A stretch of DNA of 64,000 bases. Origin: a virus. The notes below the pieces were generated by a model that saw only the letters and a program-made list of their open reading frames with translations, was not told the DNA's origin and searched no databases. Position 1 is the stretch's first letter. Every line of letters starts with the position of its first letter. This document shows, one piece after another, positions 1 through 64,000 of the stretch. The stretch spans positions 30,413 through 94,412 of IMG/VR virus record IMGVR_UViG_3300008448_000023, one strand, 5' to 3'. Both the position numbers and the translations under genes were made by a program.

Positions 1-1
1 T

Positions 2-3000
2 CCACGAATCACAATCACAACAACTCTGGCAGTGGGTGATAAAATCACCGTACAAGAGTTTCCAGCTACCTACGGCAATTTTGTGCCAAACACACCAACC
101 AAATTGGGACTATACCCAGCATGGAAACCCGGCATAGTCACAGTAGACACCACCACTGGCACAGCTCAAGTAATCGTAGGACACGACGGCAGCCAAACAC
201 CTGTGTTTGGTGACGTGCGCGACGATGTGTTGTTGGAATTTGAAAAACGTATCTACAATAACCTCAAGGTAGACGGAAATCCAGTACCACTCAGTGTGTA
301 CGATGTATTGCCTGGACAATTCAGAGACACTGGTTATAGTTTTTCAGAGATCAATCAGATTCTAGCACAAGATTTTTTAAGCTACGTTGGTTGGAACAAA
401 CTAGACTACAACAATCAGAATTACATTGCCAGCAATGAATTTAGTTGGAATTATTCTAATGCTACCAACAAGCTCAACGGAGAAAATCTTCTAGGTGCCT
501 GGCGCGGGATCTATCGTTATTTCTATGACACTCAAGATCCTTCCCGCACACCATGGGAAATGCTGGGCTTTACTATTGAACCTACCTGGTGGATCTCTAC
601 CTATGGTCCAGCACCTTATACTAATACCAACCTGGTACTGTGGGATGATTTAGAAGCTGGCCTGATACGTGATCCTGCTGGCTCGTATTTCTTGCCGCAA
701 TATGTAAGGCCTGGTCTTACTGATGTAATTCCAGTGGACTCAGAAGGCAACTTACTGAGCCCATTTGATTGTGTTGTTCAAGACTACGATGACCAGCAAT
801 GGCAACGAAGCTGGGTAGCAGGCGACGGCGGACCAGTAGAAGCATCTTGGTGGAATTCTAGTTCTTATCCTTTTGCTGTAATGCGACTGTTAGCATTGAC
901 TCGTCCAGCTAAATTTTACAGCCTGTTTGCTGACCGAGATCTTTACAAGTTCAACGATGCGTTTAGCCAGTATCTTTACAATCAACGTTACCGCTTGGAC
1001 GCCAACGGCATTGAAGTCTACGGCGACGGCGTCAGCAAAGCCAGTTATATCAACTGGATTGTGGATTACAATCAGCAGTTGGGTCTAAATTCTACAAAAC
1101 GATTACAAGACGACTTGGCCAATTTAGATGTTCGTCTGTGCTATCGCATGGCCAGTTTCAGCGACAAGCAGTATATCAAACTATACACAGAAAAATCTAG
1201 CCCCAACAGTCTCAACAGCACGTTGCAGATCCCAGACGAAAGCTACGATTTACTGTTGTACAAAAATCAACCTGTTGAGCGATTGATTTACAGTTCTGTG
1301 GTAGTCCAAATAGTCGAAGGCGGGTACGCAGTCTATGGTTATTCAACTTCTCAACCCTATTTTAACATTGCAGTAAGCCAAGGTATTGGTAGGTTACGTC
1401 CTATCACCGTTGGTGATGTCACGGTCAGAGTTCCTACACAGTACACCAATTCAGTGGCTCAGGTTCCCTATGGCTTTGTGTTCACCAACCCCACCAGTGT
1501 GTGTGATTTCTTGTTGAGTTATGGCAAATTGTTGAAAGATCAAGGGTTGACCTTTGATGATCGCGCCAACGGATTCATACTAGACTGGGATCAAATGGCT
1601 CAGGAATTTTTGTATTGGACACAGCAAGGATGGGAAAATGATAGTCTTATCAATCTTAACCCATTGGCAGGAAAGTTGATCATCACTAAACCAGGTTTGG
1701 TTGCTGACAGTATCGTAACGCAGACCAGCGAAAACATTTTGTTGAATCAAAACAAACGTGAACTGAATACTCGCAACTTGAACATTGTACGTTTGGGCAA
1801 CACACTGAGCCTTGAGCCATTGACAGACGAAAGTTTGAGTTTTGCTGATTTTAGATTTACCAATTTTGAACACATGATTGTGCTAAACAATCGTAGTGTG
1901 TTCGGAGACTTGATCTATGAACCAGTAACCGGAGCTAGACAAAGTCGTCTTGACCTAGTTGCCTTTAACTCAACACAGTGGAATGGTGTTGTTGATGCCC
2001 AGGGCTTTATTCTCAATCAAGACAACGTTGAAGAATGGACTGGATTTAAGAAATACACCAAAGGCCAAATTGTCAAATACAAAGATCAGTTTTGGAGTGC
2101 GCAAACCATAGTGAACCCAAAATCAAACTTTGATTTCAATGATTGGGTCAAGAGCGATTATGAACAAATTGAGCAAGGTTTGTTGCCTAACATTGCCAAC
2201 AAATCCAATCAGTTGCAACAGACCTACAGTGTTAATTCTGCTAACTTGGAACAAGATCAGGACTTGTTGAGTTATGGTCTAATTGGATTCCGACCAAGGC
2301 AGTATATGGCTGCACTGAATCTAGATGATGTCAGTCAAGTCAACATATATCAGCAGTTCCTTAAGACCAAAGGAACTATTCTATCTGCCGAATTGTTAAG
2401 TCGAGCAAACCTAGGCAAAGAAGCAGCCGACTACAATATCTATGAAAATTGGGCAGTTCAGCGTGCGGTGTACGGCGCCAACGCCAACCGTAGTTTTGTT
2501 GAACTACGCCTTAACCGAGCACTGTTGAGTAGTAATCCAAGCCTGGTACAAGTGATTGAACCACAGCAAGTAAGTCAAGCTGACCAACAAATTTTGTTGA
2601 GTGATGTTTGGAAACAAAGTTACAAACTCACCGGAACAAACTTTTTGCCTACCACCGAAGAAACCATCACTGATACTGCTTTGCCCAGTGCCGGTTATGT
2701 AAATCTTAATGATGTAGATATTACTGCATTTTCACTGACTGATGATAGTTCTGCCATTGAGGCAGCCCTTGGTGCAGTCAAGGTTGGATCAGATCTGTGG
2801 GTAGCCAAGGTCAACACCTATGATTGGGATGTATTCCGTTGCGTACAAGTTCCTGGATATATTGATCACGTCTGTGACAATCTTGACGGAACCAGTATTG
2901 CAAGATTTACCAAGGCACACGGACTAGTTCCAAGTGACCAACTGATCATCAGAGAATTTGATCCGTTGGTAGACGGTGTCTACACAGTGTTAGAAACACC

Positions 3001-6000
3001 AGACATCAACAGTGTTGTTATTGCGTATACGTTTGTTGGATCGCAGAGCGTGATTGAAGGTGTGGGCATTGGTTTTAGCTTGCAATCAGAGCGAGTAGCA
3101 CAGGCCAGTGATATAATCAATCTTCCCTACGCTAATGATATTACCACAGGCAACAAAGTCTGGGTAGACAACAACGGCAACGGTCGCTGGGCAGTACTGG
3201 AAAAACAAAATCCGTTCTCAGACATTACTGAACTTGCGCCGCAACTTTTAGATGCCACAGAAGAGTACGGAGTAGCTGTAGCCCAGGCCAAAAATAGATT
3301 GGCAGCATTGGTAGGCAGTCCACGATACGGATTTAACGTTGGTGCTGAAAAAGGCGGAGTGTATGTTTACGTTAAAAACTACGGTGATCAATACATTCCT
3401 GTCAGTCCGCTAGATCAAGGAGATGCTGTACTCACACTTGACGTTACTGGAGCCCTAGGCTACGGTAATGCGGTGGACTTTGGAAATCAAACCTGGGCTA
3501 TAGCTGGCGCCAGCAAGAGTCTAGGACCCGCAGGACAAGCAGATGTAGGTTATGCTGCAATCATTTATCGTGATCCTACACTGGGAGAACCAGGAGTAAA
3601 TCCATATGCACAATGGCAACTCATTGTGCCTGAAGATTTAGATACCCTGGGAGAGTTTGGTCACAGTGTTACCGTGAGCACAGATGAGCGCTGGGCTTAT
3701 GTTGGAGCACCAGGAGCCAACAAAGTCTATGCCTATGGACGTGTGGATTGGGAAGACCAATTTGTACAGGCATTGGGCAACGGAACAACCAAGACTTATC
3801 AAATTGGTAATGTTATTCAAATCAATGCCAACACACAGTTAACAGTCACACTTGACGACACTGTGCAGTTTCTCACCACTGACTATACTGTAGCCGCTGA
3901 TTTCAACTCTGTAACATTTACAACTGCTCCAGCAGCAGGTGTAGTGGTCAAAATACAAAGAATCAATCGTCTTAACGTGGATGGTGGTACCTATTTCAAC
4001 GTAACTCAAAGCTCTACCACTGGTGGCGGCTCTGGAGCAACATTTACAATTGAACGAATCAGAGGCCAAGTAGGACAGCTTCCGGGAGCTCCAACTATCA
4101 AGGGTAGAGTGGGTCTAGTGGCTGGAGGTATAGGTTACGCAGCCGGCAATACTGTTAGATTTGCTCCAAGCAAATTTGGCGGAACTGGAACCAGTCCCAG
4201 CAATGATATTGTTTTAACAATCACTGGAGTCAACGCAACCACCGGTGCTATCGAAGCATATACTATTGCGTATAGTGCTCCAATAACAAACACATTCTCA
4301 TTGAATGAATATTTCTTCACAGCAACCAACATATATTCGTTCTCAGTGTATGTTGACGGTGTGTTGCAACGCCCACAGATTGATTACACATTTGGAGAAG
4401 ATTCAACCTACGACCTTACTTTGACTTCCAGCAGTTCTGGCTACAATGTTTATGGAACTGTAATTGAAGTACAAGCACAAAGTTACTTTGATTATGTTTA
4501 CACGTTGACTGTTGCTGGACTTGACGCTGGTGCAAGATTTGGTCACAGTGTGGCCACATCCACTGACGGTCGTCAAGTACTAGTCGGAACTCCTGACCGC
4601 ACTGTTAGTGGCAAAGTAGAAGCCGGTAGTGTCTATGTATTTGATCGTAACGTGCAAAGATTTATCTACGGAACCGATCCAAGCTCAGTTGCATTTACAG
4701 TACTCGGAACAGTGACAGAACCAGTGAGTGTTATTGTAAACAATCAATTTTTGGTCAACGAAGCCAACGATGTTCTCAATGGCACCAATACCTTTACTGT
4801 GGCAGGGAATCTTGTGACAGTAAACACTGATTTGGCAGTTGGCGACACAGTTGAAATAGAAACCAACCAATTTAGATTGATGCAGGCTATCACACAAAAT
4901 ACTGTTGCAGAATTTTCTAATTTTGGACAAGCGGTAGACCTTTGTGCTTACAATTGCAGCTTGTATGTTGGAGCACCACAAGATAGTACCGCCACCTGGA
5001 AAGCAGGTGCAGTGCAACGCAGTGTAAATCAAAGTCGCAGCTATGGTACAATCACTGCCACAGTGGCCAACCCAAGTATCACAGTCGGCGACACACTGAG
5101 AGTCAACAACATTGACGTTGCAGTACCGTCAGCTGGCACACTGACCAGTTTTGCTTCGGCTATCAATGCTGATGTTCCCAATGTGATTGCAACTGTCAAC
5201 AACGGTTTGTTGACTTTGAAAGTAAAAAATGCTGCCGCAGCCTCGCCTACAGACCTACTACAAGTTGCACCGGGCTCAGTTGGCACTGCATTTAATGCGT
5301 TTGGATTCCAGACGTTTACCTACTCTCAGACACTGTACAGTCCTTACCCAACAGAATTTGCTCAGTTTGGTTACAGCGTGTCTGTGGATGAAACTGCGGT
5401 GAACCTAGTAGTGGGATCGCCACAGGGAACTTTGTGGGTGCTAACAATATGGGACGATGGACTGGTAGACTGGGACGGCAACAGTACCACATTCTTTAGT
5501 ACCGTGGAGCAGAGCGGTAGTGTATACACCTACGATTATTTGCCTGCTGCCAACGAAAGCGCAGCCAACACAGGAAAATTTGTGTTTGGAATTCAAATAA
5601 TTGATTCCAATGTAAGACCGTTGGACGGTTATGGTACTTCGGTGAGCTATGTAGACGGGGTGCTGATGTTAGGTGCTCCGGGCAGCGATGCTGTGGCCAG
5701 TGACAGTACCGCTGCTGATTACGGCCGAGTTTTTGTGTCACAAAACCCAAATAGAATTCCTGCGTGGACCACATTAAGACAACAACAACCAGTGGTTGAC
5801 ATTGGACTAATCAATGGAGTATTCACATACGATCGAATCACCAGTGCTCGTACTGAACAGTTTGATTTCTTTGATCCTTTGCAAGGCAAAATACTTGGCG
5901 CAGCAAGACAAAACATCGATTACATTGGAGCTGTTGATCCAGCACAGTACGACAACGGTCCAACCAACAACAATGGCACAACATGGTTTGCAGAGCATGT

Positions 6001-9000
6001 GGGAGAAATTTGGTGGGATATTGGTACAGTAAGATTTATTGACCCCAACCAAGATGATATCGTATATGCCAGCCGACGCTGGGGACAACTGTTCCCTGGT
6101 AGTACTGTAGACATTTATCAGTGGGTCGAAAGCACAGTACCGCCAGCGTCTTACTCAGGACCTGGAGTACCTCTCAACATAAATTCGTTTAGTTTCAGCG
6201 CTCGTCTCAGCACAGACGGTGTTGTGAACACATATTATTATTTCTGGGTTCGAGGTATAACCACAGTGGCCACTAACAAAGGTAAAACTTTGAGTGCTAC
6301 AACTGTAAGTCGCTACATTGAAAATCCAAAAAGCAGCGGTATTCCGTACATTGCTCCTATCAATGCCAGCACAATTGCCTTGTATAATGCCGCAAACATC
6401 ATCGAAGCGCAGGATACCATAATCAACATTGAGTATGATCGTGAGTATACCACCAACAATGTTCACGTAGAGTATGAGCTGATTGCGCAAGACAAGTCCG
6501 ACGGCTTCTTGAGCGACGGATTATATCGTAAATTACAGGACAGTTTCTGCGGAGTTGACACAGCAGGTAATCTTGTACCAGATCCTAACTTGAACGCAGC
6601 AGAACGATACGGTGTCCAATTCCGTCCGCGCCAGTCAATGTTTGTGGATCGCTTTGAAGCTCTGAAAAATTATTTACAACGTGCCAATGCAGTGTTGGCC
6701 ATGTACACTATTTCCGAAAGTAGAAGTTTTAATCTGCTGAATTCCAGCGATCCTGAGCCAGATTCCACCACCCCTGGACAGACTGAGCCAAACTGGAACA
6801 TGCGTGTAGCCAACTTGGAAATTTTGAGTTTCCAAAACATATATGCTGTGCCAATTGGTTATAGATATCTAGTAGCCAGCGACAGTAGCAACAACGGTCT
6901 GTGGACAATCTATCAAGTGCAATACGTACAAAACGGACTATTTGATGCTCGAGAGTTAGTACTAATCAAGGTACAAAACTATGACACCAAACGTTACTGG
7001 AGTTACATTGACTGGTACTTGCCGGGATACAACCCATCTACTAAAGTAACTGCAGAAGTTCCTAACTTCAGTACGTTAGACACCTTGTCTGTTCCTGTGG
7101 GAACCAGTGTGCGAGTGACTGCTAACGCACAAGGTAAATTTGAAATTTATCTCAGGTCGTTGACTGGCTGGGATCGAGTGGCTTTAGAAGACGGTACCAT
7201 TGCATTCTCGGCTGAATTGTGGGATTATGCACTGGGACGTTTTGGATTTGACGTTGAAGTGTTTGATGCGCAGTACTTTGATCAAGAGCCAGTGATTGAA
7301 ACTCGCAAGATCATTCAGGCCATCAATCAAGAACTGTTCATCGACGACCTGCTGTTAGAACGCAATCGCAGCTTGACGCTGATGTTTAACTATGTGCTCA
7401 GTGAGTTTGCAGCCCCTGAGTGGTTGGTTAAAACTTCGTTGATTGACGTTGATCACCGAATTCGAAATCTAGAACCCTTCCAGAACTATCGTCAAGATAA
7501 TCAGGAATTCGTTCTTGACTATATTCAAGAAGTCAAGCCTTATCACGTACAAATTCGTGAATTTAATCTGTTGTACAATGGTCAAGACCAGTACGGCGGC
7601 GACGTCACTGACTTCGATGTGCCAGCATACTACAACACTAGTTTGCCAATACCGCAGTACACAAGTCCAATATTAAACATCAGCGACACAACTGATCCAC
7701 GTTACCAATCGCCATATTTGCTCAGCACTCCTGAACCTGATAACACACTCAGCGACGCTGATCCAGGTGCGTTAATTTGGCAAACTTGGCCTTACACACA
7801 ATGGTATGGCAACTATTTGCTGAACTTACAAAGAATTGAGATAGTAGATGCAGGCTCAGGCTATACAGATGTTCCAACTGTGATTATCACTGGTGATGCT
7901 GATGTTCCTGCTACTGCTGAAGCTTTCTTGACCAGCTTTGGATCTATTGCTTTTATTACTATAACTGATCCAGGATCAGGATATTTTGCCACTCCAGTGA
8001 TTACATTTGACGGGGGCAACGGCACAGGCGCAAGAGCTTATCCTATAATGGGCAATGATCTTGTTCGTAGCTTTAAGACAGTGATCAAGTATGACCGTTG
8101 TTCGTATCAAACACAAGTTCTTACTTGGGATCCTAGTGGCACGTATGAAGACGGCACACTGGTACGATTCACTGATCGTGTATGGAGAGCATCTAGTCTA
8201 GATTCAACGGCTGTAGTAGGACCAACGTTTAATCTTGAAGATTGGACTCTAGTACCTGCCAGCGAACTTGGCGGCATAGACCGAACAGCTGGTTATTATG
8301 TTCCTGGGGTCAACGAGCCTGGTATAGATTTGCCTTTGTTGATTGATGGCATAGACTATCCTGGTGTACAAGTTTATGGTAAAGAGTTTGTGTCTGGGGA
8401 GACCCTGGATGTTGAGTACAGCAGCAGTTTTACTGACGTATATCTTGGCACACGAGTTACAGACATCAATGTTGATGGTGGCGAGTTCATTGGACTGTAC
8501 GAAGGCCATGCACCTGAAGAACTAGTAAATGGCAGCGAGTTTGACACTGTTGATATCAAAGTGTTCACACGCCCGGGCAGTGATTGGTCTTTGCTTGACG
8601 GTGTTGCAGGAAATGACGGTCATGGATTTCAAATAGCTAGCCGTCGCTACACAGTGTCTGATGTGGGTAATGCTGTGTTTAACTGGGACGGTATTGAAGA
8701 ACATCCTGTTTATCTTGATGTTGCAAACATTACTACTGGCGTAAATCTGGATCTCAGTACAGACTATACAGTTGATTGGGTAGCAAAAACTGTTACAGTT
8801 ACTGGTAATATCAGTGTCAACGATTCTATATCAATCACAGCTTATGAAGTTGGCGGTGGTAGTCAGCTATATCGAGCCAATGCCATAGGTGATAACGAAG
8901 ATTTCTTAATAGTACCTGTAGCAGCTAACGAAATTTACGATGTTGTGCTATTTGTCAACGGCGTGTTGACTCAGGTCAACACATGGGAAGCTTACTACCC

Positions 9001-10951
9001 AGCTGACGTTTGGAATCAACTCACAGCCTACAACAGATTAGATGTAGTCTATACCACAGGTCCTAGCTATTACCGTGCTATTCAAAATGTTCCTGCTGGT
9101 ATTGCAATCACCAACACTGATTATTGGCAGTCTTTTGTGCCTGGGCAGTTAAGCAAGGTCAACTTGTCTACTGCTTACACCGCCAGCGACTATTTGACTT
9201 TTGTTGTACTAGGCATCACTACACCAATTCAATATTCCTGGAGCACTCCACAAACTGAATATTTTACAGTTGATGCAGCAATCAATGCGGCTCGCACTGT
9301 AAATCTTTCCAACAACACTGGCGGCACCAATCCTTGCAACGCCATTGTTGAGATCAATGGCTTACGCCTGCGTCCTTCGGAAGGCGCAGAATACATTGGA
9401 GACAACACTACCACAGGATTTGCTTTGCCAACCCGAGGTGGATATTCCCAAGGTATTGTTAATGCACTAACTGATGTGACGGTGTATGTTAACAATGTGC
9501 TGCAACAGCAAAACACTGGCGCAGGCGGAGCTTATGTAGTAACTCCCTGGAACAGCGTCAGTAATGACCGTGAAGTAGTGTTTGCAGTACCTCCGGCAGT
9601 TGGTGATCGTATATTGATTGCTGTAAGTACAGTAGCTGAATACCTTATTGTGAACTCACAACTACAACTAGTTACTGCACCCACAATTGGCGCAACTATT
9701 GCAGTGACCACTTATAACGACACAAGTCAACAAAATATTCTTACCTTGGTATTCCAGGGTCCATTGAATACTGGTATCACTGTAACTGAAAGCTATGACA
9801 GCACTACTTTTGATGCTGGCAGCACAACCGGTGCTCCAGGATCTTATGATTATTCTGCTGGTGCAATAATTCCAGACAACAATCTTGATCTTCAGCGATT
9901 GGGAGTACAAGCTGGTCGTTTGTGGGTCACACTCAACGGCTATAGACTGTTTGACGGTGTAGATTACACTGTACAGGGCCAGTATCTCATACTGGCATCT
10001 GGACCAATGGCCAGTTCTGATATTGTTGTGATAACTGAGTTCACAGAAAGCGTGGTGCCTGAGGCATTGGCTTTCCGTATTTTCCAAGACATGCGCGGAG
10101 TGCAGGCAACCTATCGCATGACTACCGCAACAACCACATTCTTAACAGCCAATGTCACTGCCAGTGCTGATATCATTTATGTTAATAATGCCAGTGCGCT
10201 GACCGAACCAGATTTGCCCAACGGAATTTTTGGTGTGTGCATGATAGAAGGCGAACGTATTATGTATCGCAACAGAAATACAGCATTGAACACCATCAGT
10301 GGACTCATGCGTGGCACAGCAGGAACTGCTACAACTGGCCACAGTGCTGGTACTGTGGTCTATAACATGGGACGCGGCAATTTGATGTATGAAGAATACC
10401 AAGATCGTATTGTAAAAGATACATCGTTGGGCGACGGTTCTACTACTATTTTCTATGCACCCAACATCAATGCTGTGCCAGAATATCCACGTGACAGCAG
10501 TACTGCTTATATTGATCACAGCATTGAAGTGTATGTAGGCGGAATTAGACAGTATCCTATCACTGAGCTTGAAACCCCAAGTCAGTATAGATACACTGTG
10601 TCTATGATAGAGCCATTGAGCATTGAGTTTATCACTGACAATGATCCAGTTAGTCCGCTGCTGGCACCAGCTGCTGGTGAAGAAGTTTCAATAACTCAAC
10701 GAGTAAGCAAGAGCTGGTACGATCTTGGAACTATTTCTCCAGTCACCAGCATCGTGGTTGGAAACAGCTACTTTATCTGGGCTCTAGGAAATACCAACTG
10801 GATTGCACTGGGCGCTGAAGACGCTAGAGAAGGTGCGTTGTTTACAGCTACCGCAGCAGGAACGGGAACAGGACAAGTGCGTACTGCCAGCGATGGTATA
10901 GCTCTGCAGGAAACTGACACTCAGGCTGCAAGGTTCCTGCGTGGTTTATAA
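2..10951 (+). CDS. Giant virion structural protein (baseplate/tail-associated), 5'-truncated, with FG-GAP-like propeller repeats
   Basis: Frame is open from position 2 (PRITITTTLAVGDK...), so the gene runs off the window edge. Repeated FGxSVxxS...xVGAP motifs, W..YxxGxxVxYxxxxW modules and GSGY(T/F)xxPxxxxxG repeats typical of large phage structural proteins. Confidence 0.75.
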   Translation, partial: PRITITTTLAVGDKITVQEFPATYGNFVPNTPTKLGLYPAWKPGIVTVDTTTGTAQVIVGHDGSQTPVFGDVRDDVLLEFEKRIYNNLKVDGNPVPLSVYDVLPGQFRDTGYSFSEINQILAQDFLSYVGWNKLDYNNQNYIASNEFSWNYSNATNKLNGENLLGAWRGIYRYFYDTQDPSRTPWEMLGFTIEPTWWISTYGPAPYTNTNLVLWDDLEAGLIRDPAGSYFLPQYVRPGLTDVIPVDSEGNLLSPFDCVVQDYDDQQWQRSWVAGDGGPVEASWWNSSSYPFAVMRLLALTRPAKFYSLFADRDLYKFNDAFSQYLYNQRYRLDANGIEVYGDGVSKASYINWIVDYNQQLGLNSTKRLQDDLANLDVRLCYRMASFSDKQYIKLYTEKSSPNSLNSTLQIPDESYDLLLYKNQPVERLIYSSVVVQIVEGGYAVYGYSTSQPYFNIAVSQGIGRLRPITVGDVTVRVPTQYTNSVAQVPYGFVFTNPTSVCDFLLSYGKLLKDQGLTFDDRANGFILDWDQMAQEFLYWTQQGWENDSLINLNPLAGKLIITKPGLVADSIVTQTSENILLNQNKRELNTRNLNIVRLGNTLSLEPLTDESLSFADFRFTNFEHMIVLNNRSVFGDLIYEPVTGARQSRLDLVAFNSTQWNGVVDAQGFILNQDNVEEWTGFKKYTKGQIVKYKDQFWSAQTIVNPKSNFDFNDWVKSDYEQIEQGLLPNIANKSNQLQQTYSVNSANLEQDQDLLSYGLIGFRPRQYMAALNLDDVSQVNIYQQFLKTKGTILSAELLSRANLGKEAADYNIYENWAVQRAVYGANANRSFVELRLNRALLSSNPSLVQVIEPQQVSQADQQILLSDVWKQSYKLTGTNFLPTTEETITDTALPSAGYVNLNDVDITAFSLTDDSSAIEAALGAVKVGSDLWVAKVNTYDWDVFRCVQVPGYIDHVCDNLDGTSIARFTKAHGLVPSDQLIIREFDPLVDGVYTVLETPDINSVVIAYTFVGSQSVIEGVGIGFSLQSERVAQASDIINLPYANDITTGNKVWVDNNGNGRWAVLEKQNPFSDITELAPQLLDATEEYGVAVAQAKNRLAALVGSPRYGFNVGAEKGGVYVYVKNYGDQYIPVSPLDQGDAVLTLDVTGALGYGNAVDFGNQTWAIAGASKSLGPAGQADVGYAAIIYRDPTLGEPGVNPYAQWQLIVPEDLDTLGEFGHSVTVSTDERWAYVGAPGANKVYAYGRVDWEDQFVQALGNGTTKTYQIGNVIQINANTQLTVTLDDTVQFLTTDYTVAADFNSVTFTTAPAAGVVVKIQRINRLNVDGGTYFNVTQSSTTGGGSGATFTIERIRGQVGQLPGAPTIKGRVGLVAGGIGYAAGNTVRFAPSKFGGTGTSPSNDIVLTITGVNATTGAIEAYTIAYSAPITNTFSLNEYFFTATNIYSFSVYVDGVLQRPQIDYTFGEDSTYDLTLTSSSSGYNVYGTVIEVQAQSYFDYVYTLTVAGLDAGARFGHSVATSTDGRQVLVGTPDRTVSGKVEAGSVYVFDRNVQRFIYGTDPSSVAFTVLGTVTEPVSVIVNNQFLVNEANDVLNGTNTFTVAGNLVTVNTDLAVGDTVEIETNQFRLMQAITQNTVAEFSNFGQAVDLCAYNCSLYVGAPQDSTATWKAGAVQRSVNQSRSYGTITATVANPSITVGDTLRVNNIDVAVPSAGTLTSFASAINADVPNVIATVNNGLLTLKVKNAAAASPTDLLQVAPGSVGTAFNAFGFQTFTYSQTLYSPYPTEFAQFGYSVSVDETAVNLVVGSPQGTLWVLTIWDDGLVDWDGNSTTFFSTVEQSGSVYTYDYLPAANESAANTGKFVFGIQIIDSNVRPLDGYGTSVSYVDGVLMLGAPGSDAVASDSTAADYGRVFVSQNPNRIPAWTTLRQQQPVVDIGLINGVFTYDRITSARTEQFDFFDPLQGKILGAARQNIDYIGAVDPAQYDNGPTNNNGTTWFAEHVGEIWWDIGTVRFIDPNQDDIVYASRRWGQLFPGSTVDIYQWVESTVPPASYSGPGVPLNINSFSFSARLSTDGVVNTYYYFWVRGITTVATNKGKTLSATTVSRYIENPKSSGIPYIAPINASTIALYNAANIIEAQDTIINIEYDREYTTNNVHVEYELIAQDKSDGFLSDGLYRKLQDSFCGVDTAGNLVPDPNLNAAERYGVQFRPRQSMFVDRFEALKNYLQRANAVLAMYTISESRSFNLLNSSDPEPDSTTPGQTEPNWNMRVANLEILSFQNIYAVPIGYRYLVASDSSNNGLWTIYQVQYVQNGLFDARELVLIKVQNYDTKRYWSYIDWYLPGYNPSTKVTAEVPNFSTLDTLSVPVGTSVRVTANAQGKFEIYLRSLTGWDRVALEDGTIAFSAELWDYALGRFGFDVEVFDAQYFDQEPVIETRKIIQAINQELFIDDLLLERNRSLTLMFNYVLSEFAAPEWLVKTSLIDVDHRIRNLEPFQNYRQDNQEFVLDYIQEVKPYHVQIREFNLLYNGQDQYGGDVTDFDVPAYYNTSLPIPQYTSPILNISDTTDPRYQSPYLLSTPEPDNTLSDADPGALIWQTWPYTQWYGNYLLNLQRIEIVDAGSGYTDVPTVIITGDADVPATAEAFLTSFGSIAFITITDPGSGYFATPVITFDGGNGTGARAYPIMGNDLVRSFKTVIKYDRCSYQTQVLTWDPSGTYEDGTLVRFTDRVWRASSLDSTAVVGPTFNLEDWTLVPASELGGIDRTAGYYVPGVNEPGIDLPLLIDGIDYPGVQVYGKEFVSGETLDVEYSSSFTDVYLGTRVTDINVDGGEFIGLYEGHAPEELVNGSEFDTVDIKVFTRPGSDWSLLDGVAGNDGHGFQIASRRYTVSDVGNAVFNWDGIEEHPVYLDVANITTGVNLDLSTDYTVDWVAKTVTVTGNISVNDSISITAYEVGGGSQLYRANAIGDNEDFLIVPVAANEIYDVVLFVNGVLTQVNTWEAYYPADVWNQLTAYNRLDVVYTTGPSYYRAIQNVPAGIAITNTDYWQSFVPGQLSKVNLSTAYTASDYLTFVVLGITTPIQYSWSTPQTEYFTVDAAINAARTVNLSNNTGGTNPCNAIVEINGLRLRPSEGAEYIGDNTTTGFALPTRGGYSQGIVNALTDVTVYVNNVLQQQNTGAGGAYVVTPWNSVSNDREVVFAVPPAVGDRILIAVSTVAEYLIVNSQLQLVTAPTIGATIAVTTYNDTSQQNILTLVFQGPLNTGITVTESYDSTTFDAGSTTGAPGSYDYSAGAIIPDNNLDLQRLGVQAGRLWVTLNGYRLFDGVDYTVQGQYLILASGPMASSDIVVITEFTESVVPEALAFRIFQDMRGVQATYRMTTATTTFLTANVTASADIIYVNNASALTEPDLPNGIFGVCMIEGERIMYRNRNTALNTISGLMRGTAGTATTGHSAGTVVYNMGRGNLMYEEYQDRIVKDTSLGDGSTTIFYAPNINAVPEYPRDSSTAYIDHSIEVYVGGIRQYPITELETPSQYRYTVSMIEPLSIEFITDNDPVSPLLAPAAGEEVSITQRVSKSWYDLGTISPVTSIVVGNSYFIWALGNTNWIALGAEDAREGALFTATAAGTGTGQVRTASDGIALQETDTQAARFLRGL

Positions 10952-10956
10952 CAAGG

Positions 10957-10962
10957 TAAATA
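10957..10962 (+). promoter_or_regulatory. TAAATA late-type promoter motif
   Basis: GGTAAATAAG in the short intergenic gap, 7 nt before ATG 10970; resembles the T4-type late promoter TATAAATA. Confidence 0.5.
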
Positions 10963-10969
10963 AGTGATC

Positions 10970-11119
10970 ATGTCAAATACAGTACCAAACAAGCAACAAC
11001 CACCAAAAATGCCGGCTGCACCGCGCCGGCCCAACGAGCACGGTACAATCAGCGTACAGGGTTATTTTAGAGTGTTTGATCCAAAAACACAAAAAACCAT
11101 TGTGGAGGGTCGCTCATGA
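10970..11119 (+). CDS. 49-aa small protein missing from the ORF track, similar to the N-terminus of the next gene
   Basis: MSNTVPNKQQPPKMPAAPRRPNEHGTISVQGYFRVFDPKTQKTIVEGRS*; fills the gap and has an ATGA overlap with 11116. Confidence 0.7.
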   Translation: MSNTVPNKQQPPKMPAAPRRPNEHGTISVQGYFRVFDPKTQKTIVEGRS

Positions 11120-11721
11120 TAGTTCCTGGATTGGCCAAAATTGAAGGTTTTGTAAAAATTCACAACCCAGAAACCGGCGAAGTTTTTGTTGACAAGAAAA
11201 ATGCTATTCACTACGAAAATATTAGTATCAGCATGGCACAAACACTGAGTGATCGCAACACCGGCTACATCTATGCTATGGCGTTTGGCAACGGTGGTAG
11301 CTCGGTAGATCCCACTGGTGTTATTACATACTTGCCGCCTAACACAACTGGCCAAAACGCTGACTTGTATAATCAAACTTATATTAAAGTTGTCAACGAT
11401 AATTCAGCAGCCGACACTGACCCTGAAAACAACAAAATGACTGTGATTCACACTCCAGGCACAGTGTATACAGACATTCTTGTTACTTGTTTGTTGGACT
11501 ACGGGGAACCTCCTGAACAGCAGGCATTTGACAATTCAACCAATTTCAATGGTGAATATGTTTTTGACGAGCTTGGACTCAAAGCCTGGAATGGCAGCGC
11601 AGACAATTTAAGATTGATCACTCATGTGATTTTTCACCCTGTGCAAAAGAGCTTGAACCGTCAAATTCAAATTGACTATACCTTGCGTATTCAAACGCTC
11701 AGCAACATAAATGCTGTATAA
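11116..11721 (+). CDS. Phage structural (baseplate/tail-associated) protein
   Basis: 201 aa between structural genes; FDELGL...THVIFHPVQKSLNR..I.YTLRI C-terminus. Confidence 0.55.
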   Translation: MIVPGLAKIEGFVKIHNPETGEVFVDKKNAIHYENISISMAQTLSDRNTGYIYAMAFGNGGSSVDPTGVITYLPPNTTGQNADLYNQTYIKVVNDNSAADTDPENNKMTVIHTPGTVYTDILVTCLLDYGEPPEQQAFDNSTNFNGEYVFDELGLKAWNGSADNLRLITHVIFHPVQKSLNRQIQIDYTLRIQTLSNINAV

Positions 11722-11724
11722 ATA
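11717..11724 (+). promoter_or_regulatory. T4-type late promoter TATAAATA
   Basis: Exact TATAAATA upstream of an AGGA RBS and ATG 11752. Confidence 0.6.
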
Positions 11725-11751
11725 TGATATAATTAGGAACAGGTAACTGAC

Positions 11752-13488
11752 ATGGCTTATGTAATCAACCTTACCGATGGTGCTACTTTTGCTACCATTG
11801 CAGATGGTACTATCAATACTTCTAGCTCAATGACGCTGGTAGGTAAAAACTACGCCGGCTACGGTGAGTTCTTAGACGAAAACTTTATTCACTTGTTGGA
11901 AAACGGTTCTAACACCACTGCACCCCCAGCACCGTTGACTGGTCAGCTTTGGTGGGACAAAACCAATAACTTGCTGAAAGTTTACAACGGCTCAACATTC
12001 AAAACTATTTCAGCAGCTACAGCCAGTGCCAGTGCACCTGCATCTAATGTCACAGGAGATTTGTGGTACGACACGGTTAACCAGCAACTTAAGGTGTGGA
12101 CTGGTTCTGCTTTCTTAGTAGTTGGTCCGGCCTTCTCTAGTGCTACAGGCACAGCTGGCGCTATTCCTGAAACTATTAACGATTCAGGCGGCAGCCCGCA
12201 CTTTGTTACCACTTTGTACGTAAACAACAGCAGACAGGCTATTGTCAGTTTAGACTCGGCTTTTACACCTGCGTCGCCAATTAACACCAACTTCCCAACT
12301 ATCTATCCAGGTATAACCGTGACCAAGAACGCCAGCAGTGTTCTCAGCGGAAACGTGGTCAACACTGGTAACCTTACTTTAGGCGCAGGCGGCGCAACCA
12401 CTGTTACTGTAACTAGCACAGGCGGCAACATTTCTGGCTATGTTAGTGCTAGTGGAAACGTTACAGGTGGCAATTTAATCACAGCTGGCCTGGCCACAGT
12501 GTCTGGCAACGTTACAGGTGGCAATTTCTTAACCAGCGGCATTGTCAGTGCCACAGGCAACATCACCGCCGGCAACGTTGCAGCAACCAATTACACTGGT
12601 ACCGTAGTTAGCGTGACTGGCAACGTCACCGGCGGTAATGTACTAACAGGTGGAATTTTGAGTGCTAGTGGTAACATCACTGGTGGCAATATTGCTGCTA
12701 CATTGCACACTGGTACCGCAGTTAGTGTTACAGGAAACGTCACTGGTGGTAATTTGATTACTAGTGGTCTAGTGACTGTGACTGGTAATATCAACAGTTC
12801 AGCTAACATTGCAGGTAGTTACTTCTTGGGCAACGGTGCATTACTAACTGGTATCAGTGCAGCGGTTAGTGTTCAAAAGATCTCTGCTGGCACAACCGAA
12901 GTTAACATTCCTAGCTCAGGTGGATCAATTTTTGCCAACGTAGCAGGAACTTCCAACGTCATGGTTGTTTCTAGTTCAGGCGCTACCTTCAGCGGCATTA
13001 CTGTGCCCAGCATTGGTAAAAGCGGTTCAAATGCTGTGGGCAACATTGGATCTAGCTCAAACTATTTTAACCAGGTATTTGCCACAGCAACTACAGCACT
13101 GTACGCTGACGTTGCAGAACGATTTGAAGCTGACGAAGTCATGGAACCAGGTACAGTGGTCGAACTTGGTGGCGAAAAAGAAATTACCAAATCTCGTGCA
13201 GAACTCAGCGACTTAGTGTTTGGTGTGATAAGTACAAAGCCCGCATTTACTATGAACGGTGGAGCAGGCGAAAACGATACTCATCCTCCTGTGGCAATGA
13301 CTGGTCGCGTTCCAGTTAAAGTTTCAGGTATAATACACAAAGGCGATCGATTAGTTTCAGCAGGAGATGGGTTGGCCCGTGCAGCTCGCCCAGGCGAAGC
13401 AACATCATTTAATGTGATCGGGCGTGCATTGACATCCAAGCTGAGCACAGATATTGGTACCGTTGAAGCAATTGTGAGTATCAAATAA
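11752..13488 (+). CDS. Tail fibre/spike-like protein with GNVTGGN repeats and a putative C-terminal intramolecular chaperone domain
   Basis: N-terminal LVGKNYAGYGE...GQLWWD module, about 9 (S/T)GN(V/I)TGGN repeats, C-terminal YADVAERF...PGTVV...GRVPVKV...KGD.LVS...IGRAL. Confidence 0.7.
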   Translation: MAYVINLTDGATFATIADGTINTSSSMTLVGKNYAGYGEFLDENFIHLLENGSNTTAPPAPLTGQLWWDKTNNLLKVYNGSTFKTISAATASASAPASNVTGDLWYDTVNQQLKVWTGSAFLVVGPAFSSATGTAGAIPETINDSGGSPHFVTTLYVNNSRQAIVSLDSAFTPASPINTNFPTIYPGITVTKNASSVLSGNVVNTGNLTLGAGGATTVTVTSTGGNISGYVSASGNVTGGNLITAGLATVSGNVTGGNFLTSGIVSATGNITAGNVAATNYTGTVVSVTGNVTGGNVLTGGILSASGNITGGNIAATLHTGTAVSVTGNVTGGNLITSGLVTVTGNINSSANIAGSYFLGNGALLTGISAAVSVQKISAGTTEVNIPSSGGSIFANVAGTSNVMVVSSSGATFSGITVPSIGKSGSNAVGNIGSSSNYFNQVFATATTALYADVAERFEADEVMEPGTVVELGGEKEITKSRAELSDLVFGVISTKPAFTMNGGAGENDTHPPVAMTGRVPVKVSGIIHKGDRLVSAGDGLARAARPGEATSFNVIGRALTSKLSTDIGTVEAIVSIK

Positions 13489-13501
13489 TTAGGACAAAAG
13501 C

Positions 13502-14467
13502 ATGACATACGTAAGCGGTGGTTTAATACAGGCCACAGACTATAATGGATTCGTAAGTACCAATGCCAATGCCAACGTCAACGACGTTTGGGGCACTGGA
13601 TCGGGAGACAAAGGCTGGGGGCAAAGTGCGCTGGCCACTGTGAGTGCTACCAATACAATCACTGCTACTCAATGGGGTAGTTTGGTCAACACTCTTGCCA
13701 GCATGGGAAGCCAGACCAACACCGCAATCACTGCAAGATCAGCACCCACCACTGGGCAAACCATTGGCATACTATCAGCTCTCAACACTGATCTAACCAA
13801 CATAACCACTAACCGCGCATTTGCAGCAGCCAACGGTAGTCAATTTACAGGATGGACTGGCACCAATTCTAAAACCGCTGCCACATCGGGCGCACCCTGG
13901 AGCATTACTTTTACCAATACAGTAACTTTTGCTAGTGCAAATGCTGCTCGCTGGTTTTTCAATGCTGGAGGTCGAATCAAACTAGACGTAAGCAAAACAG
14001 CCACAGGTGCCACAGGCGATCCAGAATGGAACGATCTGGCCAATACCTTGTGTGGTGATATATTTTTCACCGGCATTGCTGCCAGCAAAACTATTGCTGG
14101 TGCTGCATACACTGGAACTACCAAAGTTGGCGGTTCGGGTACGCCCAACACACTGAGCACTGCTACTGGTTTTTATGCTTTGACCCCTGGTGCAGCAGCC
14201 ACTATTATCTATAAACAGTTTGCCGATACTGCTCCGTACACCGCAAACTTTATTCAACACAGTGTGGCGCTGAACGCCGCTTCGACTGTTTTAACATTTA
14301 CTACACTTTGGTCAGCATCAGACGGCGACCCAATTTCGGGCGGTACTGCAAGTACAGGAGCCACTCCCGGAACTGCACCTACTACTATTTGTACATATTT
14401 CCCGCCCTCAACAACATATTTGAGCAACAGTTGGGGAACACCAGCTGTAGCTGCTACAACAGTTTAA
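13502..14467 (+). CDS. Thr/Ala/Gly-rich virion structural protein
   Basis: 321 aa; composition and position after the fibre gene; FASANAARWFFNAGG motif. Confidence 0.55.
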   Translation: MTYVSGGLIQATDYNGFVSTNANANVNDVWGTGSGDKGWGQSALATVSATNTITATQWGSLVNTLASMGSQTNTAITARSAPTTGQTIGILSALNTDLTNITTNRAFAAANGSQFTGWTGTNSKTAATSGAPWSITFTNTVTFASANAARWFFNAGGRIKLDVSKTATGATGDPEWNDLANTLCGDIFFTGIAASKTIAGAAYTGTTKVGGSGTPNTLSTATGFYALTPGAAATIIYKQFADTAPYTANFIQHSVALNAASTVLTFTTLWSASDGDPISGGTASTGATPGTAPTTICTYFPPSTTYLSNSWGTPAVAATTV

Positions 14468-14470
14468 TCA

Positions 14471-14497
14471 AAAGGGCCGCAAGGCCCTTTACTTTTC
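14471..14497 (+). terminator. Rho-independent terminator
   Basis: AAAGGGCC-GCAA-GGCCCTTT followed by a T-rich tract, right after the structural block. Confidence 0.85.
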
Positions 14498-14516
14498 TCT
14501 TTTTTTCCTGTATACT
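14488..14516 (+). promoter_or_regulatory. sigma70-type promoter for the tailoring cluster, probably leaderless
   Basis: TTTACT-17 nt-TATACT with an extended TG; ATG 14523 lies 6 nt after the -10 box. Confidence 0.55.
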
Positions 14517-14522
14517 AACATC

Positions 14523-14831
14523 ATGGATACTGATGCCCTTGTTGCTCACGCACGAGCAAGATTTAATCATGCTGTTGCAAAACGGCTACTAAAAGAAAAA
14601 TACCTGGCCAAAATGACCTTTGCTTATCGCGGTGGCATGTGGCGTGCTGGTCCTGAACTGCTGGCTGTGTTACAAACTGTGCCAGTAGAAGATGAAGTGG
14701 TTATTGTTGACTTATACGAAAACCCTGTTAAAATTGATCCACTAGAACTACAGCACTTGGCATTTGACCGTTGGCAAGAACAAATGAATGCCTGGCACGT
14801 GGAGTTTGAAGAAATGAGCAAACGTCGATGA
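14523..14831 (+). CDS. Hypothetical protein
   Basis: 102 aa, first gene of the operon, ATGA overlap with the next gene. Confidence 0.7.
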   Translation: MDTDALVAHARARFNHAVAKRLLKEKYLAKMTFAYRGGMWRAGPELLAVLQTVPVEDEVVIVDLYENPVKIDPLELQHLAFDRWQEQMNAWHVEFEEMSKRR

Positions 14832-15631
14832 CCACCGGCGCACTGATATTTGCATTTAACAATGAACAAACCGACTACCTTGCTATGGCTCGATGGAATG
14901 CTGCAAACATTCGTAGGCACCTTAACATTCCAGTGGCCGTGGTCACAGACCAAACAGGATCTGATATTGTGGAAGGATTTGATCACGTCATTCATGCAGA
15001 CCCCAAAGCGGGAGGAACCCGTTATTTCCAGGATTATGATGCCACTGTTACGTGGCATAACGCAGGCCGAGTTGATGCTTATAGTTTGTCCCCTTGGGAC
15101 TGCACACTAGTATTAGATGCTGATTATGTTGTGGCCAGTGCTGCACTGCGCAATGTAATCAACGCTGATCGTGACTTTATGTGCTATCGCTGGGCCACAG
15201 ACATGACCACTGGACGGGAGTTAGAAGCTCTCAACACATTTGGGCGCCATCAAATGCCCATGCGTTGGGCCACAGTAATGATGTTCCGTAGATCAAACAC
15301 AGCACAATATATATTTGACTGTATGCAAATGATTCAAGACAACTGGCAACACTATCGCGATTTGTATGCCATAGACAAAAGCACATATCGCAACGACTTT
15401 GCATTGAGTATTGCTCTGGGCATTGTAAGTGGACACACCAACCATGTAAGTGATATTCCATGGCCCATGATGAGCGTCATGCCTGAACATACTTTAAAGC
15501 AAGTGGACGCTGACAGTTACGAGATTACATTTGTAGATGCTGATCGAAAACCTCAAACAGTAGGCTGGATTGGTTTTGATTTCCATGCCATGGGCAAACG
15601 TCATTTGGAGAATATCGTTGCGTCCTGTTGA
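14828..15631 (+). CDS. GT-A fold glycosyltransferase-like protein
   Basis: SPWDCTLVLDADY (DxD motif), GALIFAF start, RND motif. Confidence 0.65.
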   Translation: MTTGALIFAFNNEQTDYLAMARWNAANIRRHLNIPVAVVTDQTGSDIVEGFDHVIHADPKAGGTRYFQDYDATVTWHNAGRVDAYSLSPWDCTLVLDADYVVASAALRNVINADRDFMCYRWATDMTTGRELEALNTFGRHQMPMRWATVMMFRRSNTAQYIFDCMQMIQDNWQHYRDLYAIDKSTYRNDFALSIALGIVSGHTNHVSDIPWPMMSVMPEHTLKQVDADSYEITFVDADRKPQTVGWIGFDFHAMGKRHLENIVASC

Positions 15632-16382
15632 AGAACAAGGTTACATTATTCCTGCGTTCAATGTAGACAAGATAGACTACGTTGATTGTGCTCGTACCTT
15701 GGCAAAAACTTTACTGGCACAACATCCCAGGGCACGTATCTGTTTGCTGACCAACGAACCCTATGCAGCGGACTATAGTTTGTTTGCCTACACACACGTT
15801 GTAGACATCAATCGAGAAAATCCCTATGCCAACGACCCTTTGGTATTTGCTCAAACACCCTTCCGCGAAACTATCAAGCTAGAAGCAGACATGCTGATTG
15901 CCAGTCCAATAGATCACTGGTGGACCATGTTTAGGCATCGTGATGTGGTGTTGTCCACTGGCTGCCGTAACTGGCGCGACGAAATCAGCACAGCTCGAGA
16001 CTACCGAACAGTTTTTGATCAAAACAATTTGCCAGACGTGTACAATGCTATTACCTATTGGCGTCGCAGTGAAATGGCCAAAGAGTTCTTTGACACTGTG
16101 CGCAATATATTTGTTCATTGGACAGAATATCGTCGGCTCATCAAATACTCGCCCGATGTACCAGATACAGATTTGGTCTATGCCATGGCTGCACAGGTTA
16201 TAGGGCCTGAATTGGTTACTATTCCAGGATCGCCCTCAATTGTACACATGAAACAAGCACATGCAGGCACAGCCACAAAAGACTGGACACAAGAATTGGT
16301 TTGGGAAATGAATCCATTGAGAATCAATACCGTTGCTCAATGGGGTGCGTTCCACTATAATGTTAAAAGGTGGCAACCATGA
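15618..16382 (+). CDS. GT-A-like glycosyltransferase, paralog of the upstream gene
   Basis: TTG start at 15618 after GGAG; TPFRETIKLEADML aligns with SPWDCTLVLDADYV; DTD and HMK motifs. Confidence 0.6.
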   Translation: MRPVEEQGYIIPAFNVDKIDYVDCARTLAKTLLAQHPRARICLLTNEPYAADYSLFAYTHVVDINRENPYANDPLVFAQTPFRETIKLEADMLIASPIDHWWTMFRHRDVVLSTGCRNWRDEISTARDYRTVFDQNNLPDVYNAITYWRRSEMAKEFFDTVRNIFVHWTEYRRLIKYSPDVPDTDLVYAMAAQVIGPELVTIPGSPSIVHMKQAHAGTATKDWTQELVWEMNPLRINTVAQWGAFHYNVKRWQP

Positions 16383-16705
16383 TGACCCCAGATGAATTCT
16401 TTGGTGTATTAGAAAGTATGCCACAACCTCAGTCTGTATTTTATAGACTGTATTATGAAGGTGAACGCCCACTATTCTACAGCATGGAAGACTTGCCCGG
16501 TACATACATTGAAGTTACCCCTGAACAGTATGCTAGGAGCCAAATGAAAGTGCGTATTCGCAACGGAAGGATAATTCCTATCACTTGGCAAACGGCACAA
16601 AAACTCGCACCCAGCAACGCAGGCACACTGTGCCATTTGCAAGATGTTGCTATTGTTGTAAAAGAAAACGGAACCTATTGGAGCAAACGGACTTATGAAA
16701 GTTGA
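16379..16705 (+). CDS. Hypothetical protein
   Basis: About 108 aa, overlap-coupled within the operon. Confidence 0.65.
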   Translation: MMTPDEFFGVLESMPQPQSVFYRLYYEGERPLFYSMEDLPGTYIEVTPEQYARSQMKVRIRNGRIIPITWQTAQKLAPSNAGTLCHLQDVAIVVKENGTYWSKRTYES

Positions 16706-17615
16706 TATCGCAGATTTAGACTGCATTTACTTAACCTATGACGAACCACAAAAAGAAGAGTTTTGGATCAAAATTCGCAACATGGTGCCTTGGGCAAAAC
16801 GGGTGGATGGCGTTAAGGGCAGCGATGCTGCTCACAAAGCGGCGGCGCAGGCCAGTGACAGTGATAGATTCATTCTCATTGATGGCGACAATCTCCCCAA
16901 CCCGTCGTTTTTTAATCAGACGCTTGTTCTTCCTAATGAAGAATACAAGAACGCTGTGTTCCGGTGGCGGGCACGTAATCACATTAACGGTTTGATGTAC
17001 GGCAACGGAGGCCTAAGTTCATGGACAAAGGAGTTTGTGATGAACATGCAAACTCATGAAGCCACAGACGGACGAGATGAAACTCAGGTAGAGTTTTGTT
17101 TTGATCCCTTGTATTGGCCCATGCATGATTGTTATTCAACAACTTACCCCAACGGTGATGATTTCCATGCGTGGCGTGCAGGATTTCGAGAAGGCGTTAA
17201 GATGTGCCTGCAACGCGGTCGCAAACCCACGGTAGAAGAATTTAAAAATCAAGTGCTACGAAACTTAGACAATCTCACAATCTGGCACAACGTGGGCACA
17301 GATGTAGAATATGGCGAGTGGGCCATCGCTGGCGCACGTCAAGGCACCTATATGACCATGCTTACTAATTGGGATCATACCTTGGTGCAAAGTTTTGATG
17401 CCTTGGCCGAACTATGGCTCACAGTGAAAGATGGCCAACCAAGATTGCTCAGTAATCGGTTGGCCGAGGACTTGCACACACAATTGGATCTGCCAATGGC
17501 CATCCTAGAATGTGAACAAAGCGCATTTTTTAAACATCACTATCGTTTGAACTGGCACAATCAAGGTGTTATGGTTCGAGAAATTGACGTTATTCGCAAG
17601 ATAGAAGGTTGGTAA
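16695..17615 (+). CDS. GT-A-like glycosyltransferase
   Basis: AHKAAAQASDSDRFILIDGDN (DxD), NGLMYGNGG, AWRAGFREGVKM. Confidence 0.6.
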   Translation: MKVDIADLDCIYLTYDEPQKEEFWIKIRNMVPWAKRVDGVKGSDAAHKAAAQASDSDRFILIDGDNLPNPSFFNQTLVLPNEEYKNAVFRWRARNHINGLMYGNGGLSSWTKEFVMNMQTHEATDGRDETQVEFCFDPLYWPMHDCYSTTYPNGDDFHAWRAGFREGVKMCLQRGRKPTVEEFKNQVLRNLDNLTIWHNVGTDVEYGEWAIAGARQGTYMTMLTNWDHTLVQSFDALAELWLTVKDGQPRLLSNRLAEDLHTQLDLPMAILECEQSAFFKHHYRLNWHNQGVMVREIDVIRKIEGW

Positions 17616-19000
17616 TGAGCAAAGGCGACCAAAGCCGATTCATGAGCAGTGCGGAACAAATGTCGCAGGACCTAGGTCCTGCGCTGTGTTTGGCTAAATG
17701 GAAGCAGGTCAGCTTTCACTTGCCCACAGGTCTAAACAACTCATGTTACCATCCGCCCCTGCACCAAATTACCGCAGACGATTTGACACGCCCTGGTGGC
17801 CTGCACAATACAGCACACAAGAAATCTCAACGAGTAATGATGATACAAGGCGAAAAGCCTGGTGAGTGTCAGTATTGCTGGAACATGGAGAATCTAGGCA
17901 AACTCAGTGACAGACATTATCGTTCAGGAGAGCCGTGGGCCGCTGTGGATTTTGAACGCATTCGTAATTCAACAGGAACTGAAGATGATGTCATTCCAAG
18001 CTACGTGGAAGTCAATTTTAATAATGCTTGCAATCTTCGTTGTAGTTATTGCAGCCCTCAGTTTAGCAGCAGTTGGATGGACGAAACTACTAGACACGGA
18101 GCATACCCAACTAGTAAACCTCATAATGATCCTGCACACTTTGTGGGTTCGCGACGCCCCATACCGGCTAGGGAAGCTAATCCCTACGTTGATGCGTTTT
18201 GGGCGTGGTGGCCCACTCTCTATCCCAAACTAGAACACTTTCGCATGACCGGCGGCGAGCCGCTGATGGACAAAAATACCTATCGAGTGTTTGACTATGT
18301 GTTGGAGCATGACAATCCCAAACTGCATTTGAATGTAACTTCAAACTTTTCAGTAGAGGATGCGCTGTTTGAAAAATACATGGACTATGCCAAGAGATTA
18401 TGTACACCACGGATTGAACATTTCATGCAGTATGTTAGCCTAGACTCGGGCATTGCTACGCAAGCAGAATACCTGCGTCACGGCCTAGACTATGCTCGCA
18501 TGAGTCGCAATGTTGAACGATTCTTACAGGAAATACCAAGTCGCAACAGCCTGACGTTTATTATTACAATGAACAATCTCAGTGTCACAGGACTGCGGCC
18601 CATGCTGGAATGGATACTGAATCTACGCCGGACACACAGTTCAACCTATCAACGTGTATGGTTTGATACACCTGTGCTGCGCGAACCTGCTTGGCAAAGT
18701 CTACAAATACTGCCAGAAAGTTATGTACGTCAACTAGAACAGGCTAGAGATTACATGCTGGCCAACTTGACCACAGAAGCCAATCCCCTACACGGATTCA
18801 AAGACTACGAAGTGCAACGCCTGGAGCGTGACATTGCCTGGATGCGTGAAGGACAGTTACAGTACAATAGTATAGCCAAAGCAGACTTCTATCGTTTCTT
18901 TGCAGAACACGATCGTCGAAGGGGCACAGACTTTTTGAAGTCTTTTCCTGAGATGCGAGCCTGGTGGGCAGAATGTGAGTATCATGCTAGGAATACATAA
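17615..19000 (+). CDS. Radical SAM enzyme with N-terminal twitch-like Fe-S domain (#1)
   Basis: CNLRCSYC (CxxxCxxC) and TGGEP; upstream CLAKW...SCYH...ECQYC. Confidence 0.85.
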   Translation: MSKGDQSRFMSSAEQMSQDLGPALCLAKWKQVSFHLPTGLNNSCYHPPLHQITADDLTRPGGLHNTAHKKSQRVMMIQGEKPGECQYCWNMENLGKLSDRHYRSGEPWAAVDFERIRNSTGTEDDVIPSYVEVNFNNACNLRCSYCSPQFSSSWMDETTRHGAYPTSKPHNDPAHFVGSRRPIPAREANPYVDAFWAWWPTLYPKLEHFRMTGGEPLMDKNTYRVFDYVLEHDNPKLHLNVTSNFSVEDALFEKYMDYAKRLCTPRIEHFMQYVSLDSGIATQAEYLRHGLDYARMSRNVERFLQEIPSRNSLTFIITMNNLSVTGLRPMLEWILNLRRTHSSTYQRVWFDTPVLREPAWQSLQILPESYVRQLEQARDYMLANLTTEANPLHGFKDYEVQRLERDIAWMREGQLQYNSIAKADFYRFFAEHDRRRGTDFLKSFPEMRAWWAECEYHARNT

Positions 19001-20090
19001 AATTTTTGTTGACGAATGGGCCGAAACCTGGGACTTGCTAAAGCCCTATGCTGATGAGGTGTTTTGGCAATGGCCTAAAGAATTGGATCCTTCTAGTGTG
19101 TACATTGTAGGTCGTGTGCTGCTGAAGCAACACTGGACAGAAATCACAGAATGGGCTACTCAGCATCCCGGACGCATTGTGTTTTCAAATCCTGCTGAAG
19201 GATCTGAAACTATACTACTGCAACTCCGACGACTGCGTATTACAGAGCATGTGCGTGACGGACGTATTGGCCTACTAACCTCCGGTGACATGGAACCCGG
19301 CTGGCGTTATTGCAAAACAGATTGCTACTTCTCTAACATAGTAGAGTTCACAGAAAATCGAGCAGCACAGATTGAAGCTGCACTGGACCACAAAGTTCAG
19401 CGCCCTTATGAATTTTTGTTCTTAAATGGTAGACTGAGACCGCATCGCAAGTACCTAATAGACCATCTAAGAGCTCAAGAGTTATTGTCAAATGCACTGT
19501 GGACCAATCTTGGTAGTCAAGTTGAAATGGCTTTTACGTCTGCGTTGGACACAGGCAAAACAGAACCCATTAGATTGTTGCCCCCAGAATACGAGATCCC
19601 ACGTGCTGTGTCGCAGTTGAATACAGTACCTGAGTCGGGGTTTGTCAAACACGAGTTGTTCAACAACACCTGGGGTGATGCCATAGTCAATCATCGGTGC
19701 TACACAGACGCCTGGTTCAGTTTGGTAACAGAAACAATATTTGATTATCCGCACACGTTTCGCACAGAAAAGATCTACAAGCCTATTCTAATGGCACATC
19801 CATTTGTGGTTGCAGCCAATCCAGGCTATTTGCGAGATTTAAGAAACGCTGGATTCAAAACATTCGACACCTTGATAGATGAATCGTATGATCAAATCAA
19901 TACCCCAACTGCACGAATAGAGCGTATAATAGATACAGTGCGTGACATAAGTTTGAATGGTGCTGCTAATTTCTGGGAAGCCAGTCGTGATATCTGTAAA
20001 TACAATCAGCAACATCTTGTGGAATACAATCGTCAGCAACGTGCTGAGTTGCCCACACTACTAGAACAATACCTCAATGAACGATCTTGA
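18984..20090 (+). CDS. GT10-like glycosyltransferase-like protein
   Basis: SLVTET...RTEKIYKPILMAHPF...GFKTF...DESYD, resembling the TEK donor-binding motif of GT10. Confidence 0.5.
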   Translation: MLGIHKIFVDEWAETWDLLKPYADEVFWQWPKELDPSSVYIVGRVLLKQHWTEITEWATQHPGRIVFSNPAEGSETILLQLRRLRITEHVRDGRIGLLTSGDMEPGWRYCKTDCYFSNIVEFTENRAAQIEAALDHKVQRPYEFLFLNGRLRPHRKYLIDHLRAQELLSNALWTNLGSQVEMAFTSALDTGKTEPIRLLPPEYEIPRAVSQLNTVPESGFVKHELFNNTWGDAIVNHRCYTDAWFSLVTETIFDYPHTFRTEKIYKPILMAHPFVVAANPGYLRDLRNAGFKTFDTLIDESYDQINTPTARIERIIDTVRDISLNGAANFWEASRDICKYNQQHLVEYNRQQRAELPTLLEQYLNERS

Positions 20091-21405
20091 TTTTCGCCAG
20101 CAAGTACTGGATACCTTGAGTCCTAGCTTTTGTGGGGCAAAGTGGTTTAATGCTACCATTTGGCTTGGTAGCGGCATGAGCACCAGCTGCCATCACCCGC
20201 CAGCTCATTTGGTGGACATTGATAAAGTCACTACCAACCCTAAGCTGCTGCACAATACACCCGAAAAGAAAGACGACCGTGCAAAAATGCAGGCAGGCGA
20301 ACGTCCCAGTGGTTGCGAATACTGCTGGAAGATTGAAGACATGGGTCGCAATGCTGTTTCAGACCGTGTGTACAAATCAAAAATTTACCCTATAGCTGCA
20401 TTAAAGGAAGCACATGAAACTCCGCCTGATCAAGACGTGGATTTGCGAACTCTTGAAATTTCTTTTGATCGGACCTGCCAGTTTGCTTGTTCTTATTGTA
20501 ATCCTGCATTCAGTAGCACATGGGTTAAAGACATTAGGAATAACGGACCCTATATGGGCCTTGTGTCTGACGGTCGTAATCACTTTACACATGAGCATTC
20601 AAGTGCTCAATTGTATCGCTTCGGGGAGACCAATCCGTATGTTGAAGCTTTTTTTGCGTGGTGGGAATCAGATCTACATCACACATTACAAGAATTAAGA
20701 ATCACCGGCGGTGAGCCACTAATGAGCGGCCACACCTGGAAACTGATTGACTGGTTCCGTAACAATCCAGGACGCAGTCGCACACGCCTGGCCATCAACT
20801 CAAACCTGGGTGCAGATGTAGATGTGGATCGACTGCTGGATTCCATACAGGGGCTGGATGTGGACGTCTATACCAGCCAGGAAGCTGTGGGCGTTCAAGC
20901 CGAATACATACGTGATGGCCTGGACTATGTTGCCTGGAAGGCAAATGTAGAAAAGATCTTGGCCAGTGGCCGTGTGCGTACCTTGCACTTTATGGGCACT
21001 ATTAACGCACTGTGCCTGCCCAGCTTGCCCGACCATTTGCGTTATCTACTGGAACTAAAACAACGCTACGGGCGTGACGCAGTAAGTTACACACTGAACA
21101 TTTTGAGATTCCCCAGCTTTCAAAGTGCGCTGGTAATGCCACATGAACTACGTGCTAGATTTTCTGTAGAACTAAAAGAATTGCACTACCGCAATCAACA
21201 CAATCCGCTGTTTCATGAGCATGAATTGGATCACTTGCAACGGCTGATTGATTACTTGGATGTAGTCGAAACTCCGCATTCAGAAGCATTTGACCTCCCT
21301 AAACTACTGAACGATTTTGTTGAATTTTATCGACAGTACGATATTCGCAGAGCAAAGAACTTTGCACTGACGTTCCCTAAATTAAAGAAACTCATAAACA
21401 AATGA
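20077..21405 (+). CDS. Radical SAM enzyme, N-terminal twitch (#2)
   Basis: CQFACSYC and TGGEP; CGAKW...SCHH...GCEYC. Confidence 0.85.
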   Translation: MNDLDFRQQVLDTLSPSFCGAKWFNATIWLGSGMSTSCHHPPAHLVDIDKVTTNPKLLHNTPEKKDDRAKMQAGERPSGCEYCWKIEDMGRNAVSDRVYKSKIYPIAALKEAHETPPDQDVDLRTLEISFDRTCQFACSYCNPAFSSTWVKDIRNNGPYMGLVSDGRNHFTHEHSSAQLYRFGETNPYVEAFFAWWESDLHHTLQELRITGGEPLMSGHTWKLIDWFRNNPGRSRTRLAINSNLGADVDVDRLLDSIQGLDVDVYTSQEAVGVQAEYIRDGLDYVAWKANVEKILASGRVRTLHFMGTINALCLPSLPDHLRYLLELKQRYGRDAVSYTLNILRFPSFQSALVMPHELRARFSVELKELHYRNQHNPLFHEHELDHLQRLIDYLDVVETPHSEAFDLPKLLNDFVEFYRQYDIRRAKNFALTFPKLKKLINK

Positions 21406-23090
21406 CCCTAGAAGAATTACAAACACAATACAACGTAGTTGGCATAATTGATTTGTCTGCATGGACTAACAACTACGAAACCAGCACACAGTGGCTACGC
21501 AGTCAATGCCAAGCTGTGTACCAACCAGCCTACGCAGAAAATCAACGCATTGTGTTTGTACATTCACATGATTACTATGTTAAGAATGCAGACTCTGCGG
21601 GTATCATTTTAAAGAACATACAAGTAGCACTGAATGAAACTGATATTAGCAATTATTTTGCGCTAGTACTCAGTACCAATCCCAATATTGAACAAGAAAT
21701 GGCTTATATCAATTCGCAGAGTTCTGACCCAGTGCCTGTGAAATTTGAACGCTGTGTTGGCGAGTTTGTTACAAAAGAATTGACCCAGCATCCTTACAGT
21801 CGTAAAGAGCAGTATCAGTACGGATCGGCTAACCCTATAAAAATCAGCCTAAATGAAGTCAGCGAGCAAGATAAATTTTTACTCAGTGAAAGCAAGAACT
21901 TCTGCATTTACCCTTGGATTCACCTGCACGCTTGGCCCACGGGCGAAGCATATCCTTGCTGTCATGCCACACAGCATCCTGTGTATGGTAACACACGTAA
22001 AGAAACCTTGTCTGATGTATGGAATGGCACACGCATGCGACAACTAAGACAAGACATGCTGAGTGATACACCAAATGAAACCTGCCGTAAATGTCACGAA
22101 CAAGAAGATTCTGGATTCTTTAGTGGCAGACAAAGTGCAAACAAACATCACGGACACCATATTGATCGTGTGCATAGAACAGGACCTGATGGCACATTCA
22201 ATGAGTTTGAAATGACTTATTGGGATATTCGTTTTAGTAATCTTTGCAATTTAAAATGTCGTAGCTGTGGACATATCTTTAGCTCACAGTGGTATCAAGA
22301 TCAAGCCAAGTTAGCTGGAGGTACCTGGAAACAATCTAATCCTGTGCTTAACTATGCAGGACGTACAGAAACAGACATGTGGGAACAATTGATTCCACAT
22401 CTGGACTATGTGGAACAGATTTATTTTGCCGGTGGCGAACCCTTGCTGATGGAAGAACACTATCATATTCTCGACGAGTTAGTAAAAAGAAAAAGATTTG
22501 ATGTAAGATTGATTTACAACACCAATTTTACACACACTGACTTGAAAGGTAATTCGGTATTTGACTACTGGAAACAATTTGATTCGGTGGCTGTAGGCGC
22601 CAGCTTAGATGCTTCAGGAGCACGTGGAGAATACATACGCAAAGGCACAGACTGGGCACAAGTAGAACAAAATCGCAGAGACATGTTGGCAATTTGTCCT
22701 GGCGTGGATTTTTATATTTCGCCCACACTCAGTATCATGAATGCGCTACACCTGCCAGATTTTCATCGTGACTGGGTAGAAAAAGGCCTGCTAAAACCGC
22801 AAGATCTAAATGTGAATATTCTTCAGGACCCCTACGAATACAGACTGGACATTGCTACTCCTGAATACAAACAACAAATACAACAGCGATTTCTTGAACA
22901 CATTGAATGGTTGCGACCACAAGACCCCTTGCATAGAGCCACAGTGGGTTTTGAATCGGCAATCAACTACATGATGAGCACAGACAACACCGCACTGATA
23001 CCTAAATTTTGGGACAAGACTCAACAGCTGGATAAAATCAGAAAAGAAAACATCTTGGACATTATTCCTGAATTAGCTGCATTAAAATGA
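21402..23090 (+). CDS. Radical SAM enzyme, N-terminal twitch, with ~160-aa N-terminal extension (#3)
   Basis: CNLKCRSC and AGGEP; CIYPW...PCC...TCRKC. Confidence 0.85.
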   Translation: MTLEELQTQYNVVGIIDLSAWTNNYETSTQWLRSQCQAVYQPAYAENQRIVFVHSHDYYVKNADSAGIILKNIQVALNETDISNYFALVLSTNPNIEQEMAYINSQSSDPVPVKFERCVGEFVTKELTQHPYSRKEQYQYGSANPIKISLNEVSEQDKFLLSESKNFCIYPWIHLHAWPTGEAYPCCHATQHPVYGNTRKETLSDVWNGTRMRQLRQDMLSDTPNETCRKCHEQEDSGFFSGRQSANKHHGHHIDRVHRTGPDGTFNEFEMTYWDIRFSNLCNLKCRSCGHIFSSQWYQDQAKLAGGTWKQSNPVLNYAGRTETDMWEQLIPHLDYVEQIYFAGGEPLLMEEHYHILDELVKRKRFDVRLIYNTNFTHTDLKGNSVFDYWKQFDSVAVGASLDASGARGEYIRKGTDWAQVEQNRRDMLAICPGVDFYISPTLSIMNALHLPDFHRDWVEKGLLKPQDLNVNILQDPYEYRLDIATPEYKQQIQQRFLEHIEWLRPQDPLHRATVGFESAINYMMSTDNTALIPKFWDKTQQLDKIRKENILDIIPELAALK

Positions 23091-23725
23091 GTTTGAATTT
23101 TGATAGTTTTTTTGGCGCACCTACTTCCTATGTGCCGGGACCGTATTTTTTAGCAGCAGGTTGCAGTCATACTTCAGCGGTGGGGGTAGATGCTGATCAA
23201 TGCTGGGCAGGCCAACTGGCTCAACGCACTCGAATCAAGACTTGTAATCTAGCCGAAGCCGGGGGCAATGCCTGGATTGCCAGTATGCGTATAGCACAGT
23301 GGATTCTGGTCACCGGTCGTCCAGAGTTTGTTGTGGTACAATGGCCTCACCCCATACGCACAGTGATATGGAAAAACGGACAAGGTAATTCTGTTAACGT
23401 ACACGACACTGAAGATCATTTATTTCACACCCGCTTGCGCTACGGTGACTCCAATTACTGGGCTGAGTGGATGCAGGCAATAATTACTACAAATGCCATT
23501 TGCGTCGCAGCCAAAATCCCCATTATAAATTGGAGTCTTGACAACGTTGATCCGCACTATCTTGCACTGTTAAAGGCCAATGGCATTGTTGTGCATGATC
23601 AAACAGATCAACCACGCTGGGAAAGAGACCGGTCGGGCTCAGATCAACGACATGCCGGGCCCTTGTCACATGCGCAATGGGCACAACAATTACAGGAAAT
23701 GTTAAATGCAATTACCACACGATAA
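23087..23725 (+). CDS. SGNH-like hydrolase/acyltransferase-like protein
   Basis: AAGCSHT block I, NLAEAGG, QWP, C-terminal DQRHAGPLSH. Confidence 0.55.
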   Translation: MSLNFDSFFGAPTSYVPGPYFLAAGCSHTSAVGVDADQCWAGQLAQRTRIKTCNLAEAGGNAWIASMRIAQWILVTGRPEFVVVQWPHPIRTVIWKNGQGNSVNVHDTEDHLFHTRLRYGDSNYWAEWMQAIITTNAICVAAKIPIINWSLDNVDPHYLALLKANGIVVHDQTDQPRWERDRSGSDQRHAGPLSHAQWAQQLQEMLNAITTR

Positions 23726-24944
23726 ATTCTGCGTATTACCTTGGATCAGTTTGGAGGCCAGCCCTATAGGTACAGTACGTCCTTGTTGCCTAGCCGACGA
23801 CGAAATTGTAGACAACGCTGGCAACAAATTTGAATTAAGTACAGCAAATTTTGGAGACATTCAAAATTCCAATCACATGCGCGATCTTCGCCAGGAGTTC
23901 TTGGATGGAAAAAAACCTCAAACCTGCCGTAAGTGCTGGAACGAAGAACGTGCAGGACGCACATCAAAACGTATGCACACCCTGGACAGACTCAAACATG
24001 TGGTCACAGATACAGAGTGGACCGCAGATGCTAAACCTTTGATGTTCCTGGATCTCAAGCTGGGCAACATCTGCAACTTGAAATGCCGTATATGCGGTTC
24101 ATGGTCTAGCAGTCAATTTGCCGCAGAAGAAATCCAATGGACTGCCTCGCATGAACGCAAGCAAACCTATGCATATCAAATGTTGCGAGCTGGTGCATGG
24201 CCACAGGAAAATCAACAATTCTGGAATCAAATTGATAGCTGCCTGACAGATATTCGTTATATTGAATTCACAGGTGGTGAGCCATTTATGATTAAAGAAC
24301 ACTTTGCTATGTTACAAGGCATTGTGGATCGTGGTATTGCACATCAGGTAGAAATACATTACAACACCAACGGAACCATTTTTCCCGAAGAAGCTGTTGA
24401 AATCTGGCGCCATTTCAAAACTGTAGAAGTAGCGTTCAGCATCGACGACATGGGTCCTCGTTTTGAATATCAGCGCACCAATGCCAAGTGGGTAGAAGTA
24501 GAAGAAAATATAGCACGTTTCTTTGAATTGAAAAACACGTTGCCTGGGTTGAAATTACAGGTCTGCTGCACAGTCAATGTATTCAACGTCATGTATTTGC
24601 ATCAAACGTCAGACTGGATTGTACAGCAAGGATTTGACTTTGTGTATTGGAATATGATGCATGATGCTTGGTATTTTTCTATAGCCACACTGCCCAAAGA
24701 AGCCAAAGAAAAAATTGATCAGCATTTTGCACGGCATGTTACACAGCCCAGCTGTCAAGCTGAATTTATTCGCATAATTGATTTTATGAATCGTGGTGCT
24801 GATTCCGACGGTGATATGTTGCGTATGAAAATACGTGACTTAGATCGTAAACGCGGACAGAATCTTGCAGACTTTGCACCCGAATTTGCAGCCATGATCA
24901 ACTACAATTACAATGACACAGACCCCAACGCTCCCAAAGCCTGA
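23706..24944 (+). CDS. Radical SAM enzyme, N-terminal twitch (#4)
   Basis: CNLKCRIC and TGGEP; CVLPW...PCC...TCRKC. Confidence 0.85.
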   Translation: MQLPHDKFCVLPWISLEASPIGTVRPCCLADDEIVDNAGNKFELSTANFGDIQNSNHMRDLRQEFLDGKKPQTCRKCWNEERAGRTSKRMHTLDRLKHVVTDTEWTADAKPLMFLDLKLGNICNLKCRICGSWSSSQFAAEEIQWTASHERKQTYAYQMLRAGAWPQENQQFWNQIDSCLTDIRYIEFTGGEPFMIKEHFAMLQGIVDRGIAHQVEIHYNTNGTIFPEEAVEIWRHFKTVEVAFSIDDMGPRFEYQRTNAKWVEVEENIARFFELKNTLPGLKLQVCCTVNVFNVMYLHQTSDWIVQQGFDFVYWNMMHDAWYFSIATLPKEAKEKIDQHFARHVTQPSCQAEFIRIIDFMNRGADSDGDMLRMKIRDLDRKRGQNLADFAPEFAAMINYNYNDTDPNAPKA

Positions 24945-26229
24945 CACCTTGTGCATGGCACCTTGGACGCACACATATCTAAGCCCGCAAACCGAGCGTA
25001 GAATGTGCTGTGCGTCGAGAGAACCTGCACAGAACTTTGCGCAATACATAGACACAGCCGCAGGCACTGGGCGCTATATTCCTGTCACACTAGAACAGCA
25101 CTGGAACAGTGATCACATGAAGTCAGTTCGTCGCAGAATGATGGCAGGGGAAACCTTGCCTGAGTGTGAAGTATGCAATGACCGACTGCTTAATACCAGC
25201 GTTTACCGCACTTACTTTGATCATTTGTTTGGGCACAAACTAGAGGAAATATATGCAAGTACCGATGCTTCAGGGCACACAAGCATGGCTCCTGTTTCGT
25301 GGGATTACCGCTTTAGTAACCTTTGCAACTTCAAATGCAGAACCTGCGGAGATATGCTTTCGTCAGCATGGGAGACCGAAGAAAAGACTCAAAACATGGT
25401 TGACTGGCATAATCCAAAAAATAATTGGATGCAACCTAATTATCGTCAACAGATCACTGAGTTTCAGGATAGTCAGGTTGAGGCCGAATTTGCTGCCGCC
25501 GTTGAGCGACATGATGTTGAAGAGATCTACTGGGTAGGTGGCGAACCCTTGATGTATGAACAACACTGGCGTTACATGCAACGCATTGTTGAACTAGGAG
25601 ATGGACCCAGATTATATGCACGATACAACACTAACCTTAGCCGAATTCATTATCGGGGGCGTGACCTTTATAGTGATATCCTGGATCATATACGAGATTG
25701 GCAAATTTGCGCGAGCATTGACGGCACTGGAGCAATCGGTGAATACATTAGAACAGGTCTTGACTACGCAACGTTCTGCAGAAACTTCGAAGCAGGACTG
25801 CAACACCAGCGAAACCGACGACAGATGAGACTGGACTTTACATTGACGTTGCCGGGCATGTTTGAAGTTGATGCAATGCAGCAATTGGCCTCCAGCTATG
25901 ACGTAGAATTGTTGGTCAAAGTGATATTCAGTTTTACTCCAGATATTATTATGAGTCCTTTGGCATTGCCACGACATCTGTTGGATGTCTGGGTAGATGA
26001 ACTAGTGCCCAATTGTACCTCCGGTGCCATGCGCGATGTACTGCTACAGTTAAAGAACCGTCCCACATTTGAACAACAATGGCCTGAAGAATATCGTGCA
26101 GGTCTTGCTCGAGGCAAGGCTCGTGTGTTAAAATTAGAAAGCATAAGAACACAGTCGGTAACAATGACTGACATTCTGGGCACACGTCCAGAAATACTAA
26201 AATGGTGGAACGAAATTGGAATCAATTGA
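24913..26229 (+). CDS. Radical SAM enzyme, N-terminal twitch (#5)
   Basis: CNFKCRTC and VGGEP; CMAPW...MCC...ECEVC. Confidence 0.85.
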   Translation: MTQTPTLPKPDTLCMAPWTHTYLSPQTERRMCCASREPAQNFAQYIDTAAGTGRYIPVTLEQHWNSDHMKSVRRRMMAGETLPECEVCNDRLLNTSVYRTYFDHLFGHKLEEIYASTDASGHTSMAPVSWDYRFSNLCNFKCRTCGDMLSSAWETEEKTQNMVDWHNPKNNWMQPNYRQQITEFQDSQVEAEFAAAVERHDVEEIYWVGGEPLMYEQHWRYMQRIVELGDGPRLYARYNTNLSRIHYRGRDLYSDILDHIRDWQICASIDGTGAIGEYIRTGLDYATFCRNFEAGLQHQRNRRQMRLDFTLTLPGMFEVDAMQQLASSYDVELLVKVIFSFTPDIIMSPLALPRHLLDVWVDELVPNCTSGAMRDVLLQLKNRPTFEQQWPEEYRAGLARGKARVLKLESIRTQSVTMTDILGTRPEILKWWNEIGIN

Positions 26230-27250
26230 AATAGATCTCCGTGGCAACAGCGGAGACTGTCTAACTGTTTATATCAATGTGCACGACAACAGTTTGAGTC
26301 GTAAATGGTTGGCCGCGCTCAATGATATTATTCGTAATCAACTGCATCTAGAAAAGAACTATTGTTGGATGGGCTGGACTGAGCATGATCGCAACTTAGA
26401 ATATCTTTGTACACAAGTCAATCGCAGTATTCATGCAATCAACAGCAGCAATTTAGATTATCGTATACAAGACTTTTTTAGTCCTGCCAATGTAATACAA
26501 AAAAATCTTGATGTCAATCATGACAAAATGAATCATCTGCATCGTTATTTCGAAGACCTGCAAGGAACTTCGGGTGCAATGAGCAGGTACTACACAGCCG
26601 CAGACGATCACACACGTTGGCACATACGCCAATTAAATTTATTGTGTCATGAAATAGAAAGTCTTGTGCTGAGCATGCGCAAAGATGTGCAAGCACCTGA
26701 ATGGAAGCGTCCCAGCCAGTTGATGTGCTGGCTCAATGCCCCACGTTTTGTGCTAGAACAAGAAGATTATGAGTTGTTTGGTGTTGACACCATTAACCGT
26801 AGTCTTGGTGGTGTGTATGTGGGCGTGAACAAAGCAGTAGGCAAGCACCATTGGGAAGTGTTCAACGACGAAGGCCGCGACAGTCGCATCGGCGAACTTG
26901 TTACGTCCTCACTAAAAGCACAGACTGAAGCCGCAGGAGATTTTGATATTGAGTGGGCACGTGACCCTGGCGCTTACCATTGGCAAAAGACCAAATTGGC
27001 TGAATTCCGTGAATGGCTTATCGCGAACGGATTTGATCCTGACGACAAAGCCCTCACTATCGGCCATCCCAAGGTTGCTCAAGTTGATTTGCAGCGCTCA
27101 TTCGGCACAACAGACTACACAGAGATATGGGCACAGCTAGCCCAACATCTGGATGTGTATAAAATACGCACCAGTTCAGCAGAAGCTACATATAACTATA
27201 ACTGGAGCGATGCAGACTATGCAGAGCAACAAATAAAGGAACTTAAATGA
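26216..27250 (+). CDS. Hypothetical protein
   Basis: 344 aa, in operon; NHLHRYFE and LNLLCHEIE His/Glu motifs suggest metal binding. Confidence 0.7.
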   Translation: MESIEIDLRGNSGDCLTVYINVHDNSLSRKWLAALNDIIRNQLHLEKNYCWMGWTEHDRNLEYLCTQVNRSIHAINSSNLDYRIQDFFSPANVIQKNLDVNHDKMNHLHRYFEDLQGTSGAMSRYYTAADDHTRWHIRQLNLLCHEIESLVLSMRKDVQAPEWKRPSQLMCWLNAPRFVLEQEDYELFGVDTINRSLGGVYVGVNKAVGKHHWEVFNDEGRDSRIGELVTSSLKAQTEAAGDFDIEWARDPGAYHWQKTKLAEFREWLIANGFDPDDKALTIGHPKVAQVDLQRSFGTTDYTEIWAQLAQHLDVYKIRTSSAEATYNYNWSDADYAEQQIKELK

Positions 27251-27348
27251 ACTGGATTAAAAGCATCTGGAATCGAATTACCTTGGAAATTCGCTATCGT
27301 AAAAAGCTAAAAGAACTACGCAAGCGCGATCCATTTATCTACAAATGA
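27247..27348 (+). CDS. 33-aa basic peptide missing from the ORF track
   Basis: MNWIKSIWNRITLEIRYRKKLKELRKRDPFIYK*; ATGA overlaps at both ends and exactly fills the gap. Confidence 0.75.
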   Translation: MNWIKSIWNRITLEIRYRKKLKELRKRDPFIYK

Positions 27349-27989
27349 AAAAGCAGTTGTTAACAGTAGGGGATAGTTTTACCTATGGTGATGAACTTGA
27401 CGATATCTATCAGGCTTGGCCTTATCAGTTGGCAGATCTACTAGATTACGAAGTGCATAACATGGGCCTAAGCGGTGCCAGCAATGCTAGTATATTGCGT
27501 AGATCACTAGAAGAACTAGTAACCAACGAGTACGATCTAGTAATCATTGGATGGACTAACCCGGGACGTATCGAGTGGAAAGACGACACTGGTATTCCCT
27601 ATAACATGTGGCCAGGACATGCAGGGTCGTCGGCGTTCTTTGTTGAACAACCATGGCGGTTGGATCTGCTGAGCTACATTAGTCAACATCATAATTCATC
27701 ATACCTGTATCAGCGATATCTAATTCAAGTTCTTTCTTTACAATCTTATTTTGAAGCACATAACATTGAGTATAGAATGATAGATACTGTACGCAACAAC
27801 TACTATCGAAAAGTTGGCGCCGAAGAACATGATAAATTAGAAGCAAAAATAAACACTAAAAAGTTTGTAGGCTGGAACAGTTTTGGAATGTCTGAGCTAA
27901 CTATGGATTGTCCACGCGGTGTAGGTAGTCACCCACTGGAAAAAGGCCATAAAAAAATAGCCAATGAAATATATCAAGGATTAAAATGA
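27345..27989 (+). CDS. SGNH-like protein
   Basis: TVGDSFTYG, NMGLSGASN, IIGWT..GR, HPLEKGH. Confidence 0.65.
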   Translation: MKKQLLTVGDSFTYGDELDDIYQAWPYQLADLLDYEVHNMGLSGASNASILRRSLEELVTNEYDLVIIGWTNPGRIEWKDDTGIPYNMWPGHAGSSAFFVEQPWRLDLLSYISQHHNSSYLYQRYLIQVLSLQSYFEAHNIEYRMIDTVRNNYYRKVGAEEHDKLEAKINTKKFVGWNSFGMSELTMDCPRGVGSHPLEKGHKKIANEIYQGLK

Positions 27990-29467
27990 ATATTCTAGGG
28001 ATATCCGGCGGCTTTCACGATGCTGCTGCCACAGTAATTGATAGTTCAGGCAACATCTTGTTTGCTGGCCATGCAGAACGCTATAGTAAATGCAAGAGCG
28101 ATGCTGACATTGGCTCTGCACTGTTAGACGAACTAGAGCAATACAATCCCATTGGTACTGTAGCATACTATGAACGACCGCTAGTAAAGCAACTGCGTCA
28201 ATGGTACGCAGGACAGGGCATAGAGTGGGATAAACTAACTGCTCGACAAGCTGTGAACAAACAAACACAAGGGAGGTACGATCATGTGCCCATACAGTCT
28301 TTCAATCATCATCTTAGCCATGCTGCTGCGGGGTTTCAAACGAGCACGTTCCAAAGAGCCACAGTTGTGGTAATAGATGCTGTGGGTGAATTTGAAACAA
28401 TCACAATATGGGGAGCACAATATGATCGAAGTGGTGTGGCAAAGTATAAAAGACTTTGGAGCCAGCGTTATCCACATTCAATTGGACTGTTCTACAGCGC
28501 AGCTACTGGCAGCGTTGGCCTACGCCCACTAGATGAAGAATACATCTTGATGGGCATGGCTGCTTACGGCAGCTCAGAACATAATCTAACACTGCAAAAA
28601 AAGCTAGTCAGTGATACTGTGAATATTAAATTCCGTGAAAATCTACACACAGGCATAGACAGTAAACACCTAGCTGACATGACAGACTATGACATTGCTG
28701 CCAGCGCACAGGCCATTGCAGAAAATTTGATCAACAATGTCATGAGCAGAGCACGTGATTTTAAGTGGTCTGACAATCTGGTATACATGGGTGGCGTTGC
28801 TCTCAATTGTTCAGCCAACAGGCATATAGGACGGTATTTTGATAACATATGGATTATGCCTTGCCCTGGCGATGCTGGCAGTAGCCTGGGTGCTGCTGCC
28901 CTGGCTTGGGGTAAAAGAGTTAAATGGACTGATGCTTATCTCGGACACAATATCGCTGGTGACTATCCTGTTAATGATATTCTCAATCATCTGGCATCTG
29001 ATCTCATTGTTGGTGTTGCTAGCGGCCGTGCTGAGTTTGGTCCTCGTGCACTAGGAAATCGTAGCTTGCTGGCCGATCCACGAGGCGAGCGTATCAAGGA
29101 CCAAGTAAATGCAATCAAACGTAGACAAAAATTTAGACCTTTTGCCCCTGTTATTTTGGAGGAACATGTTGATATGTACTTTGATATGCCTAGGGGTTTC
29201 CCTGACAGTAGGTATATGCAAGTCATCGCTCGTTGCCGGCATCCTCACATATTTCCTGCTATCATTCATCATGACCACACTAGTCGTGTACAAACTGTGC
29301 CGCGAGATGGAAGCGGAATTAGACAACTACTCGAAAAGTGGTACACAATGACTGGGTGTCCCATGTTGCTGAACACATCGTTGAACATTCGCGGCGAACC
29401 CATGGTCAACGATCGCAAGGACGCAGACAGATTTGAAACATTGTATGGCGTCAAAGTATGCAGTTGA
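27986..29467 (+). CDS. Carbamoyltransferase (NodU/CmcH/TobZ family)
   Basis: GISGGFHDAAA, HHLSHAA, GGVALNC, EFGPRALGNRS, RQKFRPFAP, LLNTSLN. Confidence 0.92.
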   Translation: MNILGISGGFHDAAATVIDSSGNILFAGHAERYSKCKSDADIGSALLDELEQYNPIGTVAYYERPLVKQLRQWYAGQGIEWDKLTARQAVNKQTQGRYDHVPIQSFNHHLSHAAAGFQTSTFQRATVVVIDAVGEFETITIWGAQYDRSGVAKYKRLWSQRYPHSIGLFYSAATGSVGLRPLDEEYILMGMAAYGSSEHNLTLQKKLVSDTVNIKFRENLHTGIDSKHLADMTDYDIAASAQAIAENLINNVMSRARDFKWSDNLVYMGGVALNCSANRHIGRYFDNIWIMPCPGDAGSSLGAAALAWGKRVKWTDAYLGHNIAGDYPVNDILNHLASDLIVGVASGRAEFGPRALGNRSLLADPRGERIKDQVNAIKRRQKFRPFAPVILEEHVDMYFDMPRGFPDSRYMQVIARCRHPHIFPAIIHHDHTSRVQTVPRDGSGIRQLLEKWYTMTGCPMLLNTSLNIRGEPMVNDRKDADRFETLYGVKVCS

Positions 29468-30150
29468 GCGGAAATTTGTTGATACTGGGAGATAGCTTTT
29501 GTCAACATCCTGAATACTGGCCTGAGTATTTTGCTGGTCATATACTGGGACCAACCAGTCAACATCGTTGCCTAGGGTACGGCGGCGCCAGCTGGTGGTT
29601 TTTGCGCGACAAATTATTGCAGTTCATATCTTGTGAATCAAAGTTTTGGAACAACACAGAGCTGCTGGTTATGATACATCCTCCGCGATCACGAATTCAT
29701 ACTACATTAGACGAAGTTAGATTTAAAACTTTTGATCCTCCTTTGCCACGTGTTTTCAACAATGTTGATTTTGAAGAGTTAGACATAGCAGTCAAGCTTT
29801 ATTACAAGTATTTTCATTCAGAAGAATATTGCCGTTGGGCAGAAACTCAATGGTTCAAAGAATTATCCACACTGTGCAAAAATAAACAAGTTATCAATCT
29901 GTTTGTAGACATAGATGTGCCTAGATCATCTGACCACTTGCCAGGAATAACAATAGATCAGTCATTGATTGGAATTCAATTCAATCAATACATGCGTACA
30001 CAAGATATTGAACCATTTGATGGTATCATTGGATTTCAAAATCATTTCACGGCAAACAACAACAAAATCTTTGCCAAACAACTATATGAAATTGCTCAAG
30101 GTACAACCAAAAAATTTAACCCAACAGAATTTGAAAAGTATGAGCAATAG
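29458..30150 (+). CDS. SGNH-like protein
   Basis: ILGDSFC, GYGGAS, C-terminal NHFT. Confidence 0.55.
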   Translation: MQLSGNLLILGDSFCQHPEYWPEYFAGHILGPTSQHRCLGYGGASWWFLRDKLLQFISCESKFWNNTELLVMIHPPRSRIHTTLDEVRFKTFDPPLPRVFNNVDFEELDIAVKLYYKYFHSEEYCRWAETQWFKELSTLCKNKQVINLFVDIDVPRSSDHLPGITIDQSLIGIQFNQYMRTQDIEPFDGIIGFQNHFTANNNKIFAKQLYEIAQGTTKKFNPTEFEKYEQ

Positions 30151-31405
30151 AGTATTCCCGATTAAAAGCGACACGGCCTGTTTGTTGAAGTGGGCCTGGT
30201 CAACAGTATATCTAGGTCAGGGCACAAGCTCAAGTTGTCACCGCACAGATCAGGCACTTATTCCCCCAGACAACTTTGCAAGCTTTCACAACTTGCCCAA
30301 CAAAGTGGCAGCACGAAAGCAAATGCAGGAAGGCACTTGGCCACAAGGCGGATGTCAGTACTGTGAAAAGATTGAGCAAGCAGGCGGCATGAGCGATCGA
30401 CAATACCAACTCAAGGCTGGTCACGAAGCTGATCGCACTCCTGAAGAGTTGTTGACAGACCCCACTGCCACAGAAGTTGTGCCCACTATCTTGGAAGTCT
30501 ACTTCAACAACACCTGCAACATGGCCTGCTTGTATTGCGGTAGTCACTTCAGTACCAAATGGGAAGAAGAAAACAAGAGATTTGGCGTATTTGAACAAGG
30601 GCGTGTACGGTTTGGATACAATCAACCCTCCAATCCCAACTATGACAAAATGTTGGCAGACTTCTGGCAGTATCTCAGAGACAAAGATCGCTACAAGCAC
30701 ATACGCTACTATCAGATCCTAGGCGGAGAACCATTCTTTCAGCCAGAGTTTGACACCAGCTTAGACTTCTGGGAAAGTCATCCCAACCCGGAACTCACAT
30801 TCAACATCATTACCAACTTGAAAGTGCCCACAAAGAAGTTCAAAGCATACATAGATCGCTTTGGGGCAATGGTTGAGTCTGGTGCATTAAAACGTCTACA
30901 AATAACTGGCAGCTTGGATGCCTGGGGTCCACAAGAAGAATATGTGCGCTGGGGACTTGACCTTGAGGAGTGGCAAGAGAACTGGGAATACTTGCTGGAC
31001 AAAGACTGGGTTGTGATGTGCATGAACACAGCTATCAGTGCGCTGACAATTAAAACACTGCCTGACTTAGTGGAACGTATCAATGGTTGGAATGCTCGCC
31101 GCAATCCCTGGAATCCCATCAGCTTCAGCTTTATGTCAGTAATGACACCGCCTGAAATGGTTCCGGATATCTTTGGTGCTGGAGTGTTTGATGCAGACTT
31201 TGAACGTGTGTTGGCAGCCATGCCTACAGACAAACCTGGATCCCAAGAAGCACGAGAACACATGACTGGCATTATGCGACAGATACAAGCAGGCCCCAGA
31301 GATCAAAGCCGCATTGATGATCTCAAAGTTTATCTAACTGAGATTGATCGCCGCCGCGGAACCAATTGGAAACAGTTATTTCCGTGGCTTGCAGAGCTCA
31401 ACTAA
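30140..31405 (+). CDS. Radical SAM enzyme, N-terminal twitch (#6)
   Basis: Start revised to ATG 30140 (MSNRVF); CNMACLYC and LGGEP; CLLKW...SCHR...GCQYC. Confidence 0.85.
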   Translation: MSNRVFPIKSDTACLLKWAWSTVYLGQGTSSSCHRTDQALIPPDNFASFHNLPNKVAARKQMQEGTWPQGGCQYCEKIEQAGGMSDRQYQLKAGHEADRTPEELLTDPTATEVVPTILEVYFNNTCNMACLYCGSHFSTKWEEENKRFGVFEQGRVRFGYNQPSNPNYDKMLADFWQYLRDKDRYKHIRYYQILGGEPFFQPEFDTSLDFWESHPNPELTFNIITNLKVPTKKFKAYIDRFGAMVESGALKRLQITGSLDAWGPQEEYVRWGLDLEEWQENWEYLLDKDWVVMCMNTAISALTIKTLPDLVERINGWNARRNPWNPISFSFMSVMTPPEMVPDIFGAGVFDADFERVLAAMPTDKPGSQEAREHMTGIMRQIQAGPRDQSRIDDLKVYLTEIDRRRGTNWKQLFPWLAELN

Positions 31406-32404
31406 ACTGGCGTTAAACTGAATTTGATCTGCGTAGGTATCATGTGCCGTACGCAGATTTTCTATTGCAGCCAGGTGTTCAGAGTGTGCAGGATTGACAA
31501 CATCTTGGACAGCAAAGTCAGCCCATGTGCCCCAATCTTCGAGTCTGTTGACTACCCCGTCAAACCCAAAGTTAACACATAGCTCGCAGAAGTTTTGCAC
31601 GTCATGATGGTTGGCTTGTTGAAACACGAACTTCAACAGCACTTCCGACTTGGTACGTTGTTGTACCAGCTTCAGCCACTCTAAGTTGCGCATTAGTACA
31701 TCCCAGCGTCCGGGTCTGCGTACATTGTGATACACTTCTGCAGAACCTGCGTCCATACTGATAAAGTATTGCGTAATGTTGTCTAGTATAGGTGAGTCGC
31801 TTAATTGCTTTTCCATCAGCAAACCATTGGTAAACAATCGTATAGTTTGTTGTGGAGTCGGCTGGAACTCACGGATCAGCGGACGCATGATAGAACTTGC
31901 TAGTGGATCGCCATTGCCCGACATAACAATATGACAAGGTTCTTCAAATTGTTCTAACAGTCTTCGTGTGTGTTCTACTTGTGCTAGCTTGCGCTCATAG
32001 TCTGCGCCTTGTGAAACCATGATAGCATCACTGCGGCAACTAGGGCAAGCTAGATTGCAACTTTCGTCTATGTTGATGCTGACAACATAGCCAGTATCAA
32101 ATAAGTCTCGGTTTCTAACACCGCAACGGTCTACGGCACAGTGCGTGAACTTGCCATCTACAATGTCTTGTTGTAAGGCTTGTGCTGTGGGATGTGCCCA
32201 TACATCCGCTAGGCGATCAAAGTCAGTGATCCGGCCAGGACTAACAGGCAACCATGCTTCGCAGCCGCATACAAAACAATCTCCTTTCCAATCTACTACC
32301 AATTGACGACTAGGTGCATTGCAGCGGTAGTCTATGGTGTAGCCTAGTTGCGCATTGCGCGGGATTGAGTTATATGCATGCTGGTTAGCAATCGGGATGA
32401 TCAT
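31376..32404 (-). CDS. Radical SAM enzyme, N-terminal twitch-like (#7)
   Basis: CNLACPSC and SGNGDP; N-terminal CNAP...CGC...C...C. Confidence 0.8.
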   Translation of the reverse strand: MIIPIANQHAYNSIPRNAQLGYTIDYRCNAPSRQLVVDWKGDCFVCGCEAWLPVSPGRITDFDRLADVWAHPTAQALQQDIVDGKFTHCAVDRCGVRNRDLFDTGYVVSINIDESCNLACPSCRSDAIMVSQGADYERKLAQVEHTRRLLEQFEEPCHIVMSGNGDPLASSIMRPLIREFQPTPQQTIRLFTNGLLMEKQLSDSPILDNITQYFISMDAGSAEVYHNVRRPGRWDVLMRNLEWLKLVQQRTKSEVLLKFVFQQANHHDVQNFCELCVNFGFDGVVNRLEDWGTWADFAVQDVVNPAHSEHLAAIENLRTAHDTYADQIQFNASLVELCKPRK

Positions 32405-33420
32405 AGATATGACTCTAGACCACCGCGACGACGTAGGTCCTGGGTACAGCAGCTGATGCCGCCGTCCCAGAAGTAGCTGTGACGCAACTCACTTATAATC
32501 GGATTGATCCGATGCTTCTTACAATAATCAAACACCTGCTTGTTATAAGCAGAGAAGATTACATTCTCTTCGTCAAGCACAAGACAGTTAACATCAAAAA
32601 CTGTCTCAGCTACAAACCCTGTCCATTTATTTAGATACTTGTCCACAAAGTCTGTAAACTCTGCTGTGGGAGTTTGTCCTTGTACATACCAAGCACCAGG
32701 GCTTTGTTCGTACTTGAACTTGCCAACTTCCATGGCGGCCCAGATACTTGGATCCCAGATCTTGCACACATCCCAGCCAGGGAAATCACGTGCTAGATCC
32801 AAGTTAACATCGTGCTTGGAACTTAACAGCACACCAGGTTTGAGAATAGCAAACACAGCATCGCCATGTCCGTCGGTGATGGCCTCATGGATTTGATATT
32901 CTGGTCCTAACACGTTATCCACTATCCAACGGGTTTGTTCGGGCTTTAGGAAGTCTGAGTTGTCAAAGAATACATCGCGGCCCACACGCACGATACAGCT
33001 GGCACTTGCACCATTTAGAATGCAGTCTTCATCCCACTCGCTCTTGTGTGGGTTAACAACTTGATCCTTGTATTCAGCACAAATAGTGTCTAGCTCTTTC
33101 ATGTTTAGTACACGCAACAGTTTGTCGCCTAGTGTGATTTGCCAATCTCTTGGAGTCAGTGGCGGTAGCGGAGCACCCCCACCTTCGGTTTGAAACCAAA
33201 CAAACTCGTCCTTGGGACGCACGTCAGGTCTGCGCACTCGGGCACCATATTGCTCGATGGTCTTTTGTAGGTTGTTGAGATCCTCTTCTGTTTCATGCAG
33301 GATCTGTTGCATTTGATTACGAACTTGAGGATTGTCGATGAAGTCAAAGTAATCTGCTGGGTAGGCACGGCCCACAATAACTTCTTCTAAAGGTTGCCAA
33401 GATGTGTAACTGTTGATCAT
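32401..33420 (-). CDS. Amidinotransferase (glycine / inosamine-phosphate amidinotransferase family)
   Basis: Start revised to MINSY at 33420; WQPLEEVIVG, TPRD, GHGD, FWDGGISCCT (catalytic Cys). Confidence 0.85.
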   Translation of the reverse strand: MINSYTSWQPLEEVIVGRAYPADYFDFIDNPQVRNQMQQILHETEEDLNNLQKTIEQYGARVRRPDVRPKDEFVWFQTEGGGAPLPPLTPRDWQITLGDKLLRVLNMKELDTICAEYKDQVVNPHKSEWDEDCILNGASASCIVRVGRDVFFDNSDFLKPEQTRWIVDNVLGPEYQIHEAITDGHGDAVFAILKPGVLLSSKHDVNLDLARDFPGWDVCKIWDPSIWAAMEVGKFKYEQSPGAWYVQGQTPTAEFTDFVDKYLNKWTGFVAETVFDVNCLVLDEENVIFSAYNKQVFDYCKKHRINPIISELRHSYFWDGGISCCTQDLRRRGGLESYL

Positions 33421-34568
33421 ATGTTTAATTGTGCGAATAAAGTATTTAGGCGTTGAGTCTTGCTGGCGGCAAATAAACGCTGGTTGTGTACAATGTCGTC
33501 CCAGCAGCCGGTATACCAAGCTTGCATGTCTTGACTTTGTAGTTGTTGCAAGCTGGATTTGATAGCTTGCCACCTTTGGGTGTTGTTGGTTATAGTATCA
33601 TAGCTGTTGTCTATAGCATGGTCAAAGGTACGATATCCCAGTGTTCGTAGTGTGGCCAATGTGTGTGGTGGACCCACAATCACAAAAGGATGACCATTTT
33701 TGATAGCTTTGAATGTTTTTTCTGTAATGAAAGTTCCATCTGACCCGTCAGCATCAAAGTGTGTTTCTAACACAACGCTACAATAGGTTTTTATAAAATG
33801 ATCTTCTACGGTTATACTATGATCGTTGTGTTGCTCAACAGTCAAGTTGTCGCAGCGATAAGGGCCTTGACTCAAAAACTTTTCTACGTCTACCCCGGGC
33901 TGATGTTCGATAGGATTGTCTTGTGGATGATCACCTAATGGGAACTCGGTGTTGTAACTCCACACACTGTTGGCCAAAACGCCAGACTGGTCAAGTTCGG
34001 CCATTACACTGGCTCGCCACCATTTGTGTGTTCTATTCAGCACAAGAAATTGATAAGGCCGCTGACTTTGATGCTGTTCGATTGCAACGGCCAACTGGTT
34101 GCGACGCCAGTACAACAACTCGTGGTCAGGAAAATACACAAAATTTGGCACGTTGATTGCTGCTGTATTGCCACTGACAAATCTATAGCAGTTGATGTCA
34201 AAATTGTTTTTTACACACAATAAATCTAGCCGCGCTTTGATTTTCAAAGGGTTGTCTCCTTCGTGATAGTAAAACACAACAGTAACATGAGCTTGGCGAA
34301 TGCGCTGTGCTATGTTGTTAGGAATCAACGAAAAATAATCTATGCCGAAGTCAAAAAATCCTAGTCCAATAACATAGAGTCCTGGTCCATCAGTTTGCAG
34401 TTGATACTCGATGCCGTGATCATCCATGTGTCCAAAGAGTTCGGCAGGAACAGTATATGGCCAATGACGACCAAATTCTCTCCAACTCAGTGTGTAAGGT
34501 CGAGCCTGATGTTGCGCTAGTGCCGGATAGGCTCGACCTTTAATGGTTGAGTCACATACGAAGTTCAT
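33417..34568 (-). CDS. GT10-like glycosyltransferase-like protein
   Basis: VVLETHF...FITEKTFKAIKNGHPF...GYRTF...DNSYD. Confidence 0.5.
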   Translation of the reverse strand: MNFVCDSTIKGRAYPALAQHQARPYTLSWREFGRHWPYTVPAELFGHMDDHGIEYQLQTDGPGLYVIGLGFFDFGIDYFSLIPNNIAQRIRQAHVTVVFYYHEGDNPLKIKARLDLLCVKNNFDINCYRFVSGNTAAINVPNFVYFPDHELLYWRRNQLAVAIEQHQSQRPYQFLVLNRTHKWWRASVMAELDQSGVLANSVWSYNTEFPLGDHPQDNPIEHQPGVDVEKFLSQGPYRCDNLTVEQHNDHSITVEDHFIKTYCSVVLETHFDADGSDGTFITEKTFKAIKNGHPFVIVGPPHTLATLRTLGYRTFDHAIDNSYDTITNNTQRWQAIKSSLQQLQSQDMQAWYTGCWDDIVHNQRLFAASKTQRLNTLFAQLNI

Positions 34569-35643
34569 TTAACATACTCAGTAGTTCTTTCCAGAGAATC
34601 TGTTCGAACACGCTGCCGTAGAAGTGTTCATAATTGTGCTGCACTGTTGGCAAACAGTGGCGATGTATTTGTTGACGTTCTTTAACTGAAAGACTATTGA
34701 GATCTTTAAGTAACTGGGTGACTCGTTCAATGCGTCGAATATCATCAGTTTCTTCGTCGTAGCTTTCATCAAATATACCAGCAAAGGTCTTAAATCCGTA
34801 ACTACGCATGTATTCCAAACTGTGAGCTGGTGCTACTAGAACAAATGGCATTTCTAATGCAATTGCTTTGAATGTCTTTTCGGTAATGTGCAGTCGTTTA
34901 CCAAAGTAAACTGTTTCGGTAGGAACGTAAACCAAACTGTCCTGTGCTTCTGCATAGTTGCCCAAACAGTAGCTACTCATAACCTGTGTGTCTTCACCTG
35001 CAAAGTAACGAGGCAACTCGGCGCCCTGAAACACTTGCTCTATGTCAGGATATATGTTATTATACTTGAGTGCTATCTGTGAGATGTCTACGTTTTCGTA
35101 TGGACATACTCTAGGAGCCGAAATGTAGTTATTATCTAAACCATGCCGGAATACGTTGTACAAGAACAGCACTCTGTGATCGCGCTTGCCTGCAACAATT
35201 CTGTTGGGACTCATAAACGTACGAGAGGGTGATCTGTCAGCCGCCCTGGGGATCAGAAAAGTTTTGTCATAGCCGCGAAACCAGTCCTTGCAGGCCCATC
35301 CGTGATAAAAGTAGTAATGAGGTTCCCATCCATATATATGCGTGAGTGCAGTAACATATTCACCTTTTTCACTAACAACAACGTGACCTTCACGATGTCC
35401 CTGGATATCAAAATTGCGGCTTCGCACTGTATCGAACAATTCTTTATGAAGATCTAAATGTATAGGCTCTTGATCATGAAAAAATACAAAATCAGTTTCA
35501 GGAATATCATCCCTTCCGTAGTTGAACAATGCTTCAGGATCACTGCGTCCTGGAGGATCACAAAAGAATGTACGTGTTCCGGTTCGATACTGTTGCATCC
35601 AAGGCCAGAAGGTATTGTTGTAAATTTCGTCTATTCTAATCAT
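34552..35643 (-). CDS. GT10-like glycosyltransferase-like protein
   Basis: VPTETVY...HITEKTFKAIALEMPF...GFKTF...DESYD. Confidence 0.5.
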   Translation of the reverse strand: MIRIDEIYNNTFWPWMQQYRTGTRTFFCDPPGRSDPEALFNYGRDDIPETDFVFFHDQEPIHLDLHKELFDTVRSRNFDIQGHREGHVVVSEKGEYVTALTHIYGWEPHYYFYHGWACKDWFRGYDKTFLIPRAADRSPSRTFMSPNRIVAGKRDHRVLFLYNVFRHGLDNNYISAPRVCPYENVDISQIALKYNNIYPDIEQVFQGAELPRYFAGEDTQVMSSYCLGNYAEAQDSLVYVPTETVYFGKRLHITEKTFKAIALEMPFVLVAPAHSLEYMRSYGFKTFAGIFDESYDEETDDIRRIERVTQLLKDLNSLSVKERQQIHRHCLPTVQHNYEHFYGSVFEQILWKELLSMLNELRM

Positions 35644-38600
35644 GTTTGATATTTTTTATTTAGGTAAGAAGCCAGGTTTGTTTGCGCATGAGCGTGAGGC
35701 AGATAGTATTGAGCATGCACAAAGTTTGAGTCGCACAAGGTTCTTTTGGTGGGTGTCATACTTATGTGACTACTCCGGCTGGGATTGGTTTTACGAACCG
35801 CCTCCATGGCAAGCTGGTCAGAATCATGTGTGGCCTTCAAAGTGGCATCAGTATTCAGGCACATATCTCATACCTAAGACGCCCACAGACCAATGGAACT
35901 TTCATACAGAAGCTATAGCAACACAACCTGTAGACGAAAACTGGAAGGTATTGCATGCGATTGATCATGCTGAGTTTGACTTCTCCTGGCACCCACACCC
36001 ACTAGACCCGCCATATATCTATGTGTGGGGCAATCAACATTGGCCAGGGGAAAAAATGCCCACAGTGGAATATTGTGTTGAAGGTGCTACTGAACGCAAG
36101 TATATGGACTGGCCAGCTTCACTGCGCCCAACAACTACAAATTGGACAACACCTGCGCTGATTGATCCTAACAGTGTGGACTATTCATGGCGGCCAGATC
36201 CACAAGACCCACCTTATATCTATGAATTTGCTACACAATGGCAACCCAATGGCGGTGCTGTGTACACAGTGCCTGGCGCTGTAGAACACAAGTATGTGGG
36301 CATACAACATCGCAGACTGCCCAACAAAGCTGCATGGAAATTTTTAGAACCAGTAGCCAGTTTTGATTGGTCATGGCATCCGGACAACACTGAGCCGGCC
36401 TACAACTATGTGTTTGGTAACCAACACTGGCCAGCTACAGAAATGCCTACCATTGTTTACAAAATGCCAGGTGCCGAATCAGACAAGTTCATGGATGTGT
36501 TGGTTGCACGCCTGTGGGGTTGCATGGGTAACTGGGAGTTGTGCGAAGACATCGACGATAGTGTATGGGATTGGACCTGGGTGCCTAATCCCAATGATCC
36601 TCCGTACATCTACGTATTTGGCAATCAGTGGAATCCTCCTGAACTCAAGGCCAGTTTGCGGTATCATGTTGAAGGCGCAACAGAATTTAAATACATGGAT
36701 CAGCGCACACGCAGACTACCACAACCAGAGTTGTTTACAAATCATTTGCCTGTGGCTGAGTTTGACTACAGCTGGGAACCTGATCCCACAGATCCGCCAA
36801 TGACTTATGTGTTTGGCAACCAATGGAACACAGGTGTGTTAGAACCCACAGTGACTTATACCACAGGTGGAACAGAAACCAAGTATGTGGACAACATTGC
36901 TGCCAAGATTGCGCCAGACAAAACTAAATGGGAATTATTAGATGACATTGAAGAATTTGATTACAGCTGGAGGCCTGATCCTACTGATCCTCCTTATATC
37001 TACGTGTTTGGTAACCAGTGGCTCGCTCCCGAACAGCGACCTGCTGTCCAATATCATGTACCTGCCGCTGATGAGATAAAATACATGAGCCATCCTCGTG
37101 CCAAGCGCCGAGGAGATCCTGCACGTTTTGAGCAATTGTATCCTTGCGAGTTTGATTGGTCCTGGGAACCTGAACCAGGAAGCCCTCCTTATATCTATGT
37201 GTTTGGTAATCAATACTACCCAGCAGAAGTCATGCCTACATTGACGCTGACTGTGCCCGGTGCAACAGAACGCAAGTACATGGACATAGCTGCAAAACTG
37301 CTGCCACGGCACGACAATCATTGGCACACGTTGGTAGACTGTGAATGGGATTATACCTGGAGGCCAGAACCTGGAAGCCCTCCTTACATCTACGTGTTTG
37401 GCAACCAGTGGTGGTCAGCAGAAAAAATGCCCACGGTAGAATATCATATGCCCGGGGCAACAGAGCGCAAGTACATGGATATCAATGCAGAGTTATTGGT
37501 AGACATGACACATTGGCACATCCCAGAATATGTAGACGTCACGGATATGGACTTTAGTTGGGTTCCTGATCCAGGTGAACCGCCTTACATCTATCAGTTT
37601 GCCACGCAACACCAAAAAACAGGCGGTCCACAGTATCGTATGCCTGGTGCAACAGAGTTCAAGTATGTGGACATGATGCGAGCCGAAGTTAAAAAAGAAG
37701 CAGCACCCATCTTTGAAATTGATCACTTGGATGGTGCAGCAGGGCAGATTCCCGGCACAGTCAAGAAGGTGCGTTACTTTGACAACTATCGCGACACGCT
37801 GATACGTCTGGCCAAAAGTCTAGCAGGTGAATACGAACATGTATGGGTATGCAGTAGTATCTGTGACTACACTGGGTTCGACTTCTCGTGGCATCCTGAA
37901 ACTTGGCAGTCAACAATGTTGCACGTATTCCCCAGCAATGACCAAAAGTTTGGGGACACATTCTACATGCATGTGCCTACCTTTGCAGAACGTGCTGAAA
38001 AGAAACAGTTGTTGGAATGGTATTCAGTGAACTATGTGTCACGCCGGAGTGTGCCACGTAGATCCATGCCTGTGATTGAACACACTGCCGATTCGCATGT
38101 GGATGCAGTCAAGAACACAGATTGGTCAGGCCCATTGGCACTGTTCTCTACCAATGGCGTACCCATCACCTTGCCCACTGTGCCACTTTGGCGCCAAGAA
38201 ACCAAGACCATTGTGCCATTGAGTGAGGGTGCCAGTGCAGTGATTGTGCCAAAAGTGGCCCGAGGCGATGTCCGAACACAGTTGTACAATTATGCACACA
38301 TTGACAAGACCCAACGCAAACGCCACAGCGATCAGCCATTAGATATTGTGTTTATCAGCAACGGAGAACTCAGTGCTGACAAAAACTATCGCAAACTGGA
38401 TGACAGCAAGTACAATCGAAACAATCGACTCAAACGAATTGACCGTGTAAATGGTCGTGCAGCCGCTTATCATGCCGCAGCTAGAGCCAGTGCCACACCG
38501 TGGTTCTTTGCAGTGTTTGCTAAACTAGACATTCGCATGGATTTTCCATGGGACTGGCAACCAGATCGTATGCAACAGCCCAAACACTATATCTTTCATG

Positions 38601-39028
38601 CACACAATCCTGTAAACGGCTTGGAGTATGGACATCAAGCCATGATTGCTTACAATCGAGATCTAGTGTTGGCCAATCCTGGTGTGGGACTTGACTTTAC
38701 ATTAGACAGCGCACACGAAGTTGTGCCAATCAACTCAGGCACAGCATGGTACACAGACACGCCGTGGCAGGCCTGGCGCACAGCATTTCGTGAAGTAGTC
38801 AAACTCAAGCACAGCTTGCCTGATGTAGAAAGTGAGTACAGGCTCAACATGTGGCTCAGCAATACTGGAGAAGTTCAAAACGCTGAGTGGAGCCAATGGG
38901 GTGCAGAAGATGCTGTGGATTATTATGACGAAGTAGGTGGAGATTTTGTAGCTCTTAAGAAAAGCTACGAGTGGGATTGGTTGGCTAGCTATGCGTTTAT
39001 GCGACGCAACTTAACACCTGATCACTGA
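35642..39028 (+). CDS. 1,128-aa W/P/Y-rich repeat protein with a C-terminal GT-A-like domain lacking DxD
   Basis: Nine ~65-aa repeats (FD(W/Y)SWxP..PPYIYVFGNQW...PT..Y..PGATE.KYMD); C-terminus paralogous to 16695..17615. Confidence 0.75.
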   Translation: MFDIFYLGKKPGLFAHEREADSIEHAQSLSRTRFFWWVSYLCDYSGWDWFYEPPPWQAGQNHVWPSKWHQYSGTYLIPKTPTDQWNFHTEAIATQPVDENWKVLHAIDHAEFDFSWHPHPLDPPYIYVWGNQHWPGEKMPTVEYCVEGATERKYMDWPASLRPTTTNWTTPALIDPNSVDYSWRPDPQDPPYIYEFATQWQPNGGAVYTVPGAVEHKYVGIQHRRLPNKAAWKFLEPVASFDWSWHPDNTEPAYNYVFGNQHWPATEMPTIVYKMPGAESDKFMDVLVARLWGCMGNWELCEDIDDSVWDWTWVPNPNDPPYIYVFGNQWNPPELKASLRYHVEGATEFKYMDQRTRRLPQPELFTNHLPVAEFDYSWEPDPTDPPMTYVFGNQWNTGVLEPTVTYTTGGTETKYVDNIAAKIAPDKTKWELLDDIEEFDYSWRPDPTDPPYIYVFGNQWLAPEQRPAVQYHVPAADEIKYMSHPRAKRRGDPARFEQLYPCEFDWSWEPEPGSPPYIYVFGNQYYPAEVMPTLTLTVPGATERKYMDIAAKLLPRHDNHWHTLVDCEWDYTWRPEPGSPPYIYVFGNQWWSAEKMPTVEYHMPGATERKYMDINAELLVDMTHWHIPEYVDVTDMDFSWVPDPGEPPYIYQFATQHQKTGGPQYRMPGATEFKYVDMMRAEVKKEAAPIFEIDHLDGAAGQIPGTVKKVRYFDNYRDTLIRLAKSLAGEYEHVWVCSSICDYTGFDFSWHPETWQSTMLHVFPSNDQKFGDTFYMHVPTFAERAEKKQLLEWYSVNYVSRRSVPRRSMPVIEHTADSHVDAVKNTDWSGPLALFSTNGVPITLPTVPLWRQETKTIVPLSEGASAVIVPKVARGDVRTQLYNYAHIDKTQRKRHSDQPLDIVFISNGELSADKNYRKLDDSKYNRNNRLKRIDRVNGRAAAYHAAARASATPWFFAVFAKLDIRMDFPWDWQPDRMQQPKHYIFHAHNPVNGLEYGHQAMIAYNRDLVLANPGVGLDFTLDSAHEVVPINSGTAWYTDTPWQAWRTAFREVVKLKHSLPDVESEYRLNMWLSNTGEVQNAEWSQWGAEDAVDYYDEVGGDFVALKKSYEWDWLASYAFMRRNLTPDH
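35657..35662 (-). promoter_or_regulatory. TAAATA late-type promoter inside the opposite-strand gene
   Basis: Minus strand reads CCTAAATAAAAAATATCAAACATG, 13 nt before ATG 35643. Confidence 0.45.
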
Positions 39029-40103
39029 TGTATTCAACTTCTAAGTCAGTGAGTTCAGGATACAATGGCAAGCTAAGAACTCTACGTGCTAGACTAGAAC
39101 TCACGGCCAACATATCTGGGCCAGGCCATTGACGATAGACATCAATTTCATGTATAGGGCGCTCGTAATGTACACGAGTTTCAATTTTAAGATCAGCTAG
39201 TTTTTGTTTGACTGCGTTTCGATTGTCAATGTCAATTACAAACTTGTGATGTGCATGATTATGTGCGTTGTTCTCATCAATCAAGCATCGAATCTTGGAA
39301 TTCTTAGCAAAGCGTTCGCGCCAGAAGTCGGATATCTGCGCTCGGCGAGCCTGCCACCGGTCAATGTGTTGTGTTTTGATCAGCATGGTAGCACAGTCAA
39401 TTTCGCTCATGCGACTATTGGTTCCCGCATAGTTGTGCGTGGGTTTGCCGTTGTCTCTCCAGGCACGGGCAAATTCAGCAAGATCCGAGTTGTCTGTGAC
39501 AACAGCCCCTCCGTTGCCATAACAGGCTAAGTTCTTCATAGGGTCAAAGCTAATGGCTGCGGCATCACCTATGCGTTGACAACTGTTGGCCAGCCAGTGT
39601 TGGGCAGCATCTTCGATCACAATAGTGTTGGTAGCTACCCAATGATTCCAGGAACGCACATGAGCCGAATGTGTGATTGATTTGCCATACAGACCCACTA
39701 ACACCACAGCATCATAATCCACACCCTGTGGAAACTTTGTATCGTCGATGATGCCGTAAGCGTCAGTGTCAATGAAATGAATGTCCCAACCGGCACGTAT
39801 AAAAGCGTTTGCTGTAGCCACGTAGGTAAAGCTGGGCATGAACACCTTGGGATGTAGTGTTAGTTGAGAGGCCCAGTATTCGGCAATAATCTCCAAGGCA
39901 TGTGTGCCCGAGTGACAAGTCACAGCATATTTTGAACGATTTTTCTTGGCGAGCCAATGCTCAAATTCAGCGGTGTTGTTGCCGTTCATAAGAACTCCTG
40001 AACGCAGAACTTCGTCTGTGGCGTTCAGGACTTGATCTCGCAGTGCGTTATACTGTTTTCGGAGACCAGTAAAGGGGATGGTTAGTCCGGTTGTAGTTGA
40101 CAT
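38997..40103 (-). CDS. DegT/DnrJ/EryC1/StrS PLP-dependent sugar aminotransferase
   Basis: SGTHAL, EDAAQH, SFDPMKNLACYGNGG (PLP Lys), LSLPLYP; start revised to 40103. Confidence 0.92.
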   Translation of the reverse strand: MSTTTGLTIPFTGLRKQYNALRDQVLNATDEVLRSGVLMNGNNTAEFEHWLAKKNRSKYAVTCHSGTHALEIIAEYWASQLTLHPKVFMPSFTYVATANAFIRAGWDIHFIDTDAYGIIDDTKFPQGVDYDAVVLVGLYGKSITHSAHVRSWNHWVATNTIVIEDAAQHWLANSCQRIGDAAAISFDPMKNLACYGNGGAVVTDNSDLAEFARAWRDNGKPTHNYAGTNSRMSEIDCATMLIKTQHIDRWQARRAQISDFWRERFAKNSKIRCLIDENNAHNHAHHKFVIDIDNRNAVKQKLADLKIETRVHYERPIHEIDVYRQWPGPDMLAVSSSLARRVLSLPLYPELTDLEVEYISDQVLSCVA

Positions 40104-41059
40104 TTCCAATAATCGCTTGTGCTTAACCATTTGTAGTATTCGCGGAAGCCTTCTTCAACGTCAACTTGGGGGTCATAACCAAGAATAGTTCTAGCACGAT
40201 CAATATTTAAGGCACCTCGGCTGGGGAAGTCTGCGTCTTTGTCACGGATATCGATGCTGCCTTTGCCCACAATATCAACCACCATTTCGGCGGCCTGCTG
40301 GAGTGTGACTGAATGAGATTTAGTAATATTGTAAGTATTGTTCTTAGCCGTGATCCTAGTTGATGCTGCCACAATACCCGCTGCCGCATCATCCACATAG
40401 GTAAAGTCAAGTGTTTCTCCTGCGCCATTGACCCTGAGGGTACCACCACGCATTGCGGTGAGCATAAATTTTGCAACAACCCGATCTTCCACATCCAGCG
40501 GTCCATACACTGCCGACGGACGGATGACCACATATTCCATGCCTGTTCGTCGGGCATAATCTTTGACAAGATGTTCTCCTGCTAGTTTCATAATGCCGTA
40601 CTGTCCTTGCGGCTGGCATTCGTCGTCTTCTAATACCTGATCTTCAAAGTCTCCGTACACCATGCTAGAGCTGATGTACACAAAACGTTCTACACCGTGC
40701 TTTTTGGCACTCTCCAACAGATTGATCAAGCCAGTCATCATTACTTCGCTGCCGTGTCGAGGATCAGCATTGACAACTTTTTGTCTAGGAAAGCTGGCAC
40801 AGTGAATGATTACCGTGGGCTTCTCTTCGGAGATGATACGCTCCATAGCGTCAGTCTCTGTGATAGAATTTGGATACCATGTGTGTGGTTTGAGTTTTTT
40901 AAGTCGCTCACTCATCAAGTAATCAACTTCACTCTGTGGGATGATCCCATAGGTAGTGTGAGTATCTACTACCACAACTTCGTCTTCACGTTGTTGTAGG
41001 CGAGCCACAACATTGTGCCCAATAAGACCGTGCCCGCCTGTTACTAAAAATTTGCTCAT
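40082..41059 (-). CDS. NAD-dependent nucleotide-sugar epimerase/dehydratase
   Basis: VTGGHGLIG, SSSMVYG, YGIMK (YxxxK), DFTYVDD. Confidence 0.92.
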   Translation of the reverse strand: MSKFLVTGGHGLIGHNVVARLQQREDEVVVVDTHTTYGIIPQSEVDYLMSERLKKLKPHTWYPNSITETDAMERIISEEKPTVIIHCASFPRQKVVNADPRHGSEVMMTGLINLLESAKKHGVERFVYISSSMVYGDFEDQVLEDDECQPQGQYGIMKLAGEHLVKDYARRTGMEYVVIRPSAVYGPLDVEDRVVAKFMLTAMRGGTLRVNGAGETLDFTYVDDAAAGIVAASTRITAKNNTYNITKSHSVTLQQAAEMVVDIVGKGSIDIRDKDADFPSRGALNIDRARTILGYDPQVDVEEGFREYYKWLSTSDYWKCQLQPD

Positions 41060-41331
41060 CTATTCTCCCATTTTAGTTTAAACATCATATACACTTGATC
41101 GTCCATCACATAGAATCTACCACTATCGGTATAGTTCCATCTAGCACCTTTTTGTCCAAATGTTTTAAACAACCAATCTTTTTGTGCAGAACTTAATACT
41201 CCTGAGCTTCTGTACTGTATCACAGGCACAAACTTCTTACCATCCCACACTTGTTTTTTTACCACGGCAGGAGGGGCAATTTCTACTTCAAGGTATTCTA
41301 CTTGCTGATTCCACCCCATTTGAGCCTCCAA
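41056..41331 (-). CDS. Hypothetical protein
   Basis: About 90 aa, FKLKW C-terminus, overlap-coupled. Confidence 0.6.
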   Translation of the reverse strand: MEAQMGWNQQVEYLEVEIAPPAVVKKQVWDGKKFVPVIQYRSSGVLSSAQKDWLFKTFGQKGARWNYTDSGRFYVMDDQVYMMFKLKWENR

Positions 41332-41639
41332 AATGTTTGGTCTGGATCGCTGAGTCTAGCTATGATTCGATATCTTTGTCCGTAGGTTGCCTGGTTTAAG
41401 TTTCGAATCCAGTAAGGTTTTTCTACAGCATGTTCCATGATCCAAGCACCTTCAGAACTTTGTTGCCATTCCCAAATTGGACCGCCAGCATATAAATCTG
41501 GATCTTCAACATCGCTTATAACAAATTCATGTACACATACATCAGAAAAACGCACTGCACAGCCGTCAATGATTTTTACTTCTTGTGGCTGCCAGTGCAG
41601 ATATTCAGCGGGTTGGTTGTGATTTATTGTTGTTGCCAT
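41298..41639 (-). CDS. Hypothetical protein
   Basis: DVEDPDLYA motif, WRLKW C-terminus; start revised to ATG 41639. Confidence 0.65.
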   Translation of the reverse strand: MATTINHNQPAEYLHWQPQEVKIIDGCAVRFSDVCVHEFVISDVEDPDLYAGGPIWEWQQSSEGAWIMEHAVEKPYWIRNLNQATYGQRYRIIARLSDPDQTFWRLKWGGISK

Positions 41640-41660
41640 ACTAGAGTATAGCACATGATT

Positions 41661-42353
41661 TCATGGTTGAGCAACTAGTTCGGCAGCCATTGGGAATATT
41701 TCTGCAATAACTTTGGCACATGCACGAGCCACTTCCATGTGCTCTTTTTGTGTGCCATTGCCTGATCTTAGTTCGATAAAGTGAATCCAACTACGCAGGG
41801 TACCGTTCATGTACATGCGACTCACTGTGAGTCCTTCAGGCAACACAGCTCGGGCCTGTTCTTTGGCAATGCCGTTCTTGATGGCCCATGCGTACTCTTG
41901 CTTGACACTGAATAACACACGTTGTTGGGCACGTTCCCATTCAATGGCCAACAACCGTTGTGCCTCGTCTGTCATGTCCAAGTCTACACTGTTTTGTCGA
42001 TTTTTGGTGTCCTGGAATCGAGCTTCACGTAACACAAACGCCTCATCCAGTTCAGCTGTGGGATCAGCATATCGCTGACTGAACTCTTGAAAGCTGAAAC
42101 TTCTGTGACGCAGAATCTGTCGGGCAATATCACGGGTGGTCACAATTTCGCAACAAGCTGACACCATTTCCAGCGGGCTCCAGTGAGCATGCTTGACCAG
42201 GTATCGGATAAGTCGTTCGCTGGTTTCTGTTGTGAACTGGTTGGCAGGGTTGGACACACGGGCACAATAGGCAATAAGCTCTTGTGCATCATCGATGCCT
42301 TGCTCAGCAAAATGTGCGGTAGGTTGGCTATAGGATACCAGGGATACATTCAT
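41661..42353 (-). CDS. thyX: FAD-dependent thymidylate synthase ThyX
   Basis: HWSPLE, QILRHRSFSFQEFSQRY signature, EQARAVLP, TQKEH. Confidence 0.95.
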   Translation of the reverse strand: MNVSLVSYSQPTAHFAEQGIDDAQELIAYCARVSNPANQFTTETSERLIRYLVKHAHWSPLEMVSACCEIVTTRDIARQILRHRSFSFQEFSQRYADPTAELDEAFVLREARFQDTKNRQNSVDLDMTDEAQRLLAIEWERAQQRVLFSVKQEYAWAIKNGIAKEQARAVLPEGLTVSRMYMNGTLRSWIHFIELRSGNGTQKEHMEVARACAKVIAEIFPMAAELVAQP

Positions 42354-42355
42354 TT

Positions 42356-42658
42356 TTAAAGGCCGTTTAGTAGTTTATCGGTTTCGGGTTGAACGATTTC
42401 TGCCACTGCTACAATGTCTACCACAAAGTCTAGATCACGAATGTCATCTCCGAGTTCTGCTAGAGTACGAGTCAGAACTACTTCAATTTCTTCCATGTCT
42501 AGACCTTGACGGTGCAGTGTGTGTAAGTTGATTGTGCGCTGTCTTTTACCAGACAGTTTTACAATCACTTTTTTAATACATTCAAGTGGGACCTCGGTCT
42601 TGTTGACCTCGTTGATTAAATTTTCCCACTTGTTGAGTGCGTCTTCACTGAATTGCAT
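42356..42658 (-). CDS. Hypothetical protein
   Basis: 100 aa, in operon. Confidence 0.65.
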   Translation of the reverse strand: MQFSEDALNKWENLINEVNKTEVPLECIKKVIVKLSGKRQRTINLHTLHRQGLDMEEIEVVLTRTLAELGDDIRDLDFVVDIVAVAEIVQPETDKLLNGL

Positions 42659-43391
42659 CCGCGGTCACTGCCTTTGCTTTTGGGCGACCGCGCTTGGTAG
42701 GTTTTGCAGCGGTTGTAGACACTGGTGCAGGTTCTGCAAAGTTGTCTAGGTTTACATTAGAATACATGCGTTGAGCTTCTTTCTTCATGCGGGCTGCTTC
42801 CGCTATGAGACCTTTGGCTTCAACTTCCATTTTCTTGGCCTGAGCTAGCATGTTGGTTGCAAGGGCCTTGTCATCTAGTGCACCGTCGGCATTCATTGGT
42901 GGAGGTGTTTGACCTTTGTCTCTTAACGCCGCTTCTTGTTCTAAACGACGACGTTTGTACTCTCGTTCTTGGTCTCGCTTGACACTTGGATCAACCATGC
43001 CTTTGCTGTTGTCCAACTGCTCCAAACGTTTGCGAGCATCGTCGCCCATTTCCATCTCACGAACAATACGATTGAGTTCGTCTAGTTTCACAGAGCTTGT
43101 GGCATTAGGAGTCACAATGACCTGGCTGGAAGGAATCTTCTTGATCATGCCTTCTCGATGCAGGGCTTCCAACTGCGGGCGTCCGTCGGGCAACAGTCCT
43201 CGATGCAGTGCGTCTGCTAGATTGTTGGCCTGTTGTCCCACAGGGCTTTCCAAGGTCTTCATGATTGAGTCATGAATATGTGTGGGCAGTGTTTCGGGAT
43301 AAATCACAAGACACATGTGATCCTCGCCGGGTACTTCTCTAAATAAGATAGCGACCTTGCGATCGCCGTGACGTCCAATATGTTTAAGCAT
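42645..43391 (-). CDS. Hypothetical protein with C-terminal coiled coil and basic tail
   Basis: 248 aa; KRGRPK (AT-hook-like) near the C-terminus. Confidence 0.7.
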   Translation of the reverse strand: MLKHIGRHGDRKVAILFREVPGEDHMCLVIYPETLPTHIHDSIMKTLESPVGQQANNLADALHRGLLPDGRPQLEALHREGMIKKIPSSQVIVTPNATSSVKLDELNRIVREMEMGDDARKRLEQLDNSKGMVDPSVKRDQEREYKRRRLEQEAALRDKGQTPPPMNADGALDDKALATNMLAQAKKMEVEAKGLIAEAARMKKEAQRMYSNVNLDNFAEPAPVSTTAAKPTKRGRPKAKAVTADAIQ

Positions 43392-43587
43392 TTGTTTCTC
43401 CTTGTGCTTGTGCAGTCTGTTGTTCCTGTACGTGAGCTGTGCTGGCTTCTATAAAGCCAGCAATTTTCTCGTAGAGTTCTCCTACAGATTTGAGTTCATG
43501 AGCTTTGAACGCACCACGTGCGCTGGCAGCTTCAATGAGATTCTTTACGGATATAATATCGTTAAGGGTGAGTTGAGCATTTTCCAT
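43384..43587 (-). CDS. Small hypothetical protein
   Basis: 67 aa, RGAFKAHE; TAAATA at 43593-43598 just upstream. Confidence 0.7.
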   Translation of the reverse strand: MENAQLTLNDIISVKNLIEAASARGAFKAHELKSVGELYEKIAGFIEASTAHVQEQQTAQAQGETNA

Positions 43588-43623
43588 ACAGATATTTAAG
43601 TGGAATATGTTTGTGTAGAATTT

Positions 43624-43845
43624 TTATTCTACTCCGAAATGGTCTTTGAGAGCCTGAACAGAACGCTCAATTGTACATTTTACTGTTCCTAAATCATGTG
43701 TAGTATACGCACACTGAGTTCCGGTGTTCTCTACAACCGTGATTGCCTGTTTGACAACCGTGTCTAGAAGTTGCGCAACCTCTTCGATGCCAACCCATTT
43801 ACCGCTGGTGTCTTTTTTTAAAGTTTCTAGTAGTGTTTGATTCAT
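43624..43845 (-). CDS. Hypothetical protein
   Basis: Start revised to MNQTLL at 43845. Confidence 0.55.
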   Translation of the reverse strand: MNQTLLETLKKDTSGKWVGIEEVAQLLDTVVKQAITVVENTGTQCAYTTHDLGTVKCTIERSVQALKDHFGVE

Positions 43846-44576
43846 GAAATTTTCCAATAGTATTCTGGTGTGTGTTGATGTTGTATTATAAATGATGTGT
43901 CTGGCCATGTGCCGTGTTGTAATCTGTGTAACATATGATTATACACGATTTCATTGGTTTCTGCAGTCATATGGCAAATCATGTTTTTCTCTGGGTACGG
44001 CATCACTCCATGATTACGATCTATTTTAATTTTGTACGCTGAACCAAAAGATTCACACATTGGCATATAGTATCTGCTCAACAACGACCAGTCATTAAAC
44101 CATCCTGCATTGTGAGACATCACAAGAATGGTGTCTGGTCTTACAGCCATGACTCGATCAATCATTAAAGAACATATCTGCTGATCAGTAGCAAAGTCCG
44201 ACAGCTCTAGATAAAACTGTTCTAGAGCAAGAAGCTTGCTGTTGAGATCAGCAGTCATTGTTAGATTGTTTTGTTTGTAGCCTTGTTCTCTAAAATGCTT
44301 AACTGTGCCCGGAGCGTTTAAGTGAAACTCACGATTGTTGGTGCAAACAGGCAGATGCCAGCGCCCTGGGTTTGTTGCTACAAAAATTATTCTATCGTAA
44401 CGTTCATGTGTTTGCATGAACATTTGATAGCTAAAATATATTGAACTGCCGCCTTTGGCATAGATGCCTACTTGGTCAAAGCGATTACACCAAGCTTTTT
44501 TGGCCAACTGTGGATTGAAATCATGCCCGTGATTGGGATCAGCCCAGCTATCGCCGTAAATTCCTATTTTTTCCAT
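43842..44576 (-). CDS. SGNH-like protein
   Basis: IYGDSWADP, AKGGSS, TNPGR, CHMT. Confidence 0.55.
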   Translation of the reverse strand: MEKIGIYGDSWADPNHGHDFNPQLAKKAWCNRFDQVGIYAKGGSSIYFSYQMFMQTHERYDRIIFVATNPGRWHLPVCTNNREFHLNAPGTVKHFREQGYKQNNLTMTADLNSKLLALEQFYLELSDFATDQQICSLMIDRVMAVRPDTILVMSHNAGWFNDWSLLSRYYMPMCESFGSAYKIKIDRNHGVMPYPEKNMICHMTAETNEIVYNHMLHRLQHGTWPDTSFIIQHQHTPEYYWKIS

Positions 44577-44754
44577 GTTTTATAGTTGCTATTTCAGCAT
44601 CGTAAATTGCTGCCATGGTTCTCCACAATCCATAACGTTCACGATCAGTAAGTCCTAACAGCCACGGAGGATCAGTTTCTAACTTTTTGAGATCATAGTC
44701 ACTGCGATATGACTTGCACATCTCCAATATGATTTGATCTCGCTCGTTGTTCAT
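44548..44754 (-). CDS. Hypothetical protein
   Basis: 68 aa, overlap-coupled. Confidence 0.55.
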   Translation of the reverse strand: MNNERDQIILEMCKSYRSDYDLKKLETDPPWLLGLTDRERYGLWRTMAAIYDAEIATIKHGKNRNLRR

Positions 44755-44990
44755 TGATATAGCCGAATGTCCTTGTGTTTAACAAACACAATTGTATGCA
44801 CTTGACTGTTATACTTAATAGGCAAATCCAAGTGTACACTAATTCTTGGTCCTTCTATTTCATTGATCATGGTGTCATTGCCTACACTGCCCACAAACGG
44901 AATCTTGTTCCACTTGCCTATCACACGATCTCCGATGTGATAAGTGGGCTTGTAGCCCACTTGGTTAAAATAGTCAGTGAGACTGCCCAT
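44751..44990 (-). CDS. Hypothetical protein
   Basis: 79 aa, overlap-coupled. Confidence 0.6.
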   Translation of the reverse strand: MGSLTDYFNQVGYKPTYHIGDRVIGKWNKIPFVGSVGNDTMINEIEGPRISVHLDLPIKYNSQVHTIVFVKHKDIRLYQ

Positions 44991-44991
44991 G

Positions 44992-45168
44992 TCAGGTCAT
45001 TCGGAATCGACAAATTGCATAGTTCAAGTATGCAATTGCAAAAGAGATACCGGCCCAGAGATAATCTCCTTGTGCAAGCTCAGTTAGACCTTGCATTGTG
45101 AGCAAGCCAACCAAGAACCAAGTGATAGCATCTTGGTGAGTCACATACCATGTTCTAAATTTACTCAT
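44992..45168 (-). CDS. 58-aa small membrane protein missing from the ORF track
   Basis: MSKFRTWYVTHQDAITWFLVGLLTMQG...LWAGISFAIAYLNY...; two hydrophobic stretches; fills the gap. Confidence 0.55.
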   Translation of the reverse strand: MSKFRTWYVTHQDAITWFLVGLLTMQGLTELAQGDYLWAGISFAIAYLNYAICRFRMT

Positions 45169-45353
45169 ACAATTTTCCTTTCGCGTACGAGAGTTTCAAA
45201 CTGTTCGAACAGTTCTTCAAACTTATGATGATAAACAGCAGACAATGCCTCAAAATCGGCACTCTCGGCATTCCGCTTGGCCAACAACTTGACGTCATCA
45301 ACCATGCCCCAGCAACTCATAATTTGTTGTTCAAAATCAAAACGATCAGTCAT
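45165..45353 (-). CDS. Hypothetical protein
   Basis: MTDRFDFEQQIMSCW..., 62 aa. Confidence 0.6.
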   Translation of the reverse strand: MTDRFDFEQQIMSCWGMVDDVKLLAKRNAESADFEALSAVYHHKFEELFEQFETLVRERKIV

Positions 45354-45484
45354 TTTTTCCATTCCTTTCGAGCCTTCTGAGCTTCGCTAACAATTTTCTT
45401 GCCCAATTCCCATATAGGGTGCCAAAAATATCCTATCACTGCACCCACCACAAACCAATTCAATGCATCAAGAAAGTTTTGCAT
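45350..45484 (-). CDS. 44-aa small membrane protein missing from the ORF track
   Basis: MQNFLDALNWFVVGAVIGYFWHPIWELGKK...; overlap-coupled on both sides. Confidence 0.55.
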   Translation of the reverse strand: MQNFLDALNWFVVGAVIGYFWHPIWELGKKIVSEAQKARKEWKK

Positions 45485-45699
45485 TAGGTCATCCTATCTA
45501 CATTTTGTCCTGGACGATTAAGATATCGATTCATTTCGATGCGTTTTAACTCATCGGCTTCTCGACGTGCTTTGATTTGCTGTTGCTCGACCACAGCGTC
45601 ATTATGACGCCGGTCTGCTTTCATTATCTCAGTACGCTGGTAGACTTGGTTGTTCCACTCAGAAATTTTATCAATACCCACTTTACTGCTCCTCGTCAT
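45484..45699 (-). CDS. Hypothetical protein
   Basis: Short charged ORF ending GQNVDRMT; start uncertain. Confidence 0.5.
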   Translation of the reverse strand: MTRSSKVGIDKISEWNNQVYQRTEIMKADRRHNDAVVEQQQIKARREADELKRIEMNRYLNRPGQNVDRMT

Positions 45700-46984
45700 A
45701 GTAAGCATATTGGCCCCATGGTGGAACAATACTGGTGGTACCGTGCAAGATAAACACAGTCTCAGTATAGTTCTCATCTCCCCAGCTACCAAACGGATAA
45801 CCGTCTGTGAACATCACAAGTCGCTTGGGCTCGATCTCGTTTTCTTTCAAGTAGTTGTAAACACAGTCAAAGTCCGTGCCGCCGCCACCTTTGACTTCGT
45901 AGTCGCAGATAGTATCCAAGTTGTCGCTGTCGTATTGAGCAGGGTTGTATGCGTCAGTATCAAAAGTGATCACATGGATCCGGTATGCAGGGAACGAGTC
46001 CATGATACCTTGAATCTCACTCAAGAAGTCTTTGAGCATGCTTTCAGAGATACTACCAGAAGCATCCAGCGCCACAGCAATATCAATCATGGGATCCAGC
46101 TTCATGCCAGGCATCACAGCATCCATGTGCCAGCCCTTGCGACTGGCTCGCATCCAGGTGTAATCGCTCTTGATGGTGGATTCCAATTGCATACGCAACA
46201 GTTCACGCCAGTTCATCTTGGGCTCGGTCAAGTCCTGGATCAGTCGCTTGACACCTGCGGGCAAGTTGCCTGCACCGTCCACAGTCTGGGCCGCCGCCAA
46301 CATGGCTTCTTTGATCTCGTCTTTGATGGCTTGCCGCTCGGCGTCTGAAAGCTTGGGACGACCTTTGCCTTCCTTGTCACCGTCTTTGCCACTGCCATCG
46401 CCTTCGCCGTCCAAGTGCTCGTCTATCAGTTGGTCCAACAAGTCCGACAGATTGATCTTTTTTGCGTTCTTCATCAAGGCGTCATAGACCTCTTCAGAAC
46501 TCATGCCCTTGTACTTGGCATCATACAGGCAAGGCACTGTAGTAATCTTTTCACCTACACGGTGCTCAACTAAATCTGCGTTGACACAATAGTCATTGGC
46601 AATGTTCCAGATCTGCGGATCACGATCTCCGCGCCGGCCAAAGTGATCATACACACAATGGAGCACTTCGTGCCCAAACAAGAATTCAATCTCCCTGGGG
46701 CGGAGCATGTCTACGAAGCGACTATTGTAATAGAAGTGACGACCGTCAGTGGCCGCGGTGCCGCACCATTCGTCAGCATTGACCAGCTTGAGGCGGGTAG
46801 CCAAGTTGCCAAAGAAACTAGCACGAAGCAAGAGACCCACACGGGCAGTGATCAGTTTCTCACGTACCTTACGATCCAGCGCCGGATCCATGGGACCAAT
46901 TAGATTGGCAAATTTTTCTTTGTCTTCTTTGGTAGCAGTTGTGCCGCTACGGGCATGCAGAACATTAGGGTTAAAATATTGCAT
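45683..46984 (-). CDS. HExxH metallopeptidase-like plus VWA domain protein
   Basis: TAATDG, HEVLH, ALDASGSIS (MIDAS), GGGGTDF, FTDG. Confidence 0.88.
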   Translation of the reverse strand: MQYFNPNVLHARSGTTATKEDKEKFANLIGPMDPALDRKVREKLITARVGLLLRASFFGNLATRLKLVNADEWCGTAATDGRHFYYNSRFVDMLRPREIEFLFGHEVLHCVYDHFGRRGDRDPQIWNIANDYCVNADLVEHRVGEKITTVPCLYDAKYKGMSSEEVYDALMKNAKKINLSDLLDQLIDEHLDGEGDGSGKDGDKEGKGRPKLSDAERQAIKDEIKEAMLAAAQTVDGAGNLPAGVKRLIQDLTEPKMNWRELLRMQLESTIKSDYTWMRASRKGWHMDAVMPGMKLDPMIDIAVALDASGSISESMLKDFLSEIQGIMDSFPAYRIHVITFDTDAYNPAQYDSDNLDTICDYEVKGGGGTDFDCVYNYLKENEIEPKRLVMFTDGYPFGSWGDENYTETVFILHGTTSIVPPWGQYAYYDEEQ

Positions 46985-47010
46985 GTGAGTCCTTGTGTGA
47001 ATATGTGTAT

Positions 47011-47039
47011 ATTATAGCAAATTGGCGAATTTAAGTCAA
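47011..47039 (-). promoter_or_regulatory. sigma70 promoter
   Basis: TTGACT-17-TATAAT with an extended TG. Confidence 0.8.
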
Positions 47040-47102
47040 CTGTTTTTTGCCTGTAGCAAATAGTATACATTTTTGAGGTCTTGGGCGTTTTACAGCAATT
47101 CT

Positions 47103-47408
47103 TTAGGTGATCTCTGTGTCTTGCCCTACAGAATCGTTTAAGTAGCGCAGTATAAACCAACTCTGTGTACTTTCGTTGTAAAAATCCAGGTGTACTTGGT
47201 CCTTGTAGTGCATGGTGGGACCGTCTTTTCTTGCATGCTCGTTTGGCACTAGTCCACGATGGTAGCGATATGTGAATCCCAACTCGCGTCGCAAACGTGG
47301 CCTTATGGCCATGCCCATGCCATACTCCTGTAGGATTCGTGCATAGATATCTGACCATTCCCCGGGCCTGTGAAATACAATCAGATTCTTTTTAACTGTT
47401 ACTTTCAT
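47103..47408 (-). CDS. Hypothetical protein
   Basis: Start revised to MKVTVKK; WFILRY C-terminus. Confidence 0.6.
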   Translation of the reverse strand: MKVTVKKNLIVFHRPGEWSDIYARILQEYGMGMAIRPRLRRELGFTYRYHRGLVPNEHARKDGPTMHYKDQVHLDFYNESTQSWFILRYLNDSVGQDTEIT

Positions 47409-47733
47409 TTGGGTGTGCCAATACAAACCAGTTTAGTTCTTTGTCACTATTTAAATAGATGCGGTAGTCATTGTACTGAACCGAATACGCCCAGTGTCGG
47501 TTGATGTCATCTTCTTGGACCGCAGTATTACTAGGATCTTGTTTACGGAGTTTCAGTCGGGCACGAGTCTCAACATCTTGACTCCAGCCCCAAGTCTGGT
47601 TCATCCAACGACGACTACGATCAAAGTCTAGTACGCCAGTGCCAACTCTTGCGCTTTTAGAGAATTCCAGCATGTAGTTAAAACTAGCTTTGTGGCTGTG
47701 TCGATGATCTAATTTGGTTACTTGATATCTCAT
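47392..47733 (-). CDS. Hypothetical protein
   Basis: 113 aa. Confidence 0.6.
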   Translation of the reverse strand: MRYQVTKLDHRHSHKASFNYMLEFSKSARVGTGVLDFDRSRRWMNQTWGWSQDVETRARLKLRKQDPSNTAVQEDDINRHWAYSVQYNDYRIYLNSDKELNWFVLAHPNESNS

Positions 47734-47744
47734 GGCATAAAACA

Positions 47745-47767
47745 GAAAAGGGCCTTAGGCCCTTTTC
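47745..47767. terminator. Bidirectional intrinsic terminator
   Basis: GAAAAGGGCC-TTA-GGCCCTTTTC, just after the ATPase stop. Confidence 0.8.
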
Positions 47768-47777
47768 CTATCTCCTA

Positions 47778-48863
47778 TCAGGCAGAAGCTTGCAGGATGT
47801 ACTTGCCATAACGGCTGTGAAACTCGTCAAAGTTCTTGAGCTTGGTAGGCAGGAATGGCAAGTCGTATGTTGTCAATGCAATACGAGCACCCATCACAAC
47901 CAGTTCTGTCTCAAAGTTCTTCATCATGTAGCCTAGGAAGTTATCGGCCATCTCGTGAAACTCTTTGTCGGCAATCTTGTTCTCAACACCAGCCTTGAGC
48001 TCGTAGCACATGGAGATCACCAAGCTGTACATGGCACTGACCTCTTTGACGTTCAAGTCCTTGACCTTGCCCTTAAGGATGTCCACAGGGTTGGGCATCT
48101 TGCTGGCAACCTTGCGGTGAGCCATAAACTTCACTGCAAGACCTTCACCTACTGTACCAGCAATTAAGTTAGTCAGTGTGTCGTTGTCTACAGTCTCGTC
48201 GCTGAGCAGTTGGCTCACAAAAGTCCACGAGCGCGGCGTGGCAAACGCACGGCTGGCACTCTTGGCATCAAAGTCGTAGAGGTCTTGCTTGGCAAAGCTC
48301 AAGTAACCCACAACGTCCTTGTGGATCTTGTTCTGCACAGCCCACTCTTGATACGAAGCAAAGTCCACTTTCATCTCTTGGTGGATGAAACGGTTTGCCA
48401 GCGGAGTCGGCATACGATATGTAACGCCTTTGTCGCTTTCACGATTGCCTGCGGCAACCATTACAACATTGTCTGGCAAACGGAACTTACCAATTCGGCG
48501 ATTCAGGATCAGCTGGTAGGCAGCCGATTGCACTGAGGCAGGGGCAGAATTAAGTTCGTCCAAGAACAAGACCACAATAGGATACTGGCTGGCCAGTTCT
48601 TCGTCGGGCAGTTCTACTGGGGGAGCCCAGTCCATCTTGCCCAAGTCTTTGTTATAAAAAGGAATACCACGAATGTCAGTGGGTTCCATCTGACCCAGGC
48701 GCAGGTCGATCATGAGTCCACCTAGCTCACGGGTAATGCCTTCTACCAGCTCACTCTTGCCGATGCCTGGAGGACCCCACAGGAACAAAGGTCGTTGTAC
48801 TTTGAACGCCAAGAGCAGGGATTTACGAGCCTGGACGGCTGTGACGGTGCGGGTATCTGACAT
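47778..48863 (-). CDS. MoxR-like AAA+ ATPase
   Basis: GPPGIGKS (Walker A), LFLDE (Walker B), AAGNR, PLANRF, TPRSW. Confidence 0.9.
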   Translation of the reverse strand: MSDTRTVTAVQARKSLLLAFKVQRPLFLWGPPGIGKSELVEGITRELGGLMIDLRLGQMEPTDIRGIPFYNKDLGKMDWAPPVELPDEELASQYPIVVLFLDELNSAPASVQSAAYQLILNRRIGKFRLPDNVVMVAAGNRESDKGVTYRMPTPLANRFIHQEMKVDFASYQEWAVQNKIHKDVVGYLSFAKQDLYDFDAKSASRAFATPRSWTFVSQLLSDETVDNDTLTNLIAGTVGEGLAVKFMAHRKVASKMPNPVDILKGKVKDLNVKEVSAMYSLVISMCYELKAGVENKIADKEFHEMADNFLGYMMKNFETELVVMGARIALTTYDLPFLPTKLKNFDEFHSRYGKYILQASA

Positions 48864-48897
48864 GGGATTGTCTTTCAAAAAATGTTATTAAGCAGTT

Positions 48898-48926
48898 ATT
48901 GTAACAAATTGGGATTTTTCGGTCAA
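48898..48926 (-). promoter_or_regulatory. sigma70 promoter
   Basis: TTGACC-17-TACAAT. Confidence 0.75.
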
Positions 48927-49099
48927 CTGTTGATTGTTGCAAAAGGACTACAGTTTTCTAATTGAGTTTGCTCAACAAGTTCTGCAGCCTCAACAACAAA
49001 ATGAACAGGAATTTCCAGTTCGCGGGCCACCTGTGCAAAGCTCTTGCCTTGCTCTAACAAGTACTCAATATCGAGTACTAAATCGCTCATCTTGCTCAT
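48923..49099 (-). CDS. Small HTH-like protein
   Basis: GKSFAQVARELEIP; start revised to 49099. Confidence 0.55.
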   Translation of the reverse strand: MSKMSDLVLDIEYLLEQGKSFAQVARELEIPVHFVVEAAELVEQTQLENCSPFATINS

Positions 49100-49128
49100 T
49101 GCAGTTCCTTTGCTGTCTAAGTGCTTGT

Positions 49129-49157
49129 ATTGTAGCAAATTGCGAATTTACAGTCAA
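49129..49157 (-). promoter_or_regulatory. sigma70 promoter
   Basis: TTGACT-17-TACAAT. Confidence 0.75.
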
Positions 49158-49159
49158 AG

Positions 49160-49184
49160 AAAACCCTGCTCTGAGCAGGGTTTT
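49160..49184. terminator. Intrinsic terminator
   Basis: AAAACCCTGCTC-T-GAGCAGGGTTTT inverted repeat. Confidence 0.7.
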
Positions 49185-49203
49185 AAAAAGTAATACTTGA
49201 GTA

Positions 49204-49809
49204 CTACATTGTAGGACCATTGCCGTTTTTAAACCCAATTTCGCCGCCTTCTGCTTCAATACGCTTGTAGACGTCTTCTAACAAGATGGGACGGAAGTCG
49301 GTTTGCTCCACGCACACACAATGGTAACGAGTGTCGTTTTCTGTCGAGTACAACACAGCGCCAGTTCGGGCATCTACACCACGTGCTCGCTTGACACGAC
49401 TGGCGTGCAAGTGTCCGTGAATGTTGGTACCAAAGCGACCCAAGCTAGCCTCATGCACAGGGATGTGACTTAAAATCATTCCGTTCAATACATGGTATGC
49501 ACGTAACTCACGGAAGTACTGCCTATACTCGTCATCACGGAAGATGTCGTGGTTGCCGCGGATCAAGACCTTGTCGCCGTTCAAGCGACTCAACGTCTTT
49601 AATGCCTTACGGTTGATAACAACATCACCCAAGTGGTATACCTTGTCGCTGGGACGAACAGTGTCGTTCCAACGACGGATCATTTCCTCATCCATTTCGT
49701 CAGGATCTGACCATGGACGCAATTTCACCTCAGGATCATCCGGGTGTGTAAATCGGCACACACCAGCATGTCCAAAGTGTGTGTCACTGACTAAAAATGT
49801 AGCAGGCAT
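49204..49809 (-). CDS. Calcineurin-like metallophosphoesterase
   Basis: SDTHFGH, HLGD, GNHD, HGHLH. Confidence 0.9.
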   Translation of the reverse strand: MPATFLVSDTHFGHAGVCRFTHPDDPEVKLRPWSDPDEMDEEMIRRWNDTVRPSDKVYHLGDVVINRKALKTLSRLNGDKVLIRGNHDIFRDDEYRQYFRELRAYHVLNGMILSHIPVHEASLGRFGTNIHGHLHASRVKRARGVDARTGAVLYSTENDTRYHCVCVEQTDFRPILLEDVYKRIEAEGGEIGFKNGNGPTM

Positions 49810-49818
49810 AATACCTCC

Positions 49819-50127
49819 TTAAACGGTTATCCAATCATCCGAGTCACGGTATTCAATGCTTTCGCTACCGTCATACTCGTTTATCTTTATTTGTTGTCCT
49901 TGATCGACCCATTCCACAGCCAAATCACCAATGCCACCTAAGTAAGCATCGGGCCACTTTACTATAGCATAGGCCAATATCTGTTCTTTATTGCCTTTGA
50001 GCACAAGATCTACTAGACCCGAGTCAAACAGCATGTCAGGATATTCGTAGTTCCATGTGTACCATCCTGCGCCAAAGCCTGGCGATACCAACACGGCAAT
50101 CTTTCCGTCTTTTACTAGTTTGTTCAT
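49819..50127 (-). CDS. Hypothetical phage protein
   Basis: SPGFGAGW...EYDGSE. Confidence 0.7.
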   Translation of the reverse strand: MNKLVKDGKIAVLVSPGFGAGWYTWNYEYPDMLFDSGLVDLVLKGNKEQILAYAIVKWPDAYLGGIGDLAVEWVDQGQQIKINEYDGSESIEYRDSDDWITV

Positions 50128-50148
50128 GATAATCTCCTGGATAGGAGA

Positions 50149-50631
50149 TTATCTCTCCCATCCTATGTTAGTGTTTCTCCAATCATTGGCGTGATCGAAG
50201 GGTTGTTCATCGCTGTCGTACGTCCAGCCCAGTTGTCGCATCAGCTTCTGCTTGACTCGCAAGTTAGGGATTCGTGTGCGTTCTGCATCCTGAAACCCCA
50301 TCATCACGCCAACTTCAGCTACAGCACCTGAACGGCACAGACCAGCATAGCAATGCACAACCACGTTCATGTGATTGTCTAATGCATGTTTCAGCAGGCG
50401 CACAATCTCCGCAGCCTGAACATCACTGATTTTGGCTTCTTCAGGAAAGCCATCTTTGTCCTCTGCGTCTAAGAATTCAAAACGATGTGTTTCTCGAAAC
50501 TCATGTGCAGGGCTAGGCCACCAGCTAGTAGCAGGATCCATAATTTGGATCAGCATACTGTTAGGGCCAGCTTCGTGATGAAACCTTATGGGCACATCGG
50601 CTGCGGCTACGTTTTCAATCCAAGGCATCAT
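50149..50631 (-). CDS. Cys-based (tyrosine/dual-specificity) phosphatase-like protein
   Basis: VVHCYAGLCRS matches the HCxxGxxRS P-loop. Confidence 0.8.
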   Translation of the reverse strand: MMPWIENVAAADVPIRFHHEAGPNSMLIQIMDPATSWWPSPAHEFRETHRFEFLDAEDKDGFPEEAKISDVQAAEIVRLLKHALDNHMNVVVHCYAGLCRSGAVAEVGVMMGFQDAERTRIPNLRVKQKLMRQLGWTYDSDEQPFDHANDWRNTNIGWER

Positions 50632-50647
50632 AATCTCCTAATGTGCT

Positions 50648-50676
50648 ATTGTAGCACAACAGTAAATTCGGGTCAA
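50648..50676 (-). promoter_or_regulatory. sigma70 promoter
   Basis: TTGACC-17-TACAAT, followed by an AGGAG RBS. Confidence 0.75.
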
Positions 50677-50690
50677 GCTATACTAAAGTA

Positions 50691-50942
50691 TTACTTTTTT
50701 CCACGATACCTGTCGCGCTGTTGTGGTGGTTCTTTGAGTAGGTAATTGCGACCAATCAAGCCGTGTTCGATTTCGCCCAGGGCAGTGACACCAGCACTGT
50801 GCTTGCTGAGGACCTTGGGTTGATGCCCTGAATTGAGTTCGCGAGTGCGAGTGGCTGCAATCAACACAAGGTCATATCTGTTGCCCACAGCTTCCACAGC
50901 TTGTTGGCTATTGAGTCCGGTTAGTTCGTTAAGTTTCTTCAT
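50691..50942 (-). CDS. rpoZ: RNA polymerase omega subunit-like protein
   Basis: AVEAVGNRYDLVLIAATRTREL...VTALGEI resembles the RpoZ NRF.LVL.AA.RAR.L...AL.EI pattern; start revised to 50942 (83 aa). Confidence 0.7.
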   Translation of the reverse strand: MKKLNELTGLNSQQAVEAVGNRYDLVLIAATRTRELNSGHQPKVLSKHSAGVTALGEIEHGLIGRNYLLKEPPQQRDRYRGKK

Positions 50943-51234
50943 TTGGTGGTAATCCATTGGAGTGTTTATCTGAAATACGATCAGCATCTTGAAACAGACG
51001 CTTTTCTTGTGCTGTGAGTCGATCCTTATGGGTCTTGCGTGGGTTACCACACAAATAGCAGTGAGGATTACCGCAATCCATGGCATGGTGTTTGGCTAGT
51101 CTATGCGGCTCCTTCACTGCTTTGTCTTTGCGAGTCAGGCCATGTGCTCGGGCAATTTTTACCTGCCGGGAAATAGCCACGTCAGTTTTGTGACGACGTC
51201 GTGAATTAAGGAATTTTGCTAGATCATTGCTCAT
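50929..51234 (-). CDS. Basic hypothetical protein with a CxxxxCxxC motif
   Basis: DCGNPHCYLCGNPR; TAAATA 4 nt upstream of the ATG. Confidence 0.65.
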   Translation of the reverse strand: MSNDLAKFLNSRRRHKTDVAISRQVKIARAHGLTRKDKAVKEPHRLAKHHAMDCGNPHCYLCGNPRKTHKDRLTAQEKRLFQDADRISDKHSNGLPPNEET

Positions 51235-51249
51235 AATGTATTTAAAGTT

Positions 51250-52521
51250 TTATTGACTGTGCAGTCCTTGATTTACTACGCTGACATCTAGGTCAAACAT
51301 ACTGCTCAAGAAACTGGTATAGTCTAGTACAGTATAGTCTTGATAGATGGGTTTGTCAACCCAGGGTACAAGGCCATTGGTGGTTCTGTCGCCAATTTTG
51401 ACAAAAGACTCGCCTAACATGGCAGCAGTTTCGCCGAGAACTTCGCCCAGCACTGCTCGTAGGTTTTTATTTCGTTGCTCTAGGATTTTTAGAACGGGCA
51501 ATTCAATTTCCATAAAAAACCCAAAGTCGCTTTGTTTGTCAGCTTGCCAGGCAGTACGATCAAATCCTTGATACAAATGCTGTCGCATAGCGTCTTGAAC
51601 GTGCCGGCTCATTTTTGTTGTTGTACGAGTTTCCAGAGTTTGATTGTAACTATGAGCACGATCAACCAAAGGATCTCGACGGCAGAGATCCAGCAGTTCG
51701 TACCATCCTCGAATGGCCAAGTCTGGCAAGTCTGGTGTCCAGTAGAACGGTTCCCAGATCACATTGTCGGGAAAGCCATTGGATTTGGTGCAATAGCTGT
51801 TTAGACGCATTAGGCCTTCGGGGAAAAAGGCCTGAGCTCGTGTTTGATCTTGAATAATGCAAGGCTTGTCAGTGCCGTTGAGCAAACAGGCTCGACGCCC
51901 ACCAATGCGTTTCTCCAGGCCAGGATCCTTAGCTACACTGAGCCAACGACCAAAAATCACTCCTGGCTTGGGTCTTGAATCTTTGAGTAGCTTGGCAGGA
52001 TCGCTAAAGGATTCTTCAACAATGTCCAGCCATTCAATCAAGGTCACATTGGTGTTTGGATGCATCTGCTGAAACTGCTGAGCATAAGGCACAGCATGAT
52101 ACATGATTTCTCCATACCAGTTTGCAGGGCGTTGGCTCTGAAAGTCTGTGACGTTTTCTAGTTCAGGCACCACAAAAATTACAATGTCATCGATGTGTAG
52201 GCCTTCCTTGGCAAAGGTCTCGATGATGTTTCTACTGTCCCAGCCACCGCTGAACAGCACTGCCACATAGTCATACTGCTCTCTTATTTGCCGGGCCCGT
52301 GCGCGATACAGTTGATCCAGAGTGTGATGTTTCCATGCGCCTCGCCGGTGAGCATCTTTCCAGATCTGGTCATAGTAGTGCCATTTCACTGGTTGGCTAG
52401 TTCGTTTGGCAGCGACCAATGCGTCTCGATTGGTGTAAAATATATCATTGCCTACAGTATAGTGCCCTGACGGGCTGTATAGAACTTCGCCTACGCTGTC
52501 GGTACCGGGCACATGGCTCAT
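51250..52521 (-). CDS. PP-loop (adenine nucleotide alpha-hydrolase-like) protein
   Basis: RARQIREQYDYVAVLFSGGWDS (SGGxDS), GTDKP, FYWTPD. Confidence 0.65.
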   Translation of the reverse strand: MSHVPGTDSVGEVLYSPSGHYTVGNDIFYTNRDALVAAKRTSQPVKWHYYDQIWKDAHRRGAWKHHTLDQLYRARARQIREQYDYVAVLFSGGWDSRNIIETFAKEGLHIDDIVIFVVPELENVTDFQSQRPANWYGEIMYHAVPYAQQFQQMHPNTNVTLIEWLDIVEESFSDPAKLLKDSRPKPGVIFGRWLSVAKDPGLEKRIGGRRACLLNGTDKPCIIQDQTRAQAFFPEGLMRLNSYCTKSNGFPDNVIWEPFYWTPDLPDLAIRGWYELLDLCRRDPLVDRAHSYNQTLETRTTTKMSRHVQDAMRQHLYQGFDRTAWQADKQSDFGFFMEIELPVLKILEQRNKNLRAVLGEVLGETAAMLGESFVKIGDRTTNGLVPWVDKPIYQDYTVLDYTSFLSSMFDLDVSVVNQGLHSQ

Positions 52522-53366
52522 TGTCGGTCCAGTATGTTTCGTTTAAAATCGTTTAACAGTTTGTCGTAGTCGGCTGGAGCACCGCCCGCTGGACGGGTGT
52601 TTACTGTGTTGGCAAACCACTCAACAGTGGCCGGCTGACTCAGCACAGTGTTAAAAATTTTGTTGAGCCGCAACAGTTTTTCTTCTGGGAAGTTTTTTGC
52701 TACACTGATGCCTTGACCGGCTACAATGCCCATCTTGTCAAGATTGCCAATGATTTTGATACGGTCTTTGTGTGTGTTGATTAGATTGTTTGTGCTGACA
52801 ATTTGTGCAACCGGAACATCTTTGCGCAGTAGTCCCAGCATGAGCTCAGCATCGTTTCTAAATGGCACAATCTGTACTGATGGGTCAAGCTTCATCTTGG
52901 AGATTAACAACGGGGCAGTTGCACCAGAATACCCAATGTTCAAATTGCCACGAAGATCAGCTAGACTGTTGATTGATGATTCTTTTAGCGAGGCAAACAA
53001 GAAGTTGATACGCACCAACAAGATCAAACTCTTGGTATCATTCAATGGATCCAGCTTGAGGTCAGGATGCTGTATGTAAGAAGATACCTGTGTTCCGGTG
53101 GAGCTCACAAACAAAACATTGGGGTTGGTCCGGCTTTCTTCAAGCATGGCCTGGTATGCTACCAAGAAGTCAGCACCTGGACGGTTGATGACTATAAACT
53201 TGTAGTCAGAAATTTTTTCAGCTTCGTCGGCAATCTTTCTTACATAGACATCGCTGGGGCCACCTGCTGGAGAACCAATGTAAATTTTAAATGTTTCTGC
53301 GTGTGCTAACCCTGCTAGTACAAACAGCGTGACAATGGCGGTTAAAAGTTTTTTGATCATAGACAT
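52518..53366 (-). CDS. TctC/Bug-family periplasmic substrate-binding protein
   Basis: Signal peptide (...GLAHA), PAGGPSD..R and VINRPGA motifs. Confidence 0.75.
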   Translation of the reverse strand: MSMIKKLLTAIVTLFVLAGLAHAETFKIYIGSPAGGPSDVYVRKIADEAEKISDYKFIVINRPGADFLVAYQAMLEESRTNPNVLFVSSTGTQVSSYIQHPDLKLDPLNDTKSLILLVRINFLFASLKESSINSLADLRGNLNIGYSGATAPLLISKMKLDPSVQIVPFRNDAELMLGLLRKDVPVAQIVSTNNLINTHKDRIKIIGNLDKMGIVAGQGISVAKNFPEEKLLRLNKIFNTVLSQPATVEWFANTVNTRPAGGAPADYDKLLNDFKRNILDRQ

Positions 53367-53379
53367 GTTCCTAAAAGTT

Positions 53380-53408
53380 ATTGTAACACATTGCTAGTAG
53401 GATGTCTA
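53380..53408 (-). promoter_or_regulatory. sigma70-like promoter
   Basis: TAGACA-17-TACAAT. Confidence 0.55.
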
Positions 53409-53528
53409 CACACGGTGCGGCGTTCTGAGCATAGTTGTGTCAGTAAAAGGGTCACTACCCTAGGCGTCACTTGCGATACCGACGTCAGCCCTGTGCTGGC
53501 GTTGCCAAAATATTTAGTGAACAGAGTA

Positions 53529-54029
53529 TTATTCTATTAGAAAAGGTGAGTAGTAATTGGAGTCTTTGCGATTGTCGCACTGCAATAACCATTTGTATAT
53601 AGGAGTAGTAAATTGCAAACTGATAGCTCCAACTGATCCCATGTATTCTGATGGCACTATAATATCAGGGCGCTCCGGGCAATGACATTTGCCGTATTCT
53701 TCAAACGCCATTCTTAGATTGAGATTCTCAATCCAGATACCTTGTATGTGTAACATAGGAAATGCTCGTGTGTTGTCCAGATCAAACACATCTGCTAGAT
53801 CTTCAACTTCGACAGTTAACTTGTAGTTGCCATTTGCTGTGTCTAAAAATTCATGCTCTATGCATACCGGTTGATTGACATTGCCATGGTACAGTGTTAG
53901 ATCATTCAGCATGATTTTGACCACGCAGTGTTGAACTGCCGGCACCCACTTTTCAAAGTTAATCATGTACCCAGTGTCAAGCTGGATGTTTAATTTGGCT
54001 TTGTTGATATGTTCAATTTTGCCTGGCAT
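53529..54029 (-). CDS. Hypothetical protein
   Basis: Start revised to MPGKIEH; FTTPIYKWLL C-terminus. Confidence 0.55.
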   Translation of the reverse strand: MPGKIEHINKAKLNIQLDTGYMINFEKWVPAVQHCVVKIMLNDLTLYHGNVNQPVCIEHEFLDTANGNYKLTVEVEDLADVFDLDNTRAFPMLHIQGIWIENLNLRMAFEEYGKCHCPERPDIIVPSEYMGSVGAISLQFTTPIYKWLLQCDNRKDSNYYSPFLIE

Positions 54030-54030
54030 G

Positions 54031-55086
54031 CTAAACATAATTTTCTGCCTCGCCTTCTCTATAGATATCGTTTGTAATACAATGCAAGCCACCGTCCCAG
54101 AAGAACCTATGTCTAAAAGGCACAATAACAGGTTCAATCCGGCACTGTTTAAAGAATTCAAACATGTCTTTGTTGTAGTTGTTGACCAATACTGTGCTTT
54201 TGTTGATTTGTAACATGTTGACATCAAACACTGTCTCTGCTACAAACCCTAGCCAGTGGCCAAGCCAGGTCTCAACAAAATTATTAAATTCAGCGTTGTT
54301 TTGATTGTCTGGGATCCACCAACGTCCTTGATTACTGTGCTTGAGTTGTCGCCAAGCGGGAATAGCGTTCCAGCTTTGATTTTCGATATACTTTACTTTC
54401 CAGCCTGGTAATGTGTCTGTGTAGTTTGTGTGATGATATGTACTAACCACAACACCGGGCTTGACAAGACTAAACACAGCATCGTTGTGCCCACCAATGA
54501 ACACTGGTACAATAGTACGATCAGGAAACTGTTGTTTAAAATAATCGTACAGCCAAGGATCTTCTCGGCAGTCAAGTATGATGCAGTCACCGACCACAGT
54601 GGCCATTGGGGCATCAAAGTCGGTTGGAGAGATGATAGTACGATTGTGACTCAACTGTTTGATCAAACAATCAAACCATTTTGAATCGCTATTGGTCAAC
54701 ATGACATCTTTGCCCACAACCAATTGGCAATCTCTGGGTTGCATTGGTGGCTTTGGGATCAGAGTATAGCTGCCCGACGATTGGTAAGTCAATTGTCCTG
54801 ATGTGGGATCGACAAAATTCATTATGGTCAATTCGCGATCGATAACGGGACGTTGAACACGTACTCCTAGCTCAGACAACGTGCTAGAAAGGTTAGCATA
54901 ATCTTCTTCTGTTTCTCGCGCAATTCGTTGCAGACTGTCTCTAACCTTGCTGTTTTTTACAGGTTCGTAAAACTCAGGAAGATAGCTGGCTCCTACCCAA
55001 ACATGTTTTAAGTCGTGCCAAGGTGCATTGAATTTAACTGGGTGAGTTGAACAAGTAGTCAAGACTGTTTCCATAGGCGTTGTCAA
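54031..55086 (-). CDS. Second amidinotransferase-family protein
   Basis: PWHDLKHVWVG, QPRD, GHND, GFVAETVFDVN, FWDGGLHCIT; start uncertain. Confidence 0.85.
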   Translation of the reverse strand: MTTPMETVLTTCSTHPVKFNAPWHDLKHVWVGASYLPEFYEPVKNSKVRDSLQRIARETEEDYANLSSTLSELGVRVQRPVIDRELTIMNFVDPTSGQLTYQSSGSYTLIPKPPMQPRDCQLVVGKDVMLTNSDSKWFDCLIKQLSHNRTIISPTDFDAPMATVVGDCIILDCREDPWLYDYFKQQFPDRTIVPVFIGGHNDAVFSLVKPGVVVSTYHHTNYTDTLPGWKVKYIENQSWNAIPAWRQLKHSNQGRWWIPDNQNNAEFNNFVETWLGHWLGFVAETVFDVNMLQINKSTVLVNNYNKDMFEFFKQCRIEPVIVPFRHRFFWDGGLHCITNDIYREGEAENYV

Positions 55087-56191
55087 ATTCTAATTGGCTC
55101 AATAACGGTAAATTTTTTGTTCGTATAACAGTACTGTCACTTAGTTTAAATATCCATCTATTGTCTAATAGACGAATTTTTTTGTGGGTGTATACCATGA
55201 ATTGCCCGCTGTTTTGTTTTTCAGCATTGGCATGGTAATTGCTGTTTTGATCAAATTCGTAGATATAGTCTTTAAGGAACTGTTTATATCCAGGGTACCC
55301 GCGACCACGGTCAAGAATCAAGTCGCTGTGATAGTACATGTAGTTCTCAAAGTCGTCGCATTCAAAAAACCCACTCACACAGTGTTGGTTGTACGATGAT
55401 TGATTCATCAAGAAAGAGTTGTCAGTGACTGAATAGACTTGACTCTTTGCTAGGCTGTAAAAACACCATCTGGCCTCCAGCAGTGTATTGATTGATCTGC
55501 CCGACAATGCAAAATATTTGTCTGCAAACTCAACTAGACTTTGGTCCTGGCTAACTTGATAAAAATAATCTTTCCAGGGCAGATATAGCGCATCGATGCC
55601 AACATTGTCAACAAAGGTCTTGTCAAGACTTGCAGTAAATTCGTCACCGCCGTGTCCAGTAACAAAGTGTCCGTCAAAGTGAGTTTGTAGATATACATCG
55701 CCGCTGATATCCAGCATCTCTATCTGAGGATACTGCTTCTGTAGCAGTTCAAAAAATTCTCTATTTTCGTAGACACTGTGCGGAGAATATAAAATTCTCA
55801 ACCGACTCAGATCCTGAGTATGACGCAAAAATGCTACAACAAGACTTGTACTATCGTGCCCACCGCTCCAGCACAAATTTAATAGTTGATCAAGACCTAG
55901 ATACTGATCAACTCGATTTTTCATCATTTGTTCAAACGACACACAATTTTCGGGCATATGCCAGGGTCTCTGAACTTCGAATTTAAACGGACTTGTTGTT
56001 GTTTGTGTACGATCAACAATGTCTCCAAATGGGATCTTAGAAAATATCGAGTTGATATCTAGCAAATAATTGTATTCAGGGAATCCTTGAATTTTTTTTA
56101 GTCTGCCGACGGGAGAATGAGATATGCCCCGCCAGTCTAAAATTTTTCCAATGTATTCAGGATTTATTGCAGACAACAACGGTAAGGACAT
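55034..56191 (-). CDS. PP-loop / asparagine-synthase-like protein
   Basis: CWSGGHDST, VTGHGGDE. Confidence 0.65.
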   Translation of the reverse strand: MSLPLLSAINPEYIGKILDWRGISHSPVGRLKKIQGFPEYNYLLDINSIFSKIPFGDIVDRTQTTTSPFKFEVQRPWHMPENCVSFEQMMKNRVDQYLGLDQLLNLCWSGGHDSTSLVVAFLRHTQDLSRLRILYSPHSVYENREFFELLQKQYPQIEMLDISGDVYLQTHFDGHFVTGHGGDEFTASLDKTFVDNVGIDALYLPWKDYFYQVSQDQSLVEFADKYFALSGRSINTLLEARWCFYSLAKSQVYSVTDNSFLMNQSSYNQHCVSGFFECDDFENYMYYHSDLILDRGRGYPGYKQFLKDYIYEFDQNSNYHANAEKQNSGQFMVYTHKKIRLLDNRWIFKLSDSTVIRTKNLPLLSQLEFDNAYGNSLDYLFNSPS

Positions 56192-56463
56192 TATGAGTTG
56201 CGGTTAGTGATATGGCGTATTTCGACGCAAAGCATTTCGATGTCAATGTCATCAACATCGTTGGTTTCAAACGCTTGAATTTTTAATATGATCTGAGATT
56301 CAATCTGCGACAATTGTGATAACATACGCAGTCTTCTTTTGACAATTACAGGATCTGTTGCATAATCGATTAACTCGGTCAACAGCGTGTTCCTGTAATT
56401 GTTAACAAGATCGATGAGATTTTTTGTTGTTTTTATTTTGTAGTAGTTAACTTGCCGGATCAT
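56191..56463 (-). CDS. Hypothetical protein
   Basis: 90 aa, coupled to its neighbours. Confidence 0.5.
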   Translation of the reverse strand: MIRQVNYYKIKTTKNLIDLVNNYRNTLLTELIDYATDPVIVKRRLRMLSQLSQIESQIILKIQAFETNDVDDIDIEMLCVEIRHITNRNS

Positions 56464-56696
56464 GACTCAGGGTCAACACTTGCACTTGAACACCCAACAC
56501 CTAGTGCAAACGCACACCATTCTTCAGCAGATGCTAAATCAGGCCATGAACGAATAGCAACTTGTCGCGAACCTTCGTCGACAAAATTTATCACTGACTC
56601 AATGCCTTGTGCCTTTAGCTCAGCAATTTTTGCATCGCATGCAGATCTTTGCTCTGCAGTCATTGGCGGTTCCCAAATTACAGTTGTATAACGCAT
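56460..56696 (-). CDS. Hypothetical protein
   Basis: 78 aa, AGGAG RBS, TAAATA at 56717-56722. Confidence 0.6.
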   Translation of the reverse strand: MRYTTVIWEPPMTAEQRSACDAKIAELKAQGIESVINFVDEGSRQVAIRSWPDLASAEEWCAFALGVGCSSASVDPES

Positions 56697-56725
56697 TTAA
56701 ATTCTCCTAATATTCTTATTTATGG

Positions 56726-57196
56726 CTATGCTGCTCTCAGACCCTTGAATCGGTCGGCAGCATAGCTGGCAGCAAACGCTTCGGGCTTGACAAAAGGCAC
56801 AACATTGCACACACCTTTGATATAGCCCACAGCCTGACTAATAACACAGCTAGAACCATGTAGTTCGTTAGGGTTGATGTCCAAGTGAACTTCAACGTGT
56901 CGGTCATCCAGAACTTCGGCCAGCTTGAGATACAGTTCTGAAACCTTGTACACTTCGGTCATGAGTCGCATGGCAGGCTTGCCAGGCTTGGTGTCCCACA
57001 CACGTTCGCGATGTACTTCGCCAAACAGTTTGCAACCGTTGTTGCCGTTGATGTGTACCACAATGGCCAGCACATAGTCAGCATGCCATTCGCCGTTGAC
57101 CTTGAGTCGTTCTGAATCACAACCCAGATAAATCTTGGTCTCCGGGCCTTGCGCTTCGATAAATGACTTGACTTCTTCTAGGTCGATTTTTTTCAT
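56726..57196 (-). CDS. RNase H-like YkuK (DUF458) family protein
   Basis: IYLGCDS, RLMTEV, VHLDIN, AASYAAD; start revised to 57196 because the longer ORF overlaps a tRNA. Confidence 0.75.
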   Translation of the reverse strand: MKKIDLEEVKSFIEAQGPETKIYLGCDSERLKVNGEWHADYVLAIVVHINGNNGCKLFGEVHRERVWDTKPGKPAMRLMTEVYKVSELYLKLAEVLDDRHVEVHLDINPNELHGSSCVISQAVGYIKGVCNVVPFVKPEAFAASYAADRFKGLRAA

Positions 57197-57216
57197 ACTA
57201 ATTCTTTCAAAAAACT

Positions 57217-57293
57217 TGGTGCTCCGGGTGGGACTCGAACCCACAAAATCTGGATTTTGAATCCAGCACGTATACCAATTCCATCACCAGAGC
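57217..57293 (-). tRNA. tRNA-Leu(CAA), short variable region
   Basis: CTGGA-TTCAAAA-TCCAG anticodon arm, GTTCGAGTC T-loop, encoded CCA. Confidence 0.85.
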
Positions 57294-57302
57294 TATTGTA
57301 AT

Positions 57303-57518
57303 TTATGCACGATCTCGACGTGCTGAGCCAATTCGGCTGGCTTTGTTCCAATCGTAGGCCACGCCATCGGGACACATGCCATCTCGTATACTGTCTACTC
57401 CAAATAGACCGCAGACTTCAAAGTCGGTGCCTTGAATGGTAACAAACTGGTTCAACAGTCGGGCATGTGCCATTGCTGACTCCAGATCAGCAAATTCTAA
57501 TTCATTTATTTTGTACAT
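57303..57518 (-). CDS. Hypothetical protein
   Basis: 71 aa, directly after a promoter. Confidence 0.6.
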   Translation of the reverse strand: MYKINELEFADLESAMAHARLLNQFVTIQGTDFEVCGLFGVDSIRDGMCPDGVAYDWNKASRIGSARRDRA

Positions 57519-57523
57519 AGCTT

Positions 57524-57552
57524 ATTATATAATCTTTTTAATTCATAGTCAA
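57524..57552 (-). promoter_or_regulatory. sigma70 promoter, leaderless
   Basis: TTGACT-17-TATAAT; ATG 5 nt downstream. Confidence 0.75.
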
Positions 57553-57562
57553 CGATAAAAAC

Positions 57563-57731
57563 TGCAAACAAACCGGTTTCGCTAGGGCGTGTGGCTGAAC
57601 GCCAATCGACAATAGATTGGCTTATCACCGGCAACAACCATGGGCCTCTCACCCATGCACCTGGACCAGTAGATGTACATCACTGCACAGAGCTGTCTGG
57701 GGGATTGCCCCTACACGTTTTTTTGCTTGCA
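57563..57731 (-). ncRNA. Unknown structured ncRNA, about 170 nt
   Basis: Closing helix GCAAGCAAA/TTTGTTTGC, several internal hairpins, possible pseudoknot. Confidence 0.55.
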
Positions 57732-57735
57732 AAAT

Positions 57736-57807
57736 TGGCGGGTTCTTCAGGAATTGAACCTTCAACTCCAAGGATTGGACCCTTGAGAGATCAGCCAGAG
57801 TGAACCC
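57736..57807 (-). tRNA. Atypical tRNA-like gene with CCA (Trp) anticodon and degenerate D and T arms
   Basis: GGGTTC/GAACCC-GCCA acceptor, CAAGG-GTCCAAT-CCTTG arm, AGG-TTCAATT-CCT. Confidence 0.5.
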
Positions 57808-57814
57808 ATAAATT

Positions 57815-57898
57815 TGGTACCCCAGATGGGACTCGAACCCACACACCTTTCGGCACTGCCACCTCAAGACAGCGTGTCTACCATTCCACCACCGGGGC
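57815..57898 (-). tRNA. tRNA-Leu(GAG)
   Basis: CTGTC-TTGAGGT-GGCAG, long variable arm, CCA. Confidence 0.9.
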
Positions 57899-57904
57899 AA
57901 TATT

Positions 57905-57978
57905 TGGTAGGTCATAACGGTATCGATCCGCTGTATCTTGGATGTCGACCAAGCGCTCTACCTTTGAGCTAATGACCT
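57905..57978 (-). tRNA. tRNA-Val(GAC)
   Basis: CTTGG-TCGACAT-CCAAG, CCA. Confidence 0.85.
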
Positions 57979-58028
57979 AAGTGTGCTGACTACTTGTCCT
58001 ATTGTACTCCGTCAGCAAAGGAGAATGC

Positions 58029-58103
58029 TGGTGTCCCCGACCAGAATCGAACTGATATTTTGTTCTTAGGAGGAACCGGTTCTGTCCATTGAACTACAGG
58101 GAC
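58029..58103 (-). tRNA. tRNA-Arg(CCT)
   Basis: GTTC-CTCCTAA-GAAC, CCA. Confidence 0.85.
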
Positions 58104-58109
58104 TCGTGA

Positions 58110-58292
58110 TCAGCTTTGGCTGTTTATTTCACGCAAACTATCCCGGCGAATCAAGAATCTGCGAGTTTCGCCCTCACGACGCACACTCAGGAACTCATGT
58201 CCTTGGAGTGTTCGAACCATGCGAACGTTATCGCAGATATAGCGCTCAAGTGTGATCTTGTTTTCAAATAGTCGTGTTTTATTTTCCATCAC
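58110..58292 (-). CDS. Small hypothetical protein in the tRNA array
   Basis: 60 aa, AAGGA RBS. Confidence 0.55.
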   Translation of the reverse strand: MMENKTRLFENKITLERYICDNVRMVRTLQGHEFLSVRREGETRRFLIRRDSLREINSQS

Positions 58293-58314
58293 AGTTTCCT
58301 TTGCACTTACTTAT

Positions 58315-58406
58315 TGGCGGAAAGCAGAGGAGTCGAACCCCATCCCTGTTAAGAGAACCTGGTTTTCAAGGCCAGTCGCAGGACCATCCCCGCTGCATTA
58401 CTTTCC
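58315..58406 (-). tRNA. tRNA-Ser(TGA)
   Basis: CTGGC-CTTGAAA-ACCAG, long variable arm, GCCA. Confidence 0.85.
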
Positions 58407-58413
58407 GTTTGAT

Positions 58414-58491
58414 TGGAGCACAGGGTGAGATTTGAACTCACGGTTTTAGGGATTTGCAATCCCTTGCGTTGGGCCACTCCGCCACCTGTGC
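58414..58491 (-). tRNA. tRNA-Cys(GCA)
   Basis: AGGGA-TTGCAAA-TCCCT, TCCA end. Confidence 0.9.
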
Positions 58492-58497
58492 ATAGAT

Positions 58498-58571
58498 TGG
58501 TCTCGGTAGCAGGAATCGAACCTACGCTCGAACGTCCCAAACGTTCAGTGATACCATTTCACCATACCGAG
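58498..58571 (-). tRNA. tRNA-Pro(TGG)
   Basis: GAACG-TTTGGGA-CGTTC. Confidence 0.9.
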
Positions 58572-58576
58572 AAATA

Positions 58577-58726
58577 TTAACTGGGAATCATTCTAGGCAA
58601 AAAGGGCACTGCTCTGGGCCCATGCCGCTGTTGCAACAGCAAGCGAGCTTCCTGAGCGTCGTTCGCGCCCACACGGTCTGTGAACTCACGACCGTTGACT
58701 CTTACAGTTGCTTCGAATAATTTCAT
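58577..58726 (-). CDS. 49-aa small protein missing from the ORF track
   Basis: MKLFEATVRVNGREFTDRVGANDAQEARLLLQQRHGPRAVPFLPRMIPS*; fills the spacer. Confidence 0.55.
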   Translation of the reverse strand: MKLFEATVRVNGREFTDRVGANDAQEARLLLQQRHGPRAVPFLPRMIPS

Positions 58727-58742
58727 ACTGTCTTTCAAAATT

Positions 58743-58817
58743 TGGTACCTGGACACGGTTTCGAACCGCGGACCCTCTCCGTGTAAAGGAGACGCTCTAC
58801 CCCTGAGCTATCCAGGC
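58743..58817 (-). tRNA. tRNA-Val(TAC)
   Basis: TCTCC-TTTACAC-GGAGA. Confidence 0.92.
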
Positions 58818-58819
58818 AA

Positions 58820-59005
58820 TTATGCTTTTGTATCAACCTTGGGGTTGTAGTGCGTGGGCACTAGCTCGCCCACTCGATTATACAGATATTGCACAACTTC
58901 AATGTATTTTCTATTAGTCACAGGATCCAGCACAGTGCTATACAAAGTGGTTCGATATATGTTGTTGACTATGTCTCTTACTGCTGATGTGCTTTCGACT
59001 ATCAT
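58820..59005 (-). CDS. Small hypothetical protein
   Basis: 61 aa, AAGGA RBS, fills the spacer. Confidence 0.55.
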   Translation of the reverse strand: MIVESTSAVRDIVNNIYRTTLYSTVLDPVTNRKYIEVVQYLYNRVGELVPTHYNPKVDTKA

Positions 59006-59017
59006 GCTATAATCCTT

Positions 59018-59091
59018 TGGAGCGGGGTAGGGGAATCGAACCCCTCGCTTTAGCTTGGAAGGCTAAGGTATTACCACTATACGAACCCCGC
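59018..59091 (-). tRNA. tRNA-Gly(TCC)
   Basis: TTAGC-CTTCCAA-GCTAA. Confidence 0.92.
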
Positions 59092-59103
59092 AATAAATAC
59101 TGG

Positions 59104-59274
59104 ATGCAACAACGTGACTTCTTTGCTGCCAACGGATGGGCTCACATACACCTATCAGTCAACCACAATGCATCTGTGTGCTACATCTTTGTCAATGATA
59201 TTTACAACGAACGCCTGACCATGCGATATTTTACCAACATGGCTGACGCATTGAATTTCATTGAAAACATCTAA
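59104..59274 (+). CDS. 56-aa hypothetical protein
   Basis: ATG 4 nt after TAAATA (59094-59099); the longer track ORF overlaps tRNA-Gly. Confidence 0.55.
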   Translation: MQQRDFFAANGWAHIHLSVNHNASVCYIFVNDIYNERLTMRYFTNMADALNFIENI

Positions 59275-59278
59275 CTGC

Positions 59279-60436
59279 ATGACAGATCAAACAAACTATT
59301 GTTCGCTACCTTTTAAGGGCATGCAAATTGACGGAGATGGCGGAATCAAGCCTTGTTGTTTGTACAAACCATTTCTCGATCCTACTATAAAACAATACCA
59401 CATAACCGACTATGACCAATGGCGTAGTCAGTCATTGACTAAAATTCAACGTCATGTGATCGACAACACTGTTGATACAGGATGTAATCATTGCATAAAT
59501 TCTACTTCAATACCGCATCCTTTGCGACAAGTCGCCAATGGGTTTTTCAAGCATCAGCCCAGGTATCAGGCCAGTGCAACGCCAGAATGGCTAGAAATAC
59601 GCTTTGGAAATTTTTGCAACCTCAAATGTATAATGTGCACTCCTTCAAACAGTAGCCAAATTGAACAGGAATATCAGACCAATACAGCACCGTACAACAA
59701 ACTGGGAATCTCATACCCCGGGGCAATTCAAAAGTTTGACAATGTTGCTAAAAACTGGTGGGAAGATCCTGACACCTTTAATAGAGTAATCGTTATATTG
59801 AATCGTGCTCGCTATGTAAACTTTTCCGGCGGCGAACCACTGATAATGCCGCAACTTTACCGAGTGTTGGATGCATTAAATGCAGATTGCATGATCACAT
59901 TCAACACCAACTTGACTAGACTGTCTGATCGAGTAGTCAATGACTTGAAAAAATTCAAGAAAGTGATATTGCAAGTTAGCCTAGACGGCATTGACGATCA
60001 TCAAGAATGGATCCGATGGAACAGCCGCTGGGCAGACATTGATCGCAACATCAATACTGTATGTGGCACTAAAAACATAACAGTGAGCTTCAGTTACTTG
60101 TTACAACACACCACTGTGTATACCTGGCCCGCGCTGTGGAAATATCTACAACCTCTGAACAAAGAAGTTATGATATTACCTGTATACGAAAAAACTATTG
60201 GGCAAGGTGTGCTGACACAAAATTCTGTATCGCCAGAGGATATGCACAAGTTCAAAACCTGGGTTGAACACAATCCTGGTCCGCATGATCACACACTACA
60301 GCAGTGGATCAGCAACTATGAGTTTGATGCCAAACTGCATCAAGAATTTCAAGACTATGTCAACATGCTGGATCGCATACGCGGCGGCAACTTTGCTCGC
60401 ACGTTTGATCCCAGCTGGCAACTTGGCGGGTCCTGA
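59279..60436 (+). CDS. Radical SAM enzyme, N-terminal twitch (#8), antisense to the tRNA array
   Basis: CSLPF...PCC...GCNHC; CNLKCIMC; SGGEP. Confidence 0.85.
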   Translation: MTDQTNYCSLPFKGMQIDGDGGIKPCCLYKPFLDPTIKQYHITDYDQWRSQSLTKIQRHVIDNTVDTGCNHCINSTSIPHPLRQVANGFFKHQPRYQASATPEWLEIRFGNFCNLKCIMCTPSNSSQIEQEYQTNTAPYNKLGISYPGAIQKFDNVAKNWWEDPDTFNRVIVILNRARYVNFSGGEPLIMPQLYRVLDALNADCMITFNTNLTRLSDRVVNDLKKFKKVILQVSLDGIDDHQEWIRWNSRWADIDRNINTVCGTKNITVSFSYLLQHTTVYTWPALWKYLQPLNKEVMILPVYEKTIGQGVLTQNSVSPEDMHKFKTWVEHNPGPHDHTLQQWISNYEFDAKLHQEFQDYVNMLDRIRGGNFARTFDPSWQLGGS

Positions 60437-60498
60437 GAGGATCGAACTCCCACCCTCGGTTTCGAAGACCGAGATGATATCCATTTCACCAAAGACCC
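60424..60498 (-). tRNA. tRNA-Arg(TCG)
   Basis: TCGGT-CTTCGAA-ACCGA. Confidence 0.88.
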
Positions 60499-60499
60499 A

Positions 60500-60574
60500 T
60501 GGTGGTTGTAGTTGGTATCGATCCAACCTCCTCGGCTTATGAAGCCGGTGCGCATCCGTCTACGCCATACAACC
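60500..60574 (-). tRNA. tRNA with CAT anticodon (elongator Met or lysidine-type Ile2)
   Basis: CGGC-TTCATAA-GCCG; T-loop ATCGATA. Confidence 0.8.
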
Positions 60575-60583
60575 CGAACTGTT

Positions 60584-60658
60584 TGGGGTATCCAACGAGA
60601 ATCGAACTCGTGATAGCGGAATCACAACCCGCGGTTTTACCACTAAACTATGGACACC
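60584..60658 (-). tRNA. tRNA-His(GTG)
   Basis: GCGGG-TTGTGAT-TCCGC; G-1:C73 present. Confidence 0.9.
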
Positions 60659-60740
60659 ATATAGAAACACACTATCCTGGACTGACTACTTGGGCACGGG
60701 CTTTGCTAAAAAGCGATACCGTCCGTAATGTGTTTTTATA

Positions 60741-60815
60741 TGGTAGGGGCACAGAGAGTCGAACTCTGATTTACCGGTTAAAAGCCGGCTATTCTAGCCA
60801 TTGAATTATACCCCC
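60741..60815 (-). tRNA. tRNA-Lys(TTT)
   Basis: GCCGG-CTTTTAA-CCGGT. Confidence 0.9.
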
Positions 60816-60818
60816 ATA

Positions 60819-60893
60819 TGGTCCCTCCGGTGAGATTTGAACTCACACTTCTCGGATTAAGAGTCCGGTATGCTACCGTAACATCTCGAAGGG
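60819..60893 (-). tRNA. tRNA-Lys(CTT)
   Basis: CGGA-CTCTTAA-TCCG; somewhat atypical D arm. Confidence 0.8.
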
Positions 60894-60954
60894 ATGGATC
60901 GTAACAGTTGTCTTTTACGTGCCATCCAGGACCATACGGGGGTCTAGGATGACA

Positions 60955-60975
60955 CTAACGTTTGCCTCGTTTCAT
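60955..60975 (-). CDS. Six-codon minigene MKRGKR*
   Basis: AGAGGT RBS, ATG AAA CGA GGC AAA CGT TAG, downstream of a perfect promoter. Confidence 0.5.
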   Translation of the reverse strand: MKRGKR

Positions 60976-61003
60976 GTCATTACCTCTTTGTGTTAAAAAT
61001 GTT

Positions 61004-61032
61004 ATTATACAACAATCGCAGTTTGTTGTCAA
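61004..61032 (-). promoter_or_regulatory. Perfect-consensus sigma70 promoter inside the tRNA array
   Basis: TTGACA-17-TATAAT. Confidence 0.85.
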
Positions 61033-61037
61033 CTGTT

Positions 61038-61115
61038 TGGTGCGTCCCGAGGAATTCGAATCCCCAACCTCACGGCTTCGTAGGCCGGTGTTCTATCCAG
61101 TTGAACTAGAGACGC
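61038..61115 (-). tRNA. tRNA-Arg(ACG)
   Basis: CGGC-CTACGAA-GCCG. Confidence 0.88.
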
Positions 61116-61121
61116 ATTGAG

Positions 61122-61192
61122 TGGCCCCGGTGGGAGGAATCGAACCTCCATTGGTTGTATACGGACCGTGTTCCCATTACACTACAACCGGG
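61122..61192 (-). tRNA. tRNA-like gene with a shrunken anticodon arm (anticodon undetermined)
   Basis: Good acceptor, D and T arms and GCCA end; anticodon arm is only GGT-CCGTATACA-ACC. Confidence 0.6.
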
Positions 61193-61199
61193 ATTGAAT

Positions 61200-61275
61200 T
61201 GGTGCCACGAGCTGGACTCGAACCAGCCACACACAGATTTTCAGTCTGCTGCTCTACCTGATGAGCTACCGCGGC
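61200..61275 (-). tRNA. tRNA-Phe(GAA)
   Basis: GCAGA-CTGAAAA-TCTGT. Confidence 0.92.
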
Positions 61276-61283
61276 GTTGAAAT

Positions 61284-61360
61284 TGGTCTCCGTAGCAGGG
61301 TTCGAACCTGCGACCCCAAGTCCCCCAGACTTGTGCGCTACCGGGCTGCGCTATACGAAG
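61284..61360 (-). tRNA. tRNA-Pro(GGG)
   Basis: CAAGT-CTGGGGG-ACTTG. Confidence 0.92.
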
Positions 61361-61410
61361 ATAAAAAGTCCAGTGACCTAGCTCGTCAAGGGAGAGTATA
61401 GACTTGCGAG

Positions 61411-61486
61411 TGGTGCTCTCAACGTGATTCGAACACGTGACCTTACCCTTACCAAGGGTACGCTCTACCACTAGAGCTATGAGAGC
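61411..61486 (-). tRNA. tRNA-Thr(GGT)
   Basis: TACCC-TTGGTAA-GGGTA. Confidence 0.92.
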
Positions 61487-61489
61487 GAT

Positions 61490-61563
61490 TGGAGCGGGAT
61501 AGGAGAATCGAACTCCTAACTAAACCTTGGCAAGGTTTCGTTTGACCATTAAACTAATCCCGC
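61490..61563 (-). tRNA. tRNA-Gly(GCC)
   Basis: AAACC-TTGCCAA-GGTTT. Confidence 0.92.
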
Positions 61564-61568
61564 ATTTT

Positions 61569-61643
61569 TGGCTCCCCAGGGTGGGATCGAACCACCGACC
61601 AAGAGATTAACAGTCTCCTGCGCTACCGCTACGCTACTAGGGA
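61569..61643 (-). tRNA. tRNA-Asn(GTT)
   Basis: GGAGA-CTGTTAA-TCTCT. Confidence 0.92.
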
Positions 61644-61650
61644 ATATGTT

Positions 61651-61724
61651 TGGTGCCCCATGACAGAATCGAACTGCCGTAACCTGATTACAAAACAGGT
61701 GTAATACCATTATACTAATAGGGC
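61651..61724 (-). tRNA. tRNA-Thr(TGT)
   Basis: CCTG-TTTTGTAAT-CAGG. Confidence 0.88.
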
Positions 61725-61731
61725 TAAACTC

Positions 61732-61821
61732 TGGCGGTGCGACTGAGACTCGAACTCAGAACCCGGCTTTCACCGAGCGACGGATTAGCAATCCGCTCTA
61801 ATACCATTATAGGACCGCACC
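61732..61821 (-). tRNA. tRNA-Ser(GCT)
   Basis: GCGGA-TTGCTAA-TCCGT, long variable arm. Confidence 0.9.
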
Positions 61822-61866
61822 ACGAACTTTTTACTTATAGACGGCTCTGTGACCGCCTACAAAAAT

Positions 61867-61940
61867 TGGTGCTCAGTACAAGAATTGAACTTGTAATAAA
61901 CGCTTATCAAGCGTCCGTTATACCATTTAACTAACCGAGC
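61867..61940 (-). tRNA. tRNA-Ile(GAT)
   Basis: GACGC-TTGATAA-GCGTT. Confidence 0.9.
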
Positions 61941-61948
61941 AACGAAAC

Positions 61949-62022
61949 TGGCACGGGTACTAGGGCTCGAACCTAGAATAACAGAGTCAAAGTCTGTGGT
62001 GTTACCATTACACTATACCCGA
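61949..62022 (-). tRNA. tRNA-Gln(TTG)
   Basis: ACAGA-CTTTGAC-TCTGT. Confidence 0.9.
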
Positions 62023-62031
62023 ACAAAAACT

Positions 62032-62105
62032 TGGCGTACCCACTAGGACTCGAACCTAGACTGACGGTTTTGGAGACCGCGATGCTGCCATTACACTATG
62101 GATAC
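62032..62105 (-). tRNA. tRNA-Trp(CCA)
   Basis: GCGGT-CTCCAAA-ACCGT. Confidence 0.9.
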
Positions 62106-62110
62106 CTATT

Positions 62111-62185
62111 TGGTGGACCGACGGGGGATCGAACCCCGACTAAAGGCTTGCAAAGCCCCTGTGCTCCCATTATCACTATCAGCCC
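62111..62185 (-). tRNA. tRNA-Ala(TGC)
   Basis: GGGC-TTTGCAA-GCCT; G3:U70 present. Confidence 0.9.
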
Positions 62186-62422
62186 AAATTTCTAAACACA
62201 CTGTTGCCAATGTGTGTATTAAAGCATACTGCTGAGTCAGGCGACCGTGCAGCCGAACGTGATCGGTCCTCTCCGCGGATGCTCAATTAAGAGAGCAGTA
62301 TGCTTTAATACGCTGTAATTTTTCACACTAGAAAAAGTGCTTCATCCTACAGGCCGCCCGTTTACACTATATTTTGAGTGCGGTGTTATTCCCTTGGGAA
62401 TGGTCCACGTTACCAACGCACT

Positions 62423-62456
62423 AAAAGAAAAACCCCGGGGTTTTTAGTCCCGGGGT
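62423..62456 (-). terminator. Attenuator terminator upstream of the tRNA array
   Basis: ACCCCGGG-loop-CCCGGGGT followed by TTTTCTTTT. Confidence 0.85.
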
Positions 62457-62475
62457 CCTTTTGAATTTGTGCGAG

Positions 62476-62616
62476 TTAGACTTTTAGAATCTTCTCGCCT
62501 TCAAAGGACCCAGGTGACCCTGGAATACTATTCGCAGATGTAAAACCGCGTGACCAGGCTTGTGTCTGGTTGCACATTGTGGGTTTCAACTGTGAATGAA
62601 TGATTGTTTGCATCAT
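62476..62616 (-). CDS. 46-aa leader peptide missing from the ORF track
   Basis: MMQTIIHSQLKPTMCNQTQAWSRGFTSANSIPGSPGSFEGEKILKV*; starts 7 nt after the -10 box; stop lies inside the antiterminator hairpin. Confidence 0.65.
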   Translation of the reverse strand: MMQTIIHSQLKPTMCNQTQAWSRGFTSANSIPGSPGSFEGEKILKV

Positions 62617-62623
62617 AAGTCCT

Positions 62624-62652
62624 ATTATACTTTATTTACCTTTCGAGGTCAA
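62624..62652 (-). promoter_or_regulatory. sigma70 promoter of the leader/tRNA operon
   Basis: TTGACC-17-TATAAT; TAAATA lies within the spacer. Confidence 0.8.
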
Positions 62653-62699
62653 CCTCGAATTGTTTTTCAAGTGTTGTATTTATACAACACGCTTCAAAT

Positions 62700-62775
62700 T
62701 GGTTGCAGAGGAGGGAATCGAACCCCCGACCTCAAGGTTATGAGCCTTGCCAGATACCGCTTCTAACACTCTGCG
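62700..62775 (-). tRNA. Initiator-type tRNA-fMet(CAT)
   Basis: C1:A72 mismatch, CAAGG-CTCATAA-CCTTG. Confidence 0.85.
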
Positions 62776-62786
62776 TCAAAATTTAT

Positions 62787-63353
62787 TTATACCAAGCTTT
62801 CTGCTTGTAGAGTAGATACACTTTCGTCACTGAGAGTGATCTCGGTGCGAACGTTGAGCTCCAGGATTGTGTCCTGAAGTTGTTGCTTGGCCTTTTTAAG
62901 GTCGCTCACAGTCTTCTTAAAGCCTGCAATGTCTTTGTCGGTGAACACACTGGTGCTCACGGTGTCGTTGTAGCCGTAGATGCGGCTTTTGGTTTCCTGC
63001 TCGCTCATCTTACGAAGCTTGCCAGCTAACACATCTGCGCTTTCGCGTACTTCTTTGCCGGCCAGTCCTGTGTAGAACTGAATTTGCTTTTCCAGTTCAG
63101 CCACAGCAGTGAGATTGCTATTTACACCTGCCTCATGATTGGCCAATGCTACACGCTGGCGAATGTTGTACAGTGCATGGGTCAGTTGTTCGCGTCGCTG
63201 AATGCCAGCTTGCACAGCAGCCACAGCACGAGCAATTTCGTCTTCGGGCTTGTGGAATTCTGTGAGAGCAACTTCGCTCTTGATGTCAATCTGTTTGAGT
63301 GCATCGTTGATGGCGTTTTGCAGAACAGCGGCTTTACGTAGAGTAATTTTCAT
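62787..63353 (-). CDS. Coiled-coil protein, possibly DIP1984/DUF6847-like
   Basis: 188 aa, all helical; MKITLRKAAVLQNAI start and LQDTILELNVRTEI end. Family resemblance is from memory only. Confidence 0.6.
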   Translation of the reverse strand: MKITLRKAAVLQNAINDALKQIDIKSEVALTEFHKPEDEIARAVAAVQAGIQRREQLTHALYNIRQRVALANHEAGVNSNLTAVAELEKQIQFYTGLAGKEVRESADVLAGKLRKMSEQETKSRIYGYNDTVSTSVFTDKDIAGFKKTVSDLKKAKQQLQDTILELNVRTEITLSDESVSTLQAESLV

Positions 63354-63381
63354 TTTTTCTTCCTATTCAAACAACAAAAGG

Positions 63382-63634
63382 TGGCAAAAGCAAGGTCAAG
63401 TGACTGACAGAACAAGGTGCAAACGACCTAAGGTCTTAATCAACGTACAATCAACAACTCACAGAGGCTGATGTATTTCCGGAGATCAAATCACAAATCT
63501 GATATCCATTTACGGGTTTCCGGAACATACCAGCACGATCAGATTTTTCAGATCCGACTGAGCTATGTAGTTGCATCGTAAGGCATGAAGCCAAAAACGA
63601 TACGGGGTCAGTTCTCATCTACCCTGCTTTGCCA
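63382..63634 (-). ncRNA. Unknown ~250-nt structured RNA upstream of the coiled-coil gene
   Basis: Terminal helix TGGCAAAGCAGGGT/ACCTTGCTTTTGCCA and internal helix GCTGGTATGTTCCGGA/TCCGGAAATACATCAGC. Confidence 0.6.
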
Positions 63635-63656
63635 ATCAACGTATTGCTACGTTGAT
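63635..63656 (-). other. Perfect GNRA-capped hairpin, possible processing or boundary element
   Basis: ATCAACGTA-GCAA-TACGTTGAT. Confidence 0.6.
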
Positions 63657-63726
63657 AAAAACTATTATGAAACACACTATCTGCGGCATTACAGCCCACG
63701 TCAGCTTAATGTGTTTTACAATAGTG

Positions 63727-64000
63727 CCTAAGGTTGAGAATACACCTTAAGCCAACAACACCTCGAGCATTATTACAAACCTTGCGAGTCTGCTTTCTCT
63801 CGACTTCCACTAGATCCATATTGCTATGTAACCCAGTCTGCTGTCAGCATCGCCGTTTTTAAAGACAGGCAGTAGTCTTGTCGCCATATGCTATTCTACG
63901 CTTTCTATCCCGTTGACCTTGCGAGCCATTCAAGTGCGCTAACACCTTACGAAACTTCCTGCATAAACCAATTTCACCTTGCGAGCTACGTTGGACTTGA
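63727..64000 (-). ncRNA. 3' part of a GOLLD-like large ncRNA, truncated by the window
   Basis: No ORF; three CTCGCAAGG hairpins (63780, 63917, 63977); 3' hairpin AAGGTGTATTCTCAACCTT; adjacent to a tRNA array, the usual GOLLD context. Confidence 0.6.

What the first reader, a model, noticed from the sequence alone, without database searches (positions are those of the whole stretch)
14523..41059. 26-kb phage tailoring cluster with an aminoglycoside-like enzyme set beside the tail genes
Seen: an NAD-dependent epimerase, a DegT/StrS aminotransferase, an amidinotransferase, a NodU/TobZ-type carbamoyltransferase, 7 radical SAM enzymes, 3 GT-A-like, 3 GT10-like and 3 SGNH-like genes, nearly all overlap-coupled. 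Known: the same enzyme classes build aminocyclitol antibiotics (StrS-type transamination, StrB1 amidination, TobZ carbamoylation, BtrN twitch radical SAM oxidation). Inference: the phage builds a guanidino/carbamoyl/acyl-decorated glycan. Adjacency to Ser/Thr-rich fibre genes and a TAAATA late-type motif at one sub-operon favour virion glycosylation. DNA hypermodification, host-surface remodelling or a diffusible metabolite remain open.
Basis: partly seen in the sequence, partly recalled or inferred. Interest (0 to 1): 0.86.

Follow-up and report, generated by a model that had tools for sequence, protein, structure and literature searches.

The report
Jumbo-phage radical-SAM sugar-tailoring gene island
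An uncultured giant phage carries, right behind its tail-fibre genes, a conserved 27-kb block of soluble sugar-transferring, amino-, amidino- and carbamoyl-adding enzymes and seven iron-sulfur "radical SAM" enzymes of a family with no known reaction; it most likely builds a heavily edited sugar decoration, but neither the product nor the molecule it is attached to has been shown.

Summary
The stretch contains seven radical SAM genes. Six belong to the catalogued but unstudied NCBIfam family NF033640 (auxiliary Fe-S "twitch" module in front of the SAM core), and an eighth copy lies at 59261. The NodU/TobZ-type carbamoyltransferase, the AGAT/StrB1-type amidinotransferase (catalytic Cys and His kept), the DegT aminotransferase and a GalE-type SDR are all confirmed. 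The three "GT10-like" genes model as GT-B glycosyltransferases. Two "GT-A-like" genes have marginal GT8 (glycogenin) support and a third has only motifs. Only one of three "SGNH" genes is supported. No late-type promoter was found; the operon has a conserved sigma-70-type leaderless promoter after a terminator.

Gene order is fixed in about 80 related viral contigs. Complete relatives (320-364 kb) hold 6-17 NF033640 copies. The same rSAM/SGNH/carbamoyltransferase set recurs in Ralstonia phage RsoM2USA, a marine phage fragment and Bacteroidota polysaccharide-type loci.

I read it as a soluble glycan-building and tailoring pathway. The target is unproven; the conserved Thr-rich fibre protein immediately upstream is my best guess. 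An overlooked, almost invariant 33-residue peptide gene sits inside the operon. This scan has noted the same kind of cluster on other DNA (at least 79 genomes).

The parts
11752..13488 (+). Tail fibre protein (578 aa; context and possible acceptor).
   Evidence: N-terminus matches PHROG virion structural protein. Has GNxTGGN repeats and a C-terminal YADVAERFE-type motif. Composition G13 T12 A10 S10 %.
13502..14467 (+). Thr/Ala/Gly-rich fibre-like protein (321 aa), the candidate glycan acceptor.
   Evidence: Thr 19 %. All 41 orthologs have 18-24 % Thr and 27-33 % S+T, against about 11 % in the enzymes. It always lies directly upstream of the operon.
14471..14516 (+). Intrinsic terminator (14471-14490 plus T-run), then a sigma-70-type promoter (TTTACT-17-TATACT) ending 6 nt before ATG 14523, which implies a leaderless start.
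   Evidence: Hairpin plus T-run in 37 of 39 relatives. A TAnnnT -10 element, often TGTATAAT or TGTACAAT, in 38 of 39.
14523..14831 (+). Conserved 102-aa protein, function unknown; first gene of the operon.
   Evidence: 53 of 80 related loci, median identity 62 %. No family hit above threshold.
14828..15631 (+). GT-A (GT8-like) glycosyltransferase candidate.
   Evidence: LDADYVV DxD motif and C-terminal H..GK. Atlas nearest named clusters are Nucleotid_trans/GT8 at 0.95. The diverse family profile hits glycogenin in 19 of 20 PDB hits, E 0.04, with the DxD aligned. No Pfam hit.
15570..16382 (+). Paralog of 14828 with an ExD (LEADM) variant. The true start is probably later than the listed TTG.
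   Evidence: BLASTP 3e-7 to 14828. Joint alignment A5. phrog_1903, unknown function.
16370..16705 (+). Conserved 111-aa protein, function unknown.
   Evidence: 65 of 80 loci. No family hit.
16695..17615 (+). GT2-like (GT-A) candidate, 306 aa, very conserved.
   Evidence: IYLTYDEP and LIDGDN motifs, 80 % mean column identity. Weak Glyco_tranf_2_3 hit on the DxD region, E 0.1. An Atlas cluster is automatically named GT2-like. Fold not tested.
17609..19000 (+). N_Twi_rSAM paralog (single-Cys subtype).
   Evidence: NF033640 at 303 bits. Cys 27, 46, 87, 90 precede CX3CX2C at 141.
18975..20090 (+). GT-B glycosyltransferase (TE...TEK..K family, GT10-like motif).
   Evidence: AF2 pLDDT 85, pTM 0.84. 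Foldseek hits WaaG, SenB, PglA, T4 BGT and HpFucT at probability about 0.99. Invariant E75, R158, E265, K266, K269.
20077..21405 (+). N_Twi_rSAM paralog.
   Evidence: NF033640 at 279 bits. 49 % identical to RsoM2USA_202.
21402..23090 (+). N_Twi_rSAM paralog with a ~160-aa N-terminal extension.
   Evidence: NF033640 at 406 bits on residues 164-560. Present in 80 of 80 loci.
23087..23725 (+).
   Evidence: Only 6 of 80 loci. No Pfam or PDB hit.
23706..24944 (+). N_Twi_rSAM paralog (CC subtype).
   Evidence: NF033640 at 348 bits. SPASM at residues 9-78 precedes Radical_SAM at 119-275.
24913..26229 (+). N_Twi_rSAM paralog (CC subtype).
   Evidence: NF033640 at 281 bits.
26216..27250 (+). Conserved 344-aa protein of unknown function: a cyclophilin-like barrel with a helical insert. 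Not a GT.
   Evidence: About 5000 metagenomic homologs, none named. AF2 pLDDT 81. No Foldseek match. VIA gives Z about 8 to cyclophilins and to helix bundles.
27247..27348 (+). 33-codon micro-gene (MNWIKSIWNRITLEIRYRKKLKELRKRDPFIYK), with ATGA overlaps on both sides.
   Evidence: Found in 68 of 80 loci, usually abutting the carbamoyltransferase. 91 % column identity. In the C-terminal 18 codons, 10792 synonymous against 1699 non-synonymous differences. A homolog precedes the carbamoyltransferase in marine virus AG-345-D19.
27345..27989 (+). SGNH/DUF6071 esterase-like protein (accessory).
   Evidence: DUF6071 at 36 bits (cut-off 27); Lipase_GDSL_2 at 30 bits, below its cut-off. 10 of 80 loci. 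Two homologs flank the rSAM in RsoM2USA.
27986..29467 (+). NodU/TobZ/CmcH-type O-carbamoyltransferase.
   Evidence: Pfam PF02543 and PF16861. phrog_1601 at 2e-94. 43 % identical to RsoM2USA_199 and 28 % to a Bacteroidota homolog beside N_Twi_rSAMs.
29458..30150 (+). Accessory 230-aa ORF with an N-terminal LILGDSF motif; SGNH status unproven.
   Evidence: 4 of 80 loci. No Pfam or PDB support.
29969..31405 (+). N_Twi_rSAM paralog. The true start is probably downstream of the listed TTG.
   Evidence: NF033640 at 230 bits on residues 67-477.
31376..32404 (-). Seventh radical SAM. It is a different family, also has a SPASM-like module in front, and is accessory.
   Evidence: Pfam SPASM at 28-94 and Radical_SAM at 114-250. 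NF033640 only 32 bits; best NCBIfam hit 7e-16, below its cut-off. 6 of 80 loci.
32401..33573 (-). Amidinotransferase (AGAT/StrB1/SxtG/HsvA superfamily). Orthologs are about 347 aa, so the true start is probably later.
   Evidence: PDB phmmer 1e-14 to 4e-13. GGISC aligns with GGFHC (catalytic Cys) and GHGDA with MHIDA (His). 45 loci at 82 % identity. Also present in AG-345-D19.
33417..34568 (-). GT-B paralog.
   Evidence: BLASTP 1e-18 to 18975. Member of alignment A2.
34552..35643 (-). GT-B paralog.
   Evidence: BLASTP 6e-12 to 18975 and 4e-15 to 33417.
35642..39028 (+). 1128-aa protein: about ten tandem ~60-100-aa repeats (..SW.P.P.DPPYIYVFGNQ..) plus a C-terminal domain homologous to 16695 but lacking the DGD motif.
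   Evidence: Sequence read. hhalign 97 %, E 2e-11 to the 16695 family. No Pfam, PHROG or PDB hit.
38997..40130 (-). DegT/DnrJ/EryC1 sugar aminotransferase.
   Evidence: Pfam 1e-62. Best NCBIfam hit is PseC at 8e-45, below its cut-off. Present near the cluster in 5 of 5 near-complete relatives.
40082..41059 (-). NAD-dependent SDR, GalE-type 4-epimerase-like, not a 4,6-dehydratase.
   Evidence: Pfam Epimerase 4e-45. 28 % identical to RfbB, with SSSMVYG where RfbB has STDEVYG.
59261..60436 (+). Eighth radical SAM gene (seventh N_Twi_rSAM), isolated inside the tRNA region, outside the reported range.
   Evidence: NF033640 at 205 bits. Found by the search of the window's own contig. Neighbourhood read.

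Best explanation
The block is a phage-encoded, entirely soluble pathway that assembles and chemically edits an oligosaccharide.

Shown:
- It has five or six glycosyltransferase-type proteins: two GT8-like GT-A, one GT2-like candidate and three GT-B.
- It has a GalE-type SDR and a DegT aminotransferase, which make or interconvert amino-sugar nucleotides.
- It has an Arg-type amidinotransferase with its catalytic Cys and His intact.
- It has an O-carbamoyltransferase.
- It has six anciently diverged N_Twi_rSAM paralogs, each with a complete four-Cys auxiliary cluster site ahead of the SAM cluster.

Inferred:
- The GTs build a short glycan on an acceptor.
- An amino group introduced by DegT is converted to a guanidino group by the amidinotransferase.
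- Hydroxyls are carbamoylated, and acylated or de-acylated by the SGNH protein.
- Each radical SAM paralog performs one position-specific, oxygen-independent edit of a sugar, such as oxidation of C-OH to a keto group (as BtrN and anSME do with their auxiliary clusters), epimerisation or deoxygenation. This could also supply the keto-sugar that DegT needs, since no 4,6-dehydratase is present.

The acceptor is most likely the Thr-rich fibre protein encoded immediately upstream, or other fibre proteins, so the product would be a decorated tail-fibre glycoprotein. The enzymes are transcribed separately from a sigma-70-type leaderless promoter, so they could be in place before the fibres are made.

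My confidence that this is glycan building and tailoring is about 0.75. My confidence that the acceptor is a virion fibre protein is about 0.4-0.45.
For: - Enzyme identities.
- Paralogs are old and individually conserved: they are 19-32 % identical to each other while each has orthologs at about 70 % identity in 76-80 of 80 loci.
- Gene order is identical in relatives, from the fibre gene through DegT.
- 6-17 NF033640 copies, and DegT, are present in 5 of 5 near-complete 320-364 kb relatives.
- Independent recurrences of the ensemble:
  - RsoM2USA has SGNH, rSAM, SGNH and carbamoyltransferase.
  - Marine virus AG-345-D19 has amidinotransferase, SGNH x2, peptide, carbamoyltransferase and rSAM.
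  - Bacteroidota chromosomes have N_Twi_rSAM pairs or quartets with carbamoyltransferase, SGNH x3, polysaccharide deacetylase, GT11-like and GT2 enzymes, methyltransferases and polytopic membrane proteins.
- No TM-like segment in any of 30 cluster proteins.
- The fibre protein stays 18-24 % Thr in 41 of 41 orthologs despite 45-98 % identity.
- From the literature: phage virion O-glycosylation exists in mycobacteriophages (Freeman 2023, cited in PMC12619734), and tail-fibre regions of pelagi/cyanomyophages carry GT8 genes and radical SAM cassettes (PMC7029224).
Against: - No product, acceptor or activity has been observed for any gene here, and NF033640 has no characterised member.
- The fibre gene and the operon are separate transcription units with different promoter types, so adjacency is weaker evidence than co-transcription would be.
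- The GT-A calls rest on marginal scores (E 0.04; no Pfam hit in 81 family members).
- The fold of 16695 and of the radical SAMs was not modelled.
- Soluble GTs such as LPS-core enzymes also lack TM helices, so the absence of membrane proteins does not exclude a host-envelope target.
- One bacterial context (L105) pairs N_Twi_rSAMs with six PhyH dioxygenases and a fibre-like T9SS protein rather than with GTs. This leaves open that the radical SAMs act on protein.
Confidence: 0.45

Rival explanations
1. Host-envelope remodelling: the enzymes modify the infected cell's LPS core, O-chain or capsule at the cytoplasmic face, for example to block superinfection or change receptor display. This was proposed for glycosyltransferases in the host recognition cluster of pelagimyophages.
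For: - PMC7029224 reads GT8 and LPS-type genes in tail-fibre regions this way.
- The cellular homologs of the ensemble sit in polysaccharide-type loci with membrane proteins.
- The top GT-B fold hits include the LPS enzyme WaaG.
- A sigma-70-type promoter would allow early expression.
Against: - There is no flippase, polymerase, initiating polyprenyl-phosphate transferase or any TM protein among the 30 cluster proteins.
- The module is a fixed, vertically conserved part of a lytic-type jumbo-phage genome, always behind the fibre genes.
- 27 kb and up to 17 radical SAM genes is a large investment for exclusion.
Confidence: 0.2
2. Peptide-based product: the invariant 33-residue peptide is the scaffold or precursor (RiPP-like, or cofactor-like as with PqqA or MftA). 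The radical SAMs modify it, and it is then glycosylated, carbamoylated and amidinated, as mycofactocin is glycosylated (established knowledge of those pathways).
For: - The micro-gene is the most conserved gene of the operon (91 % column identity). It is under strong purifying selection, with an invariant ...RKRDPFIYK end.
- It is translationally coupled inside a radical SAM array.
- A homolog exists in a distant marine phage.
Against: - It tracks the carbamoyltransferase rather than the radical SAMs (distance 0 in 46 loci).
- No such peptide was found by pattern search beside the radical SAMs of RsoM2USA, K566 or the three bacterial loci.
- It is a very basic, probably helical peptide without Cys. 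The N_Twi_rSAMs also lack an RRE-type peptide-binding domain, since their N-terminus is the Fe-S module.
Confidence: 0.12
3. DNA hypermodification: the GT-B enzymes and tailoring enzymes decorate phage DNA bases with a modified sugar to evade restriction.
For: - T4 beta-glucosyltransferase is among the GT-B fold matches.
- ThyX and nucleotide-metabolism genes follow the cluster.
- Phage GTs that hypermodify DNA with diverse glycans are known (Pyle 2024, cited in PMC12619734).
Against: - 0 of 5 near-complete relatives have a ThyA-type (PF00303) hydroxymethylase or a TGT/DpdA (PF01702), with positive controls, so the known entry points for glycosylated or deazaguanine bases are missing.
- The BGT match is no better than generic GT-B matches.
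- The position is behind the fibre genes, not in the replication module.
Confidence: 0.1
4. Diffusible aminoglycoside-like metabolite, released or used inside the cell. This takes the first reader's aminocyclitol analogy literally.
For: The enzyme classes (DegT, amidinotransferase, TobZ-type carbamoyltransferase, twitch radical SAM) are those of aminoglycoside pathways (established knowledge). Their identities were verified.
Against: - No cyclitol-forming enzyme, resistance gene or exporter was seen among the cluster proteins.
- Five or six GTs and a repeat mega-protein fit a glycoconjugate better.
- The cellular counterparts are polysaccharide-type loci.
Confidence: 0.05

Closest known systems
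NCBIfam NF033640, N_Twi_rSAM (twitch domain-containing radical SAM protein)
   Same: Six genes in the stretch, and one at 59261, score 205-406 bits against a cut-off of 170. They share the family architecture: a four-Cys auxiliary module first, then CX3CX2C.
   Different: The family has a name only. I found no reaction, substrate or paper for it. It was rare in the cellular genomes sampled (4 of 401 Bacteroidota over the cut-off), yet it is expanded to 6-17 copies per genome in this phage clade.
Host recognition cluster of pelagimyophages and cyanomyophages (PMC7029224)
   Same: It is a tail-fibre-linked region holding glycosyltransferases (GT8 most common), sugar genes and radical SAM cassettes. 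Cyanophage S-CAM8 has the homologous carbamoyltransferase between tail-fibre genes.
   Different: That region is described as hypervariable and non-syntenic in ~150-200 kb T4-like phages and was read as host O-chain modification. Here the block is strictly syntenic across a ~350 kb jumbo-phage clade, and it contains an amidinotransferase, a 33-aa peptide gene and six fixed radical SAM paralogs. The radical SAM family was not identified in that paper.
Mycobacteriophage virion glycosylation (Freeman et al. 2023, as cited in PMC12619734)
   Same: Phage-encoded glycosyltransferases next to structural genes, with Ser/Thr-rich acceptor regions on virion proteins.
   Different: There, one to a few GTs decorate the capsid and tail-tube C-termini, and the glycans were shown by mass spectrometry. 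Here nothing has been shown, the candidate acceptor is a fibre protein, and the pathway includes radical SAM, amidino and carbamoyl chemistry.
Aminoglycoside tailoring enzymes (StrB1, TobZ, BtrN, StrS-type aminotransferases)
   Same: The enzyme superfamilies are the same. StrB1 is a direct PDB hit at 4e-13, and the TobZ/NodU Pfam domains are present.
   Different: No cyclitol synthase is present. BtrN has its twitch domain C-terminal and is not in NF033640. The resemblance is one of chemistry, not of pathway membership.
Bacteroidota polysaccharide-type loci with N_Twi_rSAM
   Same: They have two to four N_Twi_rSAM genes with a carbamoyltransferase (28 % identical), several SGNH proteins, GT2 and GT11-like enzymes and methyltransferases.
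   Different: They include polytopic membrane proteins, a deacetylase, a B12-radical SAM or PhyH dioxygenases. They have no fibre gene, no micro-peptide found by pattern search, and no amidinotransferase seen.

Membership tests
NF033640 N_Twi_rSAM | Whole-protein score above the curated cut-off of 170 bits. | tested here: met
   229-406 bits for 17609, 20077, 21402, 23706, 24913 and 29969; 205 bits for 59261. 31376(-) scores only 32 bits and is not a member.
NF033640 N_Twi_rSAM | Auxiliary Fe-S (twitch/SPASM-like) Cys module N-terminal to the CX3CX2C SAM-cluster motif. | tested here: met
   The Pfam SPASM hit precedes the Radical_SAM hit. Four upstream Cys, C-x18-C-x39-51-C-x2-C, occur in all seven.
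Radical SAM enzymes acting on sugars (BtrN/anSME-type dehydrogenases) | Demonstrated SAM cleavage with a sugar or alcohol substrate. | not testable with these tools
   No member of NF033640 is characterised. The sugar substrate is inferred from gene neighbourhoods only.
GT-B glycosyltransferases | Two Rossmann-like domains, with structural similarity to solved GT-B enzymes. | tested here: met
   The model of 18975 has pLDDT 85. The 11 Foldseek hits at E<=1e-3 are all GT-B, at probability 0.96-1.0. 33417 and 34552 are sequence paralogs.
CAZy GT10 (alpha1,3/4-fucosyltransferases) | Match to the family profile (Pfam Glyco_transf_10) and the FucT motif with catalytic Glu, Arg and the E-K pair. | tested here: inconclusive
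   No Pfam hit even at E<=10. HpFucT 2nzx is a fold hit at rank 17, TM 0.45. Invariant E75, R158 and ..TE..TEK..K resemble the motif, but the residue correspondence was recalled from memory and not aligned structurally.
GT-A / CAZy GT8 | Nucleotide-sugar-binding Rossmann-like domain with a DxD motif, and a profile match to GT8. | tested here: inconclusive
   The DxD motif is present. The A6 profile hits glycogenin at E 0.04-0.5 in 19 of 20 PDB hits, with the DxD aligned. The Atlas lead scores 0.95. No Pfam GT8 hit in 81 family members. hhalign to WaaJ and WaaO is not significant. Fold not modelled.
GT2-like GT-A (gene 16695 and the C-terminus of 35642) | Profile or fold match to GT2 with a DxD motif. 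| tested here: inconclusive
   Glyco_tranf_2_3 at E 0.1 on the LIDGDN region. Only an automatic Atlas cluster name. The PDB profile search is empty. hhalign to WcaE is negative. The C-terminus of 35642 is homologous but lacks the DGD motif.
Amidinotransferases (AGAT / StrB1 / SxtG) | Sequence homology across the fold, plus the catalytic Cys-His(-Asp) residues. | tested here: met
   E 1e-14 to 3e-11 to five family structures over three stretches. Cys in GGISC and His in GHGDA align with the AGAT catalytic residues. Asp was not checked rigorously.
NodU/CmcH/TobZ O-carbamoyltransferases | Carbam_trans_N and Carbam_trans_C domains above the gathering scores. | tested here: met
   116.5 bits (cut-off 24) and 161.8 bits (cut-off 27). 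It is not the NodU equivalog: 136 bits against a cut-off of 1000.
DegT/DnrJ/EryC1/StrS aminotransferases | Pfam PF01041 above the gathering score. | tested here: met
   212.9 bits against 19.8. No NCBIfam equivalog is reached, so sugar specificity is unknown.
NDP-sugar 4,6-dehydratases | SDR with the T-D-E acid/base motif before YxxxK. | tested here: not met
   SSSMVYG aligns with STDEVYG of RfbB. The protein is GalE-like instead.
SGNH/GDSL hydrolases | Profile match with the block I GDS motif. | tested here: inconclusive
   27345 scores above the DUF6071 cut-off, but its GDSL scores are just below cut-off. 29458 has only a GDS-like motif. 23087 has nothing.
Phage virion glycosylation systems | Glycan demonstrated on a virion protein. 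| not testable with these tools
   Only context is available: a conserved Thr-rich fibre gene directly upstream.
Phage DNA glycosyl-hypermodification systems | A pyrimidine hydroxymethylase (ThyA-like) or base-exchange enzyme that provides the attachment point. | tested here: not met
   PF00303 and PF01702 are absent from 5 of 5 relatives that are at least 92 % complete, and the controls were positive. The window's own contig is only 27 % complete.

The most novel reading that the evidence does not exclude
N_Twi_rSAM enzymes are a new class of glycan-editing radical enzymes. Each paralog performs one site-specific, oxygen-independent edit (oxidation, epimerisation, deoxygenation or C-C or C-N bond formation) on a sugar already attached to a phage fibre protein. 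Together with amidino and carbamoyl transfer, this gives the virion a glycan coat made of sugars that no host pathway supplies. The expansion to 6-17 paralogs per genome would then be a combinatorial generator of virion surface chemistry.
Probability: 0.3. Interest if true: 0.9.

Novelty: new variant of a known kind. Interest (0 to 1): 0.7.

Why it matters
If the reading is right, a very abundant clade of ~350-kb aquatic phages spends close to a tenth of its genome on making an unusual sugar decoration. One core gene alone has about 5000 metagenomic homologs. The chemistry would rely on a radical SAM family for which no reaction is known.

This would extend virus-encoded glycosylation, so far shown for mycobacteriophage capsids and tails and for giant eukaryotic viruses, to tail fibres of Gram-negative jumbo phages. 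It would also give NF033640 its first function. The guanidino and carbamoyl sugars it predicts could affect host recognition, stability or evasion of defences.

The question is directly testable, because cultured phages (Ralstonia RsoM2USA, Vibrio K566/K567) carry reduced versions of the module.

Tried and rejected
- Nucleotide search of the cluster against 50,697 phage records found no match.
- Profile searches of the GT-B family, 16695 and 26216 against PDB sequences found nothing.
- Foldseek on the 26216 model found nothing. VIA gave only middling cyclophilin-like and helix-bundle matches, so its function is left open.
- hhalign of the GT-A-like family against 16695 and against single E. 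coli WaaJ and WaaO, and of 16695 against WcaE, was not significant. Single sequences are too weak for this.
- A Pfam scan of 81 remote relatives of the GT-A-like family showed that the family is not covered by Pfam: one weak Mannosyl_trans3 hit and one CBM_5_12 fusion.
- Complex prediction of the 33-aa peptide with the carbamoyltransferase gave no verdict (score 0.00), so it says nothing either way.
- The search for related loci with the eight-paralog alignment failed for lack of a conserved stretch, so a single paralog was used instead.
- The two hits in a MAG labelled Haliscomenobacter are two different phage contigs binned with it. Canonical sigma-70 promoters and the nearest cultured relatives (PA5oct-like, Sinorhizobium and Ralstonia phages) argue against taking this as the host. 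The host is left unknown.
- The moraphage paper (PMC12619734) does not mention radical SAM genes. I could not tell whether it describes the same lineage.

Full report
**Where the window lies.** The window is bases 30413-94412 of a 94-kb IMG/VR viral contig that CheckV rates 27 % complete, which implies a genome of about 350 kb. Upstream of the finding lie an ORF of more than 3,649 aa with FG-GAP and T7-tail-fibre-like segments, a classic tail fibre (11752-13488) and a 321-aa Thr/Ala/Gly-rich protein (13502-14467). Downstream, on the minus strand, come ThyX, an HNH endonuclease, an ATPase and a tRNA array. The nearest cultured phages by the ATPase are PA5oct-like Pseudomonas and Sinorhizobium jumbo phages, at 46-50 % identity. 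No phage record matches at the DNA level.

**Checking the observation: confirmed enzymes.**
- Pfam and NCBIfam confirm seven radical SAM genes in the stretch.
- Six of them, plus an eighth gene at 59261-60436, score 205-406 bits on NCBIfam NF033640 (N_Twi_rSAM), whose cut-off is 170.
- In all seven family members, four cysteines (C-x18-C-x39-51-C-x2-C) precede the CX3CX2C motif. That is a complete ligand set for an auxiliary [4Fe-4S] cluster placed in front of the SAM domain.
- The seventh gene within the range, 31376(-), belongs to a different family.
- The carbamoyltransferase (Pfam N and C domains; phrog_1601), the DegT aminotransferase and the SDR are clear.
- The amidinotransferase has no Pfam hit. 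It matches AGAT, StrB1, SxtG and HsvA structures at 1e-14 to 3e-11, with the catalytic Cys and His aligned.
- The SDR aligns full-length with RfbB but has SSSMVYG where the dehydratase has STDEVYG. It is therefore GalE-like, and the window holds no dedicated 4,6-dehydratase to feed DegT.

**Checking the observation: glycosyltransferases and SGNH genes.**
- The family 18975 / 33417(-) / 34552(-) has no profile or PDB sequence hit.
- An AlphaFold model of 18975 built on 20 homologs is confident (pLDDT 85). All its significant Foldseek matches are GT-B enzymes: WaaG, SenB, PglA, T4 BGT and H. pylori alpha1,3-fucosyltransferase.
- 'GT-B fold' is therefore shown. 'GT10-like' is a reasonable motif-level resemblance, not membership.
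- The paralogs 14828 and 15570 carry a DxD or ExD motif and a C-terminal H..GK.
- A deep profile search found 1,695 relatives of this family. None is covered by Pfam.
- The diverse profile hits only glycogenins (GT8) in the PDB, at marginal E values with the DxD aligned. This agrees with an ESM Atlas lead.
- 16695 has GT2-type motifs (IYLTYDEP, LIDGDN) but only weak leads.
- Of the three 'SGNH-like' genes, only 27345 is supported.
- 26216 is one of the most conserved genes, with about 5000 unnamed metagenomic homologs. It models as a cyclophilin-like barrel with a helical insert and remains unexplained.

- *The micro-gene.* The 94-nt 'gap' at 27251-27344 is a 33-codon gene with ATGA overlaps on both sides. 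It is present in 68 of 80 related loci and usually abuts the carbamoyltransferase. Its last 18 residues are almost invariant. Synonymous differences outnumber non-synonymous ones 6.4 to 1 there, so it is translated and strongly constrained. A homolog precedes the carbamoyltransferase of a distant marine phage fragment. Earlier notes of this scan pointed me to look for it.
- *The repeat protein.* The 1128-aa protein at 35642-39028 consists of about ten tandem repeats with a DPPYIYVFGNQ core. Its C-terminal domain is homologous to 16695 (hhalign 97 %) but lacks the DGD motif.

**Conservation.** A single paralog retrieved 80 viral loci, many from contigs of 320-365 kb. The core runs from the Thr-rich fibre gene through 26216, plus the carbamoyltransferase, the amidinotransferase and the GT-B pair. 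It is present at 43-82 % identity in identical order. The genes 23087, 27345, 29458 and 31376 are rare accessories. The radical SAM paralogs are 19-32 % identical to each other, yet each has orthologs at about 70 % identity, so the duplications are old and each copy is kept. Five near-complete relatives, two with terminal repeats, carry 6, 8, 9, 9 and 17 NF033640 genes, and all carry DegT near the cluster.

**What the neighbourhoods elsewhere say.** NF033640 is rare in the cells sampled (4 of 401 Bacteroidota genomes over the cut-off) and again occurs in clustered copies.
- One locus (L107) has two copies beside a carbamoyltransferase (28 % identical to the phage one), three SGNH proteins, a polysaccharide deacetylase, a GT11-like protein and a B12-radical SAM.
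- A second locus (L106) has four copies with an SGNH protein, a methyltransferase-GT2 fusion and polytopic membrane proteins.
- A third locus (L105) has two copies among six PhyH dioxygenases, a WelO5-like enzyme, a methyltransferase and an 842-aa protein with a tail-fibre-type Peptidase_S74 domain and a T9SS tail.
- Ralstonia phage RsoM2USA has SGNH, rSAM (49 % identical to 20077), an unassigned ORF, a second SGNH and a carbamoyltransferase (43 %).
- Marine virus AG-345-D19 has an amidinotransferase, two SGNH-like genes, the peptide, the carbamoyltransferase and an rSAM.
- Vibrio phages K566 and K567 carry four copies.
- In cyanophage S-CAM8, the homologous carbamoyltransferase lies among 2OG oxygenases between tail-fibre genes.

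The recurring partnership of this radical SAM family with carbamoyltransferase, SGNH and glycosyltransferase genes is the main reason I read the family as sugar- or glycan-directed.

**The target.**
- None of the 30 cluster proteins has a TM-like segment, and there is no flippase, polymerase or initiating transferase. This fits direct glycosylation of a soluble acceptor. It does not exclude LPS-core-type chemistry at the inner face of the membrane.
- The protein encoded directly upstream keeps 18-24 % Thr in all 41 orthologs, while its sequence identity to the window's protein ranges from 45 to 98 %. That is the pattern expected of an O-glycosylation substrate.
- However, a strong terminator follows that gene (in 37 of 39 relatives). 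The operon then starts from a conserved TTTACT-17-T(G)TATAAT-like promoter whose -10 element ends 6-7 nt before the ATG, so the mRNA is leaderless.
- The T4-type late motif TATAAATA occurs only three times in the window, which is no more than chance. One copy lies in front of the fibre gene 11752 and none lies in the cluster.
- The promoter argument for a 'late' operon therefore fails, and the link to the fibre is positional only.
- Against DNA hypermodification, five near-complete relatives lack ThyA-type hydroxymethylases and TGT/DpdA homologs, with positive controls.

**Comparison with what is known.**
- I found no paper on NF033640 and none on this island in jumbo phages.
- The closest published description is the 'host recognition cluster' of pelagimyophages and cyanomyophages. 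It is a variable tail-fibre region with GT8 genes and radical SAM cassettes, read there as host O-chain modification (PMC7029224).
- Virion glycosylation by phage GTs is established for mycobacteriophages, and DNA glycosylation for T-even-like phages (cited in PMC12619734).
- This scan has already noted the same kind of island in at least 79 other genomes, with follow-ups reaching similar readings. Those are not independent evidence.
- What distinguishes this window is the full amino-sugar to guanidino branch (SDR, DegT, amidinotransferase) attached to the island.

**Verdict.** The feature is real, conserved and widespread, and its enzyme content is largely as described. The glycan-tailoring reading is well supported by context (about 0.75). 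The virion-fibre target is plausible but unproven (about 0.4-0.45). The chemistry of the radical SAM family is unknown. I class it as a new variant of a known kind (virus-encoded glycosylation islands), with an unstudied enzymology at its centre.

Noticed in passing
window 2-10951 (+): An open reading frame of more than 3,649 aa that runs off the left end of the window. It has an FG-GAP repeat and a weak T7 tail-fibre N-terminal hit, so it is presumably a giant fibre or adhesin.
   Followed up: partly
window 14488-14525 and the same place in 38 of 39 relatives: A conserved sigma-70-type promoter, often with an extended -10 (TGTATAAT), whose -10 element ends 6-7 nt before the ATG. This implies a leaderless mRNA for the enzyme operon. 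The -35-like TTTACT overlaps the 3' arm and T-run of the preceding terminator.
   Followed up: partly
L022, L028-L035 and many others: In most relatives the tblastn match to residues ~137-562 of gene 21402 spans about 2.4 kb instead of 1.3 kb. Either the match is joined across two adjacent paralogs or there is an insertion in the gene. I did not resolve which.
   Followed up: no
G405 (320-kb relative, contig of L030): It has 17 NF033640 genes, ten of them scattered far from the main island. I did not examine what they sit beside.
   Followed up: no
L105 (G080:C2:1208500-1228400): A Bacteroidota chromosomal locus has six PhyH dioxygenases, a WelO5-like enzyme, a methyltransferase and two N_Twi_rSAM genes next to an 842-aa protein with a Peptidase_S74 domain and a T9SS sorting tail. 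It may be a protein-tailoring system.
   Followed up: partly
L091, L092 (MAG labelled Haliscomenobacter sp. EUL_031, contigs 1 and 3): Two different jumbo-phage contigs (183 and 148 kb), each with the full radical SAM island, are binned into a bacterial MAG. This is probably binning contamination and at best a weak host hint.
   Followed up: partly
window 59261-60436 (+): The eighth radical SAM paralog stands alone in the middle of the tRNA gene array, far from any sugar gene.
   Followed up: partly
window 35642/35643: The divergent genes 34552(-) and 35642(+) start back to back with no intergenic space, so their promoters must lie inside coding sequence. The convergent pairs 29969/31376 and 35642/38997 overlap by about 30 nt.
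   Followed up: no
window 11717-11724 (+): One of only three exact T4-type late-promoter motifs (TATAAATA) in the window lies 28 nt before the tail-fibre gene 11752. It is a single instance with no statistical weight.
   Followed up: no

Follow-up and report, generated by a model that had tools for sequence, protein, structure and literature searches.

Large phages often carry arrays of tRNA genes, and why and when these genes are used is debated, with codon usage, the decay of host tRNAs and escape from tRNA-cleaving defences all having been put forward. A locus in a giant phage from a lake raises the question of whether the use of such an array may be governed by the state of translation itself. 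The locus lies on the minus strand of the window, as we call the whole stretch of 64,000 nt analysed here (positions 30,413 to 94,412 of IMG/VR record IMGVR_UViG_3300008448_000023), and consists, in order, of a promoter, a leader open reading frame (ORF), a long hairpin around the stop codon of that ORF, an intrinsic terminator, a structured RNA and a block of tRNA genes. The first-pass annotation of the window had read this arrangement as a leader-peptide attenuator gating a phage tRNA array. We consider it reasonably likely that the unit is a ribosome-coupled transcription attenuator heading a phage stable-RNA operon (the structured RNA and 12-13 tRNA genes), and the phage probably makes the tRNAs of the first block (block 1) mainly when ribosomes lag. 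If this is true, expression of phage tRNAs would be conditional on the state of translation, with the sensor named, and a textbook bacterial mechanism so far tied to amino-acid operons would be extended to stable-RNA genes and to a leaderless mRNA, all within a compact part of about 230 nt.

A leader unit shared by related phages

Related loci were gathered by a search with the leader-peptide alignment, which brought together 19 distinct homologous units from metagenomic phage contigs, those of the lake giant phage and about 18 relatives, at 55-100% nucleotide identity, with lake samples such as those behind Ga0315909 and Ga0114978 among their sources. Promoter, ORF of 38-46 codons, hairpin around the stop codon and terminator are found in all 19. 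The neighbours upstream of the unit vary between loci, and the tRNAs found there carry other amino acids throughout; downstream, tRNA-Ala, tRNA-Trp and tRNA-Gln follow in every locus that extends far enough. The first-pass annotation had proposed looking for covariation and for a conserved placement of ORF and stop upstream of tRNA arrays in related phages, and both were found. Neither the alternative pairing described below nor the ORF and stop placement is lost in the homologous loci, an outcome named beforehand as one that would count against an attenuator. Other searches delimit the distribution of the unit. Relatives of the 188-aa ORF upstream, used to search for syntenic loci, are not followed by a leader-terminator unit, and synteny with that ORF is thus not conserved. 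A search of viral contigs with a degenerate DNA pattern gave one true match (G001) and one chance match in G+C-rich DNA (L016). Since blastn and tblastn against cultured phages returned only tRNA-Met matches or noise, the unit appears to be absent from them; the tblastn search, run with the leader peptide against 50,697 phage records, gave nothing better than E ≥ 6, and the peptide relatives of the 46-aa leader are P0001 and P0002. In two relatives (L018 and L022) a Shine-Dalgarno (SD) sequence and an ORF begin about 10 nt past the terminator.

The promoter stands where the first-pass annotation had put it and is sigma70-like (62652-62624), with TTGACC (62652-62647), a 17-nt spacer and TATAAT (62629-62624), and matches at 11 of 12 positions in a promoter scan. 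The leader begins with ATGATG 7 nt downstream of TATAAT, the intervening 7 nt being the discriminator AGGACTT (62623-62617) and the first ATG occupying 62616-62614; at this distance from the -10 hexamer the A of the ATG can be the +1 nucleotide. Every homologue except L037 has TTGAC, 17 nt, TAYAAT and then, 7 nt on, ATGATG. The AGGA within the discriminator was considered as an SD sequence for the second ATG and rejected, because AGGACTT or AGATACT also recurs after other promoters of these phages, which marks it as a promoter element.

The leaderless ORF of 46 codons (MMQTIIHSQLKPTMCNQTQAWSRGFTSANSIPGSPGSFEGEKILKV) extends from 62616 to 62476, with its TAA stop at 62478-62476, so that this part of the earlier reading was borne out for the window and, in frame and in the placement of the stop within the hairpin, for the 19 distinct units. 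The frame is open in 21 of 21 related loci, and all indels in the alignment of homologues are multiples of 3. Constraint is confined to a core of 14-17 residues, AWSRGF-T-S-A-NSIPG in the window (codons 20-33, 62559-62518), which we propose as the sensing stretch; its summed entropy at codon positions 1, 2 and 3 is 4.35, 2.65 and 10.57, and all four bases occur at the third position of both its Gly codons. The N- and C-terminal parts of the leader lack codon periodicity and differ among homologues in length and sequence. The +1 ATG is kept in 18 of 19 sequences, and the 19th (G001/L037) has a 37-nt insertion after the -10 hexamer, giving a 37-nt 5' UTR that carries the canonical SD sequence AAGGA, 7 nt and then ATG. 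Variation at third positions in the core, indels in threes and the replacement of the leaderless start by an SD sequence and ATG in one relative together make the ORF look translated, as far as an alignment can tell.

Competing pairings at the terminator

The intrinsic terminator (62456-62423) consists of ACCCCGGG (62456-62449), the loop ACUAAAAAC, CCCGGGGU (62439-62432) and a U tract reaching 62423. Its stem is G+C-rich and 8 bp long, with CCCGGGGT as the 3' arm, and its loop measures 9 nt, which is the only reason why an automated scan that allowed loops of up to 8 nt made no terminator call on the minus strand. Together with the A-rich run upstream, the same element is also terminator-like on the plus strand. 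Among homologues the stem is paired in 99.3% of cases with compensatory changes at 4 of its 8 pairs, and the U tract is conserved.

Facing the terminator is a second hairpin, and the minimum free energy (MFE) fold of the window places its segments where the first-pass annotation had put them: GGGTCCTTTGAA (62511-62500) pairs with TTCAAAAGGACCC (62465-62453), extended inward by GCGAG/CUCGC and AGAUU/AGUCU. The hairpin body (62505-62453) is made of UUUGAA/UUCAAA and these two inner helices, encloses the stop codon and ends in GGACCC (62458-62453), the partner of GGGUCC (62511-62506). The latter forms part of the antiterminator 5' strand CCU-GGG-UCC (codons 35-37, 62514-62506). The inner hairpin differs in sequence between homologues and holds the stop codon in every one of them, as had been stated for the window.

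Several observations show that this strand, NNN-GGG-UCC in general form, is constrained as RNA. The GGGUCC/GGACCC pairing, which competes for the base of the terminator, is kept in all 19 units. The third base of GGG never varies, against third-position entropies of 1.87 and 1.93 for the other Gly codons; in two lineages the codon has become AGG (Gly to Arg), and the GG pairing with CC is retained. The distance from IPG to GGGUCC is always exactly 2 codons. In the alignment, pairing of the antiterminator strand with columns 168-176 amounts to 86.5%, a shift by one column lowers this to 62.8% or less, and 2 of the pairs covary. Moreover, column 174 covaries both with column 108 in the antiterminator and with column 190 in the terminator, compensatory changes thereby tying a shared nucleotide of the terminator 5' arm to both of its partners. 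On a tree made without the switch columns, the combination A:U:A has at least two independent origins, as has U:A at 114:168. The 108:174 pair is mismatched in four or five of the 19 sequences, the window among them. In the window, hairpin and terminator share only ACCC (4 nt) and 2 further pairs past a mismatch, and both helices coexist in the MFE structure of the full leader; across homologues the overlap is 4-10 nt. The earlier claim that the hairpin sequesters the terminator 5' arm thus stands as a conserved competing pairing across the 19 units, and holds only in part, over 4 contiguous pairs, for the window.

The 192-nt transcript folds better than 200 of 200 shuffles (z = -4.8). When the 75 nt upstream were dinucleotide-shuffled, the C-rich 5' arm still paired at 5.0 of 8 nt on average over the 19 sequences, compared with 6.4 of 8 observed, and for the window alone 7 of 8 nt of the arm have upstream partners, where shuffles average 5.9 and 26 of 60 do as well. 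As a single sequence shows no more pairing than chance would, the case rests on comparative evidence, and it is comparison of sequences across the relatives that establishes the architecture, the coding signature, the RNA-level constraint with covariation of both pairings, and the synteny.

The RNAalifold consensus contains one further hairpin over the core, CCUGG (62558-62554) with CCAGG (62523-62519), which is paired in 97.9% of cells, does not overlap the antiterminator strand and lacks covariation because its columns are invariant; this hairpin (62519-62558) may be an RNA polymerase pause hairpin. A different, small CCAGG/CCUGG hairpin (62523-62510), which had been described as overlapping the 5' end of the antiterminator, does exist in the window and is otherwise present in L037 and L020 only, and it was consequently rejected as a trp-type 1:2 element. 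No 1:2 structure (anti-antiterminator or pause) competing with the antiterminator is conserved among the homologues. Of the trp/his-type geometry that had been proposed, the ORF, the terminator and a mutually exclusive, conserved pairing are present and the 1:2 element is missing.

The downstream operon and what the leader might report

Between the terminator and tRNA-Ala lies a conserved structured RNA (62421-62186; z = -4.4) of six helices, one with the loop GCGAUAA in relatives. Its consensus from 16 sequences has 40 pairs, 19 of them with compensatory changes, and the locus thus reveals a new, covariation-supported structured RNA that would belong to the read-through transcript and, if the attenuator is real, would be co-regulated with the tRNAs. 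Rfam 15 gave no match at E ≤ 1 in 62186-62660 and none at E ≤ 0.1 in six homologous loci; the nearby matches are tRNAs and GOLLD only, the latter upstream of the leader. In 14 of 18 loci the spacer between terminator and tRNA contains no sigma70-like site scoring at least 9 of 12, phage-specific promoters being another possibility, and the remaining 4 have weak sigma70-like sites abutting the tRNA. In these phages, other tRNA blocks are directly preceded by consensus promoters.

The presumed regulated cargo, block 1 (62185-61038), is bounded by the next promoter at 61032 and reads Ala(UGC), Trp, Gln, Ile, Ser(GCU), Thr(UGU), Asn, Gly(GCC), Thr(GGU), Pro(GGG), Phe, a degenerate tRNA-like gene and Arg(ACG), amounting to 12 tRNAs for 11 amino acids in addition to the degenerate gene. 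A second leader of this kind was considered before the Lys block (promoter 61032, minigene MKRGKR) and found to be unsupported: no terminator follows it, and its last codon differs in the near-identical strain L017.

The leader appears to be spelled from the same set of amino acids. The 23 residues from N16 to F38 (62571-62503), a run that includes the core, use only amino acids of block 1 and cover all 11 (P = 4.9e-5, or about 1e-3 when 24 possible block boundaries are allowed for), and the minimum of P falls exactly at the natural boundary of block 1. This match counts as one evolutionary observation, since the core is common to all homologues. At the level of codons the agreement is modest, block-1 anticodons reading 13 of 16 codons (P = 0.004) or 15 of 23 (P = 0.045), while the UCN Ser codons, CCA and GGG of the leader are not read by block-1 tRNAs. 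By inspection, third-position choice at the core Gly codon (alignment columns 73-75) does not correlate with the downstream Gly tRNA (L029, for example, has GGC with Gly(UCC)). The composition of the core suggests that it reports on the decoding of the block-1 amino acids in particular. As a sensor, one codon per amino acid is weak compared with the his or phe leaders, and the His, Leu, Lys, Met and Cys codons of the variable N-terminal part would also cause read-through.

From these features we infer that the terminator is regulated, and with it the direction of the switch and its signal, as follows. Host RNA polymerase would start at the A of ATGATG and produce a leaderless mRNA for the 46-codon leader. 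As it emerges, CCU-GGG-UCC (codons 35-37) would pair with GGACCC(C)GG, and the bottom of the terminator 5' arm would be held in the long hairpin that encloses the stop codon. A ribosome keeping abreast of the polymerase would cover CCU-GGG-UCC once its A site has passed the Pro and Gly codons of NSIPG and would then sit on the stop codon; ACCC would be released, the 8-bp terminator completed and transcription ended at the U tract. In the absence of a loaded ribosome, or with one lagging anywhere up to the Ser and Ile codons of the core, the antiterminator would persist and polymerase would read through to the structured RNA and the tRNA genes behind it. The operon would hence be on when translation is slow or failing, a lagging or absent ribosome leaving the antiterminator in place.

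The energies of the two states are finely balanced among homologues, the antiterminator minus terminator difference having a median near 0 and spanning -6.4 to +6.1 kcal/mol. In an equilibrium footprint model restricted to folding of RNA that lies 3' of the ribosome, the median probability of the terminator base is 0.05-0.30 with the A site at codons up to Ser, 0.78 at Ile and at least 0.97 from Pro onwards. The modelled switch point thus coincides with the end of the conserved core and agrees with the position proposed in the first-pass annotation, the antiterminator being intact up to the Ser codon and the terminator formed from Pro onwards.

A broader proposal is offered more tentatively, and we regard it as possible at best: the leader would be a codon-matched "test translation" of decoding by block-1 tRNAs, an autonomous feedback that senses depletion or cleavage of host tRNAs (through anticodon nucleases, starvation or host shut-off) and answers with phage replacements and the new structured RNA, as one instance of a general and so far unpublished control of tRNA arrays in large phages.

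Other explanations and known systems

The strongest competitor, which we nonetheless judge unlikely, is that the unit is an ordinary small gene that has a promoter to itself, ends in a leaky terminator and encodes a micro-protein acting in trans. The tRNAs would then be reached by constitutive read-through or from an unrecognised promoter, and the complementarity of the coding sequence to the terminator arm would be incidental or serve to stabilise the 3' end. Conservation of the core in amino acids with synonymous variation is what a functional protein would show, and JGI's gene caller annotates the 46-aa ORF as a hypothetical protein. The shuffle control of upstream pairing is likewise not significant, and in 5 of 18 homologues (L025, L029, L033, L035 and L037) the equilibrium model favours the terminator at every position of the ribosome. 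However, only the short core is constrained, between variable ends without codon periodicity. Ser, Gly, Pro, Thr, Asn and Gln abound in the peptide, a hydrophobic segment is absent, and neither Pfam-A nor PHROGs gave a matching family at E ≤ 1. A micro-protein would moreover not account for why GGG-UCC is constrained as RNA, why covariation links three positions, why the spacing is always 2 codons, why the unit invariably stands before the Ala/Trp/Gln block or why the amino-acid sets match.

Less probable still, in our estimation, is an arrest-peptide switch, in which AWSRGFxxxNSIPG would act in the exit tunnel, as the SecM, TnaC or erm leaders do, and a small molecule or the condition of a translation factor would make the ribosome stall at Pro-Gly. 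Positioned over GGGUCC, the ribosome would set the terminator, and the match to the tRNAs would be coincidental. A core conserved in amino acids, of about exit-tunnel length and ending in Pro-Gly, variable sequence past it and a constant 2 codons from IPG to the switch are all in keeping with this idea, and the footprint model places the switch exactly at the Pro and Gly codons. In the same model, however, a Pro-Gly stall gives termination, just as unhindered translation does, and would therefore add little unless release were blocked; nor would an arrest peptide account for a core made up of exactly the block-1 amino acids. We regard as very improbable a third reading, in which the frame has no function and the stretch between promoter and terminator is a small non-coding RNA gene of about 190 nt, comparable to the stable small RNAs that T4 and T5 carry within their tRNA clusters. 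In its favour are the highly structured transcript (z = -4.8), a position among structured RNAs (GOLLD upstream, the spacer RNA downstream) and invariant third positions in GCC-UGG and CCA-GG that are able to pair; against it stand a frame open in 21 of 21 loci with indels only in multiples of 3 and dominant third-position variation, a conserved +1 ATG replaced by an SD sequence and ATG in L037, and no match in the Rfam search.

The attenuator that we favour has its closest counterparts in the leader-peptide attenuators of enterobacteria, which include trpL, hisL, pheL and leuL and the multivalent thrL and ilvL. As in attenuators of the trpL/hisL type, a promoter is followed by a short translated leader ORF and an intrinsic terminator with a second possible partner for its 5' arm upstream, the stop codon lies inside the antiterminator, the leader is spelled from amino acids relevant to the genes behind it and, in our proposal, a lagging ribosome gives read-through and one that keeps pace gives termination, a relation for which a kinetic theory of leader-peptide attenuation exists (PMC1183508). 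The phage units differ in their cargo, which is tRNA genes and a structured RNA rather than biosynthetic enzymes, in the leaderless mRNA, in a leader that uses about 11 amino acids one to four times each in place of runs of a single codon, and in the short overlap of antiterminator and terminator (4-10 nt). They also lack a conserved 1:2 element competing with the antiterminator, and the predicted default without translation is consequently read-through and not super-attenuation.

T-box riboswitches, which govern synthetase and amino-acid genes in Gram-positive bacteria, need no translation and bind uncharged tRNA directly. The phage unit would resemble them as a terminator/antiterminator switch reading the status of tRNA, and differs in having no T-box or other Rfam match. 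The TnaC, SecM and ermC/cat leaders depend on the nascent peptide and control Rho access or downstream translation. They share with the phage unit a short leader whose amino-acid core is conserved and closely precedes an RNA switch, whereas the phage unit has an intrinsic terminator ahead of tRNAs.

No published account of leader-peptide attenuation controlling tRNA genes was found. A precedent for the proposed logic is the trn operon of Anabaena sp. PCC 7120, a long tRNA array that stays silent until translation comes under stress (PMC8421152, a 2021 paper in which the terms attenuation, leader peptide and terminator are absent). Like the phage block it is an accessory tRNA array, expressed there, and proposed here to be expressed, under impaired translation; unlike the phage unit it is an array on a cellular megaplasmid, controlled by a DNA-binding repressor, the RHH protein TrcR (PMC10272220). 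The tRNAs of phage T5 overcome retron and anticodon-nuclease defences, from clusters for which no regulatory leader is described, in contrast to the unit reported here (PMC11555353). Counter-defence tRNAs of this type offer one reason why additional tRNAs could benefit a phage at the moment when those of its host are damaged.

A candidate attenuator and its alternative pairing

On the sequence of the minus-strand unit and its relatives, we judge it probable that the unit is a ribosome-coupled attenuator gating a spacer RNA and a block of tRNA genes. Every sequence element described in the first-pass annotation was found where it had been placed: a promoter (TTGACC-17-TATAAT, 62652-62624, an 11/12 match), an ATG 7 nt past the -10 hexamer that opens a leader ORF of 46 codons (62616-62476), a long hairpin of GGGUCCUUUGAA/UUCAAAAGGACCC and two inner helices that encloses the leader stop codon, a small CCAGG/CCUGG hairpin, and a terminator (ACCCCGGG-9 nt-CCCGGGGU, then a U tract), all on the minus strand. 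The 192-nt transcript folds with a z of -4.8, better than 200 of 200 shuffles. The long hairpin and the terminator overlap in the window by ACCC only, and the minimum free energy structure contains both. Moreover, when the upstream 75 nt are shuffled, the C-rich 5' arm is still paired over 5.0 of 8 nt, as compared with 6.4 of 8 in the real sequences (19 sequences). Given this short overlap and the near-equal pairing in shuffles, the window alone is no proof of a switch.

Relatives were gathered by a DNA search of G001, a 251-kb relative whose unit is 81% identical, by a protein search, which gave two peptide relatives, and by scanning metagenomes with the alignment of the peptides, which gave 20 loci. 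With duplicates removed, the comparison set comprised 19 distinct units (pairwise identity from 55%, median 68%). Pairing across the aligned units reaches 99.3% in the terminator, where four pairs covary. The antiterminator strand, CCU-GGG-UCC (columns 106-114), pairs with the terminator 5' arm (columns 168-176) at 86.5%, a value that falls to at most 62.8% in a control with the partner slid by one column, and compensatory change is seen at two of its pairs. In the 5' arm, column 174 shows covariation both with column 190 of the terminator and with column 108 of the antiterminator, such that the triplet 108:174:190 reads G:C:G in 8 sequences and A:U:A in 5. On a tree built with the switch columns left out, A:U:A originated at least twice, as did U:A at 114:168. 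The window is one of four or five sequences in which the 108:174 pair is mismatched; in some relatives two variable codons lengthen the pairing over the whole arm, reaching 10 perfect pairs in locus L020. As forced structures, the two states are similar in energy, the difference lying between -6.4 and +6.1 kcal/mol (median near 0). GGG-UCC lies exactly two codons past the IPG of the conserved peptide core in every sequence, and the type of constraint shifts there: the third position of its Gly codon is invariant, and two lineages in which Gly GGG has become AGG (Arg) retain the GG that partners CC. In 5 of 18 homologues the terminator is dominant at every ribosome position under an equilibrium model. 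Loss of the alternative pairing, or of the ORF and stop placement, which could have refuted the attenuator, was looked for among the homologues and did not occur. We regard an ordinary small gene followed by a leaky terminator as an unlikely explanation.

The small CCAGG/CCUGG hairpin, which the first-pass annotation had placed over the 5' end of the antiterminator, is confined to the window, L037 and L020, and is therefore not part of the conserved mechanism. The consensus fold contains a separate hairpin, in which CCUGG (Ala-Trp codons of the core) pairs with CCAGG (Pro-Gly codons); its columns are invariant, it lies clear of the antiterminator, and it may act as a pause hairpin.

Ribosome position and translation of the leader

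We modeled the ribosome as a footprint, at equilibrium, folding only the RNA 3' of it and starting the A-site codon 13 nt upstream of the first free base. The bottom of the terminator stem forms with a median probability of 0.05-0.30 as long as the A site has not passed the Ser codon of NSIPG; the value is 0.78 with the A site at the Ile codon, and 0.97 or more from Pro through the stop codon. In this model the end of the core is therefore the point where the leading edge of the ribosome meets the antiterminator strand. The direction originally proposed, with termination when a ribosome reaches the leader end and read-through when it lags, agrees with these values, and read-through is also predicted where there is no translation whatsoever.

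The promoter TTGAC-17-TAYAAT is present in 19 of 19 units and ATGATG follows exactly 7 nt past the -10 hexamer in 18. AGGA was considered as a Shine-Dalgarno sequence and rejected, because the discriminator AGGACTT/AGATACT recurs behind other promoters of these phages and is thus part of the promoter; the reading of the leader mRNA as leaderless stands. The exception, G001/L037, carries a 37-nt insertion past the -10 hexamer accompanied by a canonical AAGGA-7 nt-ATG. In all loci the leader frame is open (38-46 codons), and indels inside it are all multiples of three. The core, AWSRGF-[AT]-[STP]-[AV]-NSIPG, has summed column entropies of 4.35, 2.65 and 10.57 at codon positions 1, 2 and 3, with all four third bases in use at both of its Gly codons. 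Several lines thus suggest that the frame is translated. A short conserved core set in a variable remainder, immediately 5' of an RNA switch, resembles a regulatory leader more than it does a typical micro-protein. A variant in which the conserved core serves as an arrest peptide we hold to be improbable. Neither the N-terminal part nor the stretch past the core, both variable in length and sequence, shows codon periodicity, and the product matched no family in Pfam or PHROG and nothing in cultured phages. A non-coding RNA is the least credible reading, given the open frame and the codon pattern of the core.

The spacer RNA and the presumed tRNA cargo

The attenuator would act on the 236-nt ORF-free spacer and on tRNA block 1 (62185-61038, minus strand). 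This block carries Ala, Trp, Gln, Ile, Ser, Thr, Asn, Gly, Thr, Pro, Phe and Arg; its boundary is set by the next consensus promoter, at 61032. In each sufficiently long locus tRNA-Ala(UGC), Trp and Gln lie 290-560 nt downstream of the core; the upstream neighbours vary. Consensus promoters stand directly ahead of other tRNA blocks in these phages. In the interval from the terminator to tRNA-Ala, 14 of 18 loci lack any sigma70-like site of at least 9/12. By this comparison the leader promoter is therefore the nearest recognisable one for the spacer RNA and block 1, phage-specific promoters being possible as well. The spacer (62186-62421, minus strand) holds a new, conserved structured RNA of six helices with 40 consensus pairs, 19 of which show compensatory changes (16 sequences), and has no match in Rfam. 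One of its hairpins has a GCGAUAA loop conserved in relatives, and one long stem accepts variable inserts. L018 (2165-2346) and L022 (2179-2376) have a Shine-Dalgarno sequence and a short basic ORF (about 55-70 codons) inserted about 10 nt past the terminator and before the spacer RNA, so the read-through cargo is not RNA genes alone.

The composition of the leader is suggestively matched to block 1. From N16 to F38, 23 consecutive residues use only the 11 amino acids of the block and include all of them (P = 4.9e-5 for the run length, with amino-acid frequencies from the window's long ORFs). Among 24 possible array prefixes the minimum P falls exactly at the natural boundary of the block (corrected, about 1e-3). 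Across homologues, tRNAs within 1.6 kb downstream are A, W, Q, I, S, N, T, P, F, G, R and sometimes K, and upstream ones are M, C, K, Y, D, H, E, V, L and Ile(UAU). The match is weaker at the codon level, where block-1 anticodons can read 13 of 16 codons in N16-I31 (P = 0.004) and 15 of the 23 from N16 to F38 (P = 0.045); UCN Ser, CCA, GGG and GCC lie outside their reach. Since the core is common to all homologues, the match counts as one evolutionary observation.

In its architecture the unit corresponds to classical ribosome-mediated attenuation, and a full-text literature search found no described attenuator for tRNA genes. The closest parallel in print is the Anabaena trn array, whose expression is induced by translational stress, in a 2021 paper that mentions neither attenuation, leader peptides nor terminators (PMC8421152); induction acts through the repressor TrcR (PMC10272220).

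Genome setting and neighboring elements

The window covers the final 64 kb of an IMG/VR virus record 94 kb long (CheckV completeness 27%). Toward its end the minus-strand order is the 3' part of GOLLD, a 188-aa ORF, tRNA-Met, the unit, the spacer and 25 tRNA genes. The GOLLD RNA (63731-64000; Rfam RF02032, 103.7 bits, model positions 180-416) is cut at the contig end. L019, L028 and L037 carry full GOLLD copies upstream of the leader unit (156-213 bits), and the whole family is therefore one of GOLLD-carrying lake phages.

A hairpin ACACAUU...AGUGUGU at 62194-62215 (minus strand) recurs at 60660-60740 and 63661-63725, upstream of tRNA blocks and after GOLLD, and may be a processing signal; the copy ahead of tRNA-Ala forms the final helix of the spacer RNA, and in half of the relatives an A-U pair there is replaced by G-C. 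At 60955-61032 (minus strand) a perfect promoter, TTGACA-17-TATAAT, is followed by a Shine-Dalgarno sequence and the minigene MKRGKR-stop within an AUGACA/UGUCAU hairpin, and then by tRNA-Lys, Lys, His, Met and Arg(UCG) on the same strand. As a second attenuator this minigene is not supported: no terminator follows, and the peptide is MKRGKL in the near-identical strain L017. ARAGORN missed two tRNA-like genes on the minus strand, one at 61125-61191 (33.7 bits as tRNA, with a shortened and aberrant anticodon arm) and one of 88 nt at 58319-58406 (36 bits to tRNA-Sec), which sits past tRNA-Cys, where the relative L001 has tRNA-Ser(UGA). The tRNA region of L031 (2019-2119) gives a weak tmRNA-like match (24.5 bits against a gathering score of 47).

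Directly upstream of the leader, tRNA-Met(CAU) (62700-62775, minus strand) looks like an initiator-type tRNA, since C1 and A72 are mismatched and two G-C pairs adjoin the anticodon loop; at least seven homologous loci have a tRNA-Met at the same position. An inverted repeat, TTCGAGG-TTGA-CCTCGAA, spans the leader -35 hexamer (62642-62659, minus strand); by inspection its sequence differs among relatives with complementarity kept, and on the plus strand it reads as a hairpin and a T run. Directly upstream of it, the hairpin GTGTTGTA-TAAA-TACAACAC (62671-62690, minus strand) contains TATAAATA, the T4 late-promoter motif, and most relatives retain ATAAATA.
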